IMG/VR virus record: IMGVR_UViG_3300025789_000018
Direction: 5' to 3' (one strand)
From: a virus
Lineage: Duplodnaviria > Caudoviricetes
DNA: 64,000 nt
Positions 1 to 64,000 of the stretch are shown piece by piece. How positions within the stretch are numbered: position 1 is the first letter of the stretch; every line of letters starts with the position of its first letter. Under the pieces are notes generated by a model. That model ran no database searches. It was given only the letters and a program-made list of their open reading frames with translations, and was not told where the DNA came from. The translations under genes and the position numbers were made by a program.

Positions 1-113
1 AAAGAAGTTTTGCTCGCCCGTGTTTTTCCATTGTACAGAAAGTAATCGTATTTCGGTTTAGAAAAATGATTCTTTAAGGCAATGAAAAGTTTATATGCCT
101 CAACAGCTTCCAT
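1..113 (-). CDS. 59: Helicase loader gp59-like, 5' part (runs off the window start)
   Basis: Hand translation MEAVEAYKLFIALKNHFSKPKYDYFLYNGKTRA resembles the T4-like gp59 N-terminus; its ATG overlaps the gp33 stop (TAATG). Confidence 0.8.
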   Translation of the reverse strand, partial: MEAVEAYKLFIALKNHFSKPKYDYFLYNGKTRASKTS

Positions 114-352
114 TAGATCGGCAGCTTTGATGACTTAGGTAAGAAATTTAAAGATTCTGCTTCTTCTTGAATCTTGCTTCTCATAATCGCATTATTCTTA
201 ACCATTGACGCCACAGATTCTACTTCGATATTTCTTTTTTCGCAGTAGAAAACTATGGCGTCAAGGTAATCAAGATTATGTTTCTTCACAAGATCGTCGA
301 TTTCCCTCACAAAATCAGTAGAATTCTTAATAAACGGGACGACGTCTTTCAT
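113..352 (-). CDS. 33: Late transcription coactivator gp33-like
   Basis: YLDAIVFYCE..IEVESVA..KIQEEAESLNFL pattern; adjacent to gp59 as in T4-like phages. Confidence 0.85.
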   Translation of the reverse strand: MKDVVPFIKNSTDFVREIDDLVKKHNLDYLDAIVFYCEKRNIEVESVASMVKNNAIMRSKIQEEAESLNFLPKSSKLPI

Positions 353-355
353 ACT

Positions 356-904
356 TTATCCTTTGTTTACATAAAAATAGTGTTGTCCAATTTGGGCAAT
401 TCTAACATAGCCCAATAGATGCCAGTGCGGGTGAATATAGTTAGCATGATAGAATTGAGCGCCGCGTGTAATGTCAGCACAGATACCGTGATATACTTGA
501 TATGCAACAGTTTTACTGTCCTGATATGTAGTACTCGCATACATGATAGGTCTATTTCTCATACAAACCCAAGAGAACTGACAAACTCTACCACGCTTCT
601 GTCTTACGACTTTACATGGAGTATTACCAAATCTCTTATCGCCAACTCGATTCATAACAACCTGAGTTACGGCAATTTTACCCTTAATAGACTGATTTCC
701 TGCTTCATAATAAGCATTTTGTGCAAGACAATCAATCTGTTGTTTATCGTAGTTAGATTCATTAACGACTGGCTTTCCGAAAACTTCAGCTTTTGGTGTA
801 TTTGCTCGAGCTGTTTCTGAAAAACTCATTATTACAACACTCAAACAAACCAGTGCAATTATAACAATATGACCAAAAGACTTAATTTTATCGAATAGTA
901 ACAT
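356..904 (-). CDS. SleB/Hydrolase_2 cell-wall hydrolase with N-terminal TM/signal segment (paralog 1)
   Basis: CLAQNAYYEAGNQ...VVMNRV...CQFSW...FYHANY...IGQHYFY; start moved to ATG 904 because GAGGA SD precedes it and 905-1000 belongs to a conserved leader. Confidence 0.85.
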   Translation of the reverse strand: MLLFDKIKSFGHIVIIALVCLSVVIMSFSETARANTPKAEVFGKPVVNESNYDKQQIDCLAQNAYYEAGNQSIKGKIAVTQVVMNRVGDKRFGNTPCKVVRQKRGRVCQFSWVCMRNRPIMYASTTYQDSKTVAYQVYHGICADITRGAQFYHANYIHPHWHLLGYVRIAQIGQHYFYVNKG

Positions 905-1145
905 TCGTTCCTCTTTTAAATTAACGATTCTGGCGATTGCATGTGTCCTTATAGAGCGTCTCATCTCGTGACAGTGATACAATGCTAAAAGAAGATACAA
1001 ATAATGGATACTCTCGGGTATCTTCTAGTCCATCTCCCTCTTACTGGAGTTGCAAAATCATTATGCTTTTATGGCGGTAATCCGCTGCTTTCTTCTGAAA
1101 GCTATGTAAGAGCTCATGGAGGCCATGCCTCCGATTATATTTATA
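905..1145 (-). promoter_or_regulatory. Late promoter (TATAAATA 1138-1145) plus long structured leader of SleB paralog 1
   Basis: Block 1017-1055 matches 59698-59737 at 35/40 positions; CTCTTAC/GTAAGAG and AGAAGATAC/GTATCTTCT stems present in both copies. Confidence 0.7.
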
Positions 1146-1194
1146 TAAGTCTTAGAAATTATTTTATCGGTTGGACTTATTTTTGTAACGTTTG

Positions 1195-1302
1195 AACTTA
1201 GAAGAACACTGACTGATACCTGCACTTCTCACCGTGTGCTTTTCGAGTCGCGATCCCTAGATATCCGCGTGGCGTTATTCGTTGTCAGTGTTCATCAAAG
1301 TT
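1195..1302 (-). ncRNA. Putative small structured RNA A (GAUGAAC closing-helix family)
   Basis: Terminal inverted repeat AACTT-T-GA-T-GAACACTGAC / GTCAGTGTTC-T-TC-T-AAGTT enclosing two hairpins; no credible ORF. Confidence 0.5.
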
Positions 1303-1470
1303 TGCTGGGTACTATCGCTCCGTTTAAGGGCAATCGCTATACGTAGCCCCCCTAGAATAAACCTTTCATCGGTTGCGCCGAACATCCCACATAGTGGCGG
1401 TTATCAGCTAGGGTGATGATCTTCCTCGATAGTTAGGATCTTGCGCTCTTCTGCTCGGACCCAACAAAAC
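1300..1470 (-). ncRNA. Putative ~170-nt multibranch RNA D downstream of a late promoter (TATAAATA 1472-1479)
   Basis: Nested stems 1301-1310/1459-1468, 1311-1317/1427-1433, 1350-1355/1408-1413, 1328-1331/1346-1349. Confidence 0.5.
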
Positions 1471-1480
1471 TTATTTATAA

Positions 1481-1589
1481 ACTTAGAAGAACCTACGATA
1501 TGGAGCACCCTCTCCATGGCAGCCACCAACGTCTTCGTCAAGACTTATTTCGGTGGTAGAACCCGTCGGCAAAGTAGGTTCATCTAAGT
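1481..1589 (-). ncRNA. Putative small structured RNA B (GAUGAAC family)
   Basis: ACTTAGA-T-GAACCTAC / GTAGGTTC-T-TCTAAGT terminal stem; inner CCACC/GGTGG and ATGGAG/CTCCAT hairpins. Confidence 0.5.
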
Positions 1590-1631
1590 GGTGGTTATTC
1601 TGTTGCAAGGTCAACCACCAAACCCATATTT

Positions 1632-1698
1632 TATAAATAAGATGTGACTCGCGGTTTCGCACACCCAGTCACTCTAACGCTTACAAGGAGCAATCAGC
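1632..1698 (+). promoter_or_regulatory. Nuclease-cassette leader copy 1 (late promoter + two-stem hairpin + SD)
   Basis: TATAAATA, GTGACT/AGTCAC stem, TCTAACGCTTACAAGGAGCAATCAGC-ATG. Confidence 0.8.
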
Positions 1699-2469
1699 AT
1701 GACTATTTATACAGGATACGTATATCTTTGGTACGACACCAGAGCAAAATTCTTTTATCTTGGTGGCCACAAAGGTAAAGTAGAAGATTCTTATATCTGC
1801 TCTAACAAAATGATGCTGAGAGCATACAAGAAACGTCCAGAAACATTCAAATTTCGTGTGCTTGAATATGTTTACGGCGACAACAAAGCTTTGCGTGAAG
1901 CAGAACAACGTTGGCTAAACATGATCAAAGACGAAGAACTTTATTGGACACCAAACATTTACAACAAAACTGTTAGATATTACAACCAGAAGAAACATTC
2001 TGCTGGAGGTAATGGCACTGCCAATAAAGGCAAAAGTAGACCAAGTTGGAGCAAAGGATATACAAAAGATGAAATAAATCTAAGAAGAGACGGTCTGTTG
2101 TCTTTCTTTCCTTTAGATATTCCTAAGAAACTTCCAAAAAGGCGTCAACTAGACAAAAGTAAAACAAAAATAAAAGAAGCAAAACCAAAGTTTTGTAAAG
2201 TGTATTCGCATATATGCGAAAAGTGTGCTAAAAACTTCTATCATAAAAAAGATGATATTAGATTTTGCTCTCTATCATGCCGCGCAAGTAATGCAGCATC
2301 TTTAGTAAAGGTAAATGGCATGAAGAAAGAACAAACTAGAAAAAGTTTTTCTAATCTAACCACTGGAAGAAAAATGTCCACGAGAGAAGACGGCACAAGA
2401 TATTGGACATATCCAGATAATGAGGGTGTTTATTTCACAGAGTACACCCACAAACTCCGAACTACTTAG
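1699..2469 (+). CDS. Seg-like GIY-YIG homing endonuclease
   Basis: GYVY..FYLGGHKG..YICS N-terminal GIY-YIG-type motifs; C-terminal CxxC..CSxxC zinc motif; antisense to the flanking genes. Confidence 0.85.
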   Translation: MTIYTGYVYLWYDTRAKFFYLGGHKGKVEDSYICSNKMMLRAYKKRPETFKFRVLEYVYGDNKALREAEQRWLNMIKDEELYWTPNIYNKTVRYYNQKKHSAGGNGTANKGKSRPSWSKGYTKDEINLRRDGLLSFFPLDIPKKLPKRRQLDKSKTKIKEAKPKFCKVYSHICEKCAKNFYHKKDDIRFCSLSCRASNAASLVKVNGMKKEQTRKSFSNLTTGRKMSTREDGTRYWTYPDNEGVYFTEYTHKLRTT

Positions 2470-2470
2470 A

Positions 2471-2756
2471 TCAGGCAGACATTCTCACGGCTGCAAAATC
2501 GTTGTCGTTATGTGCAACTAGGTTGACATTTACAGTTTTAGCCACTCGGCCAGCGAATCAGTCTAGACTTTCCTATCCAATGCAAATCGATCCCAGGTCA
2601 TCCCCATCAACTACACTGTGCTATATAAGGATAGCGTTAGTCCTAAGTCTTTAGACAATACTATCTAGCAGATACTAAATGCACAGTATAGATGGTGGAG
2701 ATGGGGAGAATCGAACTCCCGTCTTTACATCTTTCAGTCCGCTTTCAAACAACTGA
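2471..2756 (-). ncRNA. ssrA: Circularly permuted (two-piece) tmRNA
   Basis: Acceptor piece ends GAC-GGGAG-TTCGATT-CTCCC-CATCTCC-ACCA (3' end 2693); coding piece starts GGGGATG at 2605, giving G3-U70; 87-nt intervening stem 2606-2692; TAGTT|GCA resume site and tag AHNDNDFAAVRMSA* at 2471-2515; late promoter 2762-2769. Confidence 0.92.
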
Positions 2757-2796
2757 TAACTTATTTATACGCGAAACGCATATAAATGTCAAGAGA

Positions 2797-3000
2797 TTAT
2801 TTTACCTTTTTGTTGACTTTGGCCTTTGGTGCAGGCGTTAGAGCAGCTTCTAGACGCTCTTCCAGATCCTTGATGTCTGCTTCAGCAGTGGCAAGCTTTT
2901 CCTTCAGTCGGGCACTTTCGATAGTATCTGCGCTTACAACCGTACCAGCCACAAATGCTACGAACAGCAATGCAATGAAAATTCCGTATACAATAAACAT
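2797..3000 (-). CDS. Small membrane protein with coiled-coil tail
   Basis: N-terminal hydrophobic helix; late promoter at 3038-3045. Confidence 0.6.
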   Translation of the reverse strand: MFIVYGIFIALLFVAFVAGTVVSADTIESARLKEKLATAEADIKDLEERLEAALTPAPKAKVNKKVK

Positions 3001-3032
3001 AATGTTCTCCTATTATAAAATGGCAATGATAC

Positions 3033-3173
3033 CTAGATATTTATATCGTTAGCCTCATCATTCCAGACGTCTTTGATCTGCCGACCTCGACCGACTGTCT
3101 TCTTCTTGCTCTCTATAATCTTGGGCTTGTTATAGCGCCAAGAGTTACCAGCAACAGGATTACGCGGCTTCAT
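3033..3173 (-). CDS. Small basic hypothetical protein (46 aa, not in ORF track)
   Basis: Hand translation MKPRNPVAGNSWRYNKPKIIESKKK...; fills the gap on the coding strand. Confidence 0.55.
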   Translation of the reverse strand: MKPRNPVAGNSWRYNKPKIIESKKKTVGRGRQIKDVWNDEANDINI

Positions 3174-3564
3174 TGACTTTCTCCAACCATTGCTTGATCG
3201 AACCAAACTTCAGATCAAAACACCATTCAAGACGTTCATAGCCGTAGAAGTTCAAATCATCAAGTTCATCTTCTGCATCCTCAAGGATTTCAATAGCATG
3301 TTCAACCGAAGTACCAGGAACAAGTTCCTGAATCTTCTCAATGCGGCCGACAAAAACCTTGAAGTTGTTTTCATGACGAATAGCTTCTTCTCGGTTTTGA
3401 AGATCAAGCATTTTAACCAGAAACTCAAAGTCCTTTTCAAAAGCTTCTAGAGAAAGGAAAGTGATCCCACGAGGGCGAAAGCCGTTAAGATCCTTGAAAA
3501 GATCCGAATAGATGTCACCATCATGCGAGTTGGTCAGGGCGTTGATGTCCGACAGGTTCAACAT
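3160..3564 (-). CDS. Hypothetical early protein
   Basis: ORF directly behind the early promoter element 3565-3625. Confidence 0.7.
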   Translation of the reverse strand: MLNLSDINALTNSHDGDIYSDLFKDLNGFRPRGITFLSLEAFEKDFEFLVKMLDLQNREEAIRHENNFKVFVGRIEKIQELVPGTSVEHAIEILEDAEDELDDLNFYGYERLEWCFDLKFGSIKQWLEKVNEAA

Positions 3565-3625
3565 TTCGAATCACTCCATCTCTCTGCTACATTCTCACAA
3601 TACGATGATTCGATAAAAATGTCAA
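3565..3625 (-). promoter_or_regulatory. Early sigma70-type promoter/leader element; first of ~22 dispersed copies
   Basis: TTGACA-N8-GANTC-N3-4-TATKRT followed by a GTAG-CAG-GAGA...GTGATTCG-ATG leader; copies have TTGACA at 3620, 8009, 8928, 9477, 13609, 14392, 15588, 16668, 17148, 17702, 46834, 50796, 51434, 52593, 61369, 61609 and others. Confidence 0.85.
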
Positions 3626-3652
3626 CCCAAAAGTTGTTTCAGTGCGTGAAAC

Positions 3653-3946
3653 TCAGAATGATGTCCACTCGTACTCGCTGTTACCTGTCTTGAAGCGAAC
3701 ATAGAGAAAGTTTGGATCCTCAGGATCAGTTCGCTCTTCCAGAATCTCAGTGATGTATGTGGTCTGCCACCAGTCGTATTCAGAGTACGACCGAGCATAG
3801 ATACTACCTACACGCATGACAACACCAACACGAGGTACTGCCGCATTTTCATACTGAATCTGATTATTATTGTCTTTCCATAGTGCCATGGACATGTTGC
3901 CCGAGTCACCAGCTTCATCTCTTGTTCTACGCAATGAATATGCCAT
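3653..3946 (-). CDS. Hypothetical protein
   Basis: ORF in a tightly packed minus-strand run. Confidence 0.6.
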   Translation of the reverse strand: MAYSLRRTRDEAGDSGNMSMALWKDNNNQIQYENAAVPRVGVVMRVGSIYARSYSEYDWWQTTYITEILEERTDPEDPNFLYVRFKTGNSEYEWTSF

Positions 3947-3947
3947 A

Positions 3948-4217
3948 TTACCACTCCGTTCCTACGGTGAAGTTAGTCTTTTCGTATGCTTGGAACCAGT
4001 CAACACCATATGCAGGGCAGATATAGATTGTATCAGGTAGACCGTTGGTATCCTTCTCACCACCTTCACCACAGATGAAGTAGCGATCACCAAGCTTCTC
4101 TGCTAAAATGGTGTGGTAAACTAGTCTATAGAACTTCCGAAGTTCTTCTAGTTCGCCTTCGAATGCTTCGGTCTTAAGATTACTATCAGAAAAATGCTCT
4201 TGCATTAGTTTACCCAC
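3948..4217 (-). CDS. Hypothetical protein
   Basis: ORF in a tightly packed minus-strand run. Confidence 0.6.
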   Translation of the reverse strand: MGKLMQEHFSDSNLKTEAFEGELEELRKFYRLVYHTILAEKLGDRYFICGEGGEKDTNGLPDTIYICPAYGVDWFQAYEKTNFTVGTEW

Positions 4218-4384
4218 ATCTTAAATAAAAGAGATGATAGATATATTGGCCAGATAGCCGCAGCAAATGCAGTGCCAATACACACAGGAACATCGTTTAA
4301 ACCGTCACGATATTCATCACCATGTTTTGCTTGATGATAACCACCCGACAATACTGCGATAATAATGTATAAGATAACAAACAT
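4205..4384 (-). CDS. Small membrane protein
   Basis: Two hydrophobic segments; start uncertain. Confidence 0.5.
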   Translation of the reverse strand: MFVILYIIIAVLSGGYHQAKHGDEYRDGLNDVPVCIGTAFAAAIWPIYLSSLLFKMWVN

Positions 4385-4595
4385 ATCATTGATTCCAAGC
4401 AAAGTCGCCATTAGTGGCATCGTAGTGTGCTGCATGATGCTTTATTACATCATTCTTCCAGGTGTTAGTAACAAGACCAAATGCGATAGCATATCCTACT
4501 AGTACACCGATTAAAAGATATACAACACAAATACCAAAGCCGCCATCATCCGTTTTCATTACACATTCTCCATCAATATACTTTAAGTTATCGGA

Positions 4596-4808
4596 TTACT
4601 CTCCTGGAATCCTGTACCAGTCAATGACTAGATCAAACGCATCAATGGCTTTCTGGATTTCAATATCATCTGCTTCTGAATCACCAAAGACAAACACGCT
4701 GTTATTTGCGCCTAGGTCTTGCGCAAGACTGTCTCGGGTCTCTTCAAGAGACTTCCATACAATCCGATCAAGTTGCTCATACGATAGTTCAACAGTCTTA
4801 TATGACAT
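4596..4808 (-). CDS. Hypothetical protein
   Basis: ORF coupled to its upstream neighbour. Confidence 0.55.
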   Translation of the reverse strand: MSYKTVELSYEQLDRIVWKSLEETRDSLAQDLGANNSVFVFGDSEADDIEIQKAIDAFDLVIDWYRIPGE

Positions 4809-5062
4809 TATACTTCAACCTTTCTATAGCGGGCATATGTACCATCGGTATGTTCTACCATGATTTCAACATGATTGTCAACAGTATTTTGACCAATAAT
4901 ATGCCCGATAGGGTTATTATTATCATGTGTCATACTAGCAGCATCAAAGCCTTCATTCCAAGCAGCATCCAACGTTAGATGTCGCTTAAAGATATACACG
5001 AACATGGCCAACATTAAAACGGCTGGTAGAGACACCAGCAAGTCTGGAACACTACAAGACAT
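4808..5062 (-). CDS. Hypothetical membrane protein
   Basis: N-terminal hydrophobic helix. Confidence 0.55.
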   Translation of the reverse strand: MSCSVPDLLVSLPAVLMLAMFVYIFKRHLTLDAAWNEGFDAASMTHDNNNPIGHIIGQNTVDNHVEIMVEHTDGTYARYRKVEV

Positions 5063-5065
5063 ACT

Positions 5066-5311
5066 TCAACCTTCCATATCTACAGTTGGTACAGTTTGCC
5101 ATTCCATAGAACTAACAACTTTATCGCCTACTACACTGTTAACGTGTACTTTGATTTGGATTTCAGTTCGACCTGTATACTCTTTTTGGTTCACAGCACC
5201 TTGAGTAGTTGACACGAATCGATTCTTATAGAAACGCACAACTCGCATATTATCAACCACGGCCAATCTCCTTCTTGTATTGGGCGAGGGCGGAATGCCA
5301 GTTTCCACCAC
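5066..5311 (-). CDS. Hypothetical protein
   Basis: ORF in the minus-strand run. Confidence 0.5.
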   Translation of the reverse strand: MVETGIPPSPNTRRRLAVVDNMRVVRFYKNRFVSTTQGAVNQKEYTGRTEIQIKVHVNSVVGDKVVSSMEWQTVPTVDMEG

Positions 5312-5519
5312 AGTGTTCTTTTACTACGCAGACAGTCTTAAGTATCCGCTTCAAAGCTTCCTCGTCAGGATCAACAGGTGGCTGCTCGTACTTCACGATC
5401 ATGCGGGCGAGGACAGTCACTGGGTCATCATATATGATGTACCAGTTGTTGCTAACCTGGTCGTTCAGCATTTTAACTGCTCGCTGGCGGGCCCACAATG
5501 GAATATTTTCATCAGTCAT
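5253..5519 (-). CDS. Hypothetical protein (start MTDENIP)
   Basis: Start trimmed so the gene does not overlap the nuclease-cassette leader. Confidence 0.55.
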   Translation of the reverse strand: MTDENIPLWARQRAVKMLNDQVSNNWYIIYDDPVTVLARMIVKYEQPPVDPDEEALKRILKTVCVVKEHCGGNWHSALAQYKKEIGRG

Positions 5520-5533
5520 TTTTATAAACTCCG

Positions 5534-5602
5534 TATAAATAGAAGTGTCTGTCGCGATACTCCAATATCCACAGACTCTAACGCTAAACAGGAGCATCAG
5601 CT
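5534..5602 (+). promoter_or_regulatory. Nuclease-cassette leader copy 2
   Basis: TATAAATA, GTCTGT/ACAGAC stem, TCTAACGCTAAACAGGAGCATCAGCT-ATG. Confidence 0.85.
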
Positions 5603-6124
5603 ATGAATATATATCTTTATATCAAACAATGTACACATTGTCAACTAAAATATTTTGGTAAAACATCACAATCAAATCCTTATGAATATAAAGGATCAGG
5701 AAAGAGATGGCGTAATCACCTAAAGAAACACAAAGCATCTGTTATAACACTTGAAGTTTTTTCATTTGATAATGAACAAGATGCTAAAGAGTTTGCTCTA
5801 GCGTTTTCTAGAGAACACTCAATAGTAGAATCTAAAGAGTGGGCAAATCTTATAGAAGAAGACGCACTCTGTGGTGGATCAAGACCATATAATAAAGAAG
5901 CAAACAAGAAAAACTCTAAACTGGGTGGATTTGCTAAAGCGGCAAAAGGATATCCAGTTTGGAACAAAGGTCTAAAGACTGGTCCAGATTCAGAAGAAAC
6001 TAAAAGAAAAAAGAGCGCCAGTAGAACTGGCAACCGACGCTCTTATAGAGAAGATGGAACTTGGTTTTGGATCAAACCAACTCTGCCATCTCCACAGCAA
6101 GATTCAACGCTTGGACTTTCTTAG
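5603..6124 (+). CDS. GIY-YIG family homing endonuclease
   Basis: IYLYIKQCTHCQLKYFGKT..Y.GSGKRW..H; paralogous to 12334 and 62769. Confidence 0.8.
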   Translation: MNIYLYIKQCTHCQLKYFGKTSQSNPYEYKGSGKRWRNHLKKHKASVITLEVFSFDNEQDAKEFALAFSREHSIVESKEWANLIEEDALCGGSRPYNKEANKKNSKLGGFAKAAKGYPVWNKGLKTGPDSEETKRKKSASRTGNRRSYREDGTWFWIKPTLPSPQQDSTLGLS

Positions 6125-7049
6125 TTTGGTTTACACCATACCAAGATGAGGCGAGTCGCGTATCTGCGCTTCGGCCGAGTACATGGTCAGTCAGATAAGT
6201 GACCGCGTTATAGGCTTGCCAGAAAGTGCCTTCTGCAAACTGTGCGCCAGGCTGTTCATGGAGTGCTTCCATCGCAAACTGTGCAGCACGGCTGTGCAAC
6301 TGACCAGCGTTCTCAATAGCAGAGTTCTTCTTATCAGAGGTCTTGGGGAAGATACGATTGAAGTATTCAACGATGTTTTCGTTGCTGTACTTCTTGGTGC
6401 CGAGAAAGGCTGCCATTTCCTTATACTTAGCAAGCTTATCACTAGCAATACCGAGAGTTTCCTTGACCATATCAGGATCAAACTCACGGCGGTGATTGAT
6501 CTTCACCATGTTAGAAGCCTTACCACCAAGGGCAAGTGTCAGAGTGTTATTGCAGACAACACGAATGGGAGTAAAACGAACGTCAATCGACTTACCATAC
6601 TGATGAGGATTGCTGAAGAGCAGGAAGCCTTCAACCTTGTCTCCACCAAACAGTTCAAATGAGTCGTTGATCTTTGCAAGACCCCAGACCATCTTGCCGT
6701 CCATCAGAGAACCAGCAGTGTGCATGGACATATCGCCAGCACCAACAAAATCATTGAAGAAGCGAAATGCTTCCACATTCTGAAGTGGATTCCAGTCATC
6801 CGTGATAACGTCAAGCACCTTGCTATCGCTGCTACGGATCAGAGCAGAGTGACCAGTGTTGATCTTCTGACCGTTATACATTGCAGGAAGAGGAACAGTG
6901 TCAACTGTCCAGTCAAGCCGAGCAGCTTCCATCATCTGTTCAGGAGTGAGGTCATTAGAGACCTTGAAGCCGAGACCGTGCCAGGGCAGATCGCCAGCGT
7001 ATGCATGACTAAAAGATCCATCAGAAAGTTGTTCAATCATATGTGCCAT
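6072..7049 (-). CDS. DUF932/DUF945-like phage/plasmid protein (TIGR03299-like)
   Basis: AYAGDLPWHGLG...PLQNVEAF.FF...TAGSL..GK.VW...FTPIRVVCNNTL. Confidence 0.8.
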   Translation of the reverse strand: MAHMIEQLSDGSFSHAYAGDLPWHGLGFKVSNDLTPEQMMEAARLDWTVDTVPLPAMYNGQKINTGHSALIRSSDSKVLDVITDDWNPLQNVEAFRFFNDFVGAGDMSMHTAGSLMDGKMVWGLAKINDSFELFGGDKVEGFLLFSNPHQYGKSIDVRFTPIRVVCNNTLTLALGGKASNMVKINHRREFDPDMVKETLGIASDKLAKYKEMAAFLGTKKYSNENIVEYFNRIFPKTSDKKNSAIENAGQLHSRAAQFAMEALHEQPGAQFAEGTFWQAYNAVTYLTDHVLGRSADTRLASSWYGVNQTKKVQALNLAVEMAELV

Positions 7050-7133
7050 AGTATATTTCCTTTCACAACATCATTGTTGATATATTCTTATTACAACATT
7101 TTAGAAAAAATGTCAACCAAAAAATCAATCTTA

Positions 7134-7200
7134 TATAAATAAAATGTCTGTCACGGTATCCCCATACCCACAGACTCTAACGCTAAACAGGAGCATCAGC
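7134..7200 (+). promoter_or_regulatory. Nuclease-cassette leader copy 3
   Basis: TATAAATA, GTCTGT/ACAGAC and GGTAT/ATACC stems, same 3' block. Confidence 0.85.
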
Positions 7201-7707
7201 ATGTCTATTTATCACACACATCACATTGTCCCTCGCCATATGGGAGGCACAGACGATCCTTCAAATCTTGTCAGATTGACGATTGAAGAACACGCGGAAG
7301 CGCATAAAAAGTTGTATGAGGAATACGGCAAAGAAGAGGATAGGATTGCTTGGTTAGCCTTGTCTGGCCAGATTACTCTCTCTGAGGCATCTAAAATGGC
7401 TCATATTCTAGGTTCTTACAAAGGTGGATATGCGAAGAAACCCAACAAAGTACCAGCGCACAATAAAATAGATTGTTATTGCGTTGGTTGTAGAAAAAGA
7501 ATGAAACCTTCAGAGAAGGGTCACAAACTTTGTTTTAAAAAAGCATATGGTTTAGAGAGAACGCCAAACTCTTCTTTTTTCACATCAGAAAACGGTAAAG
7601 ATATATCTAAAAGAAACAATGCCACCTCTACTTGTCCACACTGCAATAAACAAGGTCAATATAGAGCAATGAAAAGATGGCATTTTGATAAATGTAAAGC
7701 GAAATGA
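7201..7707 (+). CDS. HNH homing endonuclease (Mob-like) with C-terminal CPHC zinc finger
   Basis: HHIVPRHMGGTDDPSNLVRLTIEEHAEAH; start set at ATG 7201 after the AGGAG SD. Confidence 0.85.
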   Translation: MSIYHTHHIVPRHMGGTDDPSNLVRLTIEEHAEAHKKLYEEYGKEEDRIAWLALSGQITLSEASKMAHILGSYKGGYAKKPNKVPAHNKIDCYCVGCRKRMKPSEKGHKLCFKKAYGLERTPNSSFFTSENGKDISKRNNATSTCPHCNKQGQYRAMKRWHFDKCKAK

Positions 7708-7713
7708 TTCGCT

Positions 7714-7959
7714 TTAAAATGTCAATGAAAAGTTTTCGTCATTCAAAATAAATGCGTGATCGTCGGTGTCGCCAGGAAACTCTTCAAACCAAACGATAGG
7801 GATAAACTCGTATCCGTCATGTTCGACACCGATCTTGCGAATCGTTACCCTCTTATCAAGAGTAGGACCTGGAATATCATACCCAGTTTTCTCATCAACC
7901 CACTCATCAACGTTGCAAAGCAAAGTTTGACCAACTTCAATGTTCTTAATCATAATCAA
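7714..7959 (-). CDS. Hypothetical early protein
   Basis: Behind an early promoter (TTGACA 8009-8014). Confidence 0.6.
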   Translation of the reverse strand: MIMIKNIEVGQTLLCNVDEWVDEKTGYDIPGPTLDKRVTIRKIGVEHDGYEFIPIVWFEEFPGDTDDHAFILNDENFSLTF

Positions 7960-8017
7960 ATCACCTTTCTCACTGTCTATATTTTCATCATAACAGATTC
8001 GCGATAAATGTCAACCA

Positions 8018-8872
8018 CTATTTGCAGCAGGTGACTTTCGCCATCGACATCCACTTGGGGCTGTTCATGTTGCGGATTCCTGCAACCTTGAGAACCATAC
8101 GCAGCGAAAGTTCACGCATGGTGTTTTGATGCGTTTCAATGAAAGACACAACATCGACCTGTGCGGCCTTTGCGATACCTTCACGATCAAGCATACCCTT
8201 ATCAAGGACTTGCTTGATGCGGATCATATAGTCACGCTTAGTCTTCATCGTAAGATCGATATAATGCGAACGAGAAATCATAGCGTTCATATGAGGAGCC
8301 AACTTGTGGCCTTTGCCAATCATAGCATCAAAGTCAAGATTGGTAATGAAAATGATAGTACCTTCAAACTCAAAACTCTTGGGCATGACAGTCATATCGG
8401 TTTCATCGATCAGAGTACCTTCCGTCATGTAACTAATACGACGGACTTTATTGCTGTCACAAGCAGCTTTAAGAAGATTGAGTGAAATATCATCAAAGAA
8501 GATAGCATCGGCATCATCGAAAACCAAAACTTTGCCTTGATCTTTATGTTGAAAGAGCAAGCGATACAAAGATGGCGCTTTCAGATGACCCTTAACAATC
8601 GTATGATTTTCTTCGGAAGCATCCCATCCTTTGAGTGCTTCCTCTACGGTAAAAGACTTACCAAGACCAGCAGGACCAGATACGATCAAAGCGCGAATAT
8701 CACCCTTGATCGCAGCATGAGTCATTTCATCCAGAATATCAAAACGTTCGAGGATGCGTTCTGAAATCTCAGCATCAGTCTCGACAATCTTTTGAATGTT
8801 GACTTCGCTGATATCGCGAATCTTGACCTTAGAAGTTTTACGAAACCCAGCTTTAGGAACACCACGAGGCAT
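8018..8872 (-). CDS. P-loop (AAA-type) ATPase
   Basis: Walker A GPAGLGKS, Walker B LVFDD. Confidence 0.8.
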   Translation of the reverse strand: MPRGVPKAGFRKTSKVKIRDISEVNIQKIVETDAEISERILERFDILDEMTHAAIKGDIRALIVSGPAGLGKSFTVEEALKGWDASEENHTIVKGHLKAPSLYRLLFQHKDQGKVLVFDDADAIFFDDISLNLLKAACDSNKVRRISYMTEGTLIDETDMTVMPKSFEFEGTIIFITNLDFDAMIGKGHKLAPHMNAMISRSHYIDLTMKTKRDYMIRIKQVLDKGMLDREGIAKAAQVDVVSFIETHQNTMRELSLRMVLKVAGIRNMNSPKWMSMAKVTCCK

Positions 8873-9482
8873 AACGAATCACTTTCTCTCTCTGACTACT
8901 TTTTCATCATAGCTGATTCGATAAAAATGTCAACCTTTTATACCAAGCGCCTTGCGACCAGGAGACATGTAATCTTTTTCAACATTTGTTTTATATGCAT
9001 GACAGCACTTGCAAAGTGTCTGACAGTTATCTTCAGTGTTGTGTGATGGATTGCCATCTTTGTGATCGACATCAAGCATACCATCCCAGATGATCGTGGT
9101 CGTGCAAGTAAATCCCAATCGACCGTCGATGTTTTCACAATAAGTTTTACGAAACTTACGGTAAGGATGAAAAGAGTTCGTAAACTGAGTTACATTATCA
9201 AACCCTGCTTTCTTTGCCATAACCTGCAGGATATTATCGAGACCATGCTGACTTGCTGTGTGTTTACTATGACATTTAGCGCAACGTTTCCGAAAGATTG
9301 GATATCCATCTTTTCGATATCGACCACAGTGTTGGCCAGTTTTGTTGCAACCATCAACGACGCACTTTGGCCTTTCGCTAATGTGAATAATCTTCTTTAT
9401 GACACTAGAACTAGCATTCATAACGAATCACTTTCTCTCTCTGACTACTTTTTCATCATAGCTGATTCGATAAAAATGTCAA
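8870..9482. repeat. Perfect 64-bp direct repeats (8870-8933 and 9419-9482) flanking an HNH gene
   Basis: Both copies read CATAACGAATCACTTTCTCTCTCTGACTACTTTTTCATCATAGCTGATTCGATAAAAATGTCAA. Confidence 0.95.
8930..9421 (-). CDS. HNH endonuclease
   Basis: DVDHKDGNPSHNTEDNCQTLCKCCHAYKT; Cys-rich N-terminus. Confidence 0.8.
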   Translation of the reverse strand: MNASSSVIKKIIHISERPKCVVDGCNKTGQHCGRYRKDGYPIFRKRCAKCHSKHTASQHGLDNILQVMAKKAGFDNVTQFTNSFHPYRKFRKTYCENIDGRLGFTCTTTIIWDGMLDVDHKDGNPSHNTEDNCQTLCKCCHAYKTNVEKDYMSPGRKALGIKG

Positions 9483-9489
9483 GCTTGCA

Positions 9490-10353
9490 TCAAAAGTTTT
9501 TTATCAAACATTCGGTGACTTTCACCTTTTGACCATCTTTGGCTCCTCGGCCTGCGGTGTATGTCACATCAAAAAGCAAAGGAGAAAACGAATCGATCAG
9601 TTTTGATTCGAAAAAGTTGTCATAATGATACTTGTTAGCCATCGCAACAAAAGCGCCAGCATTCGCTGCATTGTTCATCATATTGCACAGACGTTCTTGA
9701 TCATAATCATCAAAAGCATTTTTTGTGTACTTCGTAAAGCAATCGCGATATGGAGGATCAAGAAACACATACGTGTCTTGATTGACATATTTGTCAAGGG
9801 TTTCGAAATCGTTTGAATGTAGATTCAGGTTCTGCGAAAAGATATGAAAGGCATTAATGACATCAACATCATAGATTTTTTCACGTTCGTTCAGTAGACC
9901 ACATGGAGTACCAAACTTGTTGTTAGTGTTCTTATTGATTTGCCATATGCCATTAAAAGATGTTTTTAGTAGTGAAAATAGCAATCCAGCCCGCTCGGCG
10001 TCGCTTAGATGATTATATGCATGAATGTTACGTTGTTCATAATAGAATGTTTTTCTGTCTTCTTTGTTCTTCGAAATGTACAAAGACTGATACTGATCAA
10101 CCACCTCAAGAAACTCTTTCTTGTTTGTTTTGATCTGTTTATAGATGTTAATGATATCTTCGTTATAATCGTTCACAAAGAACTCTGTGTTGGGATATCG
10201 ATCAAAGATCCACATACAGACTGCACCAGTACCAAAAAACGGATCGACAAACCTATCAAACTTACTTCCTGGCCAGAAGTCTGATCCATACTTCGATTTC
10301 ATTTTAGTCTTAGCACCAGCCCAACGAAAAAGTGGCTTCAAATCTTTCATCAT
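9490..10353 (-). CDS. Dam-like (D12 class) DNA adenine methyltransferase
   Basis: PLFRWAGAK, FVDPFFGTGAV, VNDYNEDIIN, FLDPPY. Confidence 0.9.
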   Translation of the reverse strand: MMKDLKPLFRWAGAKTKMKSKYGSDFWPGSKFDRFVDPFFGTGAVCMWIFDRYPNTEFFVNDYNEDIINIYKQIKTNKKEFLEVVDQYQSLYISKNKEDRKTFYYEQRNIHAYNHLSDAERAGLLFSLLKTSFNGIWQINKNTNNKFGTPCGLLNEREKIYDVDVINAFHIFSQNLNLHSNDFETLDKYVNQDTYVFLDPPYRDCFTKYTKNAFDDYDQERLCNMMNNAANAGAFVAMANKYHYDNFFESKLIDSFSPLLFDVTYTAGRGAKDGQKVKVTECLIKNF

Positions 10354-10850
10354 ATCTCCAATAGTGATAGTGTTTTATCCATAATAGAAACGATTTCATC
10401 TAAAGTAAAACCGTGCTCGGACATATGAAACTTAAAGTTTTTAGGATACATAATAGTATACTGAGAGGCCAATCTGCCTAATGGTCCATGTGGTACAACA
10501 CCAGAGCCAGAACAAAACGTTACGTATTTGACATTCTGAGATTGCCATTTCGCAAAGTCTGCGTTTTTAACCCATCGCTCTTGAGCGTTTCCTCGCATGT
10601 CTTGTTTCTTTGCTTCGAAGACTGCTACGAGTGTACCATCACTATTATACCAAGCACCACCATCTGGAGCAAAACCCATAACTTTATCTGTTTTGAATAT
10701 CTCTATCTTCTTTTGCTTGCTCATACGTTTCACACACTTCAGGTGTGGATGATTCTTGGCAACAATATCGATAGCAAGCTTACATGTATTGTCTAGAGAC
10801 TTAGACAGAGTATCAAAAGCTGTAGTACCAACTTGTATGCCTCGACTCAT
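10350..10850 (-). CDS. EcoRI-like type II restriction endonuclease
   Basis: PDGG...FEAKKQ...GNAQERWVKN..YVTFCSG parallels EcoRI PDGG..EAK.QG..GNAIER..KN; overlaps the MTase start (ATGA). Confidence 0.7.
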   Translation of the reverse strand: MSRGIQVGTTAFDTLSKSLDNTCKLAIDIVAKNHPHLKCVKRMSKQKKIEIFKTDKVMGFAPDGGAWYNSDGTLVAVFEAKKQDMRGNAQERWVKNADFAKWQSQNVKYVTFCSGSGVVPHGPLGRLASQYTIMYPKNFKFHMSEHGFTLDEIVSIMDKTLSLLEI

Positions 10851-10910
10851 ATCGAATCACCTTATATATCATTTACTACATTACTGATAATATAAGGATT
10901 AGAAAAAATG

Positions 10911-11597
10911 TCAAGTGGTTTTTTGAGGTACCTCGCCTGGTTGCTGAGATTTAATCCATTGCTGACCGACTCTATTTTTCACTGGACCTGTAGCGATCTT
11001 GCGAATCGTTTTGTGAACACCGTGGAGAAGATCCTCGCTGGCATTATTGTTATCAACAATATGCATGTTCTCATTACCGAAGTGATCCTGAAAGTGGCCG
11101 ATGTTGTCCTGGACTTGATTCCACATACGTTCAACGTGATGTGATGGCAATGATCGTTCACGCTCCATATTGCGCTGCTGAGCCACTGGAAGCGAGGTAT
11201 TGACGAACACCATATGTGTATCGTATCCCTGATTGCGTAGCGCCTCCGACTGCGCCTTGATCTTGGCCGCATCTTTCCCAGTACCATCGATTACCATACC
11301 TAGCTTACCTTGTTGATATAGCTTCTGGCGCTTGTTGGTGAGGTCTTTTGCTTTTGCTCTGACTACATCACGTTCTGCTGTTTCATGTTCAGGCATAGTT
11401 GGATCCAAGCCATGTTCTTTCATGCCCTTCTCAAACAGATCATCTGAGTTGACCATTTTGAAGCCTAAGCCGCCCATGGTTTTCTTTGTCACATAAGATT
11501 TGCCAGAACCAGGACCACCAGCAAGAAAGATTGCTTTTAGTTTTGCTGGATCATTAACGCCTTCTTCAAGGTCAACAAAGTCATTGAAACGTAGCAT
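10911..11597 (-). CDS. P-loop kinase (zeta-toxin/AAA_33-like); possible virion-internal protein
   Basis: FLAGGPGSGKS, VIDGTG, IVDNN; late promoter 11616-11623. Confidence 0.75.
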   Translation of the reverse strand: MLRFNDFVDLEEGVNDPAKLKAIFLAGGPGSGKSYVTKKTMGGLGFKMVNSDDLFEKGMKEHGLDPTMPEHETAERDVVRAKAKDLTNKRQKLYQQGKLGMVIDGTGKDAAKIKAQSEALRNQGYDTHMVFVNTSLPVAQQRNMERERSLPSHHVERMWNQVQDNIGHFQDHFGNENMHIVDNNNASEDLLHGVHKTIRKIATGPVKNRVGQQWIKSQQPGEVPQKTT

Positions 11598-11623
11598 GGA
11601 AACTCCTGTTTTTTATATTTATA

Positions 11624-12235
11624 TTATTTCTTATGCATGACAGCCATGGTCTGCTTCTGCTTCATTAGATCATCATAATCTTTTTCATAAGATTTTGATA
11701 CAGAATCAGGAGATGCTTTCCAGTCGTTTCTGAGATTATAAACATCACGATCAGTGACATAGTTCTCATCATCTTTAGGATCAAGATGAACTGCTTCATC
11801 AGACTTAGGATCATATGCATGAACGTTAATGCTAGGATGCTTGGATGCTTTGTCCCAAACACGTCTAGCGCCATGGGATTGATTCCCTGACGCTAGTATT
11901 TTATTGTGATTTAAGATTAGATGTTGATATAGATGTTCAGCACCTAAGGAGTCTTTGTTTGCATCTAGAAAGTCTACATGCTCTGCACCTTTGGTTCTAT
12001 ACTTTTTAGTAGATAGTGCTATGTTAACTTTGTTTGTTTTAGGGTCAGCGACATAGTATGTGTTTTCTTTTGTGGACAATGGTTTTTGATATACGTGATG
12101 GCCATTCTTAAGGATTCCAATATGTTTGGCCTTTTTAGGTACATCTTTACCAAGTTCATCATGAAAAACATCGCCTACATTGACGCCATTTTGCATGACT
12201 TCTTGTAGACTTCTAATGTCTTTAAACCGAATCAT
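11624..12235 (-). CDS. Hypothetical late protein with capsid-targeting-like N-terminus
   Basis: MIRFKDIRSLQE start; late promoter 12262-12269. Confidence 0.6.
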   Translation of the reverse strand: MIRFKDIRSLQEVMQNGVNVGDVFHDELGKDVPKKAKHIGILKNGHHVYQKPLSTKENTYYVADPKTNKVNIALSTKKYRTKGAEHVDFLDANKDSLGAEHLYQHLILNHNKILASGNQSHGARRVWDKASKHPSINVHAYDPKSDEAVHLDPKDDENYVTDRDVYNLRNDWKASPDSVSKSYEKDYDDLMKQKQTMAVMHKK

Positions 12236-12267
12236 GGAAACTCCTAAACATTGTTTAGAAGTATTTA

Positions 12268-12333
12268 TATAAATAGATGTGGTTCACGATGTTGACGCAT
12301 CTAACCACACTATCGCTAAACAGGAGCAACAGC
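12268..12333 (+). promoter_or_regulatory. Nuclease-cassette leader copy 4 (most diverged)
   Basis: TATAAATA, GTGGTT/AACCAC and GATG/CATC stems, CGCTAAACAGGAGCAACAGC-ATG. Confidence 0.8.
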
Positions 12334-13002
12334 ATGTCTATTTATCTCTATGTCAAACAATGTCCCCACTGTGGGCTAAAGTATTTTGGTAAAACAGAAC
12401 AAGATCCATATACTTACAACGGATCAGGAAAGATGTGGATTCCACACATCAAGAAACACAAAGTCACACCAAAAACAATAGAACTATATGAGTTTTCTGA
12501 TAAAGAGGAAGCAAAAAAGTTTGCTATAAACTTTTCTAAAGAAAACAGAATAGTAGAATCTAAAGAGTGGTTCAATCTTGTTATAGAACAGTGTGACGGT
12601 GGAGACACCTCGGCTTCTCCAGCATTTCAACGATGGATTGATCAGATAGACATGGCTGGTGAAAAAAATCCTATGTATGGTAGATCAGCAATAACTGAAC
12701 AAAATCTTCGTTGGTATACTAACGGTGAGAACAATCTATATCTTCCTGTCGGCACAGAGATGTTGGGTTATCGCCGAGGAAGAACTATAAAACATAGAAA
12801 ACCACATACACAAGAACATAAAGACAAGATATCTAAAGCAAATACGGGAAAGAAAAGTGTAAATCAAAAAACGTGCATATCACCTGATGGAAATATATAC
12901 GAATCTATCACACAAGCCGCAAACGCACATTCAATGACTGTATCGGCGTTCAGACATAAAATCGAACATAAAGAAAAACATTTGGGTTGGATTATTGTTT
13001 GA
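12334..13002 (+). CDS. GIY-YIG homing endonuclease with NUMOD3-like motif
   Basis: IYLYVKQCPHCGLKYFGKT..YNGSG; HTQEHKDKISKANTGK; start at ATG 12334. Confidence 0.82.
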   Translation: MSIYLYVKQCPHCGLKYFGKTEQDPYTYNGSGKMWIPHIKKHKVTPKTIELYEFSDKEEAKKFAINFSKENRIVESKEWFNLVIEQCDGGDTSASPAFQRWIDQIDMAGEKNPMYGRSAITEQNLRWYTNGENNLYLPVGTEMLGYRRGRTIKHRKPHTQEHKDKISKANTGKKSVNQKTCISPDGNIYESITQAANAHSMTVSAFRHKIEHKEKHLGWIIV

Positions 13003-13555
13003 CAATCTTATAAATGTCTTTCCAGTATTTTACCAAGACGGCTTTGCCTTTATAATCATGACTGTGTTCGTGTTCAACCAAAATACCTTTTAGACCAAGA
13101 CTATCGCACAAATCGACGTTCTCTGGTTTGTCCTCGATGAAGTATATTCCGCTGCCCTTATAGGGAGCAAGTGCTTCATCTTTATCTGCGCCACATTCCA
13201 GGCAGACGACACTTTCAATCGCTTCGCCGAAGTACCGCTTCAGGTTTTGTTCACGAAGCCGAGCAGCGGCAGGATCCAGACTCAAGCTGGTAATGACGCG
13301 AATCTGTACGCCATGTTCTTCATAGAGTTTGCGAACGTATTTCACAGCATCCCGAAGAGGAGGCAGAAAGCCACATGCCGCACTTTCGTTGAAATCACGA
13401 ACAAGTTGTTTGCTTACGACCTTTTCGATTCCATAGCGAAGATCAATGCCATAGGCATCGCTCCGAACCCGCTTGAACCCTTTGCGCTGCATCCACTGGT
13501 CGAAACCAAACTCCCAGTCTAGAAGAACGCCGTCGCAATCGCTCAAAATCAACAT
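12992..13555 (-). CDS. HAD-family 5'-nucleotidase-like phosphatase
   Basis: DCDGVLLDW, ITS, FIEDK motifs. Confidence 0.8.
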   Translation of the reverse strand: MLILSDCDGVLLDWEFGFDQWMQRKGFKRVRSDAYGIDLRYGIEKVVSKQLVRDFNESAACGFLPPLRDAVKYVRKLYEEHGVQIRVITSLSLDPAAARLREQNLKRYFGEAIESVVCLECGADKDEALAPYKGSGIYFIEDKPENVDLCDSLGLKGILVEHEHSHDYKGKAVLVKYWKDIYKIVKQ

Positions 13556-13610
13556 TTCATTCCCAATCTCACTCGCTACATTTCTTACTATATATGATTC
13601 GATTTAAATG

Positions 13611-14336
13611 TCAAGCAGCAATGCGCAAAACATTGCCGCCAGGACCATTGATCGGGCGAGAAAGATTGACACGATCACCAGCAGACTGACCGCTGCGATA
13701 TGCTGCACCATCACGAATGGTGGTAGTACCATATTTCTTCTTAAGACGCAAGCCAAGTTCACGATATGCCTGATTGACAACCTGATTCTTCAGAACAATC
13801 AAAGCATTGCTGCCGCCTCGTGCAGCTTTTTCTTCGCCGTTCATCTGAGCCTTCATTTCGTTCAGACGACGACCAATACGCATTGCCATACCAGTGGTAA
13901 ACGAACTGGTAGCACCTTTCTTGCTATATGCTCCCTTATATTCAGGAGTCTTCTTGAACTTTGCCAGTTCAGTTGCCATAGCCGACAGGATAATATCATA
14001 AAGATACTTCACCATCAGAAGATCGCTTTCTTGACCAAAGAAGCAATACTTCAGAGTAGCACCACGATTGGTCCACACCTTACAATCGGTAAAGCCAGCG
14101 ATATCCGAGAGAGCGTAATAGACGCCGTTGCGGACCTTGCTGCCAATATCAATCTTCAAAGTGTCACAAACTTCATCACGAAGTTCGACCTCGTTCATGG
14201 ACAGATTATATTGCGAGAGCAACTTACCCACCATGTTGATTGCGGTAAGTGCTTCTTCTTCCGAGCAGCCATTCTTGACGGTCTTAGCCGAGAGAGCGCG
14301 AATACGAGCCTTGATCTTGCTTTGGATATCAGTCAT
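13611..14336 (-). CDS. DUF2786-domain protein
   Basis: KIRALSAKTVKNGCSEEEALTA..KLLSQYNLS. Confidence 0.75.
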   Translation of the reverse strand: MTDIQSKIKARIRALSAKTVKNGCSEEEALTAINMVGKLLSQYNLSMNEVELRDEVCDTLKIDIGSKVRNGVYYALSDIAGFTDCKVWTNRGATLKYCFFGQESDLLMVKYLYDIILSAMATELAKFKKTPEYKGAYSKKGATSSFTTGMAMRIGRRLNEMKAQMNGEEKAARGGSNALIVLKNQVVNQAYRELGLRLKKKYGTTTIRDGAAYRSGQSAGDRVNLSRPINGPGGNVLRIAA

Positions 14337-14403
14337 AACGAATCATTCCTTCTCACTAGCTATATTTTCATCATAAACGAATCGGGATAAATGTCAAGCG
14401 ATC

Positions 14404-14616
14404 TTATCGCTCCAGAATGACATAATCACCAAAGTGACGATCAAAAACTTCCAGAAGGTTTTCAAAAACTTCCATCATTTCCGAAACAATAGCTTTACCA
14501 TCAAGCCCGAGTTGCTTTGCATACTGGCGGGCATAACCCATGAGGACAAATGCGTTACCTTCAGGACCACTCAGGTCGATAACGATTTCAGACTTGGGTT
14601 GCTTCTCACGAATCAT
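14404..14616 (-). CDS. Conserved phage hypothetical protein
   Basis: IDLSGPEGNAFVLMG motif. Confidence 0.65.
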   Translation of the reverse strand: MIREKQPKSEIVIDLSGPEGNAFVLMGYARQYAKQLGLDGKAIVSEMMEVFENLLEVFDRHFGDYVILER

Positions 14617-14750
14617 AACGTATCCTTTCGATTAATATTCAAGTTGTGCGCCAGGAGGTGGAAGTTCTGGATAATACCAATCGGGAACCAAAGCCCGCAC
14701 CCAGACGCAATCAGATAGACGCTTTATCCAAACAAAATGATAACCTTCCA

Positions 14751-14996
14751 TCATGAAGAAACTTTTTCGTGAACCATCGCGATGTGCTTACACTTACCAC
14801 GAAAGTTGAAACCAATGCAATCACATACCCAACCACGTTCGACCATGGTTGTGTTATATTGCTTGCCTTTAGAGTTTACGTATGGCCAGGTGAAGCCAAC
14901 CAGATGGTGTTTCTCACTGAAGTTAATACCATCAAGAGCAAGAGGTGTCCGATAGGGGCTAACACCAGGAACAAACATGATTAACGTTCCGCACAA
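14751..14996 (-). CDS. SWIM-type zinc-finger protein
   Basis: CDCIGFNFRGKCKH (CxC..CxH). Confidence 0.65.
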   Translation of the reverse strand: MCGTLIMFVPGVSPYRTPLALDGINFSEKHHLVGFTWPYVNSKGKQYNTTMVERGWVCDCIGFNFRGKCKHIAMVHEKVSS

Positions 14997-15169
14997 GCAA
15001 CAAAATCGTCCAAAAGATATTGGAGCCGATCAAGCTTGATCTGCAACCCGGCAATCCTTTCGCCAGTCAACTCTTCACGCTCTGCTGCTCGGAGAGTAGA
15101 TTCCATTCCAGCGACCAACTTGCGCATCGCACCAATCAGTATTTGTTCATCATCATAAAACATAATCAA
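14981..15169 (-). CDS. Hypothetical protein
   Basis: ORF in the minus-strand run. Confidence 0.5.
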   Translation of the reverse strand: MIMFYDDEQILIGAMRKLVAGMESTLRAAEREELTGERIAGLQIKLDRLQYLLDDFVACAER

Positions 15170-15175
15170 ATCTCC

Positions 15176-15532
15176 TTACGCAGCCAACTTGTAGGGTTGA
15201 TCCCACTTACCAGCATGAACATACGAGTACCAACCCACATCAAAGTAGTCGGTCATAATATCGCTGTTATCATGATTGCCGTCGTTCATAGCAACACGAA
15301 GTTCCTTCAAGAACTGAAGTTCCTTGCCCTGATAGTTGCTTTCCAGATGATAAAAGTGCATCTGACTATAACCGTTTTCGTTCTGAGCGAACTTCAGAGG
15401 ACCTTCTTTCAAGGTCAGAATCAGAGTGCTGTGATGGCGAACCGACAGACTACCCTTCATATTGTACTTCTTGAGGATCGCTTTGACCTTGGGAGCGATA
15501 GCAGCTTTCTTTTCCTGAGACATGTAAGCCAT
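15176..15532 (-). CDS. Conserved phage hypothetical early protein
   Basis: Behind an early promoter; DNSDIMTDYFDVGWY motif. Confidence 0.7.
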   Translation of the reverse strand: MAYMSQEKKAAIAPKVKAILKKYNMKGSLSVRHHSTLILTLKEGPLKFAQNENGYSQMHFYHLESNYQGKELQFLKELRVAMNDGNHDNSDIMTDYFDVGWYSYVHAGKWDQPYKLAA

Positions 15533-15597
15533 AACGAATCAACCCTTCTCTCTGTCTATATTCTTACCATACACGATTCGGGATAAATGTCAAGCGG

Positions 15598-15996
15598 TCA
15601 TCGCCTCATTTTAGAAATATCTTCCGCGTCTTCCTGACTGAAGACAGGTACCAGATTGCTCTTATGCATCGTGGCGATGCCGAGCAGCTTGTCGCCCGTA
15701 TATGTGTTAGGCGCTTTGGCAAACGTCACACCGATGCCATCACCAGTCTCATACTTGGGCGCATTGCGAACGTATGTGGAAGCTTCCATACCAGTCTTAA
15801 CGGTCTTTGTTTTGTATGCGGCATTGCCTTGTCGATATGCAACATACTCTTGGAACGTCTTGGTTTTTGATCCAAGCCGCTTCATCTGCTTGTTATAGTC
15901 TACCCAATCTTGAGCATACTTCGCCGTGTTTAGTTGCGGCTTGCGTTTCTTAGTTGAGTTTGTGGTATAAGCAGGACCTAGGAGATGCATTGTCAT
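15598..15996 (-). CDS. Conserved T4-like hypothetical protein
   Basis: GIATMHKSNLVP motif. Confidence 0.7.
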   Translation of the reverse strand: MTMHLLGPAYTTNSTKKRKPQLNTAKYAQDWVDYNKQMKRLGSKTKTFQEYVAYRQGNAAYKTKTVKTGMEASTYVRNAPKYETGDGIGVTFAKAPNTYTGDKLLGIATMHKSNLVPVFSQEDAEDISKMRR

Positions 15997-16228
15997 ATTA
16001 AGCAGCCATCAGAATGAAACAAGTTGCCAGAATGTAAAGATAGGATTTAGTAGTCATGGCGATCCCTGATAGACAACGTGATGTATGAAGCAATATATGC
16101 CATCATCGGGACAGCGATGTCGGCTCGGTCAAGTGTTCCCTTAACATAGTCAGGAATATAAAAACCAATTCCACAGAACAGTGCAATACCTAGTGCGAAC
16201 AGGATACGAGACAACATTTTAACTCTCC

Positions 16229-16435
16229 TTAAATTCCGAATTCAGCGGCATAATCTGCATCTAGCCGAATATTCCCATAACCACGTTGAATCAACCTATT
16301 TCGGACATTTTTTGCAGCGCATCGAAACTCGTCAACAGTGTAATGAATCCCCCACTTTGATCCGCGTCCAGTGATACGAGTGTCATTCACATAAACTGCG
16401 TTCTTGTCGGTTACGGTTACTTTTAGGATTTTCAT
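16229..16435 (-). CDS. Hypothetical protein
   Basis: ORF preceded by a GAGG SD. Confidence 0.55.
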   Translation of the reverse strand: MKILKVTVTDKNAVYVNDTRITGRGSKWGIHYTVDEFRCAAKNVRNRLIQRGYGNIRLDADYAAEFGI

Positions 16436-16669
16436 TTAACTTCTCCTCAGCGATAAATGTTGCGCTTGAGTTCAACTTCAAACTCTTCTCGGCCGACGGT
16501 GCACCGATTGCCAGTCACTTCTTCATAGATCATGACTTCTTCCATCAGATTTCCAAGGTCAACACCTTTAGCAATGAAAGTCCCATTGTGATTACGAGCA
16601 ACAAACATTTTCATGATTCGAATCTCTCTCACTGACTACTTTTTCATCATAACAGAATCAGGAATAATG

Positions 16670-17092
16670 TCAAGCAGCGATTTTTTCGTAAACACCTTCG
16701 CCGTTGCTGAAACTGCCGATCTTGGCATAGCAGTTGAAAGCCTTGTTCAACACCTTTTCAAAGTTGGGTGCAATCCGATTGACCCAAGCATGGGCAAGAT
16801 TCTGCAAAGAAATCTCATCGCTGTAGTAGCAATCGTACTCTTTGGCGACCAGAGAAATGCTGGCCAGCCCACAGTATTCCGAAACTACAACTTGAGCGAA
16901 CCTGTTTTCCAGAATGGCACGAAGTTCACGCCCAATCCACTTGTCTTCGTTGTCAAACGATTTGTAGGCATCCTTGACGATGCTCTGCACATCATCTACA
17001 AAGTCATCCCATTCCCAGGAGTCCTGAATGTACGAAACATCAACATAGACCACAGCGCCGGCGCCACTGGCATAATCAACTGAACGTCCCAT
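16670..17092 (-). CDS. Hypothetical early protein
   Basis: Single gene bounded by two early promoter elements. Confidence 0.65.
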   Translation of the reverse strand: MGRSVDYASGAGAVVYVDVSYIQDSWEWDDFVDDVQSIVKDAYKSFDNEDKWIGRELRAILENRFAQVVVSEYCGLASISLVAKEYDCYYSDEISLQNLAHAWVNRIAPNFEKVLNKAFNCYAKIGSFSNGEGVYEKIAA

Positions 17093-17149
17093 AGCGAATC
17101 AACCTTTCTCAATGACTACATTCTTACCATAGACGATTCTGGATAAATG

Positions 17150-17350
17150 TCAAGAGTGCATTTGGATATCTTTGAGGTGTGGCGCGATCTGCTTGGCAGA
17201 ATATTGCACCTCGTTGATTTCAAAGAACCAGCGACCAGACTCTTCTCGTTTCAGTTTCAGTGCTTCACCTTCACGAAATGGCGAGATACCCCAAGTCCAT
17301 GGGCGACCTGTTTGAAGTTCGAATGCACCACCTGAAAGCTTCGTGATCAT
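17150..17350 (-). CDS. Hypothetical protein
   Basis: ORF preceded by an AAGGAG SD. Confidence 0.55.
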   Translation of the reverse strand: MITKLSGGAFELQTGRPWTWGISPFREGEALKLKREESGRWFFEINEVQYSAKQIAPHLKDIQMHS

Positions 17351-17361
17351 AACAAATCTCC

Positions 17362-17646
17362 TTAACCGACAACTTCATCAATCACACTGACCAAATCTTC
17401 GACATAGATGCCTTCGAGTTTCTTGACATACTTTACATCAATGCCACGAATCTTGAAGAAGTCAATGTCGTAAAGGTCTTTGCCTTCGTTGTACTTGACG
17501 TAAACATAGCCCTTCCACTTGGCCATCCCGCTGGATTTGAACTTCAGCCCATCGCCCATGTTCACGAGGTCTTTAGCACCCCAAGCCCACAGTGCGCGAG
17601 GATCAATGGCTTTGATCTGGTCACGAATGATAACTGCGATGCTCAT
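17362..17646 (-). CDS. Hypothetical early protein
   Basis: Behind an early promoter (TTGACA 17702-17707). Confidence 0.65.
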   Translation of the reverse strand: MSIAVIIRDQIKAIDPRALWAWGAKDLVNMGDGLKFKSSGMAKWKGYVYVKYNEGKDLYDIDFFKIRGIDVKYVKKLEGIYVEDLVSVIDEVVG

Positions 17647-17711
17647 TGCGAATCACCTTTTCTCATTGACTACTTTCTCAATGTACACGATTCGCCAAAA
17701 ATGTCAACCAC

Positions 17712-17750
17712 AAAAAATGCCCCCGAAGCCGAAACTCCGAGGGCATTCTC
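17712..17750 (-). terminator. Intrinsic terminator after the OMP gene
   Basis: GAATGCCCTCGGAG-TTTC-GGCTTCGGGGGCATT followed by a T-run. Confidence 0.75.
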
Positions 17751-17774
17751 ACTGGGGTGTGGTACTTCTATTTA

Positions 17775-18248
17775 TCAGAAGCGGAAGGTCACCGTACCAG
17801 CCGCACCATTGTTCTTGACTGCGCCAAGATCGGTGTGGGTGTACTGAGCACCAACCGAAACATGACCAATGACGTTAACGTCAAGACCTGCGGTAGCGCG
17901 AAGACCCTGGAGATTGTGTGCTTCTAGATCACGGAGGTTGTCATAACCTAGACCAGCATACACTAGAGTATGTGGAGTTACTTCATAGCCAAGACGACCA
18001 CCAACGTTAACATCGGTGCGGTCAAATACGTTGTCTAGACCAGCTTCAACGCCTACGGTAACAGGACCAACAAGCTTGCTGTCATAACCAGCTTCAACAC
18101 CATAAGTGAATGAACGGTTTGATGGGATTGCAGTGATGTCCTGATAGCCGACAACGCCAGTTACACGAGGGCCGACAAAGCTGTCTGCCATTGCAGGAGT
18201 AGCAGCAACAGCGGTAAGAGCCGCGAGGGCAAACATAAGATTCTTCAT
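17775..18248 (-). CDS. Outer-membrane beta-barrel protein (8-strand opacity/Omp25-like)
   Basis: Signal peptide ending PAMA|D, alternating amphipathic strands, C-terminal FRF. Confidence 0.8.
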   Translation of the reverse strand: MKNLMFALAALTAVAATPAMADSFVGPRVTGVVGYQDITAIPSNRSFTYGVEAGYDSKLVGPVTVGVEAGLDNVFDRTDVNVGGRLGYEVTPHTLVYAGLGYDNLRDLEAHNLQGLRATAGLDVNVIGHVSVGAQYTHTDLGAVKNNGAAGTVTFRF

Positions 18249-18323
18249 TCAGTATTCTCCATTAAAATAAAACAATGTTATAACATTTGACAGTCGTTTA
18301 AGGTACAACTGACAGAACCTATC

Positions 18324-18743
18324 TCATTTATAGATTGCTTTCACATGCATCGATGAAATCTTTATAGTACACCAATCATTATAATACTCATCTGAGAGAA
18401 TCGCATCCACAGCAAACATCTCTTTCGCTTCATAATAACTGGCGGATGATCTATTGTCAACAACTTTTAGTATCTGGCGAGAAAAGTTTTCTTTGCCTAA
18501 GTCTTCAACATCTGCTTTCAGACTTGGAGAAGAACCATAATAGGTCTTCCAATCGCTAGGCTTGCGAATCTTCTTCTTCTTACCCTTTATAGTCTTATAG
18601 CCAGCCATTGTAAAGAGTTTTTTGCCAAGATATTTTCGACCAGTAACTTTGTTTGTTATCAAGTAAACAAATGCAAAATGACCATCAGCCTGTGCATCAG
18701 TAAAGGGTTCCCCATCGTAGATCCATGGATTTTCATAATCCAT
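18324..18743 (-). CDS. GIY-YIG nuclease, co-oriented and without the cassette leader
   Basis: FVYLITNKVTGRKYLGKK...WKTYYGSS. Confidence 0.8.
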   Translation of the reverse strand: MDYENPWIYDGEPFTDAQADGHFAFVYLITNKVTGRKYLGKKLFTMAGYKTIKGKKKKIRKPSDWKTYYGSSPSLKADVEDLGKENFSRQILKVVDNRSSASYYEAKEMFAVDAILSDEYYNDWCTIKISSMHVKAIYK

Positions 18744-18905
18744 TTAACTATCGAACTCTTCATCTTCGTCGTCTACTTCTTCTGGTGTGAACTGGCTATC
18801 AGCATCAACGCCACAAAATGGACAAAACTCAACTTGTATGCCTGGTTCTTTACTAATCAACTTGTATTCTGTTTCACAGACAGAACATTCGATCCAATCA
18901 ATCAT
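18744..18905 (-). CDS. Small zinc-ribbon protein (not in ORF track)
   Basis: Hand translation MIDWIECSVCETEY...FCPFCG with an acidic tail. Confidence 0.6.
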   Translation of the reverse strand: MIDWIECSVCETEYKLISKEPGIQVEFCPFCGVDADSQFTPEEVDDEDEEFDS

Positions 18906-19371
18906 TTTGTTTACTCCGTTTTTTCACGAACTTGGAGAAGTCCTTTTCGTCTTCGTAGGGCGTGAGGTCTAGATTTGGTGGTGATAACTTGAGGTTTTCA
19001 TGATCAAGTTTCTTGACGTATTTATCAACAAACTTATCGTATGCTCTCCAGTTTAGCCCATCCCCAACAACTGCATCATGCTCTACTGCTAACGCAATGT
19101 GATGGGCTTCTTGGTATCGAAGCCCAAACACATCTATCAAGGCCTTCTCCACTCTTTCGTGAACAAGGAGGTATTTTGTGATATCTGTACCATTAAAGTC
19201 AACGTTCATGTGTCTATCAATGTAGATGTCTTTACTGTCTTTGGAATAACCAGCAACATAAGGAACATCATACTTGTTAATGATCTTCACGGTCCTACCA
19301 ATCTCTTTTTGAAAGGCAGGATCGTGAAGCATTGTATGGACACGAAAACTATGAACTTTAGGTAGGGCCAT
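18898..19371 (-). CDS. Hypothetical protein with HExxE motif
   Basis: LLVHERVE..EAHHIA. Confidence 0.6.
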   Translation of the reverse strand: MALPKVHSFRVHTMLHDPAFQKEIGRTVKIINKYDVPYVAGYSKDSKDIYIDRHMNVDFNGTDITKYLLVHERVEKALIDVFGLRYQEAHHIALAVEHDAVVGDGLNWRAYDKFVDKYVKKLDHENLKLSPPNLDLTPYEDEKDFSKFVKKRSKQND

Positions 19372-20044
19372 TAATCAATCCAGATAAGTCTTGAAGGGTT
19401 TTGATGGAGTCATCTCTGTGGCAGACTTCGACATACTTATCAATGTCGGTAGACCACTGTTTTCCATCCCACCATTCAAAACCTTTGAACTGTGACTTGT
19501 AGATACCAATATTTCCATAGCCAGAACCAATGTAAAGATGATAATATCCCATCTTCTTGGCTAACTCTACTTCATATGCCACTAAGTGGCGTGAGATAGA
19601 AGCTTTTGGTTCTGAATAGTCCCATGCGGTAAACTGTGTTTCAAGCCCACCGTCATAAGTTGTCATCTTAGAAAATGCAACCAAGTCTCCTGCATTGTTA
19701 TGCACAAGAATCCATGTTGCACGATCTAGATCGATTTCTATTGTATAAATGTCATCGAGGTTACGTCTTGCTGTAAACATACCGAATACGGTACCAACGT
19801 CTGACATATCCTCAATCGATTCAACGTGGGTTACTTTATAACCCTTTAGTGGTTTAGTTTTCTTATCGAATAGATTGCAGTCGATGCGGACAGAACGTGA
19901 GTTATACCACTTTCTATCGTTAATCAACCAACCTTGTTCGAGGGCGTCCACTTCACGCGAGTTTTCCAGGTCTAGTTCTAAATCGTAAACTTGTAAATCG
20001 TATTGCGAAACATTACCAAAGATAGGGTGTATCTTGGTCTTCAT
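19358..20044 (-). CDS. ATE/Bpt-like aminoacyl-tRNA-protein transferase
   Basis: LEQGW..RSVRI in the N-part; LVAF...WDY...SI...E.E.AK..GY..LYIG.GY....YK..F...EWWDG..W matches the ATE_C pattern. Confidence 0.65.
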   Translation of the reverse strand: MKTKIHPIFGNVSQYDLQVYDLELDLENSREVDALEQGWLINDRKWYNSRSVRIDCNLFDKKTKPLKGYKVTHVESIEDMSDVGTVFGMFTARRNLDDIYTIEIDLDRATWILVHNNAGDLVAFSKMTTYDGGLETQFTAWDYSEPKASISRHLVAYEVELAKKMGYYHLYIGSGYGNIGIYKSQFKGFEWWDGKQWSTDIDKYVEVCHRDDSIKTLQDLSGLINGPT

Positions 20045-20053
20045 TTCTGGGTA

Positions 20054-20503
20054 TTAGCTCCTTACGAGTTTGTATGCATTACCTCCATCATCGTAAAAGC
20101 CAAGGACCAACTCAATAATAGTAAAACCGTATGCATTATATAAAGACAGAGCCACATCGTTCTCTACTCTACAGTGTAAAGTGAGAGGGGACCATGGTAT
20201 AGTCTTATTATCGATATAGTGTTGTAAAAGCAGTTTAGAGTATCCTTGCCCGCGGTATTGTGGGTCAATCTCTAAAGTTTCTAGATATTCAGATTGATCT
20301 TGATCGTCATCATAGACATAACTTATATAGAAGCCTGCTATATCATCATTGATCTGAAGAACATTGACATTACAACCAAATGATTGGTAGTCTTCAAGTT
20401 CATCAATCGTAATCGTGTCTGTTTCAAATGAGGCTTTCTCTATCTCTATCATTCTAGGATAGTCAACCTCGGTTGCTTCACGTATACTTATATAAGTTGT
20501 CAT
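20054..20503 (-). CDS. GNAT (RimI-like) acetyltransferase
   Basis: LEIDPQYRGQGYSKLLL...LHCRVENDVALSLY...GF. Confidence 0.85.
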   Translation of the reverse strand: MTTYISIREATEVDYPRMIEIEKASFETDTITIDELEDYQSFGCNVNVLQINDDIAGFYISYVYDDDQDQSEYLETLEIDPQYRGQGYSKLLLQHYIDNKTIPWSPLTLHCRVENDVALSLYNAYGFTIIELVLGFYDDGGNAYKLVRS

Positions 20504-21597
20504 AGGGTAAAGTTAGAAAATGTCGTGTCCGTGATATCTTTTTTCACGCCACCAGAAACATAACTGGTAATCTCTGTTTCCTGGGGTGCTACTTGTACAT
20601 CAGAACCACTAATCCATTTAGCAGTCCATGGTAGAGGATTAGGTCCTGACTTACCTGGAAGACCGATATTGCTCATACGCTTTGCTGCAATGTGATCTAC
20701 ATAGTCACACAGCAGTTGTTCATTTAGACCAATCATCGACCCCTGATGAAAGAGATAGCGTGCCCACCCCTTTTCTTGATCGATGACTCGGTGAAAGATA
20801 GCAGCACATTCATCCCGTGTCTCTTCCCGTATTCTCGCAAAGTCTTCATCCTCTTTCGGTAGTATCTTGAGGAGATTTTGAGTTGAGGCAAGATGAACGT
20901 TCTCGTCTCTGGCAATGAGTTTAATGATCTTAGCATTGCCTTCCATTTTCTTGACTTCAGCAAATGCCCAAGAGCAGGCGAATGATACATAGAATCTAAC
21001 TCCTTCTAGAGCATTGACAGCATTGAGACATAACCATAATGCTTTCTTGTGATCATATCGATACTTTGGCGTATAACCATATTCCGATTCTGGACAACCA
21101 AGTGTATTGTTTAGAGTAATCAAATCATCATAATACTTGCTGATATCCTCGGCACAGTCTAAGATTTCTGGGATGTCGAGCATCTCATCGAATACTCTAC
21201 TTGGATCACTGTATACATTGCGAATGATGTGAGTGTACGATCTACTATGAATCGTCTCACTGAAAGCCCAAGTTTGGATCCAGGTCTCCAACTCTGGTAG
21301 CGAACACACAGGGAGGAAAGCAAGCGAAGGAGCCCGACCTTGTACAGAATCAAGTAGAATCTGACGCTTAAGGTTCGAGGTAAAAATGTGTTTCTCATGG
21401 TCATTTAGTGCCTTGAAGTCTTTGCCATCGCGAGACAGATCAACTTCTTCTGGTCGCCAGAAGAAACCGAGTTGTTTATCAGTTAGTTTTTCAAAGATTG
21501 GATAGCGTTGTTTGTCATATCTAGCGATGTTTACATTCTCACCAAAGAAGCAAGTCTGTTGTGTTGCGTCAAATCTGTTGTTATTAAAAACTGACAT
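20500..21597 (-). CDS. nrdB: Ribonucleotide reductase class Ia beta subunit
   Basis: FFWRPEE, QILLDS, SETIHSRSY, LEGVRFYVSF, RDENVH, VAPQETEI; no intron. Confidence 0.97.
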   Translation of the reverse strand: MSVFNNNRFDATQQTCFFGENVNIARYDKQRYPIFEKLTDKQLGFFWRPEEVDLSRDGKDFKALNDHEKHIFTSNLKRQILLDSVQGRAPSLAFLPVCSLPELETWIQTWAFSETIHSRSYTHIIRNVYSDPSRVFDEMLDIPEILDCAEDISKYYDDLITLNNTLGCPESEYGYTPKYRYDHKKALWLCLNAVNALEGVRFYVSFACSWAFAEVKKMEGNAKIIKLIARDENVHLASTQNLLKILPKEDEDFARIREETRDECAAIFHRVIDQEKGWARYLFHQGSMIGLNEQLLCDYVDHIAAKRMSNIGLPGKSGPNPLPWTAKWISGSDVQVAPQETEITSYVSGGVKKDITDTTFSNFTL

Positions 21598-21772
21598 CGC
21601 TTTCGTCTATCCATTCTACTTGATTTGCAGGAAAAGTTTGTCGCCAAACATGAGTTTCATCTTTTAAAACAAAGTCAATCTTGGTGGAGTTTGAATAGTT
21701 CTTAGCTTCAACCACCTCGTAGACTTTGCCGTTCTCTTCCCATTTGTTATTATTTATTCGAATATATCGCAT
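21584..21772 (-). CDS. Hypothetical protein
   Basis: ORF overlapping the nrdB start. Confidence 0.5.
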   Translation of the reverse strand: MRYIRINNNKWEENGKVYEVVEAKNYSNSTKIDFVLKDETHVWRQTFPANQVEWIDESDVSF

Positions 21773-21774
21773 AA

Positions 21775-22227
21775 CTAGACACTTTCAAACATGTGCTTTA
21801 GTGCAGAAGCATCCCACCAAGCATTGTGTCGAATAGCACCAGGTAGTGTAGTTGGATAAGCATCAACGCGCACCATATCAAAGATGATCCTAGGAACGGC
21901 AATCATCTCACCTGGACCAGTAATCATTGCCTGACAAAGATACTTGATGTCATCTGGCCAATCTGTAGTAATCACAGGGCATGGATCATCACCGAAGAAC
22001 TCTTGGATCATATGTGCGCCGCGATTGTCCAATAGAGAAGCAACTTGCATCTTAACGCCTTTGGGTACATTAATAATGACGGGCATAACATTTATAGCAA
22101 CCCATGGATCAATCTCTTGGATTGTCTCATATTTGATATATAGGCTATGCCCGTCTTCACGTACCAAAGCTAGACTAAGTAGCTGCCCTCCGAAGCCGTT
22201 ATATTCACAATCCATGAAATACTTCAT
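21775..22227 (-). CDS. DEDDh-like 3'-5' exonuclease fold protein
   Basis: FMDCEYNG..LLSLALV...HNAWWDA. Confidence 0.55.
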   Translation of the reverse strand: MKYFMDCEYNGFGGQLLSLALVREDGHSLYIKYETIQEIDPWVAINVMPVIINVPKGVKMQVASLLDNRGAHMIQEFFGDDPCPVITTDWPDDIKYLCQAMITGPGEMIAVPRIIFDMVRVDAYPTTLPGAIRHNAWWDASALKHMFESV

Positions 22228-22242
22228 AACAAAACTCCTTTA

Positions 22243-22282
22243 TATAAATAAGATGTGACTCGCGATATTCCAGTATCCAACA
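22243..22282 (+). repeat. Orphan 5' half of the nuclease-cassette leader (no nuclease gene follows)
   Basis: TATAAATAAGATGTGACTCGCG is identical to 1632-1653 over 22 nt; inner GATA/TATC hairpin kept; 3' stem arm and SD missing; abuts the nrdA stop. Confidence 0.75.
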
Positions 22283-24550
22283 TCAGATTTTACAACTATC
22301 ACAATCTTCCTGATCAACTTCACCTGGTGCTAGTGTATCTTCAATCTCACCAGACTGATCATTGGTGTTGAAATAGTATAGGTTTTTGCCTCCGAGTTTA
22401 TAAAACATCAGCAAGTGCCCGATCATCTCTGATAGAGGAATCTTACCCTCTGGATAGTGGGCTGGATTGTAGGAGGTGTTCACGGAGATAGCTTGATCGA
22501 CAAACTTCTGTAGAACTGCCATGATCTTCAGATAACCCTCTGGTGACTTCTGGTCCCATAGCAACTCATACTTATTCTTTAGTTTCTTGATATCAGGAAC
22601 AACCTGCTTTAGAACACCATCTTTACTCTGCTTGATTGATACCAATGCACGAGGCGGTTCGATACCATTAGTAGAGTTGCTAATCTGTGCAGAAGTTTCA
22701 GCAGGCATAAGAGCCATCAAAGTTGAGTTGCGAATGCCATACATTTCGGATCTATCTTTTAGTAGATCCCAATCCATATTATAGCATGGTTCTACTAGAT
22801 CGTCAACATCTTTCTTGTATGTATCAACTGGCATAATGCCTAGACCATATTTTGTCTCATCCGACTTACCACACTTGCCAAACTCTTCTGCAAGATCGAC
22901 AGATGCCTTAATAAGATAGTAAGACCACGCTTCAGCGTAACTATGAATAAGACCAAGATTAGGGCTGGAATAAGTGCTATCATTACGAGCCAACCAATAA
23001 GCGAAATTGATGATGCCCACACCCAACGGCCTACGTGCCATAGTCCCCAAATAGGCAGCACGAACGGGATAAGACTGATAATCCAGAAGAGCGTCAAGGC
23101 ATCTAACAGCAATTGTACAAGGCTTCTCAAAATCGCTAGGCTTTTTGATTTTGCCCCAATTGATAGCCGCAAGAGTGCAGAGAGAAATCTCACCTTCTTC
23201 ATCATTGATGTCCTTTAGTGGTATTGTTGGCAAAGTAATCTCACAGCAGAGATTGCTCATTTTGATTGGTGCTTTTTCCTTGACAAACGAACCATGATCA
23301 TTGGCATGGTCAACGTTCATCAGATAGATTCGTCCTGTATCTTTTCGCTCTTGCATGAAGGACGAAAAAAGGTCAATTGCAGATACAGTTTTCTTTCTGA
23401 TTTTGGTGTTTCGTTCATACTTCTCATAGAGGGTTCGGAACTCGTCGGTGTTTGTGAAGAAACATTTGTAGAGATCCGGCACATCAGAAGGCGAGAAGAG
23501 GGTGATGTTACCACCAGATAGAAGTCTTTCATACATCACCTTGTTGAACTGGACACCATAGTCCATATGCCGAATGCGATTGTCTTCTGTGCCCTTGTTA
23601 TTTTTAAGAACTAAAAGGTCTTCTACTTCAAGATGCCAAAGAGGATAGTAGATGGTTGCTGCACCACCTCTTACGCCGCCTTGCGAACACGACTTAACAG
23701 CGCTTTGAAAATGCTTCCAAAATGACACAACGCCAGTATGAACAGCGTCGCCACCGCGAATGGGAGAGCCAATAGCCCTAATGAGGCCACCACCAATTCC
23801 GATTCCAGCCTTCTGAGAAACGTACTTAACGATTGCAGAGGAAGTAGCGTTGATAGAATCGAGAGAATCATCCGACTCAATAAGCACGCAAGAACTAAAC
23901 TGACGCTGAGGAGAACGAACTCCAGCCATAATAGGAGTAGGCAAGCTAATGTCAAATGTAGAGATAGCATCGTATAGTTCCTTTACCCACTTGATACGGT
24001 CTGTTTTATAGTTTTGAAACAATGTCATGGCGATCAACATGAATGCCATCTGAGGCGTTTCGTAGAACTTTCCTGTGACACGATTGCGAATCAGATACTT
24101 ACCACGAAACTGCTCCATTGCAGCATAGGTAAGCAGATTGTCACGGTCATGGTCGATATAATCACCAAGTTCTGCCCATTCATCCCAAGAATACACCTTT
24201 GAAAGATTTCTATCATAATAACCTAGACTTTCAACTCTATCATGATGTTGCAATAAAGGCTTGGGATCATATCGACCATAAACTTCCTTACGCAACTGAT
24301 AGTTGATTAGACGACCAGCAACGTATTGGTAGTTAGGTGTTTCTTCAGAGATAAGATCAGCCGCGGCTTTGATCAGCGTTTCTTGAATGTCCTTGGACGT
24401 GATGCCATTGTGAAACTGAATCTTTGTTTTGATTTCAAGTTCTGATACAGATACACCAGAAAGCCCTTCACACGCAAACTGACATACACGATGGAACTTG
24501 TTTAGGTCTAGAGGTTCTTTACTACCATCGCGTTTAGAAACATGGATCAT
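22283..24550 (-). CDS. nrdA: Ribonucleotide reductase class Ia alpha subunit with ATP cone
   Basis: VSKRDG ATP cone, PTPIMAG, QFSSC, SNLCCEI, LMPAETS; no intron. Confidence 0.97.
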   Translation of the reverse strand: MIHVSKRDGSKEPLDLNKFHRVCQFACEGLSGVSVSELEIKTKIQFHNGITSKDIQETLIKAAADLISEETPNYQYVAGRLINYQLRKEVYGRYDPKPLLQHHDRVESLGYYDRNLSKVYSWDEWAELGDYIDHDRDNLLTYAAMEQFRGKYLIRNRVTGKFYETPQMAFMLIAMTLFQNYKTDRIKWVKELYDAISTFDISLPTPIMAGVRSPQRQFSSCVLIESDDSLDSINATSSAIVKYVSQKAGIGIGGGLIRAIGSPIRGGDAVHTGVVSFWKHFQSAVKSCSQGGVRGGAATIYYPLWHLEVEDLLVLKNNKGTEDNRIRHMDYGVQFNKVMYERLLSGGNITLFSPSDVPDLYKCFFTNTDEFRTLYEKYERNTKIRKKTVSAIDLFSSFMQERKDTGRIYLMNVDHANDHGSFVKEKAPIKMSNLCCEITLPTIPLKDINDEEGEISLCTLAAINWGKIKKPSDFEKPCTIAVRCLDALLDYQSYPVRAAYLGTMARRPLGVGIINFAYWLARNDSTYSSPNLGLIHSYAEAWSYYLIKASVDLAEEFGKCGKSDETKYGLGIMPVDTYKKDVDDLVEPCYNMDWDLLKDRSEMYGIRNSTLMALMPAETSAQISNSTNGIEPPRALVSIKQSKDGVLKQVVPDIKKLKNKYELLWDQKSPEGYLKIMAVLQKFVDQAISVNTSYNPAHYPEGKIPLSEMIGHLLMFYKLGGKNLYYFNTNDQSGEIEDTLAPGEVDQEDCDSCKI

Positions 24551-24556
24551 GCATTA

Positions 24557-24769
24557 TTACCTATTAAATGAATATTGTTGACTGTTCGCTGTAATGTTCA
24601 AAGTGTCCCAGTTTTGTACTCCTAGAGTCGAAACTCCAAGAGTATTACCTCTGAAGTAGTTGGCAACATCATTCATTTCTTCTTGAATGTCAATGCCTGA
24701 TGTTTGACCTGTAGTAGTACCTATCTGTGTACCATTCGCTAGAAATACTGCTGAGTAACTTACTGACAT
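24557..24769 (-). CDS. Hypothetical protein
   Basis: ORF preceded by a GGAG SD. Confidence 0.5.
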   Translation of the reverse strand: MSVSYSAVFLANGTQIGTTTGQTSGIDIQEEMNDVANYFRGNTLGVSTLGVQNWDTLNITANSQQYSFNR

Positions 24770-24780
24770 TACTTATTCTC

Positions 24781-25251
24781 CTACATACGCTTGTATTCAG
24801 AATGTGAGTATTTCATCAACTCACGCTTTTCTTTTTCACTGAGTATGTATACTTCTTCCACCGCAGGTTGATCAAATGGAATACCAATCATATCAACACC
24901 AAACTTGGTTGTATACCTGAAACTATTAAAGTTTTTTGGATCAATCCTGAAGATTTTGCCGTTGTGTTTATAACTCGTATTGATCAATGCAGGTGATGTG
25001 ACAACATAGAGGTCATCAACAGAACTACATTTCTTTAACTGACTTGGTCGGAAAGAAACACAGTTGCGCATTACGTATGGCTGCTCTGTCTTAACTTCTA
25101 CTAGACGTTCACCATCGACTGTCATATCTTTTTGACGATCATAGTTGTCTAGAGACAACTCAACCACATGACCAGTACGACTCAACCAGTTAGAAACAAT
25201 ATTTTCACCAATCTTGCCTAGTATTACGATTCGTTCATTATGTGTCATCAT
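24781..25251 (-). CDS. PD-(D/E)XK-like nuclease
   Basis: GENIV..KDMTVDG..VEVKT. Confidence 0.55.
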   Translation of the reverse strand: MMTHNERIVILGKIGENIVSNWLSRTGHVVELSLDNYDRQKDMTVDGERLVEVKTEQPYVMRNCVSFRPSQLKKCSSVDDLYVVTSPALINTSYKHNGKIFRIDPKNFNSFRYTTKFGVDMIGIPFDQPAVEEVYILSEKEKRELMKYSHSEYKRM

Positions 25252-25306
25252 TCTTCCTTAGTATCACAGAACCGTCATCATGTAAATGGTATTCTAGTAA
25301 AGTTTC

Positions 25307-25561
25307 TTATTTAACATCTGGAAAGATAACAGGATCATCTGATCGCGTTTCACACCACATCTTGAAGTTATCTGGTAGATAATACCAAAAGAAAAAATAT
25401 CCATTATCTATATCATCAATGTGATGATCATCTCCATCTTGATCAACACAAACACTATCACAACGATAGAACATTTGCGATCCAGAACCATCAGAGTATA
25501 AAGCAATAAATCTGCGTCCATTTTCTGGGCGAGATTCTGCAAACGTGTTCCATTCAGTCAT
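25307..25561 (-). CDS. Hypothetical protein
   Basis: ORF overlapping the thyX stop. Confidence 0.55.
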   Translation of the reverse strand: MTEWNTFAESRPENGRRFIALYSDGSGSQMFYRCDSVCVDQDGDDHHIDDIDNGYFFFWYYLPDNFKMWCETRSDDPVIFPDVK

Positions 25562-26222
25562 CTTTCAATGCTTCCAAAATAGCAGGGAATCGCTCACCAA
25601 TGATTTCCCAGCACTGTTCTGCTAAGATACGATGTTCCTTCTGCGTTGCTTTGTCCATGCGAATCTGACAATAATGTACCCAGCTACGAAGGCTACCTTT
25701 CATAATGATTACAGATTCAGTTAGACCTTCTGGAAGAACGGCACGAGCCTGTTCTTTAGCGATGCCTTCCTCAATAGCAAAACGATATGCTCTTTTCGTA
25801 ACTTCCAATACTTCTGCTTGTAAATCCAACCAAGAATCATGTAAGTCTTCATCATCAACATCAACACTATTCTGACGGTTCTTTGGATCCTGCAAACGCG
25901 CTTCACGAGTAACGAACTTCAAGTCCTTAGTGGGATCAGCATAACGCTGACTGTATTCCTGAAATACAAACGAACGATGGCGAAGCATCTGACGGGCAAT
26001 ATCCCTAGTTGTGCGAATCTCTAGCGACACATCTACCATTTCGAGTGGGCTAAAGTGCTTATGTGTAATCAGATACTTCAACAACTTAGGTGCTGTTTGT
26101 GTGTTATTCTGATTGCTTGGGTTGCTGATTCTAGCACACCATGCCACCAGTTCTTGTGCATCAATGCAACCAGTGTATTCATAATCAGGCTGTGTGATTC
26201 CGATTAGATTTACGGTACTCAT
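25554..26222 (-). CDS. thyX: Flavin-dependent thymidylate synthase
   Basis: HFSPLEM, RQMLRHRSFVFQEYSQRY, ARAVLP, SLRSWVHY..R. Confidence 0.95.
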   Translation of the reverse strand: MSTVNLIGITQPDYEYTGCIDAQELVAWCARISNPSNQNNTQTAPKLLKYLITHKHFSPLEMVDVSLEIRTTRDIARQMLRHRSFVFQEYSQRYADPTKDLKFVTREARLQDPKNRQNSVDVDDEDLHDSWLDLQAEVLEVTKRAYRFAIEEGIAKEQARAVLPEGLTESVIIMKGSLRSWVHYCQIRMDKATQKEHRILAEQCWEIIGERFPAILEALKDD

Positions 26223-26740
26223 TCTTTATCCTTCAATAGATTTGGACCACTATGGATCTCATAAGTTTCAACTACCAAACTCTTGGCTAATGATTCTGCA
26301 TATGCATCACTTGTTGGTGTCGATTCGGAAAAAGTAACCTTTGTGTACTGGTATTCTTTACCACGATCCCAGAAAGAATGCTTAGATGTTTTTGGAACTA
26401 TTTCAGTCATTTGTAACACCGTGAATCTGTCGCTTAAAATGATAATGATTAGCAGCGGGAATGTGACGATTATCAGGTAGTATCAGCACAAGTTCCCATC
26501 CCTCCAAACCAAACACATTCAATTCTTTCGTGGTCATCGTTTGGCTGAACACGGTCTTGATATTATATTCAAACACCACTTTCAATCCTTTTCTTCATAT
26601 TGATCCTAGTTTCTTCAATAGCCTTCAAAGAGATAGCAGTGTCAAATATGGTATCAACATCTCTGGCAGCTACAGCTATGTGCATAATGCGCCAATAGGA
26701 ATCTGCTATACCTTCAATTGCTTCATCTAAAGCAGTAGAA

Positions 26741-26869
26741 TCAGTCATTTGAAACCCAATCCCATTCATTATTTTCTTCCTGAACGACTCGAACTAGTTC
26801 GGATGCATCTGTACAACCAGTATACTCATAATCAGGCTGAGTAATGCCTACAAGATTAACGCTGCTCAT
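26741..26869 (-). pseudogene. Duplicated, diverged thyX N-terminus (26 codons) fused to an unrelated 16-codon tail
   Basis: MSSVNLVGITQPDYEYTGCTDASELV versus thyX MSTVNLIGITQPDYEYTGCIDAQELV. Confidence 0.75.
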
Positions 26870-27133
26870 TTATAAATCCCATCCTTTAAAGCATACATCA
26901 TAATAGCGCCAAACACTGTAAAAAAACCCCCAATCATTCCGAGAGGAACACCAATAAGCCACATCAACCAAATAGGAATAGTAATAGTCATTCCTTATCA
27001 TCCTCCATAATGTTCTTGTAATATGCATCAGGCAATGAGTAGTATTCTACTACTGCTTCCATGCTTGCGAACGAAATGCGACCATTATCATCAACTATGA
27101 CTTTACCGTCATTGTAAAGTCCTGGATACACAC

Positions 27134-28171
27134 TCATACTTTCTTCCATTTCATAAGTTCAACACGAGCCTCTAGACCGCTAAATGTTCGCTTCTCTAGG
27201 ACGATTGTGATATGTTCAACATCTGCTCCATTCAGAATCATGTCATTGATATCTTTGCCCTTGAACGTATCGTCCCATATCATTACACTATAACCCTTAT
27301 CGATCATTTTGTCAAGACGTTTTACGATTTCTTTATTGCGAGGCTCATTATCAAGAACGTAAACAACGTCCACAAAGGATTGATCCAGAGTAACATCAGC
27401 ACCGCCCATAGCAAGACTATTTGCCACAAAAAGTGAGTCGAGTGGTCCTTCAAAGCAGTATACCCTTTTGTTTTTATCAACAGTGTCAAGACCAAAGATT
27501 TTTGGCCTGTCATCCAGCATGATAGTTATATAGCGTAGATTTGACTTTGGATTAAAACTTCTACCCTGATAGCCAAACATGTTTCCGTCTTCATCAAGAA
27601 ACGGAATGATCAGTCTAGGCTCATCTTGTTTCGTATCCAGCTTATCTGGAATCATGCTGTTAGTCCACTCCGCAAACTTGGTGCAGTAGAACAACTTTGC
27701 ATGATGTTTGTTTTCGATCTTCCTAGAGAGTATATACTTCTTAGCAGGATGATCGTATGTCAGTTGAGATATCTTCTTCAACTTACGTAGAGGTGAACCA
27801 GACTTTAGAAAAGCTGGTGGTGTAAACCTAGCGATATCTTGTTTTGGTGGTTCTTTAGGGCGCATCTTCGCGCTGTCTTTGAACTTCTCTACGACATACT
27901 CTTGGTGTAGAGTAGTATCGATTTGCTTTAGAAAGTTGGAGAAGCCATGGGCAAGACCACAGTTGTAACACTTGAAGTATGTCTTGCCCTTGTGCTGAAA
28001 CAGATATGCACGGGCTTTGTATTTGTTCTTCTGCGAATCACCACAGAATGGGCATCTAAAGTTAGATACGTATGGCGATGACTTCTTTACTTTGAATCGT
28101 TCTAGCCTGTTGGATAGAAGATTACAATACATAACATCTAGGTACAAGTCACTCATATTCATCCTATACAT
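27134..28171 (-). CDS. 61: DNA primase gp61
   Basis: CPFCGDS..CYNCG zinc finger, IIPF, GYQGR, EGPLDS, DNEPRN, KDINDM. Confidence 0.95.
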   Translation of the reverse strand: MYRMNMSDLYLDVMYCNLLSNRLERFKVKKSSPYVSNFRCPFCGDSQKNKYKARAYLFQHKGKTYFKCYNCGLAHGFSNFLKQIDTTLHQEYVVEKFKDSAKMRPKEPPKQDIARFTPPAFLKSGSPLRKLKKISQLTYDHPAKKYILSRKIENKHHAKLFYCTKFAEWTNSMIPDKLDTKQDEPRLIIPFLDEDGNMFGYQGRSFNPKSNLRYITIMLDDRPKIFGLDTVDKNKRVYCFEGPLDSLFVANSLAMGGADVTLDQSFVDVVYVLDNEPRNKEIVKRLDKMIDKGYSVMIWDDTFKGKDINDMILNGADVEHITIVLEKRTFSGLEARVELMKWKKV

Positions 28172-28223
28172 CTGAATCTACAGTTGTATAATACGCCAAC
28201 CGTAGACCAATGTCAAGGGTTTT

Positions 28224-28574
28224 TTAGAGAAAAGGTGCCATAAATGGAATGAGTCCCATTTTGAAAAGAATAAAGCAAGCTATAACGCCTGTGGCAGTAA
28301 AGTACCACTTGTGTAGGTCTTGCTTGGTCTTGATTCCGTTTAACTCAGAATGCAGAGTATCGATTCGTTTGTTGGTTTCTTGGTGAAGAGAATAAAGGTC
28401 TTCGTCTGCTAGTGCATGTTGACCAAGTTTATGTTCATGTACAGCAAGCATTTCTTTTAATGAAATAGAAATATCTGTGAGTTTTTCCATAGTAACATCG
28501 ATCTTATCGCAATAGCTTGACACTTGCGACACATCACGTTCTAGTATGGCAACTTTAGTTTCTAAGTCTGACAT
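28224..28574 (-). CDS. Coiled-coil protein with C-terminal TM helix (possible lysis-cassette member)
   Basis: Directly downstream of the spanin-like pair; C-terminal hydrophobic helix. Confidence 0.5.
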   Translation of the reverse strand: MSDLETKVAILERDVSQVSSYCDKIDVTMEKLTDISISLKEMLAVHEHKLGQHALADEDLYSLHQETNKRIDTLHSELNGIKTKQDLHKWYFTATGVIACFILFKMGLIPFMAPFL

Positions 28575-28584
28575 TGTATTCCTC

Positions 28585-28854
28585 TTATTTGCAGTGAGTC
28601 TGAACCCAGTCTATCAATGACGAATGATCAACATTAAGGTCATTATATGCTTGGATATCATCTAACCACAAATCGATCACTTGTTTTTCTGTTAACTTTG
28701 TTTGTGTTACCTTTGGCAAGTCACCGTGTTTTGCTGTGAAAGCAACAGGTGGATTGCAAGGATTAGTTACTATTACTGGTGGTCGTGCGGGCGCCGTTAA
28801 GCACGCCGATAACGGTAGCATCAACATCGCAGCTAGGAATGTCTTGTACTTCAT
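28585..28854 (-). CDS. Lipoprotein, o-spanin-like
   Basis: Lipobox LSAC followed by a Pro-rich linker; overlaps the 3' end of the i-spanin-like gene. Confidence 0.65.
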   Translation of the reverse strand: MKYKTFLAAMLMLPLSACLTAPARPPVIVTNPCNPPVAFTAKHGDLPKVTQTKLTEKQVIDLWLDDIQAYNDLNVDHSSLIDWVQTHCK

Positions 28855-29170
28855 GGTCGATCACCTGTTTTGCCTGTATAACTTTTTGAACGATAATCTG
28901 CTTCTTGGTCTGTGCGGCCGCTAAAGCAGTTTGTTCGTCTGAAAGTTGTTTCTTCAAGTTATTTATTTGTATCGTTTGAGCATCTACCGTCGATTGGATC
29001 ACAGCAGCATTGCATTGTGACTTAGCTGCATTGTAACCTTTATCATAAACATAGTTGTATCCAAGTACACCAATCAATAGTGCAATGCCATATGGGGCCA
29101 AAGACGTAAGAATACCAGAAGGTGAAAATCCCTTAACTGTACTCCAAAGATTTGACACAAAGTTAAGCAC
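28763..29170 (-). CDS. i-spanin-like protein
   Basis: Single N-terminal TM segment followed by a coiled coil. Confidence 0.6.
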   Translation of the reverse strand: MLNFVSNLWSTVKGFSPSGILTSLAPYGIALLIGVLGYNYVYDKGYNAAKSQCNAAVIQSTVDAQTIQINNLKKQLSDEQTALAAAQTKKQIIVQKVIQAKQVIDHEVQDIPSCDVDATVIGVLNGARTTTSNSN

Positions 29171-29414
29171 CGAATCCGCCCATATTTACGCCACCCATTA
29201 CACGTCTTTGCATCTGTGATGGACCTTTAGCGTATTCTTTCTGGCGATCAGCTTCTTTTTCTTGGTAGGTTTTTTGCTTTTTCCTGTACACTGGAGGCGA
29301 TGCTGGCTTTCCTGTGTTGGGATCTATCACACTAGCAAGACCTGCGTCCACCACCGCTGGTGCCGCACCAGAAGTCTCGTTTAGATCGCTTCTGAAATCT
29401 CTAAACTTTTTCAT
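29163..29414 (-). CDS. Hypothetical late protein with capsid-targeting-like N-terminus
   Basis: MKKFRDFRSDLNE start. Confidence 0.55.
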   Translation of the reverse strand: MKKFRDFRSDLNETSGAAPAVVDAGLASVIDPNTGKPASPPVYRKKQKTYQEKEADRQKEYAKGPSQMQRRVMGGVNMGGFGA

Positions 29415-29797
29415 TAGCAGTGCCACCTTCTTAGAGACATTGCTTTGCGTGTTGGGCGCCCCTTGTCGTCTTTCATAGGACCTGGATTGCCCTTCATTCT
29501 AGCACAAAATGATTTTCTGCGCTTGGCTGCTTTACCTTCTGGATTGAGTTCGCTAGGCTTCTTTGTAACAGCAGTATGAATGCCAAAATGTTTAGCGCCC
29601 TTTGCTGTCAATCCAGCACCAGATTCGGTAGAGCGATAGTATCCCTTAGAGTCTGCGCCGCGCTCTACAAGAACATCTTCCTTGACGGGGACACAGTTAG
29701 GAACTTCTTTGCCATTCTTTTTCTTTTTGCCCACCATCTGATAACCCTTCCAGCAAGGATCATCTTTCATTTCACAAAAAGAAGCAAAGCTTTCCAT
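29414..29797 (-). CDS. Conserved T4-like protein (PCWKGY and RRKSFCARM modules)
   Basis: DPCWKGYQMVG..VPNCVP; RRKSFCARM..SLRRWHC. Confidence 0.7.
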   Translation of the reverse strand: MESFASFCEMKDDPCWKGYQMVGKKKKNGKEVPNCVPVKEDVLVERGADSKGYYRSTESGAGLTAKGAKHFGIHTAVTKKPSELNPEGKAAKRRKSFCARMKGNPGPMKDDKGRPTRKAMSLRRWHC

Positions 29798-30081
29798 TAT
29801 TCGTCGCCTGTTTCTTTGCCTGACATCATATAGTCAGCAGCAGCGTCTAACATGCCAGAGCCTTTAGCAATCTTTGTTTGTACCCAAGCAGGAAGATCAC
29901 CTTCGCCTTTGAGCATCTTCAATAGATTTTCACAAGCGCGCTTTGCTGTTTCAAGTTCTGTACGAGCCATTTGGTACTCAACATCTTCCTTGACTTCTTT
30001 ACTGCAACCACACTTCATTTCTTGACATGCTTTGCATGGCTTCTTTTTGACTTCTTCTTGAAGTTCTCTTAAGCTTTTCAT
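29797..30081 (-). CDS. Conserved T4-like hypothetical protein
   Basis: MARTEL..LPAWVQTKI..DYM. Confidence 0.65.
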   Translation of the reverse strand: MKSLRELQEEVKKKPCKACQEMKCGCSKEVKEDVEYQMARTELETAKRACENLLKMLKGEGDLPAWVQTKIAKGSGMLDAAADYMMSGKETGDE

Positions 30082-30470
30082 ATTGACTCTAGCCTCTTCT
30101 TGATGTATATATCAGACTCAATGTCTGTGTTTTTAATGTTTATACCTTGTAGCCCGATATTCACAACATGATCTGGCATATAGTTTAGAAGTTCAAGGAA
30201 GGGCTTCAACATTTCTTTGTATTCGTATAACTTGAAGAACAACATACGAGTGGCTGGTACTAAACCGAACACATTATAGATGACGATAATATGATTCAGT
30301 ATCAGCCGCTCCCTCAAATCACCATTTTCAGAATAGATGTTGAATAGTCTTTTCAGATACTTGAATCTCTTCAAGTCATCATAAAACTCCACAGTGTCAT
30401 AACATTGTGCATTTTCATAATGTTTAGCTGAATATAATAAAAAGTTTGTTTCATCAAGTTTTTCATGCAT
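30078..30470 (-). CDS. Conserved T4-like hypothetical protein
   Basis: NFLLYSAKHY..EFYDDLKRFKYLKRLF..LILNHII. Confidence 0.75.
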   Translation of the reverse strand: MHEKLDETNFLLYSAKHYENAQCYDTVEFYDDLKRFKYLKRLFNIYSENGDLRERLILNHIIVIYNVFGLVPATRMLFFKLYEYKEMLKPFLELLNYMPDHVVNIGLQGINIKNTDIESDIYIKKRLESI

Positions 30471-30482
30471 TATAAAAAATCA

Positions 30483-31397
30483 TTAAGCCGAGGTAATCGT
30501 TTGCCAAGCTGCTCCAGTATACAGACATAGTTTTGATAATGTTGTATCAAAAACAATAGTACCCGCAGCAGGTGTTAGTGCAGTCTTTTGTGTTGTTGTC
30601 ATATTTGGGAAGCGAACGCCAGCAGTGGTTGATTGCACATCAAGAATAGTGCTTGTGCCTGGTGTTGTTGTTCCAATGGCAACTTTACCCGTCGATGTGA
30701 TACGCATACGTTCATTGGCGGCTAGAGTACCACCAGTAAAGAAGTTGATGTAGTTTGTGCCACCACCATAAGATGCTGTACCGATTGAAAGATTTGTATT
30801 GCCTGTATATAGATATCCATCAGATGGACCATTGATAGTCCAAAATGTATTTGAATAACCAGAAGAACTGATACCCATGTCAATAAAGTTGTTACCAACT
30901 AGACCGTTATTATCATAAGCAGCAAAGTCGGATGATGCATTGACACCATTGTTGGCATTGTTGATGACGATATCAACAGAACTATTAGAACTACCAAAAC
31001 CAGCAAGTGAGGATGGTGTACCAGCAACGTTTAGCCCACCGATCTGTACGTTTGCAGAAGTGTTGCCAATGTAAGTTGCGGTTGAGTTTGCTAAGAAGAA
31101 AGAACCAACAGTATAAGAGGATGCATTGACTACGCCAGCATATGTTGGTAGATATGATGCGATATTTGCACCAAGGGTGGAGTTTAGCTGATAAGAAGCA
31201 GCAGCAACTCCACCTAGATAGTTTGCGTTGTTTGCAGTATAGAAAGCAGTTTGTGCTAACAACACACTAGGAGTAATAGAATATGTCGTATTGGTACCGG
31301 CAGTATTCTGTACAATGATCATCAAGTCCTGTGTAGGATTTGTTGTCGTTGCAACAGGTAGTTGTGTAATCTTAATCGGACCATTTGACATATTCAA
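30483..31397 (-). CDS. Tail fibre/baseplate-like virion protein
   Basis: KITQLPVAT N-terminus; ERMRITSTGKVAIGTTTP fibre motif. Confidence 0.7.
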   Translation of the reverse strand: MNMSNGPIKITQLPVATTTNPTQDLMIIVQNTAGTNTTYSITPSVLLAQTAFYTANNANYLGGVAAASYQLNSTLGANIASYLPTYAGVVNASSYTVGSFFLANSTATYIGNTSANVQIGGLNVAGTPSSLAGFGSSNSSVDIVINNANNGVNASSDFAAYDNNGLVGNNFIDMGISSSGYSNTFWTINGPSDGYLYTGNTNLSIGTASYGGGTNYINFFTGGTLAANERMRITSTGKVAIGTTTPGTSTILDVQSTTAGVRFPNMTTTQKTALTPAAGTIVFDTTLSKLCLYTGAAWQTITSA

Positions 31398-31427
31398 AAC
31401 CCTAGTGTGTTGTTGTTATACTATTAC

Positions 31428-33470
31428 TTATGAGTTAGGGAATGTACCATTATCAGCAGCGTTTTCAGATACATATGGTGAAGTACCAGTTAGAGCAACT
31501 AGTGTTTCAACGTATGTACGACCAGAACGACCACCAAGTGTCACGTTGACTGGTGCACCTGAAGATGCTGCACCAAATGAACCAGCAAACGTAATGCCTG
31601 TACCTGTACCTGTACCACCGCTCGAATTTGAGTAAGTGAATACTAGGTTAGCAGTTGTTAGACCGTTTGTGAACAATCCTGGGTTTGTGATCGTGATGTT
31701 TGAGTTTGCAACTGAAGTTGATGTTAGGTTTGCAGTAGCAGCAACAATCTGACCAGATGATGCCATAGAAGCACTAGCAACGTTAACACTCTTAGTTACG
31801 ACATATGTTCCAGCACCACCAGCAGTACCTGATAGCTGTGCAAGGATCTGTGTACCTGTAGCAACGCCTGTACCAGTGATGATATTGCCGACTGTGATCG
31901 TACCTGTTACTGATGATGCAGTTAGGATACCATTAGCAATAACACCAGTGAATGATGCGAGAGCAAAAGTAGCAGTGACAGTAACAATATCACCAGCAAC
32001 ATAGCCTGAAGGCGTACCGGTTGCTGTAACGTTAGCAACGTGTAGCTGATGCTGATAGGTTAGTGAAGCAACTGAAGTGTTGGTGAAACCAGCACCTGGA
32101 TAAGCAAGTGCAACAGAAGCGATGTTAGCGCCTGAACCAGCAGCACCAGCGTTAGTTGTGATAATGCCGAGAGCATTAGCAGAACCACCAGATACGATGA
32201 CTGTTTCGCCGTTAGCATAACCTGAAGTTGAAGTTGAGTTAACAGTGAATGTAGCAACTGGACCTGAACCGTAACGAACTTCTGTCCAACCAGCATGTTG
32301 GCTGTGGCCAAATACTGTTTGTTCATATGTTGAGAAGTTTACAGTGTTGCCAGTAGAAGAACCAGTCGCATAAGCGTTTGATGATAGTGTAACTGTAGTA
32401 GCGTTGACTGCAACAACCTTAGGAAGAACAGTTGACATTGTAACAGTAGCACCAGAAGCGCCGTTTGAGATTGAGTTACCGCTTAGAACGTAGTTACCGA
32501 TACCGTTTGTGGCAGTTGATGAAACAACATAAGTGCCGTTTGCGATACCGAGAGTTGCGTTAGCAAGTAGTTCTTGACCAATGCAAAGAACTGGACCAGT
32601 AAATGATGTAACGTTTAGAATGTTACCATTTGAACCGATTGTACCATTTGAAATGGTGCCAGTGATTGTTGCGGTGTTTGTTGAAGTTGTACCATAAAGT
32701 GTTGGTAGTGTTGGTAAGTTATTACCAGAAGCAACCATACCTGGTGCAATCTTTGAGAAGAAGAATGTTGCTGATGCGTTTGTTAGTGGTGATACGCCAC
32801 TTAGTAGAACAGCCGATGAGTTGATTACGTTAGCAACAGCAGCGTATGCGCCAGTATTTGACCAAACGGGTGAACCGCCAGTCGTATTAGCAGCAGTACC
32901 ATAGATTGCCATACCAGGAGCGATGTTTGAGGTCGATGTTAGACCGGTCATGATCGCGTTACCCTGTGAAAGGGTGCCTGTCTGTGTATTTGCAAATGCT
33001 GGAGTTGGGTTGGTTAGAACGTTATTGCCAGCAATGGTGTTTGCAGTTACAGTAACATAGTTTGGAATATTCAACATATTGAATACGCCAAGTGCTTGAT
33101 TGTTCTGGAATGCATTTGGTGTAGTGTTGTTGTATAGGTTATAACCAGTTACGTGGTTATATTCAAAAGTAATATTTGCACTAGCAGCAGTTGTACCTGA
33201 AAATGTCTGTGACATTTGAACTGCGGTTGAGTTGATGATACCTGTAACGATAGCACCAGATGATAGGTTAGCCAGCACAGTGTTTGAAATGACTAGCTGA
33301 TTGACTGTAACACCTACAGTTGATGCCATTGAAGTGATGACATTACTACCTTGAGTAAATGTTCCAGTTGTAGTGACGTTAGCTTGCTGTGCATAAGCTT
33401 TATCTTTTGCAGTAATGCCATAAAACTTTGGTGCAGAGTTAGCTTGATCTGTTGATTTCCATAAAGACAT
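31428..33470 (-). CDS. Large T/G/N/A-rich virion structural protein with repeated beta-rich modules
   Basis: MSLW..D..NSAPK start and GR...ETLVA end typical of T4-like virion proteins; late promoter near 33502. Confidence 0.7.
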   Translation of the reverse strand: MSLWKSTDQANSAPKFYGITAKDKAYAQQANVTTTGTFTQGSNVITSMASTVGVTVNQLVISNTVLANLSSGAIVTGIINSTAVQMSQTFSGTTAASANITFEYNHVTGYNLYNNTTPNAFQNNQALGVFNMLNIPNYVTVTANTIAGNNVLTNPTPAFANTQTGTLSQGNAIMTGLTSTSNIAPGMAIYGTAANTTGGSPVWSNTGAYAAVANVINSSAVLLSGVSPLTNASATFFFSKIAPGMVASGNNLPTLPTLYGTTSTNTATITGTISNGTIGSNGNILNVTSFTGPVLCIGQELLANATLGIANGTYVVSSTATNGIGNYVLSGNSISNGASGATVTMSTVLPKVVAVNATTVTLSSNAYATGSSTGNTVNFSTYEQTVFGHSQHAGWTEVRYGSGPVATFTVNSTSTSGYANGETVIVSGGSANALGIITTNAGAAGSGANIASVALAYPGAGFTNTSVASLTYQHQLHVANVTATGTPSGYVAGDIVTVTATFALASFTGVIANGILTASSVTGTITVGNIITGTGVATGTQILAQLSGTAGGAGTYVVTKSVNVASASMASSGQIVAATANLTSTSVANSNITITNPGLFTNGLTTANLVFTYSNSSGGTGTGTGITFAGSFGAASSGAPVNVTLGGRSGRTYVETLVALTGTSPYVSENAADNGTFPNS

Positions 33471-33709
33471 TCGTATTCTCCTTGCGAGTTCTTTTTCTGA
33501 TTATTTATCTATTTATGCAAATGAAACATGCTTGAAACGTAGTCAGATGGCTTCTCAACAAAGTCTGGGATTTGCACCACAGCAACATTAGCCGTTACTT
33601 TCACAACAGGAGGAGCCGATACCTTCAGATGCACCTCTTCTTGGTGTTTGATCTGAGGTACGGCTTCCTGCTTATTCGTGATAATAATATTATGTGCTAT
33701 AATAGGCAC

Positions 33710-35335
33710 TTATTTATCCTTGAATAGACCTGGATTGTTTCTACGAAATGTTTCTTCTTCAGCGATCTTCTTTAGATTCTGATTTTGTGACATGATATCA
33801 CGAACAGCAGATTCGACAGCATGATAGCGCGAAGCAGCAGTATAAGGTGTTACTACTGATTCGCGGATGGCTTCTTCTTTACTGAAAGACTTATTCATTG
33901 CAACTTCGGCATCTTTGGCAAACTTCTTTGCACCGATTGGAGTTGCTGTTTTATCTTTAGCACGATCTTGTCCTGCACGATCAAACTTGGTTTCTGGAGA
34001 TTTGTCCATTTCTTCTAGTTCATTTTCAACTAGACGATCAATATCTGACTCGTCAAAGATACCTTCTTCAAGTGCATCTGCGAAATGATCCATCAACTCT
34101 TCTTTACGAAGCATCTTGAAGTCTTCAGCGTCTAGCTTATCATTGTGATTCTTGTCAAGCTTCTTCTGCTTGCCGATTAGCTTCTTTTCTTCTAGTTCGG
34201 CTTCTTCTTTGGCGGTAACTTTCTTTTTGAGTTTATTGCCAATCTCACCAATCTTGTTGATGCCTTTAGCAAGTGCAGTACCAGCAGTACCACCTGCAAC
34301 AGCGCCACCAGCAGCACCTAGAGTTGCTCCGCCTTTGATGGCCATTGGATCATGATGTACATGCGGCGCCGCAGCCATACCACCAGCAACTGCACCTAGT
34401 GCGCCGCCTGCTAGTGCGCCTTTAATGCCCCATTTTGTAGGATCCAACTTTTCATCAAGTGTACGGAACTTGTTTGATGAACTTACACCCCAAAGTGGCG
34501 CTTTTGTTTCTTCGGACATTACTTGTTCTCCTAGTGCTGATTTGTGTTCTTCATGTGATTTACGAATCTTGGCTTGAAATGCTTCTTTATCCGCAGGCTT
34601 TGGTAGACTATTATAGTGATCTAATGTCTTTGATGCCATAGAGCCTGAAACGTGATGTGTCTTACCATTCTCATACTTGATGTCTTGACCACCAGTCTGA
34701 TTGGTAGAAGCTTGTCTTAGTCTGTTGATGATGTGTTCTGATGGCGCATGTTGCTCTGGCGGTAGGACACCATTCTTGCGAAGTCTGCGAATGCGATCCA
34801 TATGCTCTGGATTGTCATGATACAACTTTTCTTTGTTGTTAGGATTGACAGTGTAGCCAAGATCCTTCTTTGGTCGACCACGTGCTTCGTCTAGTTCGGT
34901 TTCTTCTTTCTTGATGTTATTTTTAGAAGATTTCACTTTTGTGATATTTTCAATATCAGAGATTGTAAACTTTCCTGGACCATCAGTTCTGGCTGGAAAT
35001 AAAGACATGAAATCTTTCTTTGGCTTTTCTTCATCGACCTGCTCAATATCTTCTGAAATGCCAGCATGACGCATAGCAGAATCTTTAAACTCTGCACCAA
35101 ACGTCTTTACCTTACCGTGCTTGTTCATTGCATCCCAAGCATTTGGATTTGTCTTGCTCTTTCTCACATATGGTGTGTTGTTTGATTCTTCAACTTTTTC
35201 ACCATGAACCTTATAAGATGCAGCAACAGCCTGTTTCACTCGCTCGGCCTTACTCTTGCCCGCGAACTTTGGATTCTTTGATTTCACAAAGTCATGAATG
35301 ATTTCAGATGTTGGTGTATCTTTATTGATTGGCAT
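33710..35335 (-). CDS. Large charged putative internal head protein with glycine-zipper segment
   Basis: Many LEE/LDE/VEE sites; GALAGGALGAVAGG..GAAGGAVAGG; late promoter 35363-35370. Confidence 0.6.
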   Translation of the reverse strand: MPINKDTPTSEIIHDFVKSKNPKFAGKSKAERVKQAVAASYKVHGEKVEESNNTPYVRKSKTNPNAWDAMNKHGKVKTFGAEFKDSAMRHAGISEDIEQVDEEKPKKDFMSLFPARTDGPGKFTISDIENITKVKSSKNNIKKEETELDEARGRPKKDLGYTVNPNNKEKLYHDNPEHMDRIRRLRKNGVLPPEQHAPSEHIINRLRQASTNQTGGQDIKYENGKTHHVSGSMASKTLDHYNSLPKPADKEAFQAKIRKSHEEHKSALGEQVMSEETKAPLWGVSSSNKFRTLDEKLDPTKWGIKGALAGGALGAVAGGMAAAPHVHHDPMAIKGGATLGAAGGAVAGGTAGTALAKGINKIGEIGNKLKKKVTAKEEAELEEKKLIGKQKKLDKNHNDKLDAEDFKMLRKEELMDHFADALEEGIFDESDIDRLVENELEEMDKSPETKFDRAGQDRAKDKTATPIGAKKFAKDAEVAMNKSFSKEEAIRESVVTPYTAASRYHAVESAVRDIMSQNQNLKKIAEEETFRRNNPGLFKDK

Positions 35336-35390
35336 CGGGCGCTCCTACAGGATTCTTTTCTGTATTTATAAAAACTGATTACATCACTTA

Positions 35391-35459
35391 TATAAGTATT
35401 GATGTCTGTCACGATACTGGAAATATCCACAGACTCTAACGCTTATAAGGAGCATCAGC
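35391..35459 (+). promoter_or_regulatory. Nuclease-cassette leader copy 5
   Basis: TATAAGTA, GTCTGT/ACAGAC stem, TCTAACGCTTATAAGGAGCATCAGC-ATG. Confidence 0.85.
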
Positions 35460-36122
35460 ATGAATATTTATCGCAGAATCTGGACTCGTCATTTCGGTCC
35501 CATTCCTAAAGATGAGAATGGTAGATCATACGAGATTCATCATATAGACGGCAATCGTAAGAACAACGATATTTCCAACTTAGTTTGCATAACGATACAA
35601 GAACACTATAACATACATTATTCTCAAAACGATTGGGCAGCCTGTTTACGTATCTCACAGAGAATGTCCATTAGTGCAGAAGAAAAGTCTAACTTGGCCA
35701 AGCTTGTTCAAACAAAAAGGCTTGAAGATGGTACACATCCTTTTTTGGATAAAGAAAATCATAAAAGATGGAATAAAGAAAAGATTCAAAATGGAACACA
35801 CAACTTTTTAGGTGGTGAAGTTCAAAGAAAACGTATAGAAGAAGGAACTCACCACTTTCTAGGAAGCGATATAAACAACAAAAGAGTAGAAGAAGGCACA
35901 CATCCATTTCTAGGTGGTGAAATACAGAGACAATCTAATAAAAAAAGAGTAGAAAATGGAACACACCATTTATTGGGTGGTGAAATGAACCGTAAAAGAT
36001 TCAAAGATGGAACTCATCCGTTTCTGAAGAAAAAAGAATGTCCTCATTGTTTAAACTATCTCGATCCTGGTAACTTTGCAAAACATCATGGCGATAAGTG
36101 TAAAATGAAGATCAGATCGTAG
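35460..36122 (+). CDS. HNH homing endonuclease with tandem GTHxFL repeats and CPHC finger
   Basis: EIHHIDGNRKNNDISNLVCITIQEHYNIH. Confidence 0.85.
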   Translation: MNIYRRIWTRHFGPIPKDENGRSYEIHHIDGNRKNNDISNLVCITIQEHYNIHYSQNDWAACLRISQRMSISAEEKSNLAKLVQTKRLEDGTHPFLDKENHKRWNKEKIQNGTHNFLGGEVQRKRIEEGTHHFLGSDINNKRVEEGTHPFLGGEIQRQSNKKRVENGTHHLLGGEMNRKRFKDGTHPFLKKKECPHCLNYLDPGNFAKHHGDKCKMKIRS

Positions 36123-36552
36123 ATATGGTTGCCTTTAACATCCAAGATAGTTTATTGTGTTTGTCAACCAAATCTTGAAGGAAGTTGCTGATTCCTATTT
36201 CACCAGCAAGTTCAGCCGCATGATATGCAGTTTCTAGAGATTGTGTAAGTATTAGATTATCTTCGTGCAGTGTTTCAAACATTCTTTGGCTAGAAGGAAC
36301 AGTAAGTGCATCATCAATATTAGTTAACTCTATAAACCGAGTAAAGGATGCTGGTGTGTATTCGTTTAGTGTTCTGATCTTTTCACCGATAGAATCAAAC
36401 TCTTCGAATACTTGAGTGTATATCTTTTCTAGAAATGTGTGATATTCATAGAAGTTGTTTCCTATTACATTAAAGTGATAGTTGTGTGACTTTAAATAAA
36501 ACGCAAAAGCATCTGCTAATGCTACTTTCAAAGAATCTATCAGTGTTGTCAT
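36112..36552 (-). CDS. dps: Dps/ferritin-like DNA-protection protein
   Basis: LKSHNYHFNV.G.NFYEYH.FLE.IY...FD.IGEKIR. Confidence 0.85.
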   Translation of the reverse strand: MTTLIDSLKVALADAFAFYLKSHNYHFNVIGNNFYEYHTFLEKIYTQVFEEFDSIGEKIRTLNEYTPASFTRFIELTNIDDALTVPSSQRMFETLHEDNLILTQSLETAYHAAELAGEIGISNFLQDLVDKHNKLSWMLKATISTI

Positions 36553-36935
36553 TGTTGTTCCTTTACATATCTGCCGTCGGGTGTTTTGGTTACTTTACCA
36601 TCTTTGATAGAAACCCAACCGATAATCGAGTAGCCTCTTTCTTTCCAGTCGGGTGCTTGCGAAAGTAGGGTCTTATTATATATGACGACAAACTGTTTAA
36701 CGTGTGCTTGTTGGTAGTCTCTATAAGAGAGAACATATGCACGATCATCTGGATTGGTTTGCTCTGAAGCCATCTTCGAAGCCGCATTGAATGCGCCGTT
36801 TCTGTCATTGTACATAAGAGAAGGATTCTTTAACACATCCTGTTTAGGTTGTGGTTGCCCTTGCTGGCCTTGTGGACCAGCAGGAATAGAAGCAACTTCA
36901 CTTTCCTCGATGATGTATCCTAGATATGTTTTCAT
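36549..36935 (-). CDS. Hypothetical late protein with capsid-targeting-like N-terminus
   Basis: MKTYLGYIIEE; late promoter 36954-36961. Confidence 0.6.
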   Translation of the reverse strand: MKTYLGYIIEESEVASIPAGPQGQQGQPQPKQDVLKNPSLMYNDRNGAFNAASKMASEQTNPDDRAYVLSYRDYQQAHVKQFVVIYNKTLLSQAPDWKERGYSIIGWVSIKDGKVTKTPDGRYVKEQQ

Positions 36936-37052
36936 TACATTTCCTGTTTCTATTATTTATACTTCTAGTTAGGCATACTGAATACGTATAGCAGGAATAT
37001 ATACCGTATTTGCAAAATACTACTTTGGTCTTTGGGATTGATTATAGTTGGA

Positions 37053-39041
37053 TTAAACAATAGCAGTGACAAATGTGTTATATGTATTTCCATCTAAACA
37101 AAAGTACTTTACATACATTAAATTGTGTGTACATAAGTAAAATGACTGCCCACCAGTTGCTTGTGTTCCTGATCTTAGACTATGATTGAACTGTTGAGTA
37201 CCACCAATATTATTAAAAATGAATAATTCAATTGATCTACCAGCACCTGAACTTAGATTCTGAATGTTAGCAGTCAATGTTGCACCATTAGTATGCACAT
37301 AAATAATATTATCAGAAGCAAAGTCAATTAACACAGTATTCGATATAGCGGCATCAATTCGTACATTTGGTGCTTTGTATGCAGTACTTTGTGTGGTGTT
37401 ATCAGGGAAAGTAATGCCTGCATTTGCTTCAAGCGTAATATTGTTTGCTAACGTGTTTCCGTATATTGCCACGTTGCCTGAGAATGTAGCATTGTTAGAT
37501 GTTGTATTGCCTGTAACACTTAGATCGCCATATACATACGTATTATTTGCTGTAAATGCTCCATTTACTGTAGTTGCGTTTGATGTCATTAACATCGTTA
37601 CAGTAACTGTATTAGTTCCTAGTGGTGTTGTCCAAAATCTTAATGACGACCCTTGGTTTGCTACAGAGAAGTTTTCCGCTGTAACAAAGTCGATCCTTGC
37701 TGTTCCAGTAGAAGGAAATCCTGCGCCATCATATCCATTACCGCTAATACGTAAGATAACATCATTTGATGCTAAAGAAGTAGGTGCGCTGATTGTTCCT
37801 CTTGATGTTCTGCCAGCAATAGAGTTGTATACACCATTACCATAAGTGTCCATAACAAGACGATTGCTGACATTCGCAGAGTTGATAGCATACATCGTCA
37901 CACCAGGATCAGTAAATCCTTGTGGAGTTCCTAGCTGTGACTGAATGGTGAATGGTGCAGCGTTGGTTTGTGTGATAGGATTGATAATCTGTAGATTATT
38001 ACGGATTGTTGTTAATCCGTTGTTAGCCACTTCAAATGCAGATACAGCAGCATTTGCTACAGAGTTACCGATGTCTAGCGTTCTTTGGATTATGATTCTA
38101 CCGCCGTCACCAGGAGAACCGATAGTAAAGTCGTGTTGAGCATCAGCTAGTCTGATGGTATAGTTCTGTAGAATAACACCACCAGCATTGAAGCCAGCGT
38201 TTGCGTTAAATGTGGTGTTAGATCCTGAACCTTGTGTGATATAGAATACTTGATTCGCGAGAGACAGAACTTGGTCAGGTCCACCAAGAGTATCAGAGAA
38301 AGTGATAGAGTTAGAACCAACCCACAAAGATTCCCAACGATTGGTGTTGTTTCCTAGAGAATGGGCTAGTGAAACATCGGGATTTATACTTGAAGGTATG
38401 TGTAACCAATCAACCGCAGTTGTAACATTAGCGAACAAAAAGTTATTGGTACTTGAACTGTAACTTAGAAAATAGTTATTGACAAAAGTTGACTTGTCGA
38501 TGTCATCTAGATAGCGAAGATTGACTTCACCACCGCCTCCCATTTGTGACATGCGGGATGCAAATGAATGTAGATCAGTGATCGACTGTTTCATTTGCTG
38601 GATTTCAGCACGAACAGGATCAACCTTGACTACTTCTGGTCCTTCAGACTTCTTTGCAGTCTTAGTGATTGTGTCTGCCACTTTGTTTATGAAACTATCA
38701 GGCAATACAGGCTGTGGTTGTACTGGAGTAGCCTGAGAGTTAGGAACAGTGACTTCTCTAGAGTTAGCGTTCTTTATGTCAGCAAATGTATCTTCAACGA
38801 CAATAGGCTCCACAAACTCTTCCATGCTATCAACAAGAGAGTTGTGAAGTGTTTCGTTTTGCTTTTCCGTTGGTTTGATTTGGATGCCAAGTAGAGCATT
38901 CTCAAACTGTTCTAATAGTTTGCGCTCTTTCTCTTTCTTTGCAGCCGCTTCTTCAATCTGCTTAAATGCACTTTCTGAAACTTCTGGATTGCCCAGAAGT
39001 CTAGATAGATTATTCAGAAGTTTTTTCTCTTTCTCATTCAC
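37053..39041 (-). CDS. Virion structural protein (fibre-like C-terminal part)
   Basis: GGGGEVNLRYLDD motif; T/N/G/S-rich C-terminal half. Confidence 0.65.
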   Translation of the reverse strand: MNEKEKKLLNNLSRLLGNPEVSESAFKQIEEAAAKKEKERKLLEQFENALLGIQIKPTEKQNETLHNSLVDSMEEFVEPIVVEDTFADIKNANSREVTVPNSQATPVQPQPVLPDSFINKVADTITKTAKKSEGPEVVKVDPVRAEIQQMKQSITDLHSFASRMSQMGGGGEVNLRYLDDIDKSTFVNNYFLSYSSSTNNFLFANVTTAVDWLHIPSSINPDVSLAHSLGNNTNRWESLWVGSNSITFSDTLGGPDQVLSLANQVFYITQGSGSNTTFNANAGFNAGGVILQNYTIRLADAQHDFTIGSPGDGGRIIIQRTLDIGNSVANAAVSAFEVANNGLTTIRNNLQIINPITQTNAAPFTIQSQLGTPQGFTDPGVTMYAINSANVSNRLVMDTYGNGVYNSIAGRTSRGTISAPTSLASNDVILRISGNGYDGAGFPSTGTARIDFVTAENFSVANQGSSLRFWTTPLGTNTVTVTMLMTSNATTVNGAFTANNTYVYGDLSVTGNTTSNNATFSGNVAIYGNTLANNITLEANAGITFPDNTTQSTAYKAPNVRIDAAISNTVLIDFASDNIIYVHTNGATLTANIQNLSSGAGRSIELFIFNNIGGTQQFNHSLRSGTQATGGQSFYLCTHNLMYVKYFCLDGNTYNTFVTAIV

Positions 39042-39043
39042 TA

Positions 39044-40177
39044 TTAATGCCCTGAACTTCCACTTTTACCAGGTGGTAATGATTTAATAGAACCGTCTGC
39101 CATACGAATAGGAACTTTTGATGAAAACACTTTCTTGCGTTTCCCTGTGGTTCCAAGTGATACTTCGATTTCCTCTTTGACTGCCTTTTTCTTGGCTTTG
39201 CGCTTCTCATTGCTGATGGCTGAGTCAATCGTCAATGGCTGTCCGATAGTACCAGTATTTATTTCGTCTTGATTTGGGCTTGCATCAGTTGCACCAGAGA
39301 TGCCATCGAAACCCATTTCAGAAAAAAGCGATTCTTTCATCGCCTTGAATGTCTTGGCTTTCTTGTAGCCTTTAGAGTTTGCATTCTTTGCTAGTGTATA
39401 GTTCTGACCACCACTAGCAGAAGCACCTGGGTCACCAGCATTCTCTGCTCCCCAACCACCTGAAGTGCCTTCACCGCCAATGCCTTCTTCATCGACATAA
39501 GCTTTCACCAACTTCATGGCTTTGCGGCGCTTCAGTTGCTTTGTGGTGTCTTTTGATTCGAGGTCTTTGTCTAGACCAATAGGCTTATCGTCTGAGTCAG
39601 CACGATCAAAAGGAATGTTGTATCGGGCACTTTCGTATGGATTTGTAGTCACGCCTGTTGTATCTCCTTGACTCTGATTGTTACCACCAAAAGTGGCATT
39701 AAGCCCCATGATCTGCTTATCTTTGTAGTTTGGTGCTTTCTTGTACTTCTTTGGCTTTACTTCTTCAAATTGATTTCGTGAACCTGCATTCTGTGGATTT
39801 GCTGGTCGTGCAGGATTGGTTCTAGAAGCATTAGCATAACCAATAGAACGTTGATGTAGTTGTCCAGCTTGAACCTGTTGCTTGTCATGCATAGTTTCTG
39901 CTTTGGCACGTTTCGCGGCCGCTTCAGCAGCACGTTTTGCATTATCGACAACGATCTTTGCGCCAAGTTTTGCTACTTTTGCTCGATCTTTGTTGCCGCC
40001 AATGTCCTTGTGGATAGACTGATTCTGATATGTGACGGCCCTCGATAATGTATTGACCGCCGGTTTACTTTGAAATCCTGGATTGTTGCCAATAGATCCA
40101 GTCTTTAGCATTGGTTTGGCACGATTATCTAATGGCTTATTCACCCTTGTAGGTGGTTTGATCGGCATTTTGTCCAT
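39044..40177 (-). CDS. Hypothetical basic/acidic late protein
   Basis: Long ORF in the late cluster. Confidence 0.6.
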   Translation of the reverse strand: MDKMPIKPPTRVNKPLDNRAKPMLKTGSIGNNPGFQSKPAVNTLSRAVTYQNQSIHKDIGGNKDRAKVAKLGAKIVVDNAKRAAEAAAKRAKAETMHDKQQVQAGQLHQRSIGYANASRTNPARPANPQNAGSRNQFEEVKPKKYKKAPNYKDKQIMGLNATFGGNNQSQGDTTGVTTNPYESARYNIPFDRADSDDKPIGLDKDLESKDTTKQLKRRKAMKLVKAYVDEEGIGGEGTSGGWGAENAGDPGASASGGQNYTLAKNANSKGYKKAKTFKAMKESLFSEMGFDGISGATDASPNQDEINTGTIGQPLTIDSAISNEKRKAKKKAVKEEIEVSLGTTGKRKKVFSSKVPIRMADGSIKSLPPGKSGSSGH

Positions 40178-40182
40178 GATTA

Positions 40183-40998
40183 TTACTTTCTTCTATGAAC
40201 CAAGCATCCTGTTCTGCCGCAGATATCACAGTCTTCCATGCTTTCTTTCAGACCCTTCTTGCCCTTACCAGCAGCCATGCCAGCGCGAACGTCATTATAC
40301 ATCTTTGTTCTTTGTTCTGGCTTCATTGCAGATGGCGCACCAGCTTCAAACTCTTTCTGGCGACCAGCACCAGCGTGTGCGCGCATGACCGATGCAGAGA
40401 TACCAGCAACGCCTTCAGCGTCTGGATCGCGATCACCAGACGAATGGATATTGATTGTCTTGAAGTTGTAGTATCCATGATTGCCATGAACACCATTGTA
40501 TTGGCCAAGCAATCTCTGATATTCTGGAATACGATCAGAACCAGCAACTAGATGTAGATCAGTAACACCATTCTCGTGTAGTTTTGATAAGTGGTGCATT
40601 AGTGTAGGATGCTCTTTATCTGTTACAGAAGTATTCACATCAGGGAAAGCAGCCTTAGCATGTTCTTCCTTTTGTGCTGGTGTCAATGGGTTCTTCTTTG
40701 GATCTTGTGATCGTGTAAGAACCATCGATGATGTGCCACCATTCTTCTTTGCTGTTTTTTTGACAACATCATATGCTGCTTCATGCCCAGCATGTGGTGG
40801 ATTTGCACGACCCCAGAACAGTGTATGATGCTTGCGAAACATATCAGGATCAGCAGCTTCGGTACGAAGTTGAACGTCTGGATTGATTAGAATCTGATTT
40901 GGCTGAGAACCAGTCATAGTTGCACCAGCTTGAATAGCAGACTGTGTGCCCTTGGCAGCTTCGATTCTCTTTGTAATCTTATCGTAAAAATCGCCCAT
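40183..40998 (-). CDS. Cytidylyltransferase-like (HIGH-motif) nucleotidyltransferase
   Basis: WGRANPPHAGH, LVAGSDR, ISASVMR; start trimmed to MGDFYDK. Confidence 0.8.
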   Translation of the reverse strand: MGDFYDKITKRIEAAKGTQSAIQAGATMTGSQPNQILINPDVQLRTEAADPDMFRKHHTLFWGRANPPHAGHEAAYDVVKKTAKKNGGTSSMVLTRSQDPKKNPLTPAQKEEHAKAAFPDVNTSVTDKEHPTLMHHLSKLHENGVTDLHLVAGSDRIPEYQRLLGQYNGVHGNHGYYNFKTINIHSSGDRDPDAEGVAGISASVMRAHAGAGRQKEFEAGAPSAMKPEQRTKMYNDVRAGMAAGKGKKGLKESMEDCDICGRTGCLVHRRK

Positions 40999-40999
40999 G

Positions 41000-42163
41000 T
41001 TATGATACCATCTTTGAGAGTTTGGGGGAAGCCTTGAGGATGGCACTTCTTGCACGATTCGCTTGACTGAAGCCACCTTCACCACGATCAACGATCTTTA
41101 GCCCGTTTGAAACGAAACCTTCTGGTCCAGTTTCTTTGCCTTCAATCGCGTGCCCATATCCGCCATGTGCAGACTTGGCCAATGCTCTTGCTAGAATGTT
41201 GGTAGCATTTTGAACGTGCCCATGAATCTTTAGCGACTTACCAAAAGACTTTGCATTCTCTTCAACGTGTTTCATTGCAGCATCGCGTTCGGCTGTCTTA
41301 GCTTCTTTGGTCTTTTGCATCTTAACAGCATCGATTTTCTTTTGATGAGAACGACCAAGATGCTCTTTATATCCTTCAACCGTAGGCTCTTCACCAGACG
41401 ATACTGTTGAGTTGATATAAGTGCGAAGTGGAATCTCGTGACCAGCTAAATGATCATAGGTGTGGTTCTTCATTAGCTTTTCAGCGCGGTCTAGATGTGT
41501 CAATGCTTGACGCTTTGCAACAGGATCAATGCCATGTTGTTCATCGTGTGATACTAGATGACTCACCATGTGAACGTCTGGATTCTCTTTAAACTCAGAA
41601 AGGTCCGTAACAGGATGTGCTTCCCTGTTCGGACCTGTAAGTTCGCTGTGAATAACTGTAGAGACTTTAGAGTTGCGAAGCTTCTGCCCCTCTTTCGTGT
41701 CTGTTGGTACAGAATATTCGATTGTGTTTGGTTGATGTGAGATACGACCATTTGAGATTGTTCTCATTGATGGATCGCTCATATAACCACCCTGCCACTC
41801 GCCTGGGCGATCAGGTAGGACTTTTGGTAGATGCTCTAGTAATAGCTTCAGAGGATGAGCAAGATATGGCTTGTGCCCATGCTGTGTATCGACATCTTCG
41901 CTGGTGAAGTTGTAATGCGAACCTTTGCCCTTGTATTTTACACCAACGCGACCATCAGGAGTCTTGATGACATTGTATGACATCTTATCGTCAATCTTAC
42001 GTGAGATTGGAGCAGTTCCTGTTGCTGCACCACGTAGCGTGTCTACCGCATGTTTTGCTGCTTCTGGTCCATCGAAAGTTCTGTCTGACGGATGCTCAAT
42101 ATGTTGGATACCACCGATGTGTTCTACTGCTTCTGATAAGAATGATAGGAAGTTGATCATCAT
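41000..42163 (-). CDS. Conserved T4-like protein (DUF6267-like, ligase-fold-like motifs)
   Basis: IQHIEHPSD..KIDD..EGFV..KIVDR..FSQAN; late promoter 42190-42197. Confidence 0.65.
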   Translation of the reverse strand: MMINFLSFLSEAVEHIGGIQHIEHPSDRTFDGPEAAKHAVDTLRGAATGTAPISRKIDDKMSYNVIKTPDGRVGVKYKGKGSHYNFTSEDVDTQHGHKPYLAHPLKLLLEHLPKVLPDRPGEWQGGYMSDPSMRTISNGRISHQPNTIEYSVPTDTKEGQKLRNSKVSTVIHSELTGPNREAHPVTDLSEFKENPDVHMVSHLVSHDEQHGIDPVAKRQALTHLDRAEKLMKNHTYDHLAGHEIPLRTYINSTVSSGEEPTVEGYKEHLGRSHQKKIDAVKMQKTKEAKTAERDAAMKHVEENAKSFGKSLKIHGHVQNATNILARALAKSAHGGYGHAIEGKETGPEGFVSNGLKIVDRGEGGFSQANRARSAILKASPKLSKMVS

Positions 42164-42192
42164 TATGCCTTGATTGCTGGATTATGTTGTAT

Positions 42193-42936
42193 TTATATAA
42201 AGCAAGACAAGTTAAGTTTGTTCTCTTGTATCTTTACTGACTTACCATCAACAGGCGCAATGTTGTAAGTAGACTTTGATGATATAGAGAACTGCATTTC
42301 AAAAGTAAACTGATAGTTATCAGATCCCTTATATTGAACTCTTGCTCTATATGTTGCTTTTGCTGAAGAACCAAATCTTGGAACATCTTTTAGTCCTAAT
42401 GGATTTCTAGATCCCATCAGATAAAATCCGTGTGTTCCCACATTAACATAGTATGTGTTTTTCTTATTATAATACTGTTCGATTTTACTGGCAGGTATTT
42501 CGCCCCTTATATCTTTGAAGGTGTCGCGGTCTCTTTCGTATACTTGCTTCTTTGATAGTTTACCGGCAGTGGCCATCCAGAGAGCATCTTTGTCTCTTTT
42601 ATAAGGAACTTCTTTCCAATATTGTTTGATTAGATCGAAAAGTTTAATATCATTTGCTAGATTTTTTATGAAAATCTTTTCTTCATCTTGCTCAGATATA
42701 TCAGAAAAACCCCAAGGATTTGATTTATTGTTTGAGTTGTACTTTAAAACCAAAGAACCAGCCGATGCAGCAGAAATCTTCAACTCACATCCTGCTTCTT
42801 TACCTTTATAGAGAAGCATTAGATCGGGTTGATTGTGTCCGGCACCGGCTGGTCTGAAGTTACTAGGCACAAATCCATATTTTTTCAACAGATCACATGC
42901 ATTTATTTCGTATTGAAATCCCTGTTGGGCCACCAT
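42193..42936 (-). CDS. PD-(D/E)XK-like nuclease
   Basis: GFQYE..QPDLML..GCELK. Confidence 0.5.
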   Translation of the reverse strand: MVAQQGFQYEINACDLLKKYGFVPSNFRPAGAGHNQPDLMLLYKGKEAGCELKISAASAGSLVLKYNSNNKSNPWGFSDISEQDEEKIFIKNLANDIKLFDLIKQYWKEVPYKRDKDALWMATAGKLSKKQVYERDRDTFKDIRGEIPASKIEQYYNKKNTYYVNVGTHGFYLMGSRNPLGLKDVPRFGSSAKATYRARVQYKGSDNYQFTFEMQFSISSKSTYNIAPVDGKSVKIQENKLNLSCFI

Positions 42937-42958
42937 GTCATTCTCCTTTTAGGAGTAT

Positions 42959-43495
42959 TTATGACATCCAATCTGGTGCATCACGCTTAGTCCACTTGTG
43001 AAGATTTGCTTTACCAATCTTGTAGTATTCGCGATAGTTCAATACAGGATCATCTGACACTTTGTATTCGTCTGGCATACAGCAAGGCATTGGAGTCCAG
43101 TCCCATTCTTTCAACTTGTAAGGTGGAGACTGCAACTGATAACCAAGCTTTTCGATTGTCGAATGCTTCTTGCCGTAACGATAAGTGTACTCATCACCAA
43201 GAGCAAACATGTGGTCAACAAGCCAGTTGTAGTTTTCTACCGACTGTCGCACCCACACAGCAGAAGGGTGATTGATATGACTAGCAGAATACAAAACATC
43301 TTGACGACCATCATTTAATCGCCAACGCTTTGCTTTACGACCAGTTTTAGATTCACCAACATACTCATCACCGTCAAGAATGCGATGTGCAGTAGACAAC
43401 AGTTGTGCCGTCTCAACGATCATCTTGACGCAATGTTTATCAACAAGACATTGTGCAGCGATGATGGGATCTTGATCCACATAGAAGATATTCAC
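42959..43495 (-). CDS. Pyrimidine-dimer DNA glycosylase (DenV-like)
   Basis: MNIFYVD...DKHCVKMIVETAQLLSTAH..NHPSAVW. Confidence 0.8.
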   Translation of the reverse strand: MNIFYVDQDPIIAAQCLVDKHCVKMIVETAQLLSTAHRILDGDEYVGESKTGRKAKRWRLNDGRQDVLYSASHINHPSAVWVRQSVENYNWLVDHMFALGDEYTYRYGKKHSTIEKLGYQLQSPPYKLKEWDWTPMPCCMPDEYKVSDDPVLNYREYYKIGKANLHKWTKRDAPDWMS

Positions 43496-44012
43496 TTACA
43501 GAGACCTTTCGTACATCTTGTATACGCAATGTGTAACAAAAATAAACCAAACTGTCAAGAGAAAAGGCAGGGCGATATCAGGATATTTGAAGCACAATAA
43601 AAAAACAAGAACCATAGCAATGATGAACAACCAAAACTTTATGGTTGCAAGTGCTGCTTTCTTATTGATCTTCATCATACTTCCAGTCACCGTTCTCATC
43701 TGTGTAACCATACTGTTCAAGCAGAAATGCTGCGTCTTCAGGATCACCACCGGTGATTAAGCAATAGATAGCATAAGCCAGTTCGACAGCTTCTCCAGTT
43801 TTCGCAAGAGCGATATCTAGTGTTTTATCAGAAAAGTTATCAGGCATCTGGTGGTTCCTCGCCTACTTCTGCATTACGGGAACAATATTTGTGAACCTTC
43901 TCTTCATCGTATTCTGGGCACCAAGTTTTAAAGTATAGTCGCCAGCGATTATAAAGTGCCTTCTCTTGTGAGGTTGGCTTACGCACATGCAACATTTCTG
44001 ACCAGTCAATCA

Positions 44013-44630
44013 TTAGTTTGGTCCACTTCCATTACCCCAAGCCCTAGCAACAGGTGCATAACCAGTATCAGCCCAACGCTTCTGAATACGTGCTTCCACT
44101 TCTTCAAAAGACAGCGGTTCATAGTTGGTGTGTTCAACAGAGACACACAGGTAGCGAGGATCAGGTTCACGCGCCAGCGTATTCATGGCATTTAGTGGAC
44201 GCCACTGCACCTCATTCGCATGAAGGTGTCCATGCACATTGACACGGAATCGACCAGACACACAATCAGGATGCAGCGGAATATGGCTCAAAATGAACTG
44301 GTCCACAAACACCCGAACACCATACAGTGTATCAAAGCCAACATCACGGTAATCCTGATTCTTAAAGATATCATGATTGCCGAGAATCAAACGCTTCTTA
44401 CCGTTCAGGCGCTTGACATGATGCAACGACTTGCGATTGATAACAACATCGCCCAGATGATACACCGTGTCATTAGGACCGACCTTAGCGTTCCAACGCT
44501 CTACCATCGCTTCATCCATTTCCTCAGTGGAAGTGAACGAGCGCAGCGGATCGCCGTTTGGTAGCTTGAACTTTTCCCACGAGTTGGTGTGCCCAAAGTG
44601 AGTGTCAGAGATTACAAAACGATTGGACAT
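44013..44630 (-). CDS. Calcineurin-like metallophosphoesterase
   Basis: SDTHFGH, HLGD, GNHD, LSHIP, HGHLH. Confidence 0.9.
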   Translation of the reverse strand: MSNRFVISDTHFGHTNSWEKFKLPNGDPLRSFTSTEEMDEAMVERWNAKVGPNDTVYHLGDVVINRKSLHHVKRLNGKKRLILGNHDIFKNQDYRDVGFDTLYGVRVFVDQFILSHIPLHPDCVSGRFRVNVHGHLHANEVQWRPLNAMNTLAREPDPRYLCVSVEHTNYEPLSFEEVEARIQKRWADTGYAPVARAWGNGSGPN

Positions 44631-44850
44631 ATTTTATACTCAATGAATAAGGTGATAGTTGTTTATCACAACAAGTCCGCCAGAAACAGACAGAATCAGA
44701 AACAGAATCTTGAGGCTCAAGTTAAACAAATCTCCTCGACGCCAAATGATGAACATAAAAATATTGACGATAACTGAGGCGATAATATAGAAATCAAACA
44801 TTGTCAGTCTCCTTGTTACTCATTCCTTATAACTCAGATCCGAAAAAATG

Positions 44851-45336
44851 TCAAGAAGAAATATCGATTTTAGAAAATCCCTCAGACAATGTTGGCTGTT
44901 GCATAGATTGTACCATACTGTCAAGAACAGTTTGGGGAATGTTTTTGCCAGGGCGACTGTTCAACCTACGTTCCCATTCTTCTTTCTCAGGAGTAGGAAA
45001 CACAACCGCTTCAATCTCATAACCATGATTAGGATGAAAGTTCTTAAGACGATCAAAGAACTTCTTACGAACCTTAGCGTTCAGGTTGGTACGATCAATA
45101 ACAATGGGATACTGCTTTGTTTCCACAGCACGATCAAACTCTTCCCACATGATACGTTCAGCAGCTTTGATGCTGTTAGCCCAAACATCATTATAGGTCT
45201 TGCCTGCGGCTTCTGCGATTTCTTCAACAATGTTATCGGTAGAGATAACAACACATTCGCCTTGAAACTCTTTTTCAATCCAAGTGGACTTGCCAGAAGC
45301 AGGAACACCAACGAGCATGATAATACGCTTAGTCAT
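44851..45336 (-). CDS. Polynucleotide-kinase-like P-loop protein (AAA_33)
   Basis: GVPASGKST, STD, IDRTN..R. Confidence 0.8.
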   Translation of the reverse strand: MTKRIIMLVGVPASGKSTWIEKEFQGECVVISTDNIVEEIAEAAGKTYNDVWANSIKAAERIMWEEFDRAVETKQYPIVIDRTNLNAKVRKKFFDRLKNFHPNHGYEIEAVVFPTPEKEEWERRLNSRPGKNIPQTVLDSMVQSMQQPTLSEGFSKIDISS

Positions 45337-45392
45337 CTCGAATCACTCCATCTATCTGCTACATTTTCAATATAGCTGATTATGAAAAAATG

Positions 45393-45536
45393 TCAATCGT
45401 TATTTTCCAACCGCTGCTTGATGGCAGCAATCACATCATCAAGGCATTCGTGCGAATCGGTGCCGTCTAACTCAAGCATGGCCTTTGCCCAATCAAGGTC
45501 ATCAAGCGCCATTTCCAAAAGTTCACGATCAGTCAT
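45393..45536 (-). CDS. Small hypothetical protein (47 aa, not in ORF track)
   Basis: Hand translation MTDRELLEMALDDL...; coupled to the ligase stop. Confidence 0.5.
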   Translation of the reverse strand: MTDRELLEMALDDLDWAKAMLELDGTDSHECLDDVIAAIKQRLENND

Positions 45537-46782
45537 TGTACTTCACTCCCGGAAACCAAGCATCACGGATCGCTTCATACTTTGCCGTGCGACCAAGGTT
45601 ATTACGGATCGTTTTGCGAACGTCTTCGCCAATCTTCAGACCACTGATAATGTCGTTATCAAAGTTCTTGAAAATAATAGGACGAATGAAAGCATCAACA
45701 CCAACACTGTGCTTCGGATCGATTGCAAACGTTTTACGATCAATACCACGCTCACGGAGATATTCCAGCTTCATACCAATCAGCCTTACGCGACGGGCAA
45801 TATCAAAATGAATATTGCTCTCAAACTGAGTCAGCCGATCACGATCTTCGGCAGGCAGATGAGCCTTGATGTCATCCAGCTTTTCTTCCAGAATCAGTTC
45901 AACGATGTTGCGATCTTGCAGGATAGCTTCCTTCGCCTTGTGAATCTGGAGATACCAATGGCACTTCAACTTCAACATATGACCATCATCAAAACGAACC
46001 ACGAACCCTTCAAGGTCTTCCAGATCGTGGACGTATTCAAGGAAAGCCTTCATATCATTCTGTTCACCATAGTTAGTGAACTCAAATGCACGGACGACAG
46101 GGATATCCCAATCTTCAACATGCAATCGGTTGATACGACCATCACCGAACAGTTTGATATATTCGCCAGTATGCATATCGCGAAGAGCGGTGAGGATCAG
46201 TTGATCTTCCTTGTAGTCCAGAACAATGCGCTGCTTACGCGAACACCATTCAAAGATAGGAGTTACACCGTTGGCAATGCAGGAAGTAGCAAACTTCTCA
46301 TACTGAGGTTTGTTCTTGACGAACTCCTCAACAGGCTTTGCCACGTCGGTAGCACCCATCTTCGTGCCCCAGATCATTTGACCATTCACAATGAACGGAG
46401 CGATCATGGAACCATCCAGCTTCTCAAGGATAGCATGAGGGCGCGACAGATCAATGACATGATCCTGCGTCTCCTCACGCTCGTTCACATTGAAGAACTT
46501 ATGGAACGGGCGACGAATGATATAACCAGTTTCAGTATCAAAGATGATACCACGACATTCACGACGGATTGCTGCGGTGGGATCGTACTCACCAAAAGCA
46601 ATACGATTGAGAGGCTCCTGCCACTTCATATCAACTGGCACATCAGGAAACGTATCGGACATCATCACGTTGTAGTTGATGACCGTGTAGCCTTCCTTCT
46701 CAGCCACAACGAACTCGTAACGACCTTCAATAGCAGGCAGCACATCAGCGATGTTGGTGATGTGAGGAAACTCATAGTTCAT
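45529..46782 (-). CDS. rnlA: RNA ligase 1 (T4 RnlA-like)
   Basis: ECRGIIF..FHKFFN, EKLDGS, TPIFEW, EGFVV, KLK. Confidence 0.88.
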   Translation of the reverse strand: MNYEFPHITNIADVLPAIEGRYEFVVAEKEGYTVINYNVMMSDTFPDVPVDMKWQEPLNRIAFGEYDPTAAIRRECRGIIFDTETGYIIRRPFHKFFNVNEREETQDHVIDLSRPHAILEKLDGSMIAPFIVNGQMIWGTKMGATDVAKPVEEFVKNKPQYEKFATSCIANGVTPIFEWCSRKQRIVLDYKEDQLILTALRDMHTGEYIKLFGDGRINRLHVEDWDIPVVRAFEFTNYGEQNDMKAFLEYVHDLEDLEGFVVRFDDGHMLKLKCHWYLQIHKAKEAILQDRNIVELILEEKLDDIKAHLPAEDRDRLTQFESNIHFDIARRVRLIGMKLEYLRERGIDRKTFAIDPKHSVGVDAFIRPIIFKNFDNDIISGLKIGEDVRKTIRNNLGRTAKYEAIRDAWFPGVKYND

Positions 46783-46835
46783 TGTTCAATCTTTCACTCT
46801 GCTACATTCTCACCATACACGATTCGTATTAAATG

Positions 46836-47909
46836 TCAAGAGGCATTATACCGCTGGATATACCATGGGCGTGCTACATTCGCAATAGCAGATCCCAGCT
46901 TCTTGGTATCAATCTGATTCGCAACGATGGTATCAGCTTCTTCCTTGACGACATCATTGTAGACCCAACGGATAAAATCGCCGAGAGACTTCATATCAAA
47001 GGGCAGCAGTTGTTCGCGAACCAGATTGTCTAGACCCTGTTCAAGACGCGATTCAGTGACAACTGATTCGATGAAAGCCTTCATGTTCTCTACTGCTTCA
47101 ACATCAACAGCAGCAAGAGTCTTGACCTTCGAAGAAGAATGCTTTTCGCCCTTGACTTTAAACCAAGTGCCCGAGTCGTTATAACCAGGAGTGACGCAAG
47201 TCCACACAACACCTTCGCCAATGCCGCTAACACCAAAGTGCTTACCGACAGGGCATTCGGCTTCAACAGCTTCCGTGATTTCGATCATCTTGTTCTGAGC
47301 GATTTCAGGAAAGTTGAAGTCAATGTCGATTTCGTAGGTAGGAAACTCATTGATCCAGTAAATATTAGGGACAGCCCGTTGACTCACTTCAATGAAACTT
47401 GGCATGTTTGCCCAGACAGAATCATCATCTGCATACATTTCTTTATATGCAAACACAACAAACATCTTGTCCAGACCAGTAAGAGCAACACCCTTTTGGA
47501 TATTACCACCGCACCATTCACCAAACAAAACTAGTTTTGTTGGCATTTTATTGGTCTTGCGCGGAGCAAACTGTTCCATAAGACCGTTGTGGAAACATGC
47601 TTCAAAATACTGAATAAAGATTGATTCGTGACTCTTAGCCCAAAGCATGAAGCCAGCATTGTCAGAAGTCAGCGACAGTTCACGTTCACGCGACTGATAG
47701 CTAATAGTGTCGGTGGCAACGTCATACACGATACCCGCGTTGGTACCATGCAGCTTGACAGTACCACGAAACTTCAGCGTAGGAAGCGGGCGAGAATGAT
47801 CATACACAGCATTGCCATCAGCATCCTTGCCAGCATACCGCGTATGGTTCTTGACATGATGAATCGTGGAACGGAACTGTTCAATAGAGGGAAACCTAAT
47901 CAAGTGCAA
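46836..47909 (-). CDS. RNA ligase 2 (Rnl2 family)
   Basis: KLHGTN, QSR, FGEW, GEGVV, KVK; probable TTG start after AAGGAG. Confidence 0.85.
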   Translation of the reverse strand: MHLIRFPSIEQFRSTIHHVKNHTRYAGKDADGNAVYDHSRPLPTLKFRGTVKLHGTNAGIVYDVATDTISYQSRERELSLTSDNAGFMLWAKSHESIFIQYFEACFHNGLMEQFAPRKTNKMPTKLVLFGEWCGGNIQKGVALTGLDKMFVVFAYKEMYADDDSVWANMPSFIEVSQRAVPNIYWINEFPTYEIDIDFNFPEIAQNKMIEITEAVEAECPVGKHFGVSGIGEGVVWTCVTPGYNDSGTWFKVKGEKHSSSKVKTLAAVDVEAVENMKAFIESVVTESRLEQGLDNLVREQLLPFDMKSLGDFIRWVYNDVVKEEADTIVANQIDTKKLGSAIANVARPWYIQRYNAS

Positions 47910-48499
47910 TCTCCTTTTCTTTGCATGGCATATCTTCCGCACCAAAATCTACGATATAAGGAAAGGGAAGATAATCTTCCAGAACATCAACCACTGTTCC
48001 TACTTGATTTTCGTTAACAAGTCCAATATCTCGCGTGGCATACACCCTATCACCAATCTTAAACATAATCTTCTTCCTCATCTTCAATCAAGAAACCTTC
48101 ACCACCACAAACGACGCAAGTTTCACCATATTCTACACCACTGCCACCACAGACCATACAATCAATAGGATTGCAGCCACGACGACCATACGCATCTTCA
48201 TACACATCAGGATCAATCATAAAGACTCACTTATAAAGTTCAAGAGGATGAACGACCGTCAGTTCTTCTTTGACATATAGCCAGAAGGGTTCAGGAAAAG
48301 GCGGAGCATATTCACGCCCATAGAACACTTTGATCAACTTGCCATCGACATCGGCGACAACACCAACGCGATCCTTGTTGGGCCAAATGCACGAGCGGAC
48401 CGAATCACCAACTTTAATCATAAAAAATCTTCCTTTCGCTGTCTGATAACTCATCATATCAAAAGGGAGATAAATGTCAACCAGTTTTTTCAGAAAAAA

Positions 48500-48811
48500 T
48501 CAGATATCGTCCAGATCGATAGCCTTGATGCCTGGATACTCTACATGATTGATTTGTTGGAACTTTTGTTCATCTGGCCATGCAGATAGGTAATCGTTAT
48601 CCTCGTTGAAGACCTTAAGATATTCTTCAGGAGAAACTTCGCGTCCACTAGAGATAACCTCACCGATATGATATTGTGACATTTCACGCCAGTCATCATC
48701 ATAGATTTCTGTCTTTACCGCTACTTCATTCTTAGCATCTTCAAGAGTATGTGCTTCTACCGCATAACGCATACGATGTGAAGAAACAGTTTCAATAATA
48801 AAGATTGCCAT
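48500..48811 (-). CDS. Conserved phage hypothetical protein
   Basis: ORF in the minus-strand run. Confidence 0.6.
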   Translation of the reverse strand: MAIFIIETVSSHRMRYAVEAHTLEDAKNEVAVKTEIYDDDWREMSQYHIGEVISSGREVSPEEYLKVFNEDNDYLSAWPDEQKFQQINHVEYPGIKAIDLDDI

Positions 48812-49046
48812 GATTAATCCTTACTCCAATCTTTACTCACACTCGCACGAGTAACAAGAAGCGATACTAGAATGGAGATGCCCCAAGCTTGGATCCAACC
48901 AATAGGTCGCAAAATAGTCATAGCAGGAACAAGATCAGCATTCCATAGCCACATAACAGGCCATGACATCAACAGACCATAAGCACAACCGAGAACGATA
49001 GTGCCAAAAACAGTAAACAAACCAATAATAAACTTATCCATAATCA

Positions 49047-49589
49047 TTACCTTCCATAAAAAACAGTTTTAGCGTTTGTTGTATTTGTAAACAGATACCA
49101 AGCACAGTTGTCTTTCCCGCTTGTCTTGCTTCCCTCAATCCACTTTACACGACCCACAGATACAACCATTTCGCAGCGTTTCATCAGCGCGGATGATTGC
49201 TTGGTGTGCATCCAGTCTGCATCAAACAGCAGCCAAGTGGGAAGTTGATTGCTGAAGTGTTCGATCATGGGATGAAGAATCTTGCGATCCCAAGGTGGAT
49301 TGGTGATGATGTAATCTATATTCCATCCATAATATACTGGATTGAACTGAATATCAAGAGCATTTGACTGTAGAATCCACTGTTCTTGTGGTTCAATGTC
49401 CCATGCTTCAATACAAGTATGATTGTGATAATCAAGATGATCAATCAATCTGCCATCGCCAGCGCATGGTTCATAGAAGTTAGAATACTTCTTCAGATGT
49501 GGCAACAGAGGCAGAACGGCTTCCATCGGAGTAGGATAGAAGTCACGTTCTACTCTGTCAAAGTCACTTCGTTTACCCATTATAACCAC
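49047..49589 (-). CDS. Small DNA amino-methyltransferase
   Basis: DFYPTP, EPCAGDG, DI, ITNPPW. Confidence 0.85.
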   Translation of the reverse strand: MVIMGKRSDFDRVERDFYPTPMEAVLPLLPHLKKYSNFYEPCAGDGRLIDHLDYHNHTCIEAWDIEPQEQWILQSNALDIQFNPVYYGWNIDYIITNPPWDRKILHPMIEHFSNQLPTWLLFDADWMHTKQSSALMKRCEMVVSVGRVKWIEGSKTSGKDNCAWYLFTNTTNAKTVFYGR

Positions 49590-49990
49590 TCATAACCTTC
49601 GTCCTCTAATGTATAACAAACATGCTTGATATCAAACGCTGCAATAGCGCGCATACAGCCTTCACACGGCTTAGCCAATCCCTGAGTGATCATAGGTTTC
49701 TTGCTATGTGTCCACTTACACCGATAGATGTAGAGTTTGGATTTAGCCACGGTATCAGCATCATGCCTACGCAGTGCGTTAGCGATTGCATCTATTTCTG
49801 CATGGAGATATATAGCTTCTTCATGTTTTGCATATCTGCCTTGAAGTGGATGCGTTTTGTTCTTGTTAGTGCCAATCGCGATGATTTCGTTTTTGTAAAC
49901 GAGAGCAGCGGCTATCTTGGCCCTAGCAAACGGTTCCGAGGCTTCAGCAACCTTGCTGAGGACCTTCATAATCTTCATCGAAATCTTCAT
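49580..49990 (-). CDS. Cytidine/dCMP deaminase-fold zinc protein
   Basis: HAEIDAI...PCEGC. Confidence 0.85.
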   Translation of the reverse strand: MKISMKIMKVLSKVAEASEPFARAKIAAALVYKNEIIAIGTNKNKTHPLQGRYAKHEEAIYLHAEIDAIANALRRHDADTVAKSKLYIYRCKWTHSKKPMITQGLAKPCEGCMRAIAAFDIKHVCYTLEDEGYEWL

Positions 49991-50107
49991 CGAGAATCAA
50001 CACCCAACCGCGAATAGGATCATAATATGTAATATTGTCAAGTAGATCATATACTTCTGAGAAGTGTGTTAGTGCTTCAAAGGATGAGAATGATTTTTCC
50101 GTTTCCA

Positions 50108-50509
50108 TCAAGCAACACTCCAATCATAGTCATCTTGTGTCATGACAGTTTCATTACCATCATACTCATCAATACGATACAGAGTACCAGCAGGAAGTTC
50201 TTTGATCAGCAGCTTGGCGTAAATATCATTAGCAGCATCACCAAGTTCTTCTACAACCTGAACCAAAGCAGGATCGGTACGACTAATACTACGGTCGCTG
50301 AAAGTTAGTTCATCCGAACGGCGGTAGTCACGTTCTTTATGGCATTCCTCATAGATACGTTCCCATTCTTCCAAAGGAACAGTAGTATACGAATAACCCC
50401 AGCTACGATGATCGTACAGAGTGATTCCCTTGATTTCAGCATAACGCATAACAGCCTCATGCGATAGACCGAAACCACCATAGGAAGAGTTGTAAACAAT
50501 CTTAGTCAT
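50108..50509 (-). CDS. Conserved phage hypothetical protein
   Basis: KIVYNSSYGGFGLS..RTDPALVQVVEELG..IDEYDG.E. Confidence 0.7.
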   Translation of the reverse strand: MTKIVYNSSYGGFGLSHEAVMRYAEIKGITLYDHRSWGYSYTTVPLEEWERIYEECHKERDYRRSDELTFSDRSISRTDPALVQVVEELGDAANDIYAKLLIKELPAGTLYRIDEYDGNETVMTQDDYDWSVA

Positions 50510-50813
50510 TTCACTTAGCCTTTCGGATGAGACGCGCAACGTCTTTGTCAAGAAAATCACCAGTAGTGTACCAAACACGCGATGCAACGCAGTCAGTCAC
50601 GGCCAGAGCGCATATGTCAGCGTTCGGGCATGTATCGCAGGGAATATCGCGAACGTTCTCTGGAGTGTTTAGGATCATCTTGGAAGCAGTGCAGACACCG
50701 TTCATGAAAGATGTGTCTGTTGAAACTGAAAAATAATCTGCGTTCATGACAATCTCCGTTTTCTATTATGTATACCTAGCACGATTCGCGATTAATGTCA
50801 ACCGTATTTTCGA

Positions 50814-51014
50814 TCATCGAAAAGATTTTCGATCTGACTCACCATAAAAGCCAGCATCATATTCGTTAATCTGCTCTGGGGTCATATCAGACTTTTCCAC
50901 AAGAGGTGATGCATACGTAGCTTTTTCATAAAAGTGTGGCTTGTAGGGGCGACCATAATAGGCATCAGCACTACCACGATCATAAGGACCACCGTGACGA
51001 TGATTAAAAGACAT
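50814..51014 (-). CDS. Conserved phage hypothetical protein
   Basis: HGGPYDRGSADAYYGR motif. Confidence 0.65.
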   Translation of the reverse strand: MSFNHRHGGPYDRGSADAYYGRPYKPHFYEKATYASPLVEKSDMTPEQINEYDAGFYGESDRKSFR

Positions 51015-51379
51015 TATTCGCCCTCCACAAGCTTGAAGCCAAACGTATCAACCTCAAAAACTTCACCATCAATGATCATACGGTCACCGACCATAGACGA
51101 GCGATGACCCCACTTTTCGCCGGCGAAACAGTCAAGAGGCTTTACAACAATCACATGAGGATTGAAATCGGGATTCTCATAAAGTTCGCCCTTATAATCG
51201 ATCATTCGTTCCATCGACCAGGAACCACCGATGTTCTGAGTGTGACGATAGGCATATTCCAGAGCGTCTTGTACTCCCATATTATCAAACATGTAGCTTG
51301 ACAGATCAATCGTAGCCATATGCTCAAACCAACGATTGCCGAGACCGTCGCGATCAAAATGAAGAACTTGAACTTCCAT
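51014..51379 (-). CDS. Hypothetical early protein
   Basis: Behind an early promoter; RSSMVGD motif. Confidence 0.65.
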   Translation of the reverse strand: MEVQVLHFDRDGLGNRWFEHMATIDLSSYMFDNMGVQDALEYAYRHTQNIGGSWSMERMIDYKGELYENPDFNPHVIVVKPLDCFAGEKWGHRSSMVGDRMIIDGEVFEVDTFGFKLVEGE

Positions 51380-51690
51380 AACGAATCACCTTTTCTCTTT
51401 GCTACATTCTCACCATACACGATTCGTGAATAATGTCAAACGAAATCTTCGAGAGCCTTGACCTGAATCGGAGTGGCGATGCGAAGAAACTTCCGAATGG
51501 TTTCAGCGGCTAGCGTGTATTCTTGCATTTCTAGAAGTTCCATTTCTAGTAGAAGTTCATTAACGATTTCAGTAACAGTCATTTCAGTTTCCTGTATTAC
51601 ACATGGGTTTGCCGTCACGATCCAGACGAGGAAGCCCATAAAAGATTGTGAATAAAGCCAGAGGAATGCCGGCTGCATATAGAAAAGTTT

Positions 51691-52062
51691 TCATTTACTC
51701 ACCTGTGTAAAAGAAATAGAATCGTATTCGTCATCATTATACCTTTTCGCCCAATCGGACTTCACCTTTTTCCGAAACACAATCTGGTCTTTGTTTTCTT
51801 GATAAAACTTTCGGGCTGCGGCGTCAACACCATAACTGTCTACCGATCGAACTTCAAAGAAGTCCGACACCAGTTGACGGACGTATGTCACCCGAAATGT
51901 CTTCAGTTTCTTCTGCTTCTTGATATGTGCCTTCAGATTATCTTTGGCATCACGACCATTGATAATAGAACAAAAAGTCTTTTCATCAGTGTCAGCTAGT
52001 GGTCCCCATGATTCTGGGGAACGATTTCGTACTTCAACAGTCATATTAATGCAAAATCCCAT
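51691..52062 (-). CDS. Hypothetical protein
   Basis: ORF in the minus-strand run. Confidence 0.5.
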   Translation of the reverse strand: MGFCINMTVEVRNRSPESWGPLADTDEKTFCSIINGRDAKDNLKAHIKKQKKLKTFRVTYVRQLVSDFFEVRSVDSYGVDAAARKFYQENKDQIVFRKKVKSDWAKRYNDDEYDSISFTQVSK

Positions 52063-52251
52063 ACAAGAGAACTAGGTAGATAATAGCATTGACGGTAACC
52101 AAAGCATTATCTTTCAAATAAATGCCAACAAAAGTCCAGATAAAGGCACCGACCATTCCAAACATCATATCAGCATCGCGATATCCCAATGCTCGACATA
52201 AAACAGAAATTAACACGAACGCGGTACCCAACCACTTATAGAAATTTATCA

Positions 52252-52536
52252 TCAGATAACCTTTCCATCAAGAACAAAGTAGTTGTGAGCGCCATGCTCA
52301 CCGTAATGAAACGACAGAAGACCATCATCTTCAAAAATCTGAAGAGGAGCGCGACCAGCAGCAATCTTGGCAAAATATTCGTCAACGCTGTAGTGCTTCT
52401 TCAGAACCGCAACAAACTTAGCCTTGTTGACTGGACCACGATGCTTGAAGCGGGCGACAAACTTACGTTCGCCGTTGTGGTTGTAGTGAAGGTATCCACC
52501 GTGATATTCGAAGTTGGCTTTTTCAAACTTGACCAT
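52252..52536 (-). CDS. Hypothetical early protein
   Basis: Behind an early promoter (TTGACA 52593-52598). Confidence 0.65.
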   Translation of the reverse strand: MVKFEKANFEYHGGYLHYNHNGERKFVARFKHRGPVNKAKFVAVLKKHYSVDEYFAKIAAGRAPLQIFEDDGLLSFHYGEHGAHNYFVLDGKVI

Positions 52537-52599
52537 GACGAATCACTTTCTCTCTCTGTCTACTTTCTGACAATAGACGATTCGCGATAAAATGTCAAG

Positions 52600-53010
52600 C
52601 TAGATTCGTGTGGAAGTTGATCCGTCAGGATAAAAAATGATAAGATATTTTTGTTTTTTGACAGCATAATCATGTGTGTACCATGTGCCGCCATTAGGTT
52701 GCCACTCCATCTGATGTGGTACCACCATGAGAATATCACACTCATCAACGATGTTACGGTTTCGAGCAAAATAAGACAGTGGATTGCGATGCTGGTGCGA
52801 ATGATGATAAGCACGAAGATCATCTTTAATAGGCGGATGATTAACAATATAGTAACCAAGACTAGAGGCCAAGATTGCTACTTCAACGTCTACACCAACA
52901 CAATCGCCGTGATGAAGTTCTTTAGCATCTAGACTTTTTAACCAAAACTTAACGGCATCATATTGAGATTCGGTCATTCCTGAGCGAGTTCCCGTTACAC
53001 CAACTTTCAT
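52600..53010 (-). CDS. SLOG/DprA-like nucleotide-binding protein
   Basis: VGVTGTR..HHGDCVGVD..RNRNIV..GGTWYT. Confidence 0.7.
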   Translation of the reverse strand: MKVGVTGTRSGMTESQYDAVKFWLKSLDAKELHHGDCVGVDVEVAILASSLGYYIVNHPPIKDDLRAYHHSHQHRNPLSYFARNRNIVDECDILMVVPHQMEWQPNGGTWYTHDYAVKKQKYLIIFYPDGSTSTRI

Positions 53011-53177
53011 ATTAAATCTCCACGTTTTTGTAAACTATATGATTTGGTCCATGCTCACCATAGACACATCTAGCGATTCGTTTTGCGTCTTTGAATGACT
53101 TTGCGTTCAGCCCGATATAGTCGATATCGGTTTCACGACCCGATTCTTCTGTTATAAAAATCAGAAAATAGCGTTTC

Positions 53178-53891
53178 TTAAACTTTGGTGATTTGTCCAC
53201 GAGTTAATCCGTGATAATCGTAGTATGTGTTGATGACATTGACTGCTTTTCCAATCCACTGGTTTCTTCTTTGGATGAACAACTGAGGTTCGCTGTTCTC
53301 TACTGCAATGATAACAACAAGATTATTCACAGGTACACCAGTTAGTTCTTCATACATGACCGCATAGATGGCCATCTGCATGAAGTATGTATCAATCCAC
53401 TCCTCTTTCTTAGGTTTATCTGATGTCTTGAAGTCGATGATAGACCTACGGTCATCAAAGTCTGCAATAACGTCAGCAGTTCCAGCAACTCCAAGATGAT
53501 TGGAGTACATCTGCAACTCAACACCAAGAACATTGTCAATACGATCAATAAACTTTTGAATGGATGTAAACAAAAACAATGCAAACGGATCTACTTTGTC
53601 TTTGTCAATCTCTTTATTGTGTAGATAATCTTCACAGATAGCATGAACTTTGGTACCACGACTAGAAGTTCTTCTCAAAACCTTTTGAACTTCTTCTTCA
53701 CCTAGCCGCTTACGCCATTCTGCTAGTTGAGGCTTCTTATACCACCCTAGGACAGTGGTTACAGAAGGAACTTTAGAACCATCGGGGAGACGATAAAGTC
53801 TCCCCGTGTTCTCATCACCATCAATCCTGTCAATACTAGGCAGTGTTGTCGTGTTGTGTTTGAACTTTTTTTGTATCACGAAAATAACCAA
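53178..53891 (-). CDS. PD-(D/E)XK exonuclease (Cas4/RecB-like)
   Basis: PSVTTVL, RGTKVH, GTADVI, IIDFKTS, QMAIY. Confidence 0.85.
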   Translation of the reverse strand: MVIFVIQKKFKHNTTTLPSIDRIDGDENTGRLYRLPDGSKVPSVTTVLGWYKKPQLAEWRKRLGEEEVQKVLRRTSSRGTKVHAICEDYLHNKEIDKDKVDPFALFLFTSIQKFIDRIDNVLGVELQMYSNHLGVAGTADVIADFDDRRSIIDFKTSDKPKKEEWIDTYFMQMAIYAVMYEELTGVPVNNLVVIIAVENSEPQLFIQRRNQWIGKAVNVINTYYDYHGLTRGQITKV

Positions 53892-54624
53892 TCTGTTGTA
53901 GTTCTGCTAAAATAAACTCACGGACAAATCCAGAACGAACAATATCGTCCACATCAAACTCAACTTTTCGGATAGAAGGAATCTTATCTAAAACTCTCAT
54001 CATAGATTTTAAACCAGACTCTTCATTATAACGAGAACTTGTCAAGTCATCTTGATTGATGTCACCGCATACGATAACTTTAGCATTTTCGCCAATACGT
54101 GTCAAGACTGTTTTAAGTTCGTTATAACCTAGATTCTGACATTCATCTAGAATCACAATAGCGTTGTCGATGGTTGTACCACGAAGGAATGATGTTGATT
54201 CGAACTCAACAATGCCTTTTTGTTTTAGGATGCTGTATGCGTCTCCACGCTTGAATAACTTTGCACAGATGGAGATATATGGCGCCTCAAAGACTTCCAT
54301 CTTCTGAGCCGCGGTGCCAGGCAAGAAGCCGATGGACTTAGATGATTGTGCGCTTCTAATAATGACTACTTTACGAGGTTTGTTTAAGTCTTCCATTACC
54401 TCTTCAAGAGCAAGATAAAGACTGATGAATGATTTGCCAGAACCAGGAACTCCGTGGAGCAAAAGGTTCTTGCCATCATCATAGTATTCGAACGACCTGC
54501 GTTGATTGTCTGTAGCAGGTGTGATTTGAGATAAGTGCAGTTTCAGTTTATCTTCTGTGGTTCTCTCTTTGCTTTGTCTACTCTGTCTATTACGGTCTCG
54601 CTTTTCCGCTCTTGTCGTAGCCAT
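53836..54624 (-). CDS. phoH: PhoH-like ATPase
   Basis: GVPGSGKS, GFLPG, FLRGTT, DECQN, GD..Q.D, IVRS. Confidence 0.92.
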   Translation of the reverse strand: MATTRAEKRDRNRQSRQSKERTTEDKLKLHLSQITPATDNQRRSFEYYDDGKNLLLHGVPGSGKSFISLYLALEEVMEDLNKPRKVVIIRSAQSSKSIGFLPGTAAQKMEVFEAPYISICAKLFKRGDAYSILKQKGIVEFESTSFLRGTTIDNAIVILDECQNLGYNELKTVLTRIGENAKVIVCGDINQDDLTSSRYNEESGLKSMMRVLDKIPSIRKVEFDVDDIVRSGFVREFILAELQQIGYFRDTKKVQTQHDNTA

Positions 54625-54663
54625 AAGACTCCTTAATCGTTTTTACGTTAAGTCACCGGCACA

Positions 54664-54975
54664 TTATGTCAAAGCACCACCAAGCTTCTTTTTTACTTTG
54701 TTGACAGCTTCGCGGGTCTTTGTTTCTTTAACACTCTTAGAGCCATGTTTCTCTGCGAGGGGAGAAAATGGATTAGCAGCGGCGATTCGACTTAGAACAT
54801 CGTTCATTCCACTGTCTGTTTTTACACGATCACCAGTACCACCTACGAGCATAGGCATATGAAATACTTGCTGAATGTGTGGATTGTCTTGGAGAAACTG
54901 CTTGTGTGATGCATAAGACCACAACTCGTCCCACGTTTCTTGTGTTTCAGGAATGAGGTATTGGTACATTGGCAT
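54664..54975 (-). CDS. Conserved T4-like small protein (MPxY start)
   Basis: MPMYQY..FLQDNPHI. Confidence 0.6.
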   Translation of the reverse strand: MPMYQYLIPETQETWDELWSYASHKQFLQDNPHIQQVFHMPMLVGGTGDRVKTDSGMNDVLSRIAAANPFSPLAEKHGSKSVKETKTREAVNKVKKKLGGALT

Positions 54976-55004
54976 GTAGTTACTCCTTACGATTACTTAT
55001 AAAA

Positions 55005-55367
55005 TCAGTCTGCTTGCCGCGTGATAAAAGTCTTGCGGATTCTAGCTGGGCTGAAAAACTCATTGACAACATTGATAGCATCATCGATGTCATATTCACG
55101 GCAGGAGAAGATGTCAATATAACCTTCTCCTGTATGATCGTTGAAGTGTGCAATGATGTTGCTTGTCTCTATGAGTTGAATCACTGTCCATCCTTCTAGA
55201 TGGACTTCATTGTGACCGAAATGTAGAATCTGAGGCTCACCATAAGGAATCATGTCAATACGTTTGACAAGTTCCTTTACCCAATGCTCTAGTTTTTCTG
55301 GATTTGTGATTGAAGCGATATCACATCCGCCGCAATCCAAAAGTAGGTGATAACCCCAATAACTCAT
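55005..55367 (-). CDS. speD: S-adenosylmethionine decarboxylase proenzyme
   Basis: GYHLLLD, IETSNIIAH (E|S cleavage), DIFSC. Confidence 0.88.
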   Translation of the reverse strand: MSYWGYHLLLDCGGCDIASITNPEKLEHWVKELVKRIDMIPYGEPQILHFGHNEVHLEGWTVIQLIETSNIIAHFNDHTGEGYIDIFSCREYDIDDAINVVNEFFSPARIRKTFITRQAD

Positions 55368-55527
55368 TTACTCATCGTCTTCCATTTCTAATAGTTGGTC
55401 AATATCAAGTGTCCTGATCGCTCTATTTAGACGTTTTTGTTTCTTGTGTTCCCGATACTCTCGCAACTGAGAAGTATTGTTCACTTCGTCTTCTTCGTAC
55501 CAGTCCTTGAACTTCATGACCTTCTTC

Positions 55528-56028
55528 TTATGCATTTACCGTTTCTTTCTTAGGGCGCCCGCGACCTCGTTTGACTGGGGCTGGTTCTGCTACTGTTGTA
55601 TCTGCTTCCTGCTTAGGTGGAAGCAAAAGTGTGAATACACTACGAACGAGTTGTTCATCGATGTTTACATATGGAAGATTGCGATCCTTGACTGCCAAGA
55701 TAAGTTTAGCATCAGCAGGATCAAGTGCTTCCAAAAAGTTTACGAACAATGCTTCACGCTTTGCCTTCGAGATGTTTGGATTTTCTGGCCCAACCCAAAG
55801 ATACATCTTGCGGAAAGTGTTATAGAGCATTGCTTGCTGATCTAGAAACTGACATGGCTTGTATGGAGGTGCACCTTCTGGTAGAAGCCAGCGAACACCA
55901 GGATGATATGTCATCTTTAGGATTTCCATAAACGTAGGATTGTTTACGTTTGCGGCTAGCATACTACGACGCTTTTCGTAATCTGGTTCAGCGTCAATCT
56001 TATTCAAAATCTCTGAGATACCTAACAT
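55528..56028 (-). CDS. Conserved T4-like hypothetical protein
   Basis: KRE.LFV.FLE.LDP.DAKL. Confidence 0.7.
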   Translation of the reverse strand: MLGISEILNKIDAEPDYEKRRSMLAANVNNPTFMEILKMTYHPGVRWLLPEGAPPYKPCQFLDQQAMLYNTFRKMYLWVGPENPNISKAKREALFVNFLEALDPADAKLILAVKDRNLPYVNIDEQLVRSVFTLLLPPKQEADTTVAEPAPVKRGRGRPKKETVNA

Positions 56029-56183
56029 TGTTTATTCCCTATCATTTCTTTCTTCGAGGAGTCTTTCCACTCCAACCTGTATAGACCATTTACCGCTCAA
56101 ACTTTTTGTGTATGTGCGAGTTGAGCCGCTTTTTGTTGTTTTAACTTTACTGATCTTTGGTGGCCCAACTCTTTTTCTTACCA

Positions 56184-57029
56184 TTAAAAATCACCTACAC
56201 ATTCCAAAAGGTTCTTCAAACGATTTTCTACAAAATAGTTGAACAGTTTGCTACGATCTTTCTTCTGAGTATTGTACTGTTCCAGAACTTGCTCTGAGAT
56301 TTCAGTAGGAATACAATCAAGATCGATCAACTGTTGATTGCGCTTATAGTTACGCAGCATGGTTTCATTGCAGAACTGTTCAGGTTCTTGAAGAATCCAA
56401 GAAGACAGCTTCTTAGCAGACACAGGAGACTGCCGAATGCCCATAACGAACACATTATCAGCCGATAGAAAGTTGGGAATGCCATCAGATGCATCGCCCT
56501 TCATGATATGTTCTTTGAGGAACAAGTCAGGATTGGTACAAGTAATGTACTTCTTGAGGACAGGGCTATATTGCTTGACGTTAGGATACTTCTGCAACTG
56601 ACCAAAGTCTTTATCGCCAGACAGCACCAAAATGTTTTCACGCAAATGATACTCTTTGACAAGAGTAGCGATAACATCATCAGCTTCAGCGTGTTCTACC
56701 TGAATGACTTTGTAAGGAAAGAAGTCCTTGATTTCTTGACGAATCTTGTTGAGTGTTTCAAACACTGCATTCCAGTCAAGTTCAGAAGCATCGCGTTCCT
56801 TCTTGCGATTAGCTTTGTAATAAGGATAAACTTGCTTGCGCCAGTAGTTCTTGTCATCACAAGCAATGACCATCTCACCAAACTCGGCAGTAAACTTTAC
56901 CTTGTGTGCGCGTAGAGCGTTCAACACCATATGCCGAATGATATCTTCTTCGATCTTGACATTTTTATGGTTACCGATCTGGACCATAAGAGTCGAAATC
57001 ATGACTTGTGACAAATCTAGGATAATCAT
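56184..57029 (-). CDS. rnh: T4 RNase H (5'-3' exonuclease, FEN family)
   Basis: IILDLSQ, WRK..YP.YKANR, AEADDVIA, SGDKDF, GDASDGIPN. Confidence 0.95.
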   Translation of the reverse strand: MIILDLSQVMISTLMVQIGNHKNVKIEEDIIRHMVLNALRAHKVKFTAEFGEMVIACDDKNYWRKQVYPYYKANRKKERDASELDWNAVFETLNKIRQEIKDFFPYKVIQVEHAEADDVIATLVKEYHLRENILVLSGDKDFGQLQKYPNVKQYSPVLKKYITCTNPDLFLKEHIMKGDASDGIPNFLSADNVFVMGIRQSPVSAKKLSSWILQEPEQFCNETMLRNYKRNQQLIDLDCIPTEISEQVLEQYNTQKKDRSKLFNYFVENRLKNLLECVGDF

Positions 57030-57091
57030 GTTAGGTTGTTCTCACGTTGTTATGATCTATATATACAACATTTTTAGATCATTGTAAAGAG

Positions 57092-57460
57092 TTATTCGTC
57101 AAAATATTCTTCATCGATGTCTGGAAAGTCAATCAACTGTTCTGCTGCTTGTTGCAGCCCATGATTGACTCCCATACTCTTGAGGATCAATGACCGTAGG
57201 GATTCGATGACTAGTGCAACATCTTTGCTGAAGTCATCGTCATCAAAGTTGAACCCTAGCATACCAATCTTATAGAACAACTCTTCGGTCATCTCATCCG
57301 TCACGAAATGAACAAACTCTATTTTGTTTAGAAGAGCCTGCTCTCTCATCTCTTCAAGATGATCTTGGGTAAAGTTTGTTCTATTTTTCAACGGGAACTG
57401 AATGATGTTTGAACGTATCTCAACAGAAACATTAGTAGAAATAGCTGTGTTGGTATTCAC
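57092..57460 (-). CDS. Hypothetical protein
   Basis: NIIQFP motif; GGAG SD. Confidence 0.6.
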   Translation of the reverse strand: MNTNTAISTNVSVEIRSNIIQFPLKNRTNFTQDHLEEMREQALLNKIEFVHFVTDEMTEELFYKIGMLGFNFDDDDFSKDVALVIESLRSLILKSMGVNHGLQQAAEQLIDFPDIDEEYFDE

Positions 57461-57479
57461 ACAAGTCTCCTCTCTACCA

Positions 57480-58439
57480 TTACTTATTTTTTAGAGATTC
57501 TAGAAGACCCGACCATTCCATTGCTTTAGTGTTCCAGTTGTATGTACGATCTGCTTGGATTTTCTGTAGATAAAGATCCTGTGCAATCAAGTCTCTTTGA
57601 TTACGCATAACGTTGATACCCTGTGAAAGAACCTGATAGAATGAGTTTGCATGATGATTCTTATCTTCGCTCCACTGATACATCCATGTCAAGCCCATAG
57701 AAGTTTCTGGTAGTGCTGCTAGATTAGGATGAATGCAGAGTAGACCAGCAGACATAGCTTCGATCAAACAGAGACAGGAGGTTTCTTTCCAGATTGAAGG
57801 ATATGCAAAGATGTCTGCGTTCAACAATGCGCTGCGCAAATCTTCGTTGCTTACAGAGCCGTGATAGTTAATCTGTGGATGCTGGCGACAGACTTCAAAC
57901 AGGTCTTCATACTGTTGATCGCGTTGTTCCCAACCATACAACTTGAATGATGAATAGACATCCAATGTGATGTTAGGATCGTTCTCGGCTAGCTTGATGA
58001 AGACTGGTACCAGAATATCTAGACCACGATGTGGAGTAGGTGTGTAGATCAATCGGATCTTTTTATCATCTACAGTCTTTGCTGTAGTGTCGATAGGTTC
58101 AATAGAGTTTTTAATGACAACAGAATCGCTATATGGTACACCACGAACGTTGTTGTATTGTTCCATCTGCCAGTTTGAAACGAAAACAAACTTATCAAAC
58201 TTCTTACGGTACATGGGATCAGAAAGTCGCGACGACTCTGGATCTTCTGGTAGATCGTGACAGTAGTAAATCTTCGTCTTGGTTTCGTCTAGTTCACGAG
58301 CGCGTGAGAAAACAATCTGTGTGTCTTCTAGAAGTTCACGAGGAACACCACCCGCATATAGACGTTCTTGTAGTAGTTCTGTACCACCCTTTGAGTTCTT
58401 GTTTAACTCATTACGTTCCATTAGGTCATGATTGCTCAT
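57480..58439 (-). CDS. GT4 (group 1) glycosyltransferase
   Basis: GGTE, RGLDIL, YPSIWKETSCLCLIEAMSAG. Confidence 0.85.
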   Translation of the reverse strand: MSNHDLMERNELNKNSKGGTELLQERLYAGGVPRELLEDTQIVFSRARELDETKTKIYYCHDLPEDPESSRLSDPMYRKKFDKFVFVSNWQMEQYNNVRGVPYSDSVVIKNSIEPIDTTAKTVDDKKIRLIYTPTPHRGLDILVPVFIKLAENDPNITLDVYSSFKLYGWEQRDQQYEDLFEVCRQHPQINYHGSVSNEDLRSALLNADIFAYPSIWKETSCLCLIEAMSAGLLCIHPNLAALPETSMGLTWMYQWSEDKNHHANSFYQVLSQGINVMRNQRDLIAQDLYLQKIQADRTYNWNTKAMEWSGLLESLKNK

Positions 58440-58604
58440 TTGGTTCCACCGCTTCCATTTCTTCTGTTAGTTTTTGATGATAAAGTTCATAGGTTTCTAT
58501 CATCAGTGACGCCACTGCGAGGCTGCTAATACGTGCTGCAATGTTGATCACGATCCACTTAGCAATAAATGCTCGGATATATTCCCAGCGTGTTAGTTCG
58601 TTCA

Positions 58605-58940
58605 TTATACAAAAAACCCTACACTGAAATCAACAACAGAATCTTTGCGGAATGATCGCCAGCCACTGTTCTCTAGATCCCATACTGAAATGACATCTGG
58701 ATTTGATTTACGAGTTTGAGATTGTTCATCAAGATTCTGTTCTGGTAGAATCTCTGGAGAAAGAGTGCAAAGCATTTTACGTACTGTTCCGTCCTTCTTT
58801 GTGAAGTTGACTTGACAGATGTTATGCTTTAGATCATCCAAGAAGGACGTTGGTAGATTCGTTTTTGATTCGTTCATTGAGTTCATTATACCCTCCAATG
58901 TATGTTTCATTATAAAAAATCTGTGGTACTGTGCGCGCAT
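58605..58940 (-). CDS. WYL/SH3-like domain protein
   Basis: FTKKDGTVRKM.CTL..VWDLE..GWRSF. Confidence 0.75.
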   Translation of the reverse strand: MRAQYHRFFIMKHTLEGIMNSMNESKTNLPTSFLDDLKHNICQVNFTKKDGTVRKMLCTLSPEILPEQNLDEQSQTRKSNPDVISVWDLENSGWRSFRKDSVVDFSVGFFV

Positions 58941-59079
58941 GTGGCACTTCAGTTAGTAGACGATTCTTTGTTTCTTCGTCTGTGATATCCATTTCAACGA
59001 ATGGAATGGACTTTGATGTGAGAAGATTTTTGGCTGCTGTACAGTTTGAGCATCCTGGCTTTGAGTATACTTTATACAT
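58834..59079 (-). CDS. Glutaredoxin
   Basis: YSKPGCSNC, RTVPQIF, IGGY. Confidence 0.9.
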   Translation of the reverse strand: MYKVYSKPGCSNCTAAKNLLTSKSIPFVEMDITDEETKNRLLTEVPHARTVPQIFYNETYIGGYNELNERIKNESTNVLLG

Positions 59080-59108
59080 AGTCGATCCTGTATGTTTTGT
59101 CAAGAGAT

Positions 59109-59134
59109 AAAGGGGCAGCCGAAGCCACCCCTAA
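59109..59134 (-). terminator. Intrinsic terminator after SleB paralog 2
   Basis: AGGGGTGGC-TTCG-GCTGCCCCT followed by a short T-run. Confidence 0.7.
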
Positions 59135-59140
59135 ATCTAT

Positions 59141-59590
59141 TTATGCGATTTTATAGAATATGTGATGACCTATCGTCACAACTCTCTTGTACTTCCAATG
59201 TGGATTTACATAGTTTGCATGATAGAAGATTGCGCCATTAATGTTGTCTCCTACATGTCCGTAGTAAACAGAACGAGCAACTTGCTTATTCTTTTCATAT
59301 AGGTCTTGATATACAATCTTAGGATGGTGATGAATCCAGCTAAACTGGTGTTTCATAGCAATAACTTCACATGGAGTTTTAGCATAGCCTTGTTTTACAC
59401 GATTCATTATTACATTTGCAACTGCAACCTGACCATTTAGTGGCTCACCACGGGCTTCAAAATAGATTGTCTGTGCTACGCATTCTAGTTGCGCTTGATC
59501 GTGTTTTGGTGTTTGTGCCATTGCTTGTGGTATTACAACCAACAGTGCGAGAGTGGCAATCGCCTTGAAGATTTTATTTAGGTAAGACAT
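59141..59590 (-). CDS. SleB/Hydrolase_2 cell-wall hydrolase (paralog 2)
   Basis: CVAQTIYFEARGE..VIMNRV..QFSW..FYHANYVNPHW..IGHHIFY; signal-like N-terminus. Confidence 0.9.
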   Translation of the reverse strand: MSYLNKIFKAIATLALLVVIPQAMAQTPKHDQAQLECVAQTIYFEARGEPLNGQVAVANVIMNRVKQGYAKTPCEVIAMKHQFSWIHHHPKIVYQDLYEKNKQVARSVYYGHVGDNINGAIFYHANYVNPHWKYKRVVTIGHHIFYKIA

Positions 59591-59867
59591 TTCTTCCCTC
59601 TTAGGTTCGAAGACCTAGGCGACAACTGAAAGTCTTATAGGGTATCTCAACCCGTACAGACAGCTATGCTATGAGAAGATACAAAGTAAATGTATATGGT
59701 ATCTTCTACATCCATTTCCCTCTTACTGGAAATGCAAGATCGTCGTTGTTTCGTTTGAATCATATCGATAGTATAACGTGATACTGTAGATATAATGCTT
59801 ACTAGCCATCGCAGACTTGAAGCGTTGTAAGAGTACAATGGAAGTAGAACTTCCAATGGTATTTATA
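59591..59867 (-). promoter_or_regulatory. Late promoter (59860-59867) plus structured leader homologous to 905-1145
   Basis: Same ordered blocks: 5' GGAAG/CTTCC hairpin, CTCTTAC...GTAAGAG, AGAAGATAC...GTATCTTCT, TGAGA loop, CTATAAG, TCGCC. Confidence 0.7.
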
Positions 59868-59874
59868 TGAGACA

Positions 59875-60062
59875 TATTCTAGACCGTGCCTAGGTTGATC
59901 GCGAATACGTCTGCGCTTCCATCTCGGCGCAGATTGACACTTACTCCTCATCCCTGGAGCAGTTATCGGATAGTCCTCTTTGGTGCGCTTATGGTGGATT
60001 CCATCCAGAGGCGTAAGAGGCTCAGAAAACCCATACATATGTAACAGAGGTATGGGTCATAT
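59875..60062 (-). ncRNA. Putative ~190-nt multibranch RNA E behind TATAAGTA (60069-60076)
   Basis: Stems 60029-60036/60050-60057, 59940-59944/60013-60017, 59975-59979/60007-60011, 59910-59916/59927-59933. Confidence 0.4.
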
Positions 60063-60071
60063 TGTCTTTAC

Positions 60072-60377
60072 TTATACACTAGTTTTACGTGGTTGTCTAG
60101 TCTTTTTTGGAGCAGCAGGTGCAGATGGCTCTGGTGCTACCTTTGGTGCCCTAGGCTTACGCGGTGGCTTGGGCTTATCTGGCTGCTTGCTGCGATGTAG
60201 AATGATGATACCCTTAGATCGCAGTTCACGAATAATCTTACCATGATCCATTAGAAGCTTGTTAAGTGCTTCCTTATCAACAGGAGCATTAGGAGCCTTG
60301 CGCTTCAGATACTTGTCCACAGATTCGTGAATACCATGAAACTCTTCATCTGTGCAATCTAGATATATTGCGGCCAT
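60072..60377 (-). CDS. Hypothetical protein with Pro/Lys-rich tail
   Basis: ORF in the minus-strand run. Confidence 0.55.
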   Translation of the reverse strand: MAAIYLDCTDEEFHGIHESVDKYLKRKAPNAPVDKEALNKLLMDHGKIIRELRSKGIIILHRSKQPDKPKPPRKPRAPKVAPEPSAPAAPKKTRQPRKTSV

Positions 60378-60657
60378 GATTACAGCCTTCCACTGATATC
60401 AATGATGTCATAGCGATCATAATGGTGTGCCTCTTGCAGACACACATCAATATACTTTTGTGCCTCTTCCAAAGTCTCAAACGACTTAAGGAAGTTATCT
60501 TCTGCAGGATAATAACGATCCCAGCCTAGTACCCAAAATACTTTCATATTCATTCTCACCAAAACTTGGCAACAAAGTGCCAGATAACACCGATAATGAT
60601 GCCCCAGAATGCAACATTCGCGAGAAACGTAAACAGCACCATTTTATAAAACGTATT

Positions 60658-61126
60658 CATAATCAAAACTCCAAAACATTAGAGGTACGACGAGTGATTT
60701 CAGAGAGGACAGTAATCTTTCCTTTATGCCCTGCTATTTTGTAATGAGTGCGCTGTTCAAGTTCAAACAGAAGATCAGCATATTCTTCTTCATCATGCAC
60801 AACTCCATCAAACAGAAAATACGTGTCTCCATCATGATCAGGCACCGTACTAATAGTCACAACAGCAGTAAACATAATCAAAACTCCTTAAATACCTTTT
60901 CAATAGACTTAACACGCCAGGACCAAGCTTTTATGCAAGGACCAACATCAAGCGCTGCTTGATCTGCTTTTTTCCAAGAAGTTGCGGTCACTTTAACTTG
61001 GACATCTTTCTTGCCTTCAAAATAATCCAGATCATGATCGACAAGATAGGGATGACGACCGTTTACTTCCAGTGTCACAATATACTGATGCACACGATTT
61101 TTGCAGAAAAACATAATCAAAACTCC
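60658..61126. repeat. 15-bp gene-junction repeat x3 (GGAGTTTTGATTATG on the minus strand)
   Basis: Identical at 60658-60672, 60873-60887 and 61112-61126; encodes E-F-stop + SD + ATG. Confidence 0.85.
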
Positions 61127-61610
61127 CAAATCTTGACGCCACGACGAATCAGTTCCTTTGCGATCAACTTTTCCATTCGATCAACCTGTTTGACAAGGCG
61201 ATCACTCAGCTTGTCACGGTTGCATTCGGAGAGGAAAAAGAGAGCCGCTTCAAGATCATCCGATGACTGAAAACGAATCACGATGGGGGCAAAGAGTTGC
61301 TTAAGATTCATATTGATTGCTCCACAAACTCACTGACTACATTCTTACCATAACAGATTCGAGTTATATGTCAAGCAGCCTTTTGTGCTTTGCGATATTT
61401 TTGAATCTGGCGATCAAGATTCTTTTGGTCGATGTAACCATCTTTACGAACTTGACCTAGATCATCCAAAACATTGAGAATATCGCTCACACCGTCGATA
61501 TTGATACCGTAGCTACGAATCACAGAGATAGAAGCAGATAAACTAAACATAACGAATCACCTTATATCTCACTGACTACATTACTGATAATACACGACTC
61601 GGGAATAATG

Positions 61611-62285
61611 TCAAGAGGGAAATGTGTATCCCACCAAAGATTCTAACTCTGATAAAGATTTTTCTATCAGAGCAGATCCTTCAACGTTGTCAGCCATATA
61701 AACTTTGATAGAGCGATCTTTGAGATAGACAACTTTGTAATACGCCGATGGAACGGGAATCCTACGTTCTCCAATACAAGTAGATGGATCAGTATAGATT
61801 GCACCAGTCACCACGTATTGCGTCTCCATCCCTCTCACCATCGCTTCCAGTTCTTTCCAGATAATCCTGTTTACATCTGGTAGTTGTGGTGTCATGTTGG
61901 TCATTAGAAATGTGTCGCGCATCTGGACTTCGTTTCCAGCGTCAGCAGCGGGTGTTAGATGCCCGCGATCATATCCACTGTCTGTATAGTCATCTGGTGT
62001 TGGTGACCGTTTCAGGCGAGGATCAGAGCAGAATGCGTCGTCTCTTTCCACGTGGTCATGTGGTGGCTGTGTCACTTCAGCAGATAGAATCGTTCTCATA
62101 TTCTTTTCATCATAAAGAACGAGATAGAACGAGTTACAAAGCACTGTGGTACCAGGCACGACAATAGCCTGACCGTAAGGCCAGACTTGATTTGCAGGTA
62201 ACGATGGAGGCAGCTTCCGCTTTGCTAGAAAAGAAAATGCAGCGGAAGCTAACATCCTAGGGATAGATAGCAACCGCTGCATCAT
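61611..62285 (-). CDS. DNA/RNA non-specific endonuclease (NucA family)
   Basis: YDRGHLTPAAD..MTNMTPQ..VNR..WKELE..VPSAYYK. Confidence 0.9.
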   Translation of the reverse strand: MMQRLLSIPRMLASAAFSFLAKRKLPPSLPANQVWPYGQAIVVPGTTVLCNSFYLVLYDEKNMRTILSAEVTQPPHDHVERDDAFCSDPRLKRSPTPDDYTDSGYDRGHLTPAADAGNEVQMRDTFLMTNMTPQLPDVNRIIWKELEAMVRGMETQYVVTGAIYTDPSTCIGERRIPVPSAYYKVVYLKDRSIKVYMADNVEGSALIEKSLSELESLVGYTFPS

Positions 62286-62322
62286 TATTTCCTTGAGTGT
62301 TAGATTACACTCTATTTATTAT

Positions 62323-62592
62323 TTAGTCTTCTTGAGCCTGTGTTACGTTCGAACTACGCTTGTAGTTGCCCCAATATTCATTGGCACGAACACGGATATT
62401 CAGCATGTTTGTCTGGTTCTTATTAGGATTGACAATGGTAATCCAAGGATTACGACCAGCACGCCATGCTTTAACAAGATCAAGTTCATGTGTTAGTGTG
62501 CAACGATCACGCTTCACAAGCTTTGAAGTTGCTTTTGAAACGTTTGAGTGAATACCTTTTGAGACCTTAGTCTTACGTGTACTAACTGCCAT
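62323..62592 (-). CDS. Conserved basic hypothetical protein
   Basis: KAWRAGRNPWITIVNPNK. Confidence 0.65.
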   Translation of the reverse strand: MAVSTRKTKVSKGIHSNVSKATSKLVKRDRCTLTHELDLVKAWRAGRNPWITIVNPNKNQTNMLNIRVRANEYWGNYKRSSNVTQAQED

Positions 62593-62611
62593 TATTTACC
62601 TTTCATGATGT

Positions 62612-62685
62612 TGGAGCCTCATAACGGTACCTCCCCGTTTTCCTCTGGGTGGAAGCCAGATGCATTGATTCTATGCTAATGAGGC
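62612..62685 (-). tRNA. Atypical tRNA-Gly (UCC) lacking D-loop GG and T-loop UUC
   Basis: GCCTCAT/ATGAGGC-TCCA acceptor stem, GCAT/ATGC D stem, TCTGG-CTTCCAC-CCAGA anticodon arm, AACGG-GGAGGTA-CCGTT T arm. Confidence 0.75.
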
Positions 62686-62698
62686 AAAGGGTGTTTTA

Positions 62699-62768
62699 TA
62701 TAAGTAATATTGTCTGTCACGATACTACTAATATCCACAGACTCTAACGCTAAACAGGAGCATCAGCT
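62699..62768 (+). promoter_or_regulatory. Nuclease-cassette leader copy 6
   Basis: TATAAGTA, GTCTGT/ACAGAC stem, TCTAACGCTAAACAGGAGCATCAGCT-ATG. Confidence 0.85.
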
Positions 62769-63362
62769 ATGGTTATTTATCTATACGTGAAGCAATGTGG
62801 TCATTGTGATATGAAATATTTTGGTTACACTAAAACAAAAAATCCTTTCAGATATAAAGGATCTGGTCAGTATTGGATCAGACACATAAAATCGCATAAC
62901 ATAACACCTATAACTTTAGAAGTACACACCTTCTATAACCAAGAAGACGCTACGGCATATGCTATTTCGTTCTCACAAGAAAATGATATTGTCGAATCTA
63001 AATCTTGGGCAAATCTTGTACAGGAAGACGCTAAACCTGGAAATGTGGGATGTAAATATCACACAGGACCAAGATCGGGGTTAACTGAAGAATCGAGAAT
63101 CAAAATGGGACTTGCGAACAAGGGGAAGAAACGATCATCTGATACTATAAAAAAACTTTCAGATTCACACAAAAACAGAAACAAAACTCAACTAGAAATA
63201 GATCGTTTAACTAGTCTACACAAGAAAAATGTAGGTAAAAAAAGATCAACTGAAACAAAAGAAAAAATGAGACTTGCTCAACTTGGTAAAGTTCCAAGTG
63301 AAGAGACTAAGAAAAAAATAAGCGAAACATTAAAAAATAAACATCAAGGCAAAAGATCGTAG
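62769..63362 (+). CDS. GIY-YIG homing endonuclease with NUMOD3-like repeats
   Basis: IYLYVKQCGHCDMKYFGYT..YKGSG; SEETKKKISE-type repeats. Confidence 0.85.
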   Translation: MVIYLYVKQCGHCDMKYFGYTKTKNPFRYKGSGQYWIRHIKSHNITPITLEVHTFYNQEDATAYAISFSQENDIVESKSWANLVQEDAKPGNVGCKYHTGPRSGLTEESRIKMGLANKGKKRSSDTIKKLSDSHKNRNKTQLEIDRLTSLHKKNVGKKRSTETKEKMRLAQLGKVPSEETKKKISETLKNKHQGKRS

Positions 63363-63574
63363 AACCTGCCCGTTTTCTGTCCAACAGCACGAACTCGGTT
63401 CTTAGGATATCTCTTTTTGGTATACTCTAATGCACGAGCAATAGACTGCGCACGATTAGGAACACCGCCTTCAACTCTACGCCAGCTATCATCAACACCT
63501 AGAACTTCAATCTGAATGTTCTCTGGTGTCTCTGTTGTCGATTCTTTGAAAGCTTTGAATATTTTCATTTTCAT
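63344..63574 (-). CDS. Conserved hypothetical late protein
   Basis: MKIFKAFKE; late promoter 63580-63587. Confidence 0.6.
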   Translation of the reverse strand: MKMKIFKAFKESTTETPENIQIEVLGVDDSWRRVEGGVPNRAQSIARALEYTKKRYPKNRVRAVGQKTGRFYDLLP

Positions 63575-63592
63575 GCTCTTATTTATATGGAA

Positions 63593-63669
63593 TGGTCTAC
63601 CATGAGAGATTTGAACTCCCGATCTCCTGGCCCCAAACCAGGCGGATTACCAGACTTTCCTAATGGTAG
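63593..63669 (-). tRNA. tRNA-Pro (UGG)
   Basis: CTACCAT/ATGGTAG-ACCA acceptor stem, CCTGG-TTTGGGG-CCAGG, TTCAAAT T loop. Confidence 0.9.
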
Positions 63670-63677
63670 ACAATAAT

Positions 63678-63777
63678 CTATTTAGATGAACAATGAACGT
63701 TCAAGTTCTGGTCCTGATTTTCATACCATCTAGCGCCTTACGTCTAGTTCGTAATAGATCATTGTTCATCAAAATAG
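63678..63777 (-). ncRNA. Putative small structured RNA C (GAUGAAC family) between two tRNAs
   Basis: CTATTT-T-GATGAACAATGA / TCATTGTTCATC-T-AAATAG terminal stem; two inner hairpins. Confidence 0.55.
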
Positions 63778-63779
63778 TC

Positions 63780-63853
63780 TGGTGCCGATAAGAAGAATCG
63801 AACTCCTGTCAGAGGGTTACAAATCCACTGTATTACCACTATACTATATCGGC
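63780..63853 (-). tRNA. tRNA-Thr (UGU) with mismatched anticodon stem
   Basis: GCCGATA/TATCGGC-ACCA acceptor stem, TTCGATT T loop; anticodon stem GTGGA/CCCTC has U-U and A-C mismatches. Confidence 0.85.
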
Positions 63854-63855
63854 AT

Positions 63856-64000
63856 TAAACTTTCGTTGTGCGTACCGTAGTCTCACCAGTGTCATCGTTA
63901 TGACTTACGTGATGAGCATTGAAGTTAACACCAGGATGATGTTGCTTCAATGAAAGAAACTGTGCTAGATTGTCTTTAGAATCATCATAGAGATGGACGT
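63856..64000 (-). CDS. 3' end of a HAD-like protein (partial)
   Basis: Hand translation VHLYDDSKDNL...TTKV*; YDD resembles HAD motif IV. Confidence 0.5.

Follow-up and report, generated by a model that had tools for sequence, protein, structure and literature searches.

Inverted GATTCG boxes at fixed positions in a mobile early promoter cassette of a freshwater T4-like phage: candidate docking sites for host GcrA

In the 64-kb window analysed here (a single stretch of 64,000 nucleotides), about 19 small early genes of an uncultured freshwater T4-like phage are headed by copies of one mobile cassette, and most of these copies carry a GANTC pentamer between the two promoter hexamers. The question raised by this locus is what holds so short an element at a fixed position, and which protein might read it. 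A preliminary description of this DNA had listed 15 TTGACA boxes with GANTC exactly 8 bp downstream and one with GANTC at 9 bp, and all of these positions were verified, its coordinates being the low ends of minus-strand elements. Numbered by their first bases, the 15 offset-8 boxes lie on the minus strand at 3625, 8014, 8933, 9482, 13614, 14397, 15593, 16673, 17153, 17707, 46839, 50801, 51439, 61374 and 61614, and the copy with GANTC at 9 bp lies at 52598. The middle base of the 15 offset-8 copies is A in twelve, T in two and G in one. Only 0.38 ± 0.60 matches were expected and none of 100 dinucleotide shuffles reached 15, a figure that overstates independence because the cassette copies share descent. 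Since the copies are related in this way, a test within the cassette is preferable for the GANTC box.

All 16 GANTC-bearing TTGACA boxes belong to an early promoter/5'-UTR cassette of approximately 65 bp. A scan that ignored spacer columns 11-21 recovered 18 copies at the usual register, or 19 with the offset-9 copy, all on the coding strand and preceding ORFs of 55-417 aa. GANTC is present in 16 of these 19 and is missing at 10914 (TAATCC), 45396 (TAATC) and 48480 (CCTTT). About eight other TTGACA promoters (e.g. 2792, 5644, 7116, 18460, 28216 and 44854) have a 17-bp spacer, a TATAAA/TATTAT-type -10 and no GANTC, so that the earlier estimate of about 22 dispersed TTGACA promoters was roughly right but is better given as 19 cassette copies plus these. 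The order within the cassette is TTGACA, a T-rich stretch, three free bases, GANTC (box 1), three bases and TATGRT, followed by a GTAG-YCA start region, a purine-rich ribosome site, TGATTCG (box 2), two free bases and ATG. The promoter scan predicts sigma70-type elements here (TTGACA, 16-bp spacer, TATGRT), and box 1 stands in the cassette alignment as an island of information amid poorly conserved columns.

The copy nearest the consensus (15530..15593, minus strand, as are all that follow) has box 1 as CGAATCG (15579-15575), a TATGGT -10 and box 2 as TGATTCG (15540-15536), ahead of a 118-aa ORF. The same form of box 2 accompanies box 1 in the copies at 61548..61614 (-35 at 61614-61609; CGAGTCG, with GAGTC at 61600-61596; TATTAT; GATTC of box 2 at 61558-61554; 59-aa ORF), 52534..52598 (17-bp spacer; CGAATCG at offset 9, 52583-52579; TATTGT; box 2 at 52544-52540; 94-aa ORF), 51377..51439 (CGAATCG, 51425-51421; TATGGT; 51387-51383; 121-aa ORF), 17644..17707 (CGAATCG, 17693-17689; TACATT; 17654-17650; 94-aa ORF), 17090..17153 (AGAATCG, 17139-17135; TATGGT; 17100-17096; 140-aa ORF), 14334..14397 (CGATTCG, middle base flipped, 14383-14379; TATGAT; 14344-14340; a DUF2786/DUF7168 protein of 241 aa), 9419..9482 (CGAATCA, 9468-9464; TATGAT; 9429-9425; 163-aa ORF), 8870..8933 (same sequence as the preceding copy, apparently a recent duplicate; CGAATCA, 8919-8915; 8880-8876; 284-aa ORF) and 3562..3625 (CGAATCA, 3611-3607; TATTGT, one base later; 3572-3568; 134-aa ORF). 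At 7951..8014, box 1 is CGAATCT (8000-7996), the -10 is TATGAT and box 2 is mutated to TGATTTG, before a 79-aa ORF; at 16612..16673, box 1 is the flipped TGATTCT (GATTC, 16659-16655), the -10 is TATGAT and two overlapping GANTC (16624-16615) precede the ATG. Box 2 is absent from 61309..61374 (CGAATCT, 61360-61356; TATGGT; GAATC overlapping the ATG; 64-aa ORF), 46780..46839 (CGAATCG, 46825-46821; TATGGT), which heads the RNA ligase 1 gene (417 aa), 13553..13614 (CGAATCA, 13600-13596; TATAGT; 187-aa HAD-like ORF) and 50745..50801, where only the promoter half (CGAATCG, 50787-50783; weak -10) is joined to another leader before a 78-aa ORF. A broken box 1 is found with an intact TGATTCG at 45334..45396 (TAATC; TATATT; box 2 at 45344-45340; P-loop kinase, AAA_33, 161 aa) and at 10848..10914 (TAATCC; TATTAT; box 2 at 10858-10854), which heads a 166-aa ORF and a D12 methylase. 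The diverged cassette at 48419..48480 (spacer CCTTT; TATGAT) has neither box, and its orthologues in relatives likewise lack it.

Many dispersed, near-identical sigma70 early promoters before small variable ORFs are also a feature of the PeSL cassettes of T4-type phages (PMC2839356, PMC4122927), and in the window such near-consensus repeats among small variable ORFs number 19. A PeSL consists by definition of a stem-loop together with a promoter (PMC2839356, PMC4122927), and neither a spacer box nor a leader box is known to be conserved in these cassettes. In the window a terminator-like upstream hairpin precedes only some copies (13614 and 17707), no conserved stem-loop was found directly upstream across the 19 copies, and columns upstream of position -10 relative to TTGACA carry zero information; the conserved unit runs instead from the promoter through the ATG.

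We examined diversity within the cassette in 53 distinct copies from the window and its relatives. Mean pairwise diversity was 0.13 at the G, A, T and C of box 1, lower than in the -10 hexamer (0.24), whereas the middle base reached 0.56 and the flanking columns 0.54-0.63. Because low diversity is confined to these four bases while the centre and the flanks are free, simple duplication does not account for box 1, as the preliminary description had argued from the variable middle base, and the pattern speaks clearly for selection on the GANTC element. Its context is mostly YGATTCG-like, also as described before: among 45 distinct box-1 copies, 33 fit YGAKTCK and 29 fit YGAKTCG, and the remaining 12 read AGATTCG.

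Relatives of the phage keep the box in 19 of 24 cassettes that were not ascertained through it; cassette copies have been shuffled among them, and in one sublineage the middle base is flipped (GATTC). Marine Synechococcus myophages (S-RIM8, Syn9, S-SM1 and ~100 other records) have the core of the cassette, namely AATCGTG, a TATTCT-type -10, 5-8 nt, AGTCA and a purine-rich ribosome site, again before small ORFs of the hyperplastic region. In these cyanomyophages, however, the -35 is weak, no TGATTCG precedes the ATG, and the orthologous sites drift at what would be the G of GANTC (GAATC/AAATC, GAGTC/GGGTC). Under a promoter definition blind to the box, GANTC was present in 6/6 promoters of the window, 3/8 of S-RIM8, 0/5 of Syn9 and 0/4 of S-SM1. 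Since the cyanomyophage sites drift, these alignments show the GANTC constraint to be specific to the freshwater clade, which appears to have retained GANTC and added box 2. The same data bear on the idea that the box is a functionless passenger of a recently spread, recombining cassette. The copies do share descent, 8933 and 9482 being identical, and PeSL-type cassettes spread through recombination (PMC2839356, PMC4122927). On the other hand, the four box columns have stayed near-invariant while their spacer neighbours diverged, the outer bases are retained when the A/T middle flips between sublineages, and the homologous cyanophage sites drift; this reading, already disfavoured, seems to us very improbable.

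Box 2 lies exactly 2 nt upstream of the ATG in 12 window copies, whereas 0.19 were expected, which bears out the earlier remark that many copies have a second TGATTCG there. The accompanying suggestion that an extended Shine-Dalgarno sequence partly explains it is insufficient: box 2 is unvarying across 11 distinct leaders in which the preceding SD tract and the following 2 nt differ, and non-cassette genes use AGGAG. Box 2 might instead act in the mRNA, UGAUUCG beside the AUG serving as a T4 RegA-like operator for a translational repressor or nuclease, with box 1 as an unrelated spacer element. Its place within the predicted 5'-UTR at a constant distance from the ATG, the capacity of its TGAT to lengthen pairing with the 16S 3' end, and the presence of regA in cyanomyophages and T4-likes would all suit such an operator. 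But a RegA-type RNA element should not be mirrored in untranscribed DNA, and the same 7-mer recurs on the opposite strand in the untranscribed spacer; a search for a conserved RNA fold found none, and one repeated word would need two separate explanations. We therefore regard an mRNA operator as very unlikely.

Boxes 1 and 2 form an inverted pair of one 7-mer, box 1 reading (Y)GATTCG on the bottom strand and box 2 on the top strand, and in 28 of 31 cassettes the distance between them is 38-39 bp. If, as we infer, transcription starts 7 nt past the -10 box, box 1 would span about -20 to -16 and box 2 about +20 to +24, giving a pair centred at about -18 and +22. Box 2 is an exact TGATTCG, identical to the published consensus of GcrA, the alphaproteobacterial cofactor that sits on sigma70 domain 2 and accelerates open-complex formation (PMC4647560, PMC5887438, PMC3667746). 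GcrA- and CcrM-dependent promoters of Caulobacter crescentus are likewise sigma70-type with GANTC in a TGATTCG/YGAKTCK context; their sites fall tightly around -20, where the DNA-binding domain fits within ± 1, and at +2 to +30, on either side of the -10 and in either orientation (PMC4647560, PMC5887438, PMC3667746). The phage differs in having about 19 near-identical mobile cassettes, with both zones filled in one promoter at a fixed 38-39 bp, and the likeness is one of sequence.

These matches suggest that the two boxes could be places where a single sequence-specific protein docks on the double-stranded DNA and acts with the sigma70 polymerase bound between them. Both this binding and the reader are what we infer, with host GcrA as the best single candidate, a tentative attribution for which we would claim somewhat less than an even chance. 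Under this proposal, promoters with a rather weak -10 and a 16-bp spacer would be most active in cells with GcrA, i.e. replicating ones, although the combination of TTGACA, a 16-bp spacer and TATGRT may need no cofactor for activity.

Of the GcrA-coupled transcription put forward in the preliminary description, the box sequence, predicted positions and constraint thus agree with GcrA sites, but neither the phage sequences nor cultured phages of alphaproteobacteria lend it support. The suggested search for homologues, in which 50 ORFs of the window were compared with Pfam and every six-frame ORF with a custom GcrA HMM, yielded neither gcrA nor a ccrM-type methylase, either there or in 34 related phage fragments; about 730 kb was covered in all, but as parts of genomes >250 kb, so that absence is not implied. 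The box 1 pattern was absent from 10/10 T4-like isolates checked, six of them with alphaproteobacterial hosts (Cr30 of Caulobacter, HTVC008M, phiM12, PAU, Atu_ph07 and P10VF), and the box 2 pattern from 16/16. As to the host, the permuted tmRNA of the phage scores 72 bits on RF04321, whose cut-off is exceeded by 146/151 alphaproteobacterial genomes and 0/41 Cyanobacteriota; its tag contains an alpha-type NDN, and the atlas neighbours of an outer-membrane barrel gene are Pseudomonadota. The tmRNA and the barrel gene give a weak hint of an alphaproteobacterial host. This tmRNA is strongly diverged (≤48% identity to any sampled tmRNA), and Melnitz, a phage of a non-alpha host, has an alpha-type tmRNA.

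A role of m6A methylation of GANTC is speculative, a weaker part of the proposal than docking. Methylation by a phage or host enzyme could also act without GcrA, the state of GANTC on parental versus new DNA directly altering the binding of sigma70 polymerase. Methylation-sensitive promoters exist, as in the Dam control of IS10 and of P1/Mu genes, and GA-N-TC with a free centre resembles a methyltransferase site. Yet the window has a single DNA methylase, the Dam/DpnM-like D12 enzyme, none of the GANTC type (N6_N4) having been found there or in relatives, and the bases flanking GANTC are also constrained, beyond what recognition by a GANTC methylase would call for; such a switch is very improbable. 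Counted over the genome, GANTC shows no avoidance (273 vs 283).

A stronger competitor to host GcrA is a phage protein (early or virion-delivered) or a non-GcrA host factor, the GcrA match being convergent or coincidental. A delayed-early activator would be one example, and a shut-off repressor clamping both sides of the -10/start region another. Phage proteins are known to use such boxes, as with the T4 MotA box and with SPO1 TF1 on hmU-containing early promoters. T4 middle promoters resemble the cassette in their short fixed-position box, read by a protein working with sigma70 (MotA/AsiA), which in the cassette would be the role of the putative reader; the MotA box at -30, however, replaces the -35, whereas the cassette keeps a perfect -35 with its box in the spacer, and neither motA nor asiA was found among the ORFs scanned in the window. 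The constraint and the inverted two-site geometry fit a non-GcrA reader equally, there is no confirmed host in which GcrA is available, the alphaproteobacterial isolates checked do without the box, and the second, boxless TTGACA class, with its 17-bp spacer and near-consensus -10, is as two temporal classes would predict. Many cassette-driven ORFs belong to no known family, so candidate phage readers exist. Nevertheless, no DNA-binding candidate has been identified, the 7/7 TGATTCG match at both GcrA-typical positions would have to be coincidence, and immediate-early promoters operate before any phage protein exists. A non-GcrA reader is thus a serious possibility that we consider less than probable.

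Returning to GcrA, the most far-reaching form of the proposal is that the early promoters of this phage clade are wired to the GcrA/CcrM system, GcrA on sigma70 docking at the two TGATTCG boxes and the m6A state gating firing, which we regard as doubtful. If true, early genes would fire only in S-phase hosts, or only from parental methylated phage DNA, and the phage would possess an epigenetic early-to-late switch borrowed from its host.

In the window, all 15 promoters for which the preliminary description had reported a GANTC exactly 8 bp after TTGACA were found to have it, all on the minus strand (shuffled sequences gave 0.38, and 0 of 100 reached 15), and the one copy with an offset of 9 bp was also recovered, at 52598 (copies are named here by the first base of TTGACA). 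Rather than being independent events, these sites are part of a repeated cassette, ~65 bp long, with the -35 box at one end and the start codon at the other. Using nhmmer and a weight matrix that ignores spacer columns 11-21, we identified 19 cassettes in the window, of which 16 contain GANTC; cassettes 10914 and 45396 have lost the G, and cassette 48480 lacks the whole box. A promoter scan confirmed TTGACA, a 16-bp spacer and TATGRT in the cassettes, and, with transcription predicted to start 7 nt past the -10 hexamer, the GANTC-cored site (box 1) would span approximately -20 to -16. The other TTGACA promoters of the window (2792, 5644, 7116, 18460, 28216 and 44854) have 17-bp spacers, -10 boxes of the TATAAA/TATTAT type and no GANTC, which is compatible with the presence of two promoter classes.

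Box 1 forms an island of information in the window alignment, with nearly random columns on either side. A scan of IMG/VR revealed 35 stretches of related contigs bearing the cassette, and the remaining cassettes of these contigs were gathered with a box-blind matrix. GANTC occupied the same column in 19 of 24 distinct relatives' cassettes that had not been ascertained through the box, and one sublineage had mostly GATTC in place of GAATC. Among 53 distinct cassettes, the four fixed columns of box 1 (G, A, T and C) had a mean pairwise diversity of 0.13, a somewhat flattering value because 20 of the 53 came from a GANTC-requiring pattern, with which the unbiased subsets agree (16/19 in the window and 19/24 in relatives). 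The corresponding values were 0.56 at the middle base, 0.54-0.63 at the flanking spacer columns and 0.24 at the -10 hexamer. The constraint on box 1 is GA-N-TC with a free centre, a pattern that fits the previous argument that conservation in spite of a variable middle base speaks for protein recognition.

Twelve window copies have a second box, TGATTCG (box 2), 2 nt ahead of the ATG, where 0.19 would be expected; among distinct cassettes, it is present in 35 of 54. Its presence had been noticed before and partly attributed to an extended Shine-Dalgarno sequence. The box stands but this explanation is not enough, because the purine tract differs among 11 distinct leaders (AAGG, GGAG, AAAG, AGGT, GGGT or AGGAA), as do the two bases preceding the ATG, while none of the seven bases of TGATTCG changes, and because genes without the cassette use another type of site. 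When all gene starts of the window were compared, two styles of ribosome site emerged: a purine tract with TGATTCG-NN-ATG in cassette genes, and AGGAG/AAGGAG 6-9 nt before the ATG in the others. No conserved pairing was found in the cassette leader by RNAalifold. Read with T or G in the centre, box 1 is CGATTCG in 18 cases, AGATTCG in 12, TGATTCG in 10, TGATTCT or CGATTCT in four and CGAGTCG in one. The cassette thus has the same 7-mer twice, inverted, on either side of the -10 box and the predicted start, with a spacing of 38-39 bp in 28 of 31 cassettes. The occurrence of one word on both strands, with one copy untranscribed, points to recognition of double-stranded DNA, and the element is best read as a putative two-site protein-docking element on DNA. 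Variant two-box cassettes were also observed in four more distant IMG/VR contigs (L164, L166, L217 and L168), whose leaders differ (e.g., AGAATCT, TACTAT, GTGATTCG); the architecture therefore reaches past the immediate clade. A loose two-box pattern retrieved at least seven full cassettes from IMG/VR, the listed matches being mostly due to chance.

The pattern GANTC-N3-TATNNT is strongly strand-biased in two clade fragments related to the window (15 forward and 0 reverse in G001, 0 forward and 16 reverse in G004), and it was seemingly enriched in the Synechococcus myophage S-RIM8 as well (11 vs 1), at three intergenic sites of which GAATC-GTG-TATTCT precedes AGTCA and a ribosome site. Marine Synechococcus myophages possess an early-promoter/leader element, conserved in 102 phage records and situated downstream of a hairpin, that consists of AATCGTG, TATTCT, 5 nt and AGTCAAAGGA. 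We located it in S-RIM8 (NC_020486) at 37305-37360, 38881-38950, 40130-40235 and 156403-156460, in Syn9 at 46320 and 48589, and in S-SM1 at 44678 and 160456. Sequence comparison indicates that the cassette core is homologous between cyanomyophages and the window phage. The S-RIM8 sites were considered as a refutation, i.e., as a box in a cyanophage, and this was rejected since the G is not conserved: the orthologous sites are AAATC in Syn9 and S-SM1, and a second S-RIM8 site, GAGTC, is GGGTC in S-SM1. With a box-blind promoter definition (TTG..., 16-18 bp, TA...T, 5-8 bp, AGTCA), GANTC preceded the -10 box in 6/6 promoters of the window, 3/8 of S-RIM8, 0/5 of Syn9 and 0/4 of S-SM1. On the coding strand, the box-2 signature occurred 8 times in one of the two clade fragments and 7 times in the other, and each had a single antisense match besides; 16 isolate genomes contained it 0-2 times each. 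The GANTC constraint is therefore clade-specific, given that orthologous cyanophage sites drift and the box-2 signature is nearly absent from isolates, and this comparison indicates that it is not general to the promoter family or to RNA polymerase contacts. No fixed-offset GANTC was seen in any of the isolates that infect alphaproteobacteria. In one of them, PAU, GANTC-N3-TATNNT was somewhat more frequent than in the control (29 vs 11), but these sites had no -35 box and no common context. Thus, the element is real, selected and clade-specific.

What might read the two boxes? GcrA, a sigma70 cofactor of Alphaproteobacteria, has been reported to prefer TGATTCG and, more broadly, YGAKTCK, and the methylation sites of GcrA-regulated promoters are either 'narrowly centred around -20' or spread over +2 to +30 (Haakonsen et al., PMC4647560). 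Contacts to each of the seven bases of YGAKTCG have been shown, and the DNA-binding domain was fitted at -20 +/- 1 (Wu et al., PMC5887438). Box 2 of the phage is identical to the GcrA consensus, and the previously noted YGATTCG-like context of box 1 was borne out, YGAKTCK fitting 33 of 45 distinct copies (about a quarter by chance). Both boxes lie inside the published zones if the inferred start site is used. GcrA speeds closed- and open-complex formation, which would suit a perfect -35 box, a short spacer and a TATGRT -10 box. We tentatively regard host GcrA as the single best candidate reader of the boxes. The main rival, which we consider somewhat less probable, is that a phage or host factor other than GcrA reads them; to our knowledge, none of the MerR-type, LacI/Cra-type, Fur, DnaA or IHF sites is a 5-bp free-centre core repeated 39 bp apart. 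In the literature on GcrA, GANTC and phage, we found no description of such boxes in phage promoters.

The preliminary description had also proposed that transcription might be boosted by host or phage GcrA and coupled to methylation by the GANTC methylase CcrM. Pfam scans detected no GcrA in 50 window ORFs, and an HMM trained on four alphaproteobacterial GcrA proteins had no match among 8117 six-frame ORFs of the window (~25% of the genome) and its relatives. Neither PF07750 nor PF01555 was detected in G001 or in 33 further related fragments. A phage-borne GcrA/CcrM module is therefore without support, while host GcrA is compatible with these results and still the best candidate. The sole methylase of the window (9490-10353) most resembles DpnM, which is a GATC enzyme, and GANTC outside the cassettes is neither avoided nor enriched (273 vs 283). 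Gating by methylation, including its GcrA-linked version, is possible but unsupported, and we judge it quite improbable.

The DpnM-like D12 methylase overlaps a 166-aa ORF, both under one cassette (9490-10850, minus strand). The whole genome of Pelagibacter phage HTVC008M (NC_020484) strongly avoids GANTC (43 sites vs 240 expected from a Markov model and 441 by composition) and GATC (83 vs 379); neither Caulobacter phage Cr30 nor the window has avoidance of this kind. AATT is almost absent from the window (32 vs 268 expected) and G001 (24 vs 286), and an AATT-specific nuclease may be carried or faced by the phage. Other depleted sites are CGATCG (1 vs 17), AGATCT (0 vs 15) and GCATGC (0 vs 10.6).

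The G+C content of the window is 41%, and almost all of its genes are encoded by the minus strand. Its T4-like gene set includes nrdA/nrdB, a gp61-type primase, RNase H, RNA ligases 1 and 2, thyX and phoH, together with a segE-type homing endonuclease and a Dam-family methylase. Near-identity and protein searches identified no close relative among isolate phages, and neither a 680-aa ORF nor the cassette itself had a match among them. The primase is most similar to those of Synechococcus myophages/cyanomyophages (49% identity, vs ~40% for Cr30 and HTVC008M). G001, a 68-kb IMG/VR relative, has 42% of window k-mers in common. A tRNA-repair-like early block (44851-47945, minus strand) contains RNA ligase 2, RNA ligase 1 and an AAA_33 P-loop kinase, with one cassette in front of each of the latter two; both ligases (Rnl1 and Rnl2) have homologues in Cr30 (38% and 53%, respectively) and none in HTVC008M.

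All 24 sequencing runs listed for the window DNA were freshwater metagenomes, and the listing included no RNA run. One host clue is a permuted (two-piece) tmRNA gene at 2471-2757 (minus strand, promoter at 2792), which scored 72.4 bits with RF04321 (cut-off 47). Among 151 alphaproteobacterial genomes sampled, 146 scored above the cut-off of this model (84-171 bits for the matches listed), compared with none of 41 genomes of Cyanobacteriota, whose best score was 45.6 bits. The phage tag, AHNDND..., contains NDN, and 27 of 28 sampled alphaproteobacterial tags start with ANDN. The full tag (AHNDNDFAAVRMSA) is unusual and lacks the usual LAA/VAA end. The phage tmRNA, identical in G001, has diverged greatly, with no more than 48% identity to any of 28 alphaproteobacterial and two phage tmRNAs, and BLAST against phages gave a T-arm match only. 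Permuted tmRNA was also found in HTVC008M and a marine relative, and not in three cyanomyophages, Cr30 or PAU. The marine relative, from a Marinovum bin, has an alpha-type tmRNA, yet no GANTC promoters. Melnitz, which infects OM43, also carries an alpha-type tmRNA; such host evidence can therefore mislead. A 49-bit match to the Rfam beta_tmRNA model was counted neither for nor against, because it is below the cut-off, Caulobacter is likewise sub-threshold, and no true beta two-piece form was found among 81 gammaproteobacterial genomes.

An outer-membrane beta-barrel protein of 157 aa (17775-18248, minus strand; OMP_b-brl, 1.2e-13) has atlas neighbours from Pseudomonadota; its own nearest structural cluster is mostly viral, and no relatives of the gene were found in bacterial genomes. 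The SleB-type endolysin was uninformative as a host marker, with homologues across many gammaproteobacterial phages. NrdA matches in bacterial genomes were T4-like phage contigs (L045-L053, 62-72% identical) from MAGs labelled Melainabacteria, Rhodobacteraceae (three contigs, one bin), Nanopelagicales, Marinovum, Gammaproteobacteria and Bacteroidetes. They were rejected as host evidence, since the MAGs span six phyla or classes (two Rhodobacteraceae); their placement is probably mis-binning, and the cassette was absent from these MAGs. Taken together, the clues lean towards an alphaproteobacterial host.

The cassette may bear on how early transcription is tuned in T4-like phages that lack MotA/AsiA, Alt or Mod. 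Even if GcrA does not read it, the cassette offers a sharply delimited two-box regulatory element whose cyanophage homologues serve as a natural negative control, and TGATTCG-NN-ATG provides a sequence signature that marks the clade of this phage. If the GcrA reading is true, the cassettes would represent the first class of phage promoters to be organised around the site of a host sigma70 cofactor, and lytic infection would be linked to DNA methylation state or the cell cycle of the host.

Follow-up and report, generated by a model that had tools for sequence, protein, structure and literature searches.

The window analysed here (the whole 64,000-nt stretch of phage DNA) contains at positions 62612-62685 a glycine tRNA gene in which all six canonical elbow bases, G18, G19, T54, Psi55, C56 and A58, are replaced (6/6), and comparison of its sequence with those of its relatives indicates that the corner of the molecule is rebuilt with a second matched base set rather than lost. 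Our preferred reading, to which we give a probability of about 0.58, is that the gene would encode a dispensable, translation-competent accessory tRNA-Gly(UCC). The elements of the gene are as follows.

62612-62685, minus strand: tRNA-Gly(UCC) gene with encoded CCA and the alternative elbow, recognized by its cloverleaf, Rfam score, predicted fold, identical copies and family.
62666-62672, minus strand: D loop A14 G15 A16 A18 U19 C20 A21 (AGAAUCA), matching the family pattern ARAAKYA.
62651-62653, minus strand: anticodon UCC, read from the sequence, with C35 and C36 as GlyRS identity bases (PMC9976931).
62628-62634, minus strand: T loop G54 G55 A56 G57 G58 U59 A60 (GGAGGUA), matching the family pattern RGMRKUA.
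62612-62615, minus strand: discriminator U73 and encoded CCA, read from the sequence.
62693-62700, minus strand: putative weak, degenerate octamer resembling a T4 late promoter, 15 nt upstream of G1.

By fold and identity this is a real glycine tRNA gene. It is 74 nt long, runs from 62685 to 62612 and forms stems of 7, 4, 5 and 5 Watson-Crick pairs; the cloverleaf was both the minimum free energy and the centroid structure (−23.2 kcal/mol, z −1.98), and the Rfam model RF00005 scored it at 42.2 bits (cut-off 29, E 2.6e-6). The bacterial GlyRS identity set, U73, G1-C72, C2-G71, C35 and C36 (PMC9976931), is complete. An earlier sequence-only reading had described the perfect stems, these acceptor pairs, U73, the UCC anticodon, the encoded CCA and the two loop sequences, all of which were borne out by sequence and fold, but it was mistaken in counting C3-G70 as a retained glycine feature, since this pair is absent from the bacterial identity set and 61/68 Gly relatives carry G3-C70. 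Its suspicion that standard finders may miss the gene held for ARAGORN, which with default settings returned only tRNA-Pro, tRNA-Thr and the permuted tmRNA from the window, while Rfam detected it. When cultured phages were searched by blastn with the gene, the only matches were partial ones to ordinary tRNA-Gly. Read-through from an exact octamer at 63587 is a possible alternative source of transcription.

To place the elbow, we scanned metagenomes and viral contigs with patterns that left the anticodon free, which gave at least 150 distinct cloverleafs sharing the D loop ARAAKYA and the T loop RGMRKUA. The family spans at least 11 amino acids, mostly in phage tRNAs, with Gly 68, Val 23, Thr 12, Gln 11, His 10, Lys 9, Cys 6, Ile 5, Met/CAU 3, Glu 2 and Asp 1 among the matches listed, and in these the cognate discriminators were kept (U73 in 68/68 Gly, C73 in 10/10 His and A73 in 23/23 Val). 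Positions 19 and 56, among the matches listed, were G-C in 98 and U-A in 52 without a single mismatch; patterns that demanded U-A supplied most of the U-A cases, and a scan with both positions free gave 91 new genes, 90 with G-C and 1 with U-A. Positions 54/58 were G/G (89) or A/U (61) only, again among the matches listed, although any of four combinations would have fitted the patterns and all four occurred in chance matches that formed no cloverleaf. A56 covaries with U19 and G54 with G58. The wide patterns demanded A18 and G55, and reciprocal scans returned both unasked: the T loop used alone as the query recovered cloverleafs with the D loop, and the D arm by itself recovered cloverleafs with the T loop. 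In the stems, 98.2% of cells were paired, with a covariation score of 0.96 as compared with at most 0.14 for slid controls.

Taken together, the reciprocal recovery of the loops, the strict pairing at 19-56 and 54/58 and the stem covariation lead us to conclude from these alignments that the corner is rebuilt and not lost. The sequence-only reading was right that the canonical GG and TPsiC are absent, that glycine identity is intact and that the gene is not decaying; the loops are replaced by a matched set. The window gene fits this A18/G55 class with A18 and G55, a Watson-Crick 19-56 pair and G/G at 54/58. A18 and G55 would contact each other in this corner, and 54 and 58 perhaps form a flipped reverse-Hoogsteen pair. 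A candidate 15-20 pair, perfect in the first set, was rejected in the larger one (A/U 130, A/C 11, G/C 7 and G/U 2).

Gly is over-represented in the family: in the unbiased scan it accounted for 47/91 of the matches listed, mostly from one pelagiphage clade. The Gly members with U19-A56 lie mostly amid other tRNA genes and have no neighbouring enzyme in common. Among cultured phages, the elbow was found in the tRNA-His of the BE-cluster Streptomyces phage Warpy (L194:8999-9072) and some 30 records of related phages, most of which leave it unannotated, and in a tRNA-Gly(ACC) of Pelagibacter phage Mosig (L193:3001-3074), which is not annotated as a tRNA and is covered by a 31-codon hypothetical-protein ORF directly upstream of gp45; the family contains 15 such A34 Gly genes among the matches listed. 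An exact Gly-UCC/GGAGGUA pattern gave 64 matches and no cloverleaf in 185,579 genomes, a strict elbow pattern gave three matches and no tRNA in 401 genomes belonging to the same class as a Sphingomonas genome, and genome G367 contained ordinary tRNAs only. The subtype with U19-A56 and G54/G58 was found in viral or metagenomic contigs only and in none of the cellular genomes scanned. We found no description of an A18/G55 elbow in a literature search that covered few subscription journals, and the terms tried gave no mention of it in a paper on the Anabaena trn operon or in a T-loop review.

Evidence that a close form of the elbow translates came from genome G400, which we take to be of the SAR11 type because its 16S matches four SAR11 probe motifs. 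This genome of 1.3 Mb, with about 30% GC in the fetched loci, has 32 tRNAs that make up a full set; its sole tRNA-His carries A18, G19, A54, G55, C56 and U58, and its sole tRNA-Phe carries A18 and G55. Since the His and Phe codons of this genome have no other reader, the close form must work on ribosomes. Unlike the window gene, these SAR11 tRNAs retain the G19-C56 pair, and their D loops are different. In the complete 186-kb phage G414, G55 was present in 36/40 tRNA calls of an array that covers most amino acids and includes a Gly(UCC) on a scaffold similar to that of the window gene, and the phage gave no ATE-like, Mom or DruA-like match. The array (L425, G414:C1:126500-142000), whose roughly 40 tRNA genes almost all carry G55, also contains a CUA-anticodon gene, Ala(CGC), Arg(GCG) and Leu tRNAs with short variable loops. 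Because the exact U19-A56, G54/G58 subtype was not seen in cells, its competence in translation is extrapolated from these sequences and remains probable rather than certain.

The window, with nrdA/B, RNA ligase and primase, belongs to the genome of an uncultured T4-like phage whose relatives carry gp43, UvsX, gp41 and gp45. Its two-piece tmRNA presumably indicates an alphaproteobacterial host; the tmRNA is permuted, lies at 2380-2785 on the minus strand and has its own T4-type late promoter motif. The tRNA-Gly gene lies downstream of tRNA-Thr and tRNA-Pro, between an 89-aa gene and the following gene.

62769-63362, plus strand: GIY-YIG/NUMOD3 homing endonuclease, which travels with this tRNA-Gly allele.

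Identical copies of the tRNA were present in five related records (L001, L012, L013, L023 and L024), and in L001 the allele and the endonuclease occupy the same slot. Where the endonuclease is absent, the slot holds another Gly allele (L003, L019-L022) or two Gly genes (L025); in L002, L004, L006 and L026 the tRNA and most of the endonuclease are cleanly deleted (window 62607-63257), with a remnant left. As near-identical phages hold this allele, another, two or none, the tRNA-Gly is accessory and dispensable and its slot turns over fast. The other Gly(UCC) allele (L003:9908-9981, also in L005 and L019-L022) has the D loop AGAGAUU and the T loop UUUGAGU, without the D-loop GG and with U54/U55, and is a second, independent elbow change with a possible A19-U56 pair. 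A sister gene in L009, 92% identical, lies between nrdA and nrdB without the endonuclease cassette, and its anticodon-stem changes are compensated.

Several other features were observed around these loci. The tandem tRNA-Gly genes at L025:3126-3272 have a short D arm (first gene) and a shortened anticodon stem with G33 (second gene). The tRNA-Pro, tRNA-Thr and tRNA-Asn genes (window 63593-63853; L001, L002, L025 and L026) are unrelated alleles among near-identical strains, one tRNA-Asn allele carrying A54. Antisense homing-endonuclease-like cassettes lie on the plus strand at 1699-2469, 5603-6124, 7144-7707, 12277-13002, 35460-36122 and 62769-63362, some with related upstream DNA, and an intergenic element of ~65 bp is repeated at about ten sites. 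Two phage tRNA-like genes of G002 (L427 and L434) have irregular anticodon loops, one shortened and one expanded.

In the preferred reading, the tRNA would be co-transcribed during infection with the tRNA-Pro/Thr next to it, receive glycine from the host GlyRS and be bound by EF-Tu with somewhat low affinity, and would read GGA, perhaps all GGN, on host ribosomes as a spare tRNA. It would keep its L-shape through the second set of corner contacts, with U19-A56 in place of G19-C56, A18/G55 in place of G18/Psi55 and G54/G58 in place of T54/A58. Having no U54, U55 or G18, the rewired corner should not need modification by TrmA/TrmFO, TruB or TrmH, and it may evade those host factors or nucleases for which the ordinary elbow is the recognition site; such modification independence or escape would be the likely benefit of the rewiring. 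Simple codon compensation is unlikely, because GGA makes up only 15% of the Gly codons in the window.

A less probable alternative is that the tRNA is a non-ribosomal glycyl donor, which would be charged by GlyRS, bind EF-Tu poorly and feed a candidate phage enzyme of the GNAT fold, for example a Mom-like DNA-modifying one encoded elsewhere in the genome. To evaluate EF-Tu binding, we used the additive T-stem model of PMC3239215 with an outlier limit of 1.3 kcal/mol. The calculated affinity of the window tRNA was −10.1 kcal/mol, as compared with a mean of −10.8±0.68 (one SD) for bacterial Gly-UCC and about −9.5 for the staphylococcal donors, so that it is calculated to bind more tightly than the latter and lies within the outlier limit. 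The Gly members of the family are predicted to bind weakly, near the staphylococcal value (mean −9.47, n=65, as compared with −10.49 for 30 phage tRNA-Gly with a canonical elbow, the sequences not being independent; U19-A56 subgroup −9.64), while His, Val and Gln members equalled their ordinary counterparts. However, the essential SAR11 tRNA-His also came out weak (−9.4), which suggests that the additive model may misjudge tRNAs with the alternative elbow.

Gene neighbourhood gives the donor alternative further support. A Mom gene precedes one Gly member by 35 nt (L278:3340-4264), and a DUF4338/DruA-like gene accompanies 11 Gly family loci and phage Mosig and none of the non-Gly loci, at 48-59 nt from the tRNA in L211 and L283. 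Mom uses Gly-tRNA-Gly, although it accepts all ordinary tRNA-Gly isoacceptors (PMC13219725). The DUF4338 model adopts a GNAT fold, and the fold search placed Mom (8BV8) at ranks 5-6 (E 3e-3), a weak link, and profile comparison of DUF4338 with Mom gave no match. The allele of L003 likewise lacks the D-loop GG. Against this, the tRNAs associated with Mom or DruA are all of the other, G19-C56 subtype and come mostly from one pelagiphage clade, so that shared descent could explain the association. Moreover, we detected neither a Mom nor a DruA-like gene in the window, in overlapping records of close relatives that amount to 130 kb, or, as judged from the called genes, at the gp46-gp45 slot, which contains one in Mosig and a TAGT glycosyltransferase in this phage lineage. 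The pelagiphage loci themselves (L211:5377-6637, L283:1698-2981, L308:1631-3428, L278:3340-4264 and Mosig MT647606 7779-15683) contain Gly tRNAs with UCC or ACC and weak calculated EF-Tu binding, which are candidate glycyl donors for DNA modification.

The sequence-only reading had proposed a recipient for such a donor within the window.

19358-20044, minus strand: ATE1/Fem/MprF-fold protein of 228 aa, assigned from its predicted structure and unlinked to the tRNA-Gly.

The model of this protein (pLDDT 88.9) had ATE1, L-PGS, MprF and FemX as its best structural matches, which favours a donor role in general, and on the basis of this model it probably uses an aminoacyl-tRNA. That it is the recipient enzyme is nevertheless highly improbable, and the proposed partnership was not supported in either direction. 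The gene is full-length on a contig where the tRNA-Gly is deleted from its slot, and it is absent from G002 (97% complete, with a U19-A56 Gly), G414, Mosig and Warpy, all complete or nearly complete genomes that carry such elbow tRNAs. It occurs in at least 558 stretches of viral contigs, and 17 other, larger records with it (two at least 90% complete) have a canonical TPsiC tRNA-Gly and no alternative-elbow Gly, as scanned with a pattern that requires U8 and that missed a known CAU member in G480. Among cultured phages and PHROGs the protein had no match, and a profile comparison of its family with Mom gave none. The ATE-like protein is thus not linked to the tRNA-Gly. Behind nrdB, the minus strand at 19358-20503 encodes a GNAT protein and this ATE1-fold transferase.

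It is unlikely, as a sufficient account, that the gene is a replacement allele carried by the GIY-YIG cassette, whose DNA resists the endonuclease that cuts the resident tRNA-Gly and whose RNA function is secondary. Endonuclease-driven replacement of tRNA alleles has a precedent in SegB, encoded in the tRNA cluster of T4. The distribution in the slot fits, as the tRNA and the endonuclease occur together in L001, other alleles occur without the endonuclease and the strains with a remnant have no tRNA. However, the L009 sister gene has no cassette and the same elbow occurs in at least 150 tRNAs elsewhere, so that the cassette could account for the arrival of the allele and not for the design of the elbow. 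Of the earlier proposal of an allele immune to the adjacent nuclease, what survives is that the GIY-YIG cassette may have brought the allele; immunity as the reason for the elbow does not, since many phages with it are free of such a nuclease. The non-specific nuclease at 61611-62285 also speaks against this role, being retained in strains without the tRNA-Gly. Arrival on the cassette and the preferred reading of an accessory translating tRNA may both be true.

It is very unlikely that the RNA, once charged or bound, acts mainly as a decoy or competitor for a tRNA-targeting toxin of the host, a nuclease or GlyRS. Its acceptor and anticodon identity are intact and include U73 and G71, the bases of tRNA-Gly recognized by TacT-type toxins (PMC9976931), and the fast turnover of alleles at the slot suggests conflict; yet a decoy should mimic the host tRNA, and an alternative network combined with cognate identity over 11 amino acids fits translation better. 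A decayed pseudogene is hardly credible: although the gene is deleted in several near-identical strains and missed by ARAGORN, its stems are perfect, the changes in L009 are compensated and its loops match a family of at least 150 members.

We tentatively propose, at odds we hold to be below even, that phages use a second, fully purine-swapped elbow (A18/G55, U19-A56, G54/G58) that would sustain translation with none of the standard T- and D-loop modifications and be hidden from proteins that read the ordinary corner, and that its Gly members may feed Mom-like DNA-modifying enzymes. Textbooks present the G18/G19-TPsiC corner as universal. With a natural alternative that covaries strictly over 11 amino acids, one can ask by experiment which of the corner contacts the ribosome, EF-Tu and RNase P depend on and whether T54 and Psi55 are dispensable, and the cultured carriers (the Streptomyces BE-cluster phages and Mosig) make elbow tRNAs open to experiment. 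Elbow scaffolds may serve as modification-independent engineered tRNAs. As default ARAGORN detected only 10/150 elbow-family genes among the matches listed, phage tRNA counts are expected to be too low.

G18, G19, T54, Psi55, C56 and A58 are listed as near-universal in tRNAs (PMC10424219). Like canonical tRNA-Gly(UCC) (RF00005), the window gene forms a cloverleaf with 7-nt D, anticodon and T loops and a 4-nt variable loop, and it keeps U8, A14, A21, U33, G53-C61, R57, the Gly identity set and an encoded CCA. Unlike it, the gene has A18, U19, G54, G55, A56 and G58, A48 in place of a pyrimidine, C3-G70 and a T stem that is weak by one SD for a tRNA-Gly.

Staphylococcal non-proteogenic tRNA-Gly species have lost the D-loop GG, and the sequence-only reading had compared the gene with them. 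It does share with NP1-NP3 (PMC7826273) the UCC anticodon, GlyRS identity, the absence of U55 and A49-U65. Their T loops, however, start with UGC or UGU and keep U54 while that of the window gene starts with GGA, and their T stem, a weak EF-Tu binder at about −9.6 kcal/mol, continues with U50-A64 and A51-U63 in place of A50-U64 and C51-G63. They are also Gly-only with known Fem partners, whereas the elbow described here is independent of the amino acid and has no partner linked to it. The analogy is therefore weak, the same elbow serving 11 amino acids and a close form occurring in the essential SAR11 tRNA-His, and by T stem, T loop and partner the gene is placed by its sequence outside the staphylococcal family.

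Phage tRNAs that rescue from host defences (PMC10264068, PMC11555353, PMC11464382 and PMC12445682) are likewise accessory, strain-variable and altered, which makes a similar role plausible. They differ in that the OLD study, and an eLife study by its title, place the resistance in changes of the anticodon arm, and no escape based on the elbow was found; the OLD nuclease reads the anticodon arm and Cas12a3 the T-arm backbone and CCA, neither reading elbow bases. The gene also resembles the wider A18/G55 tRNAs, which combine A18 with G55 and a purine at 54 (A54/U58 in the His and Val tRNAs of the SAR11 genome G400 and in the G414 array), and among which the window gene represents a more narrowly defined subtype, marked by loops fixed at 7 nt, U19-A56 and G54/G58. 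The Steinberg group has reportedly described tRNA-Pyl, mitochondrial and laboratory-selected suppressor tRNAs with non-standard D and T loops, in which GG and TPsiC are said not to be strictly required. In those tRNAs the contacts are missing or variable, whereas the elbow described here keeps a single alternative network in natural tRNAs of many isoacceptors.
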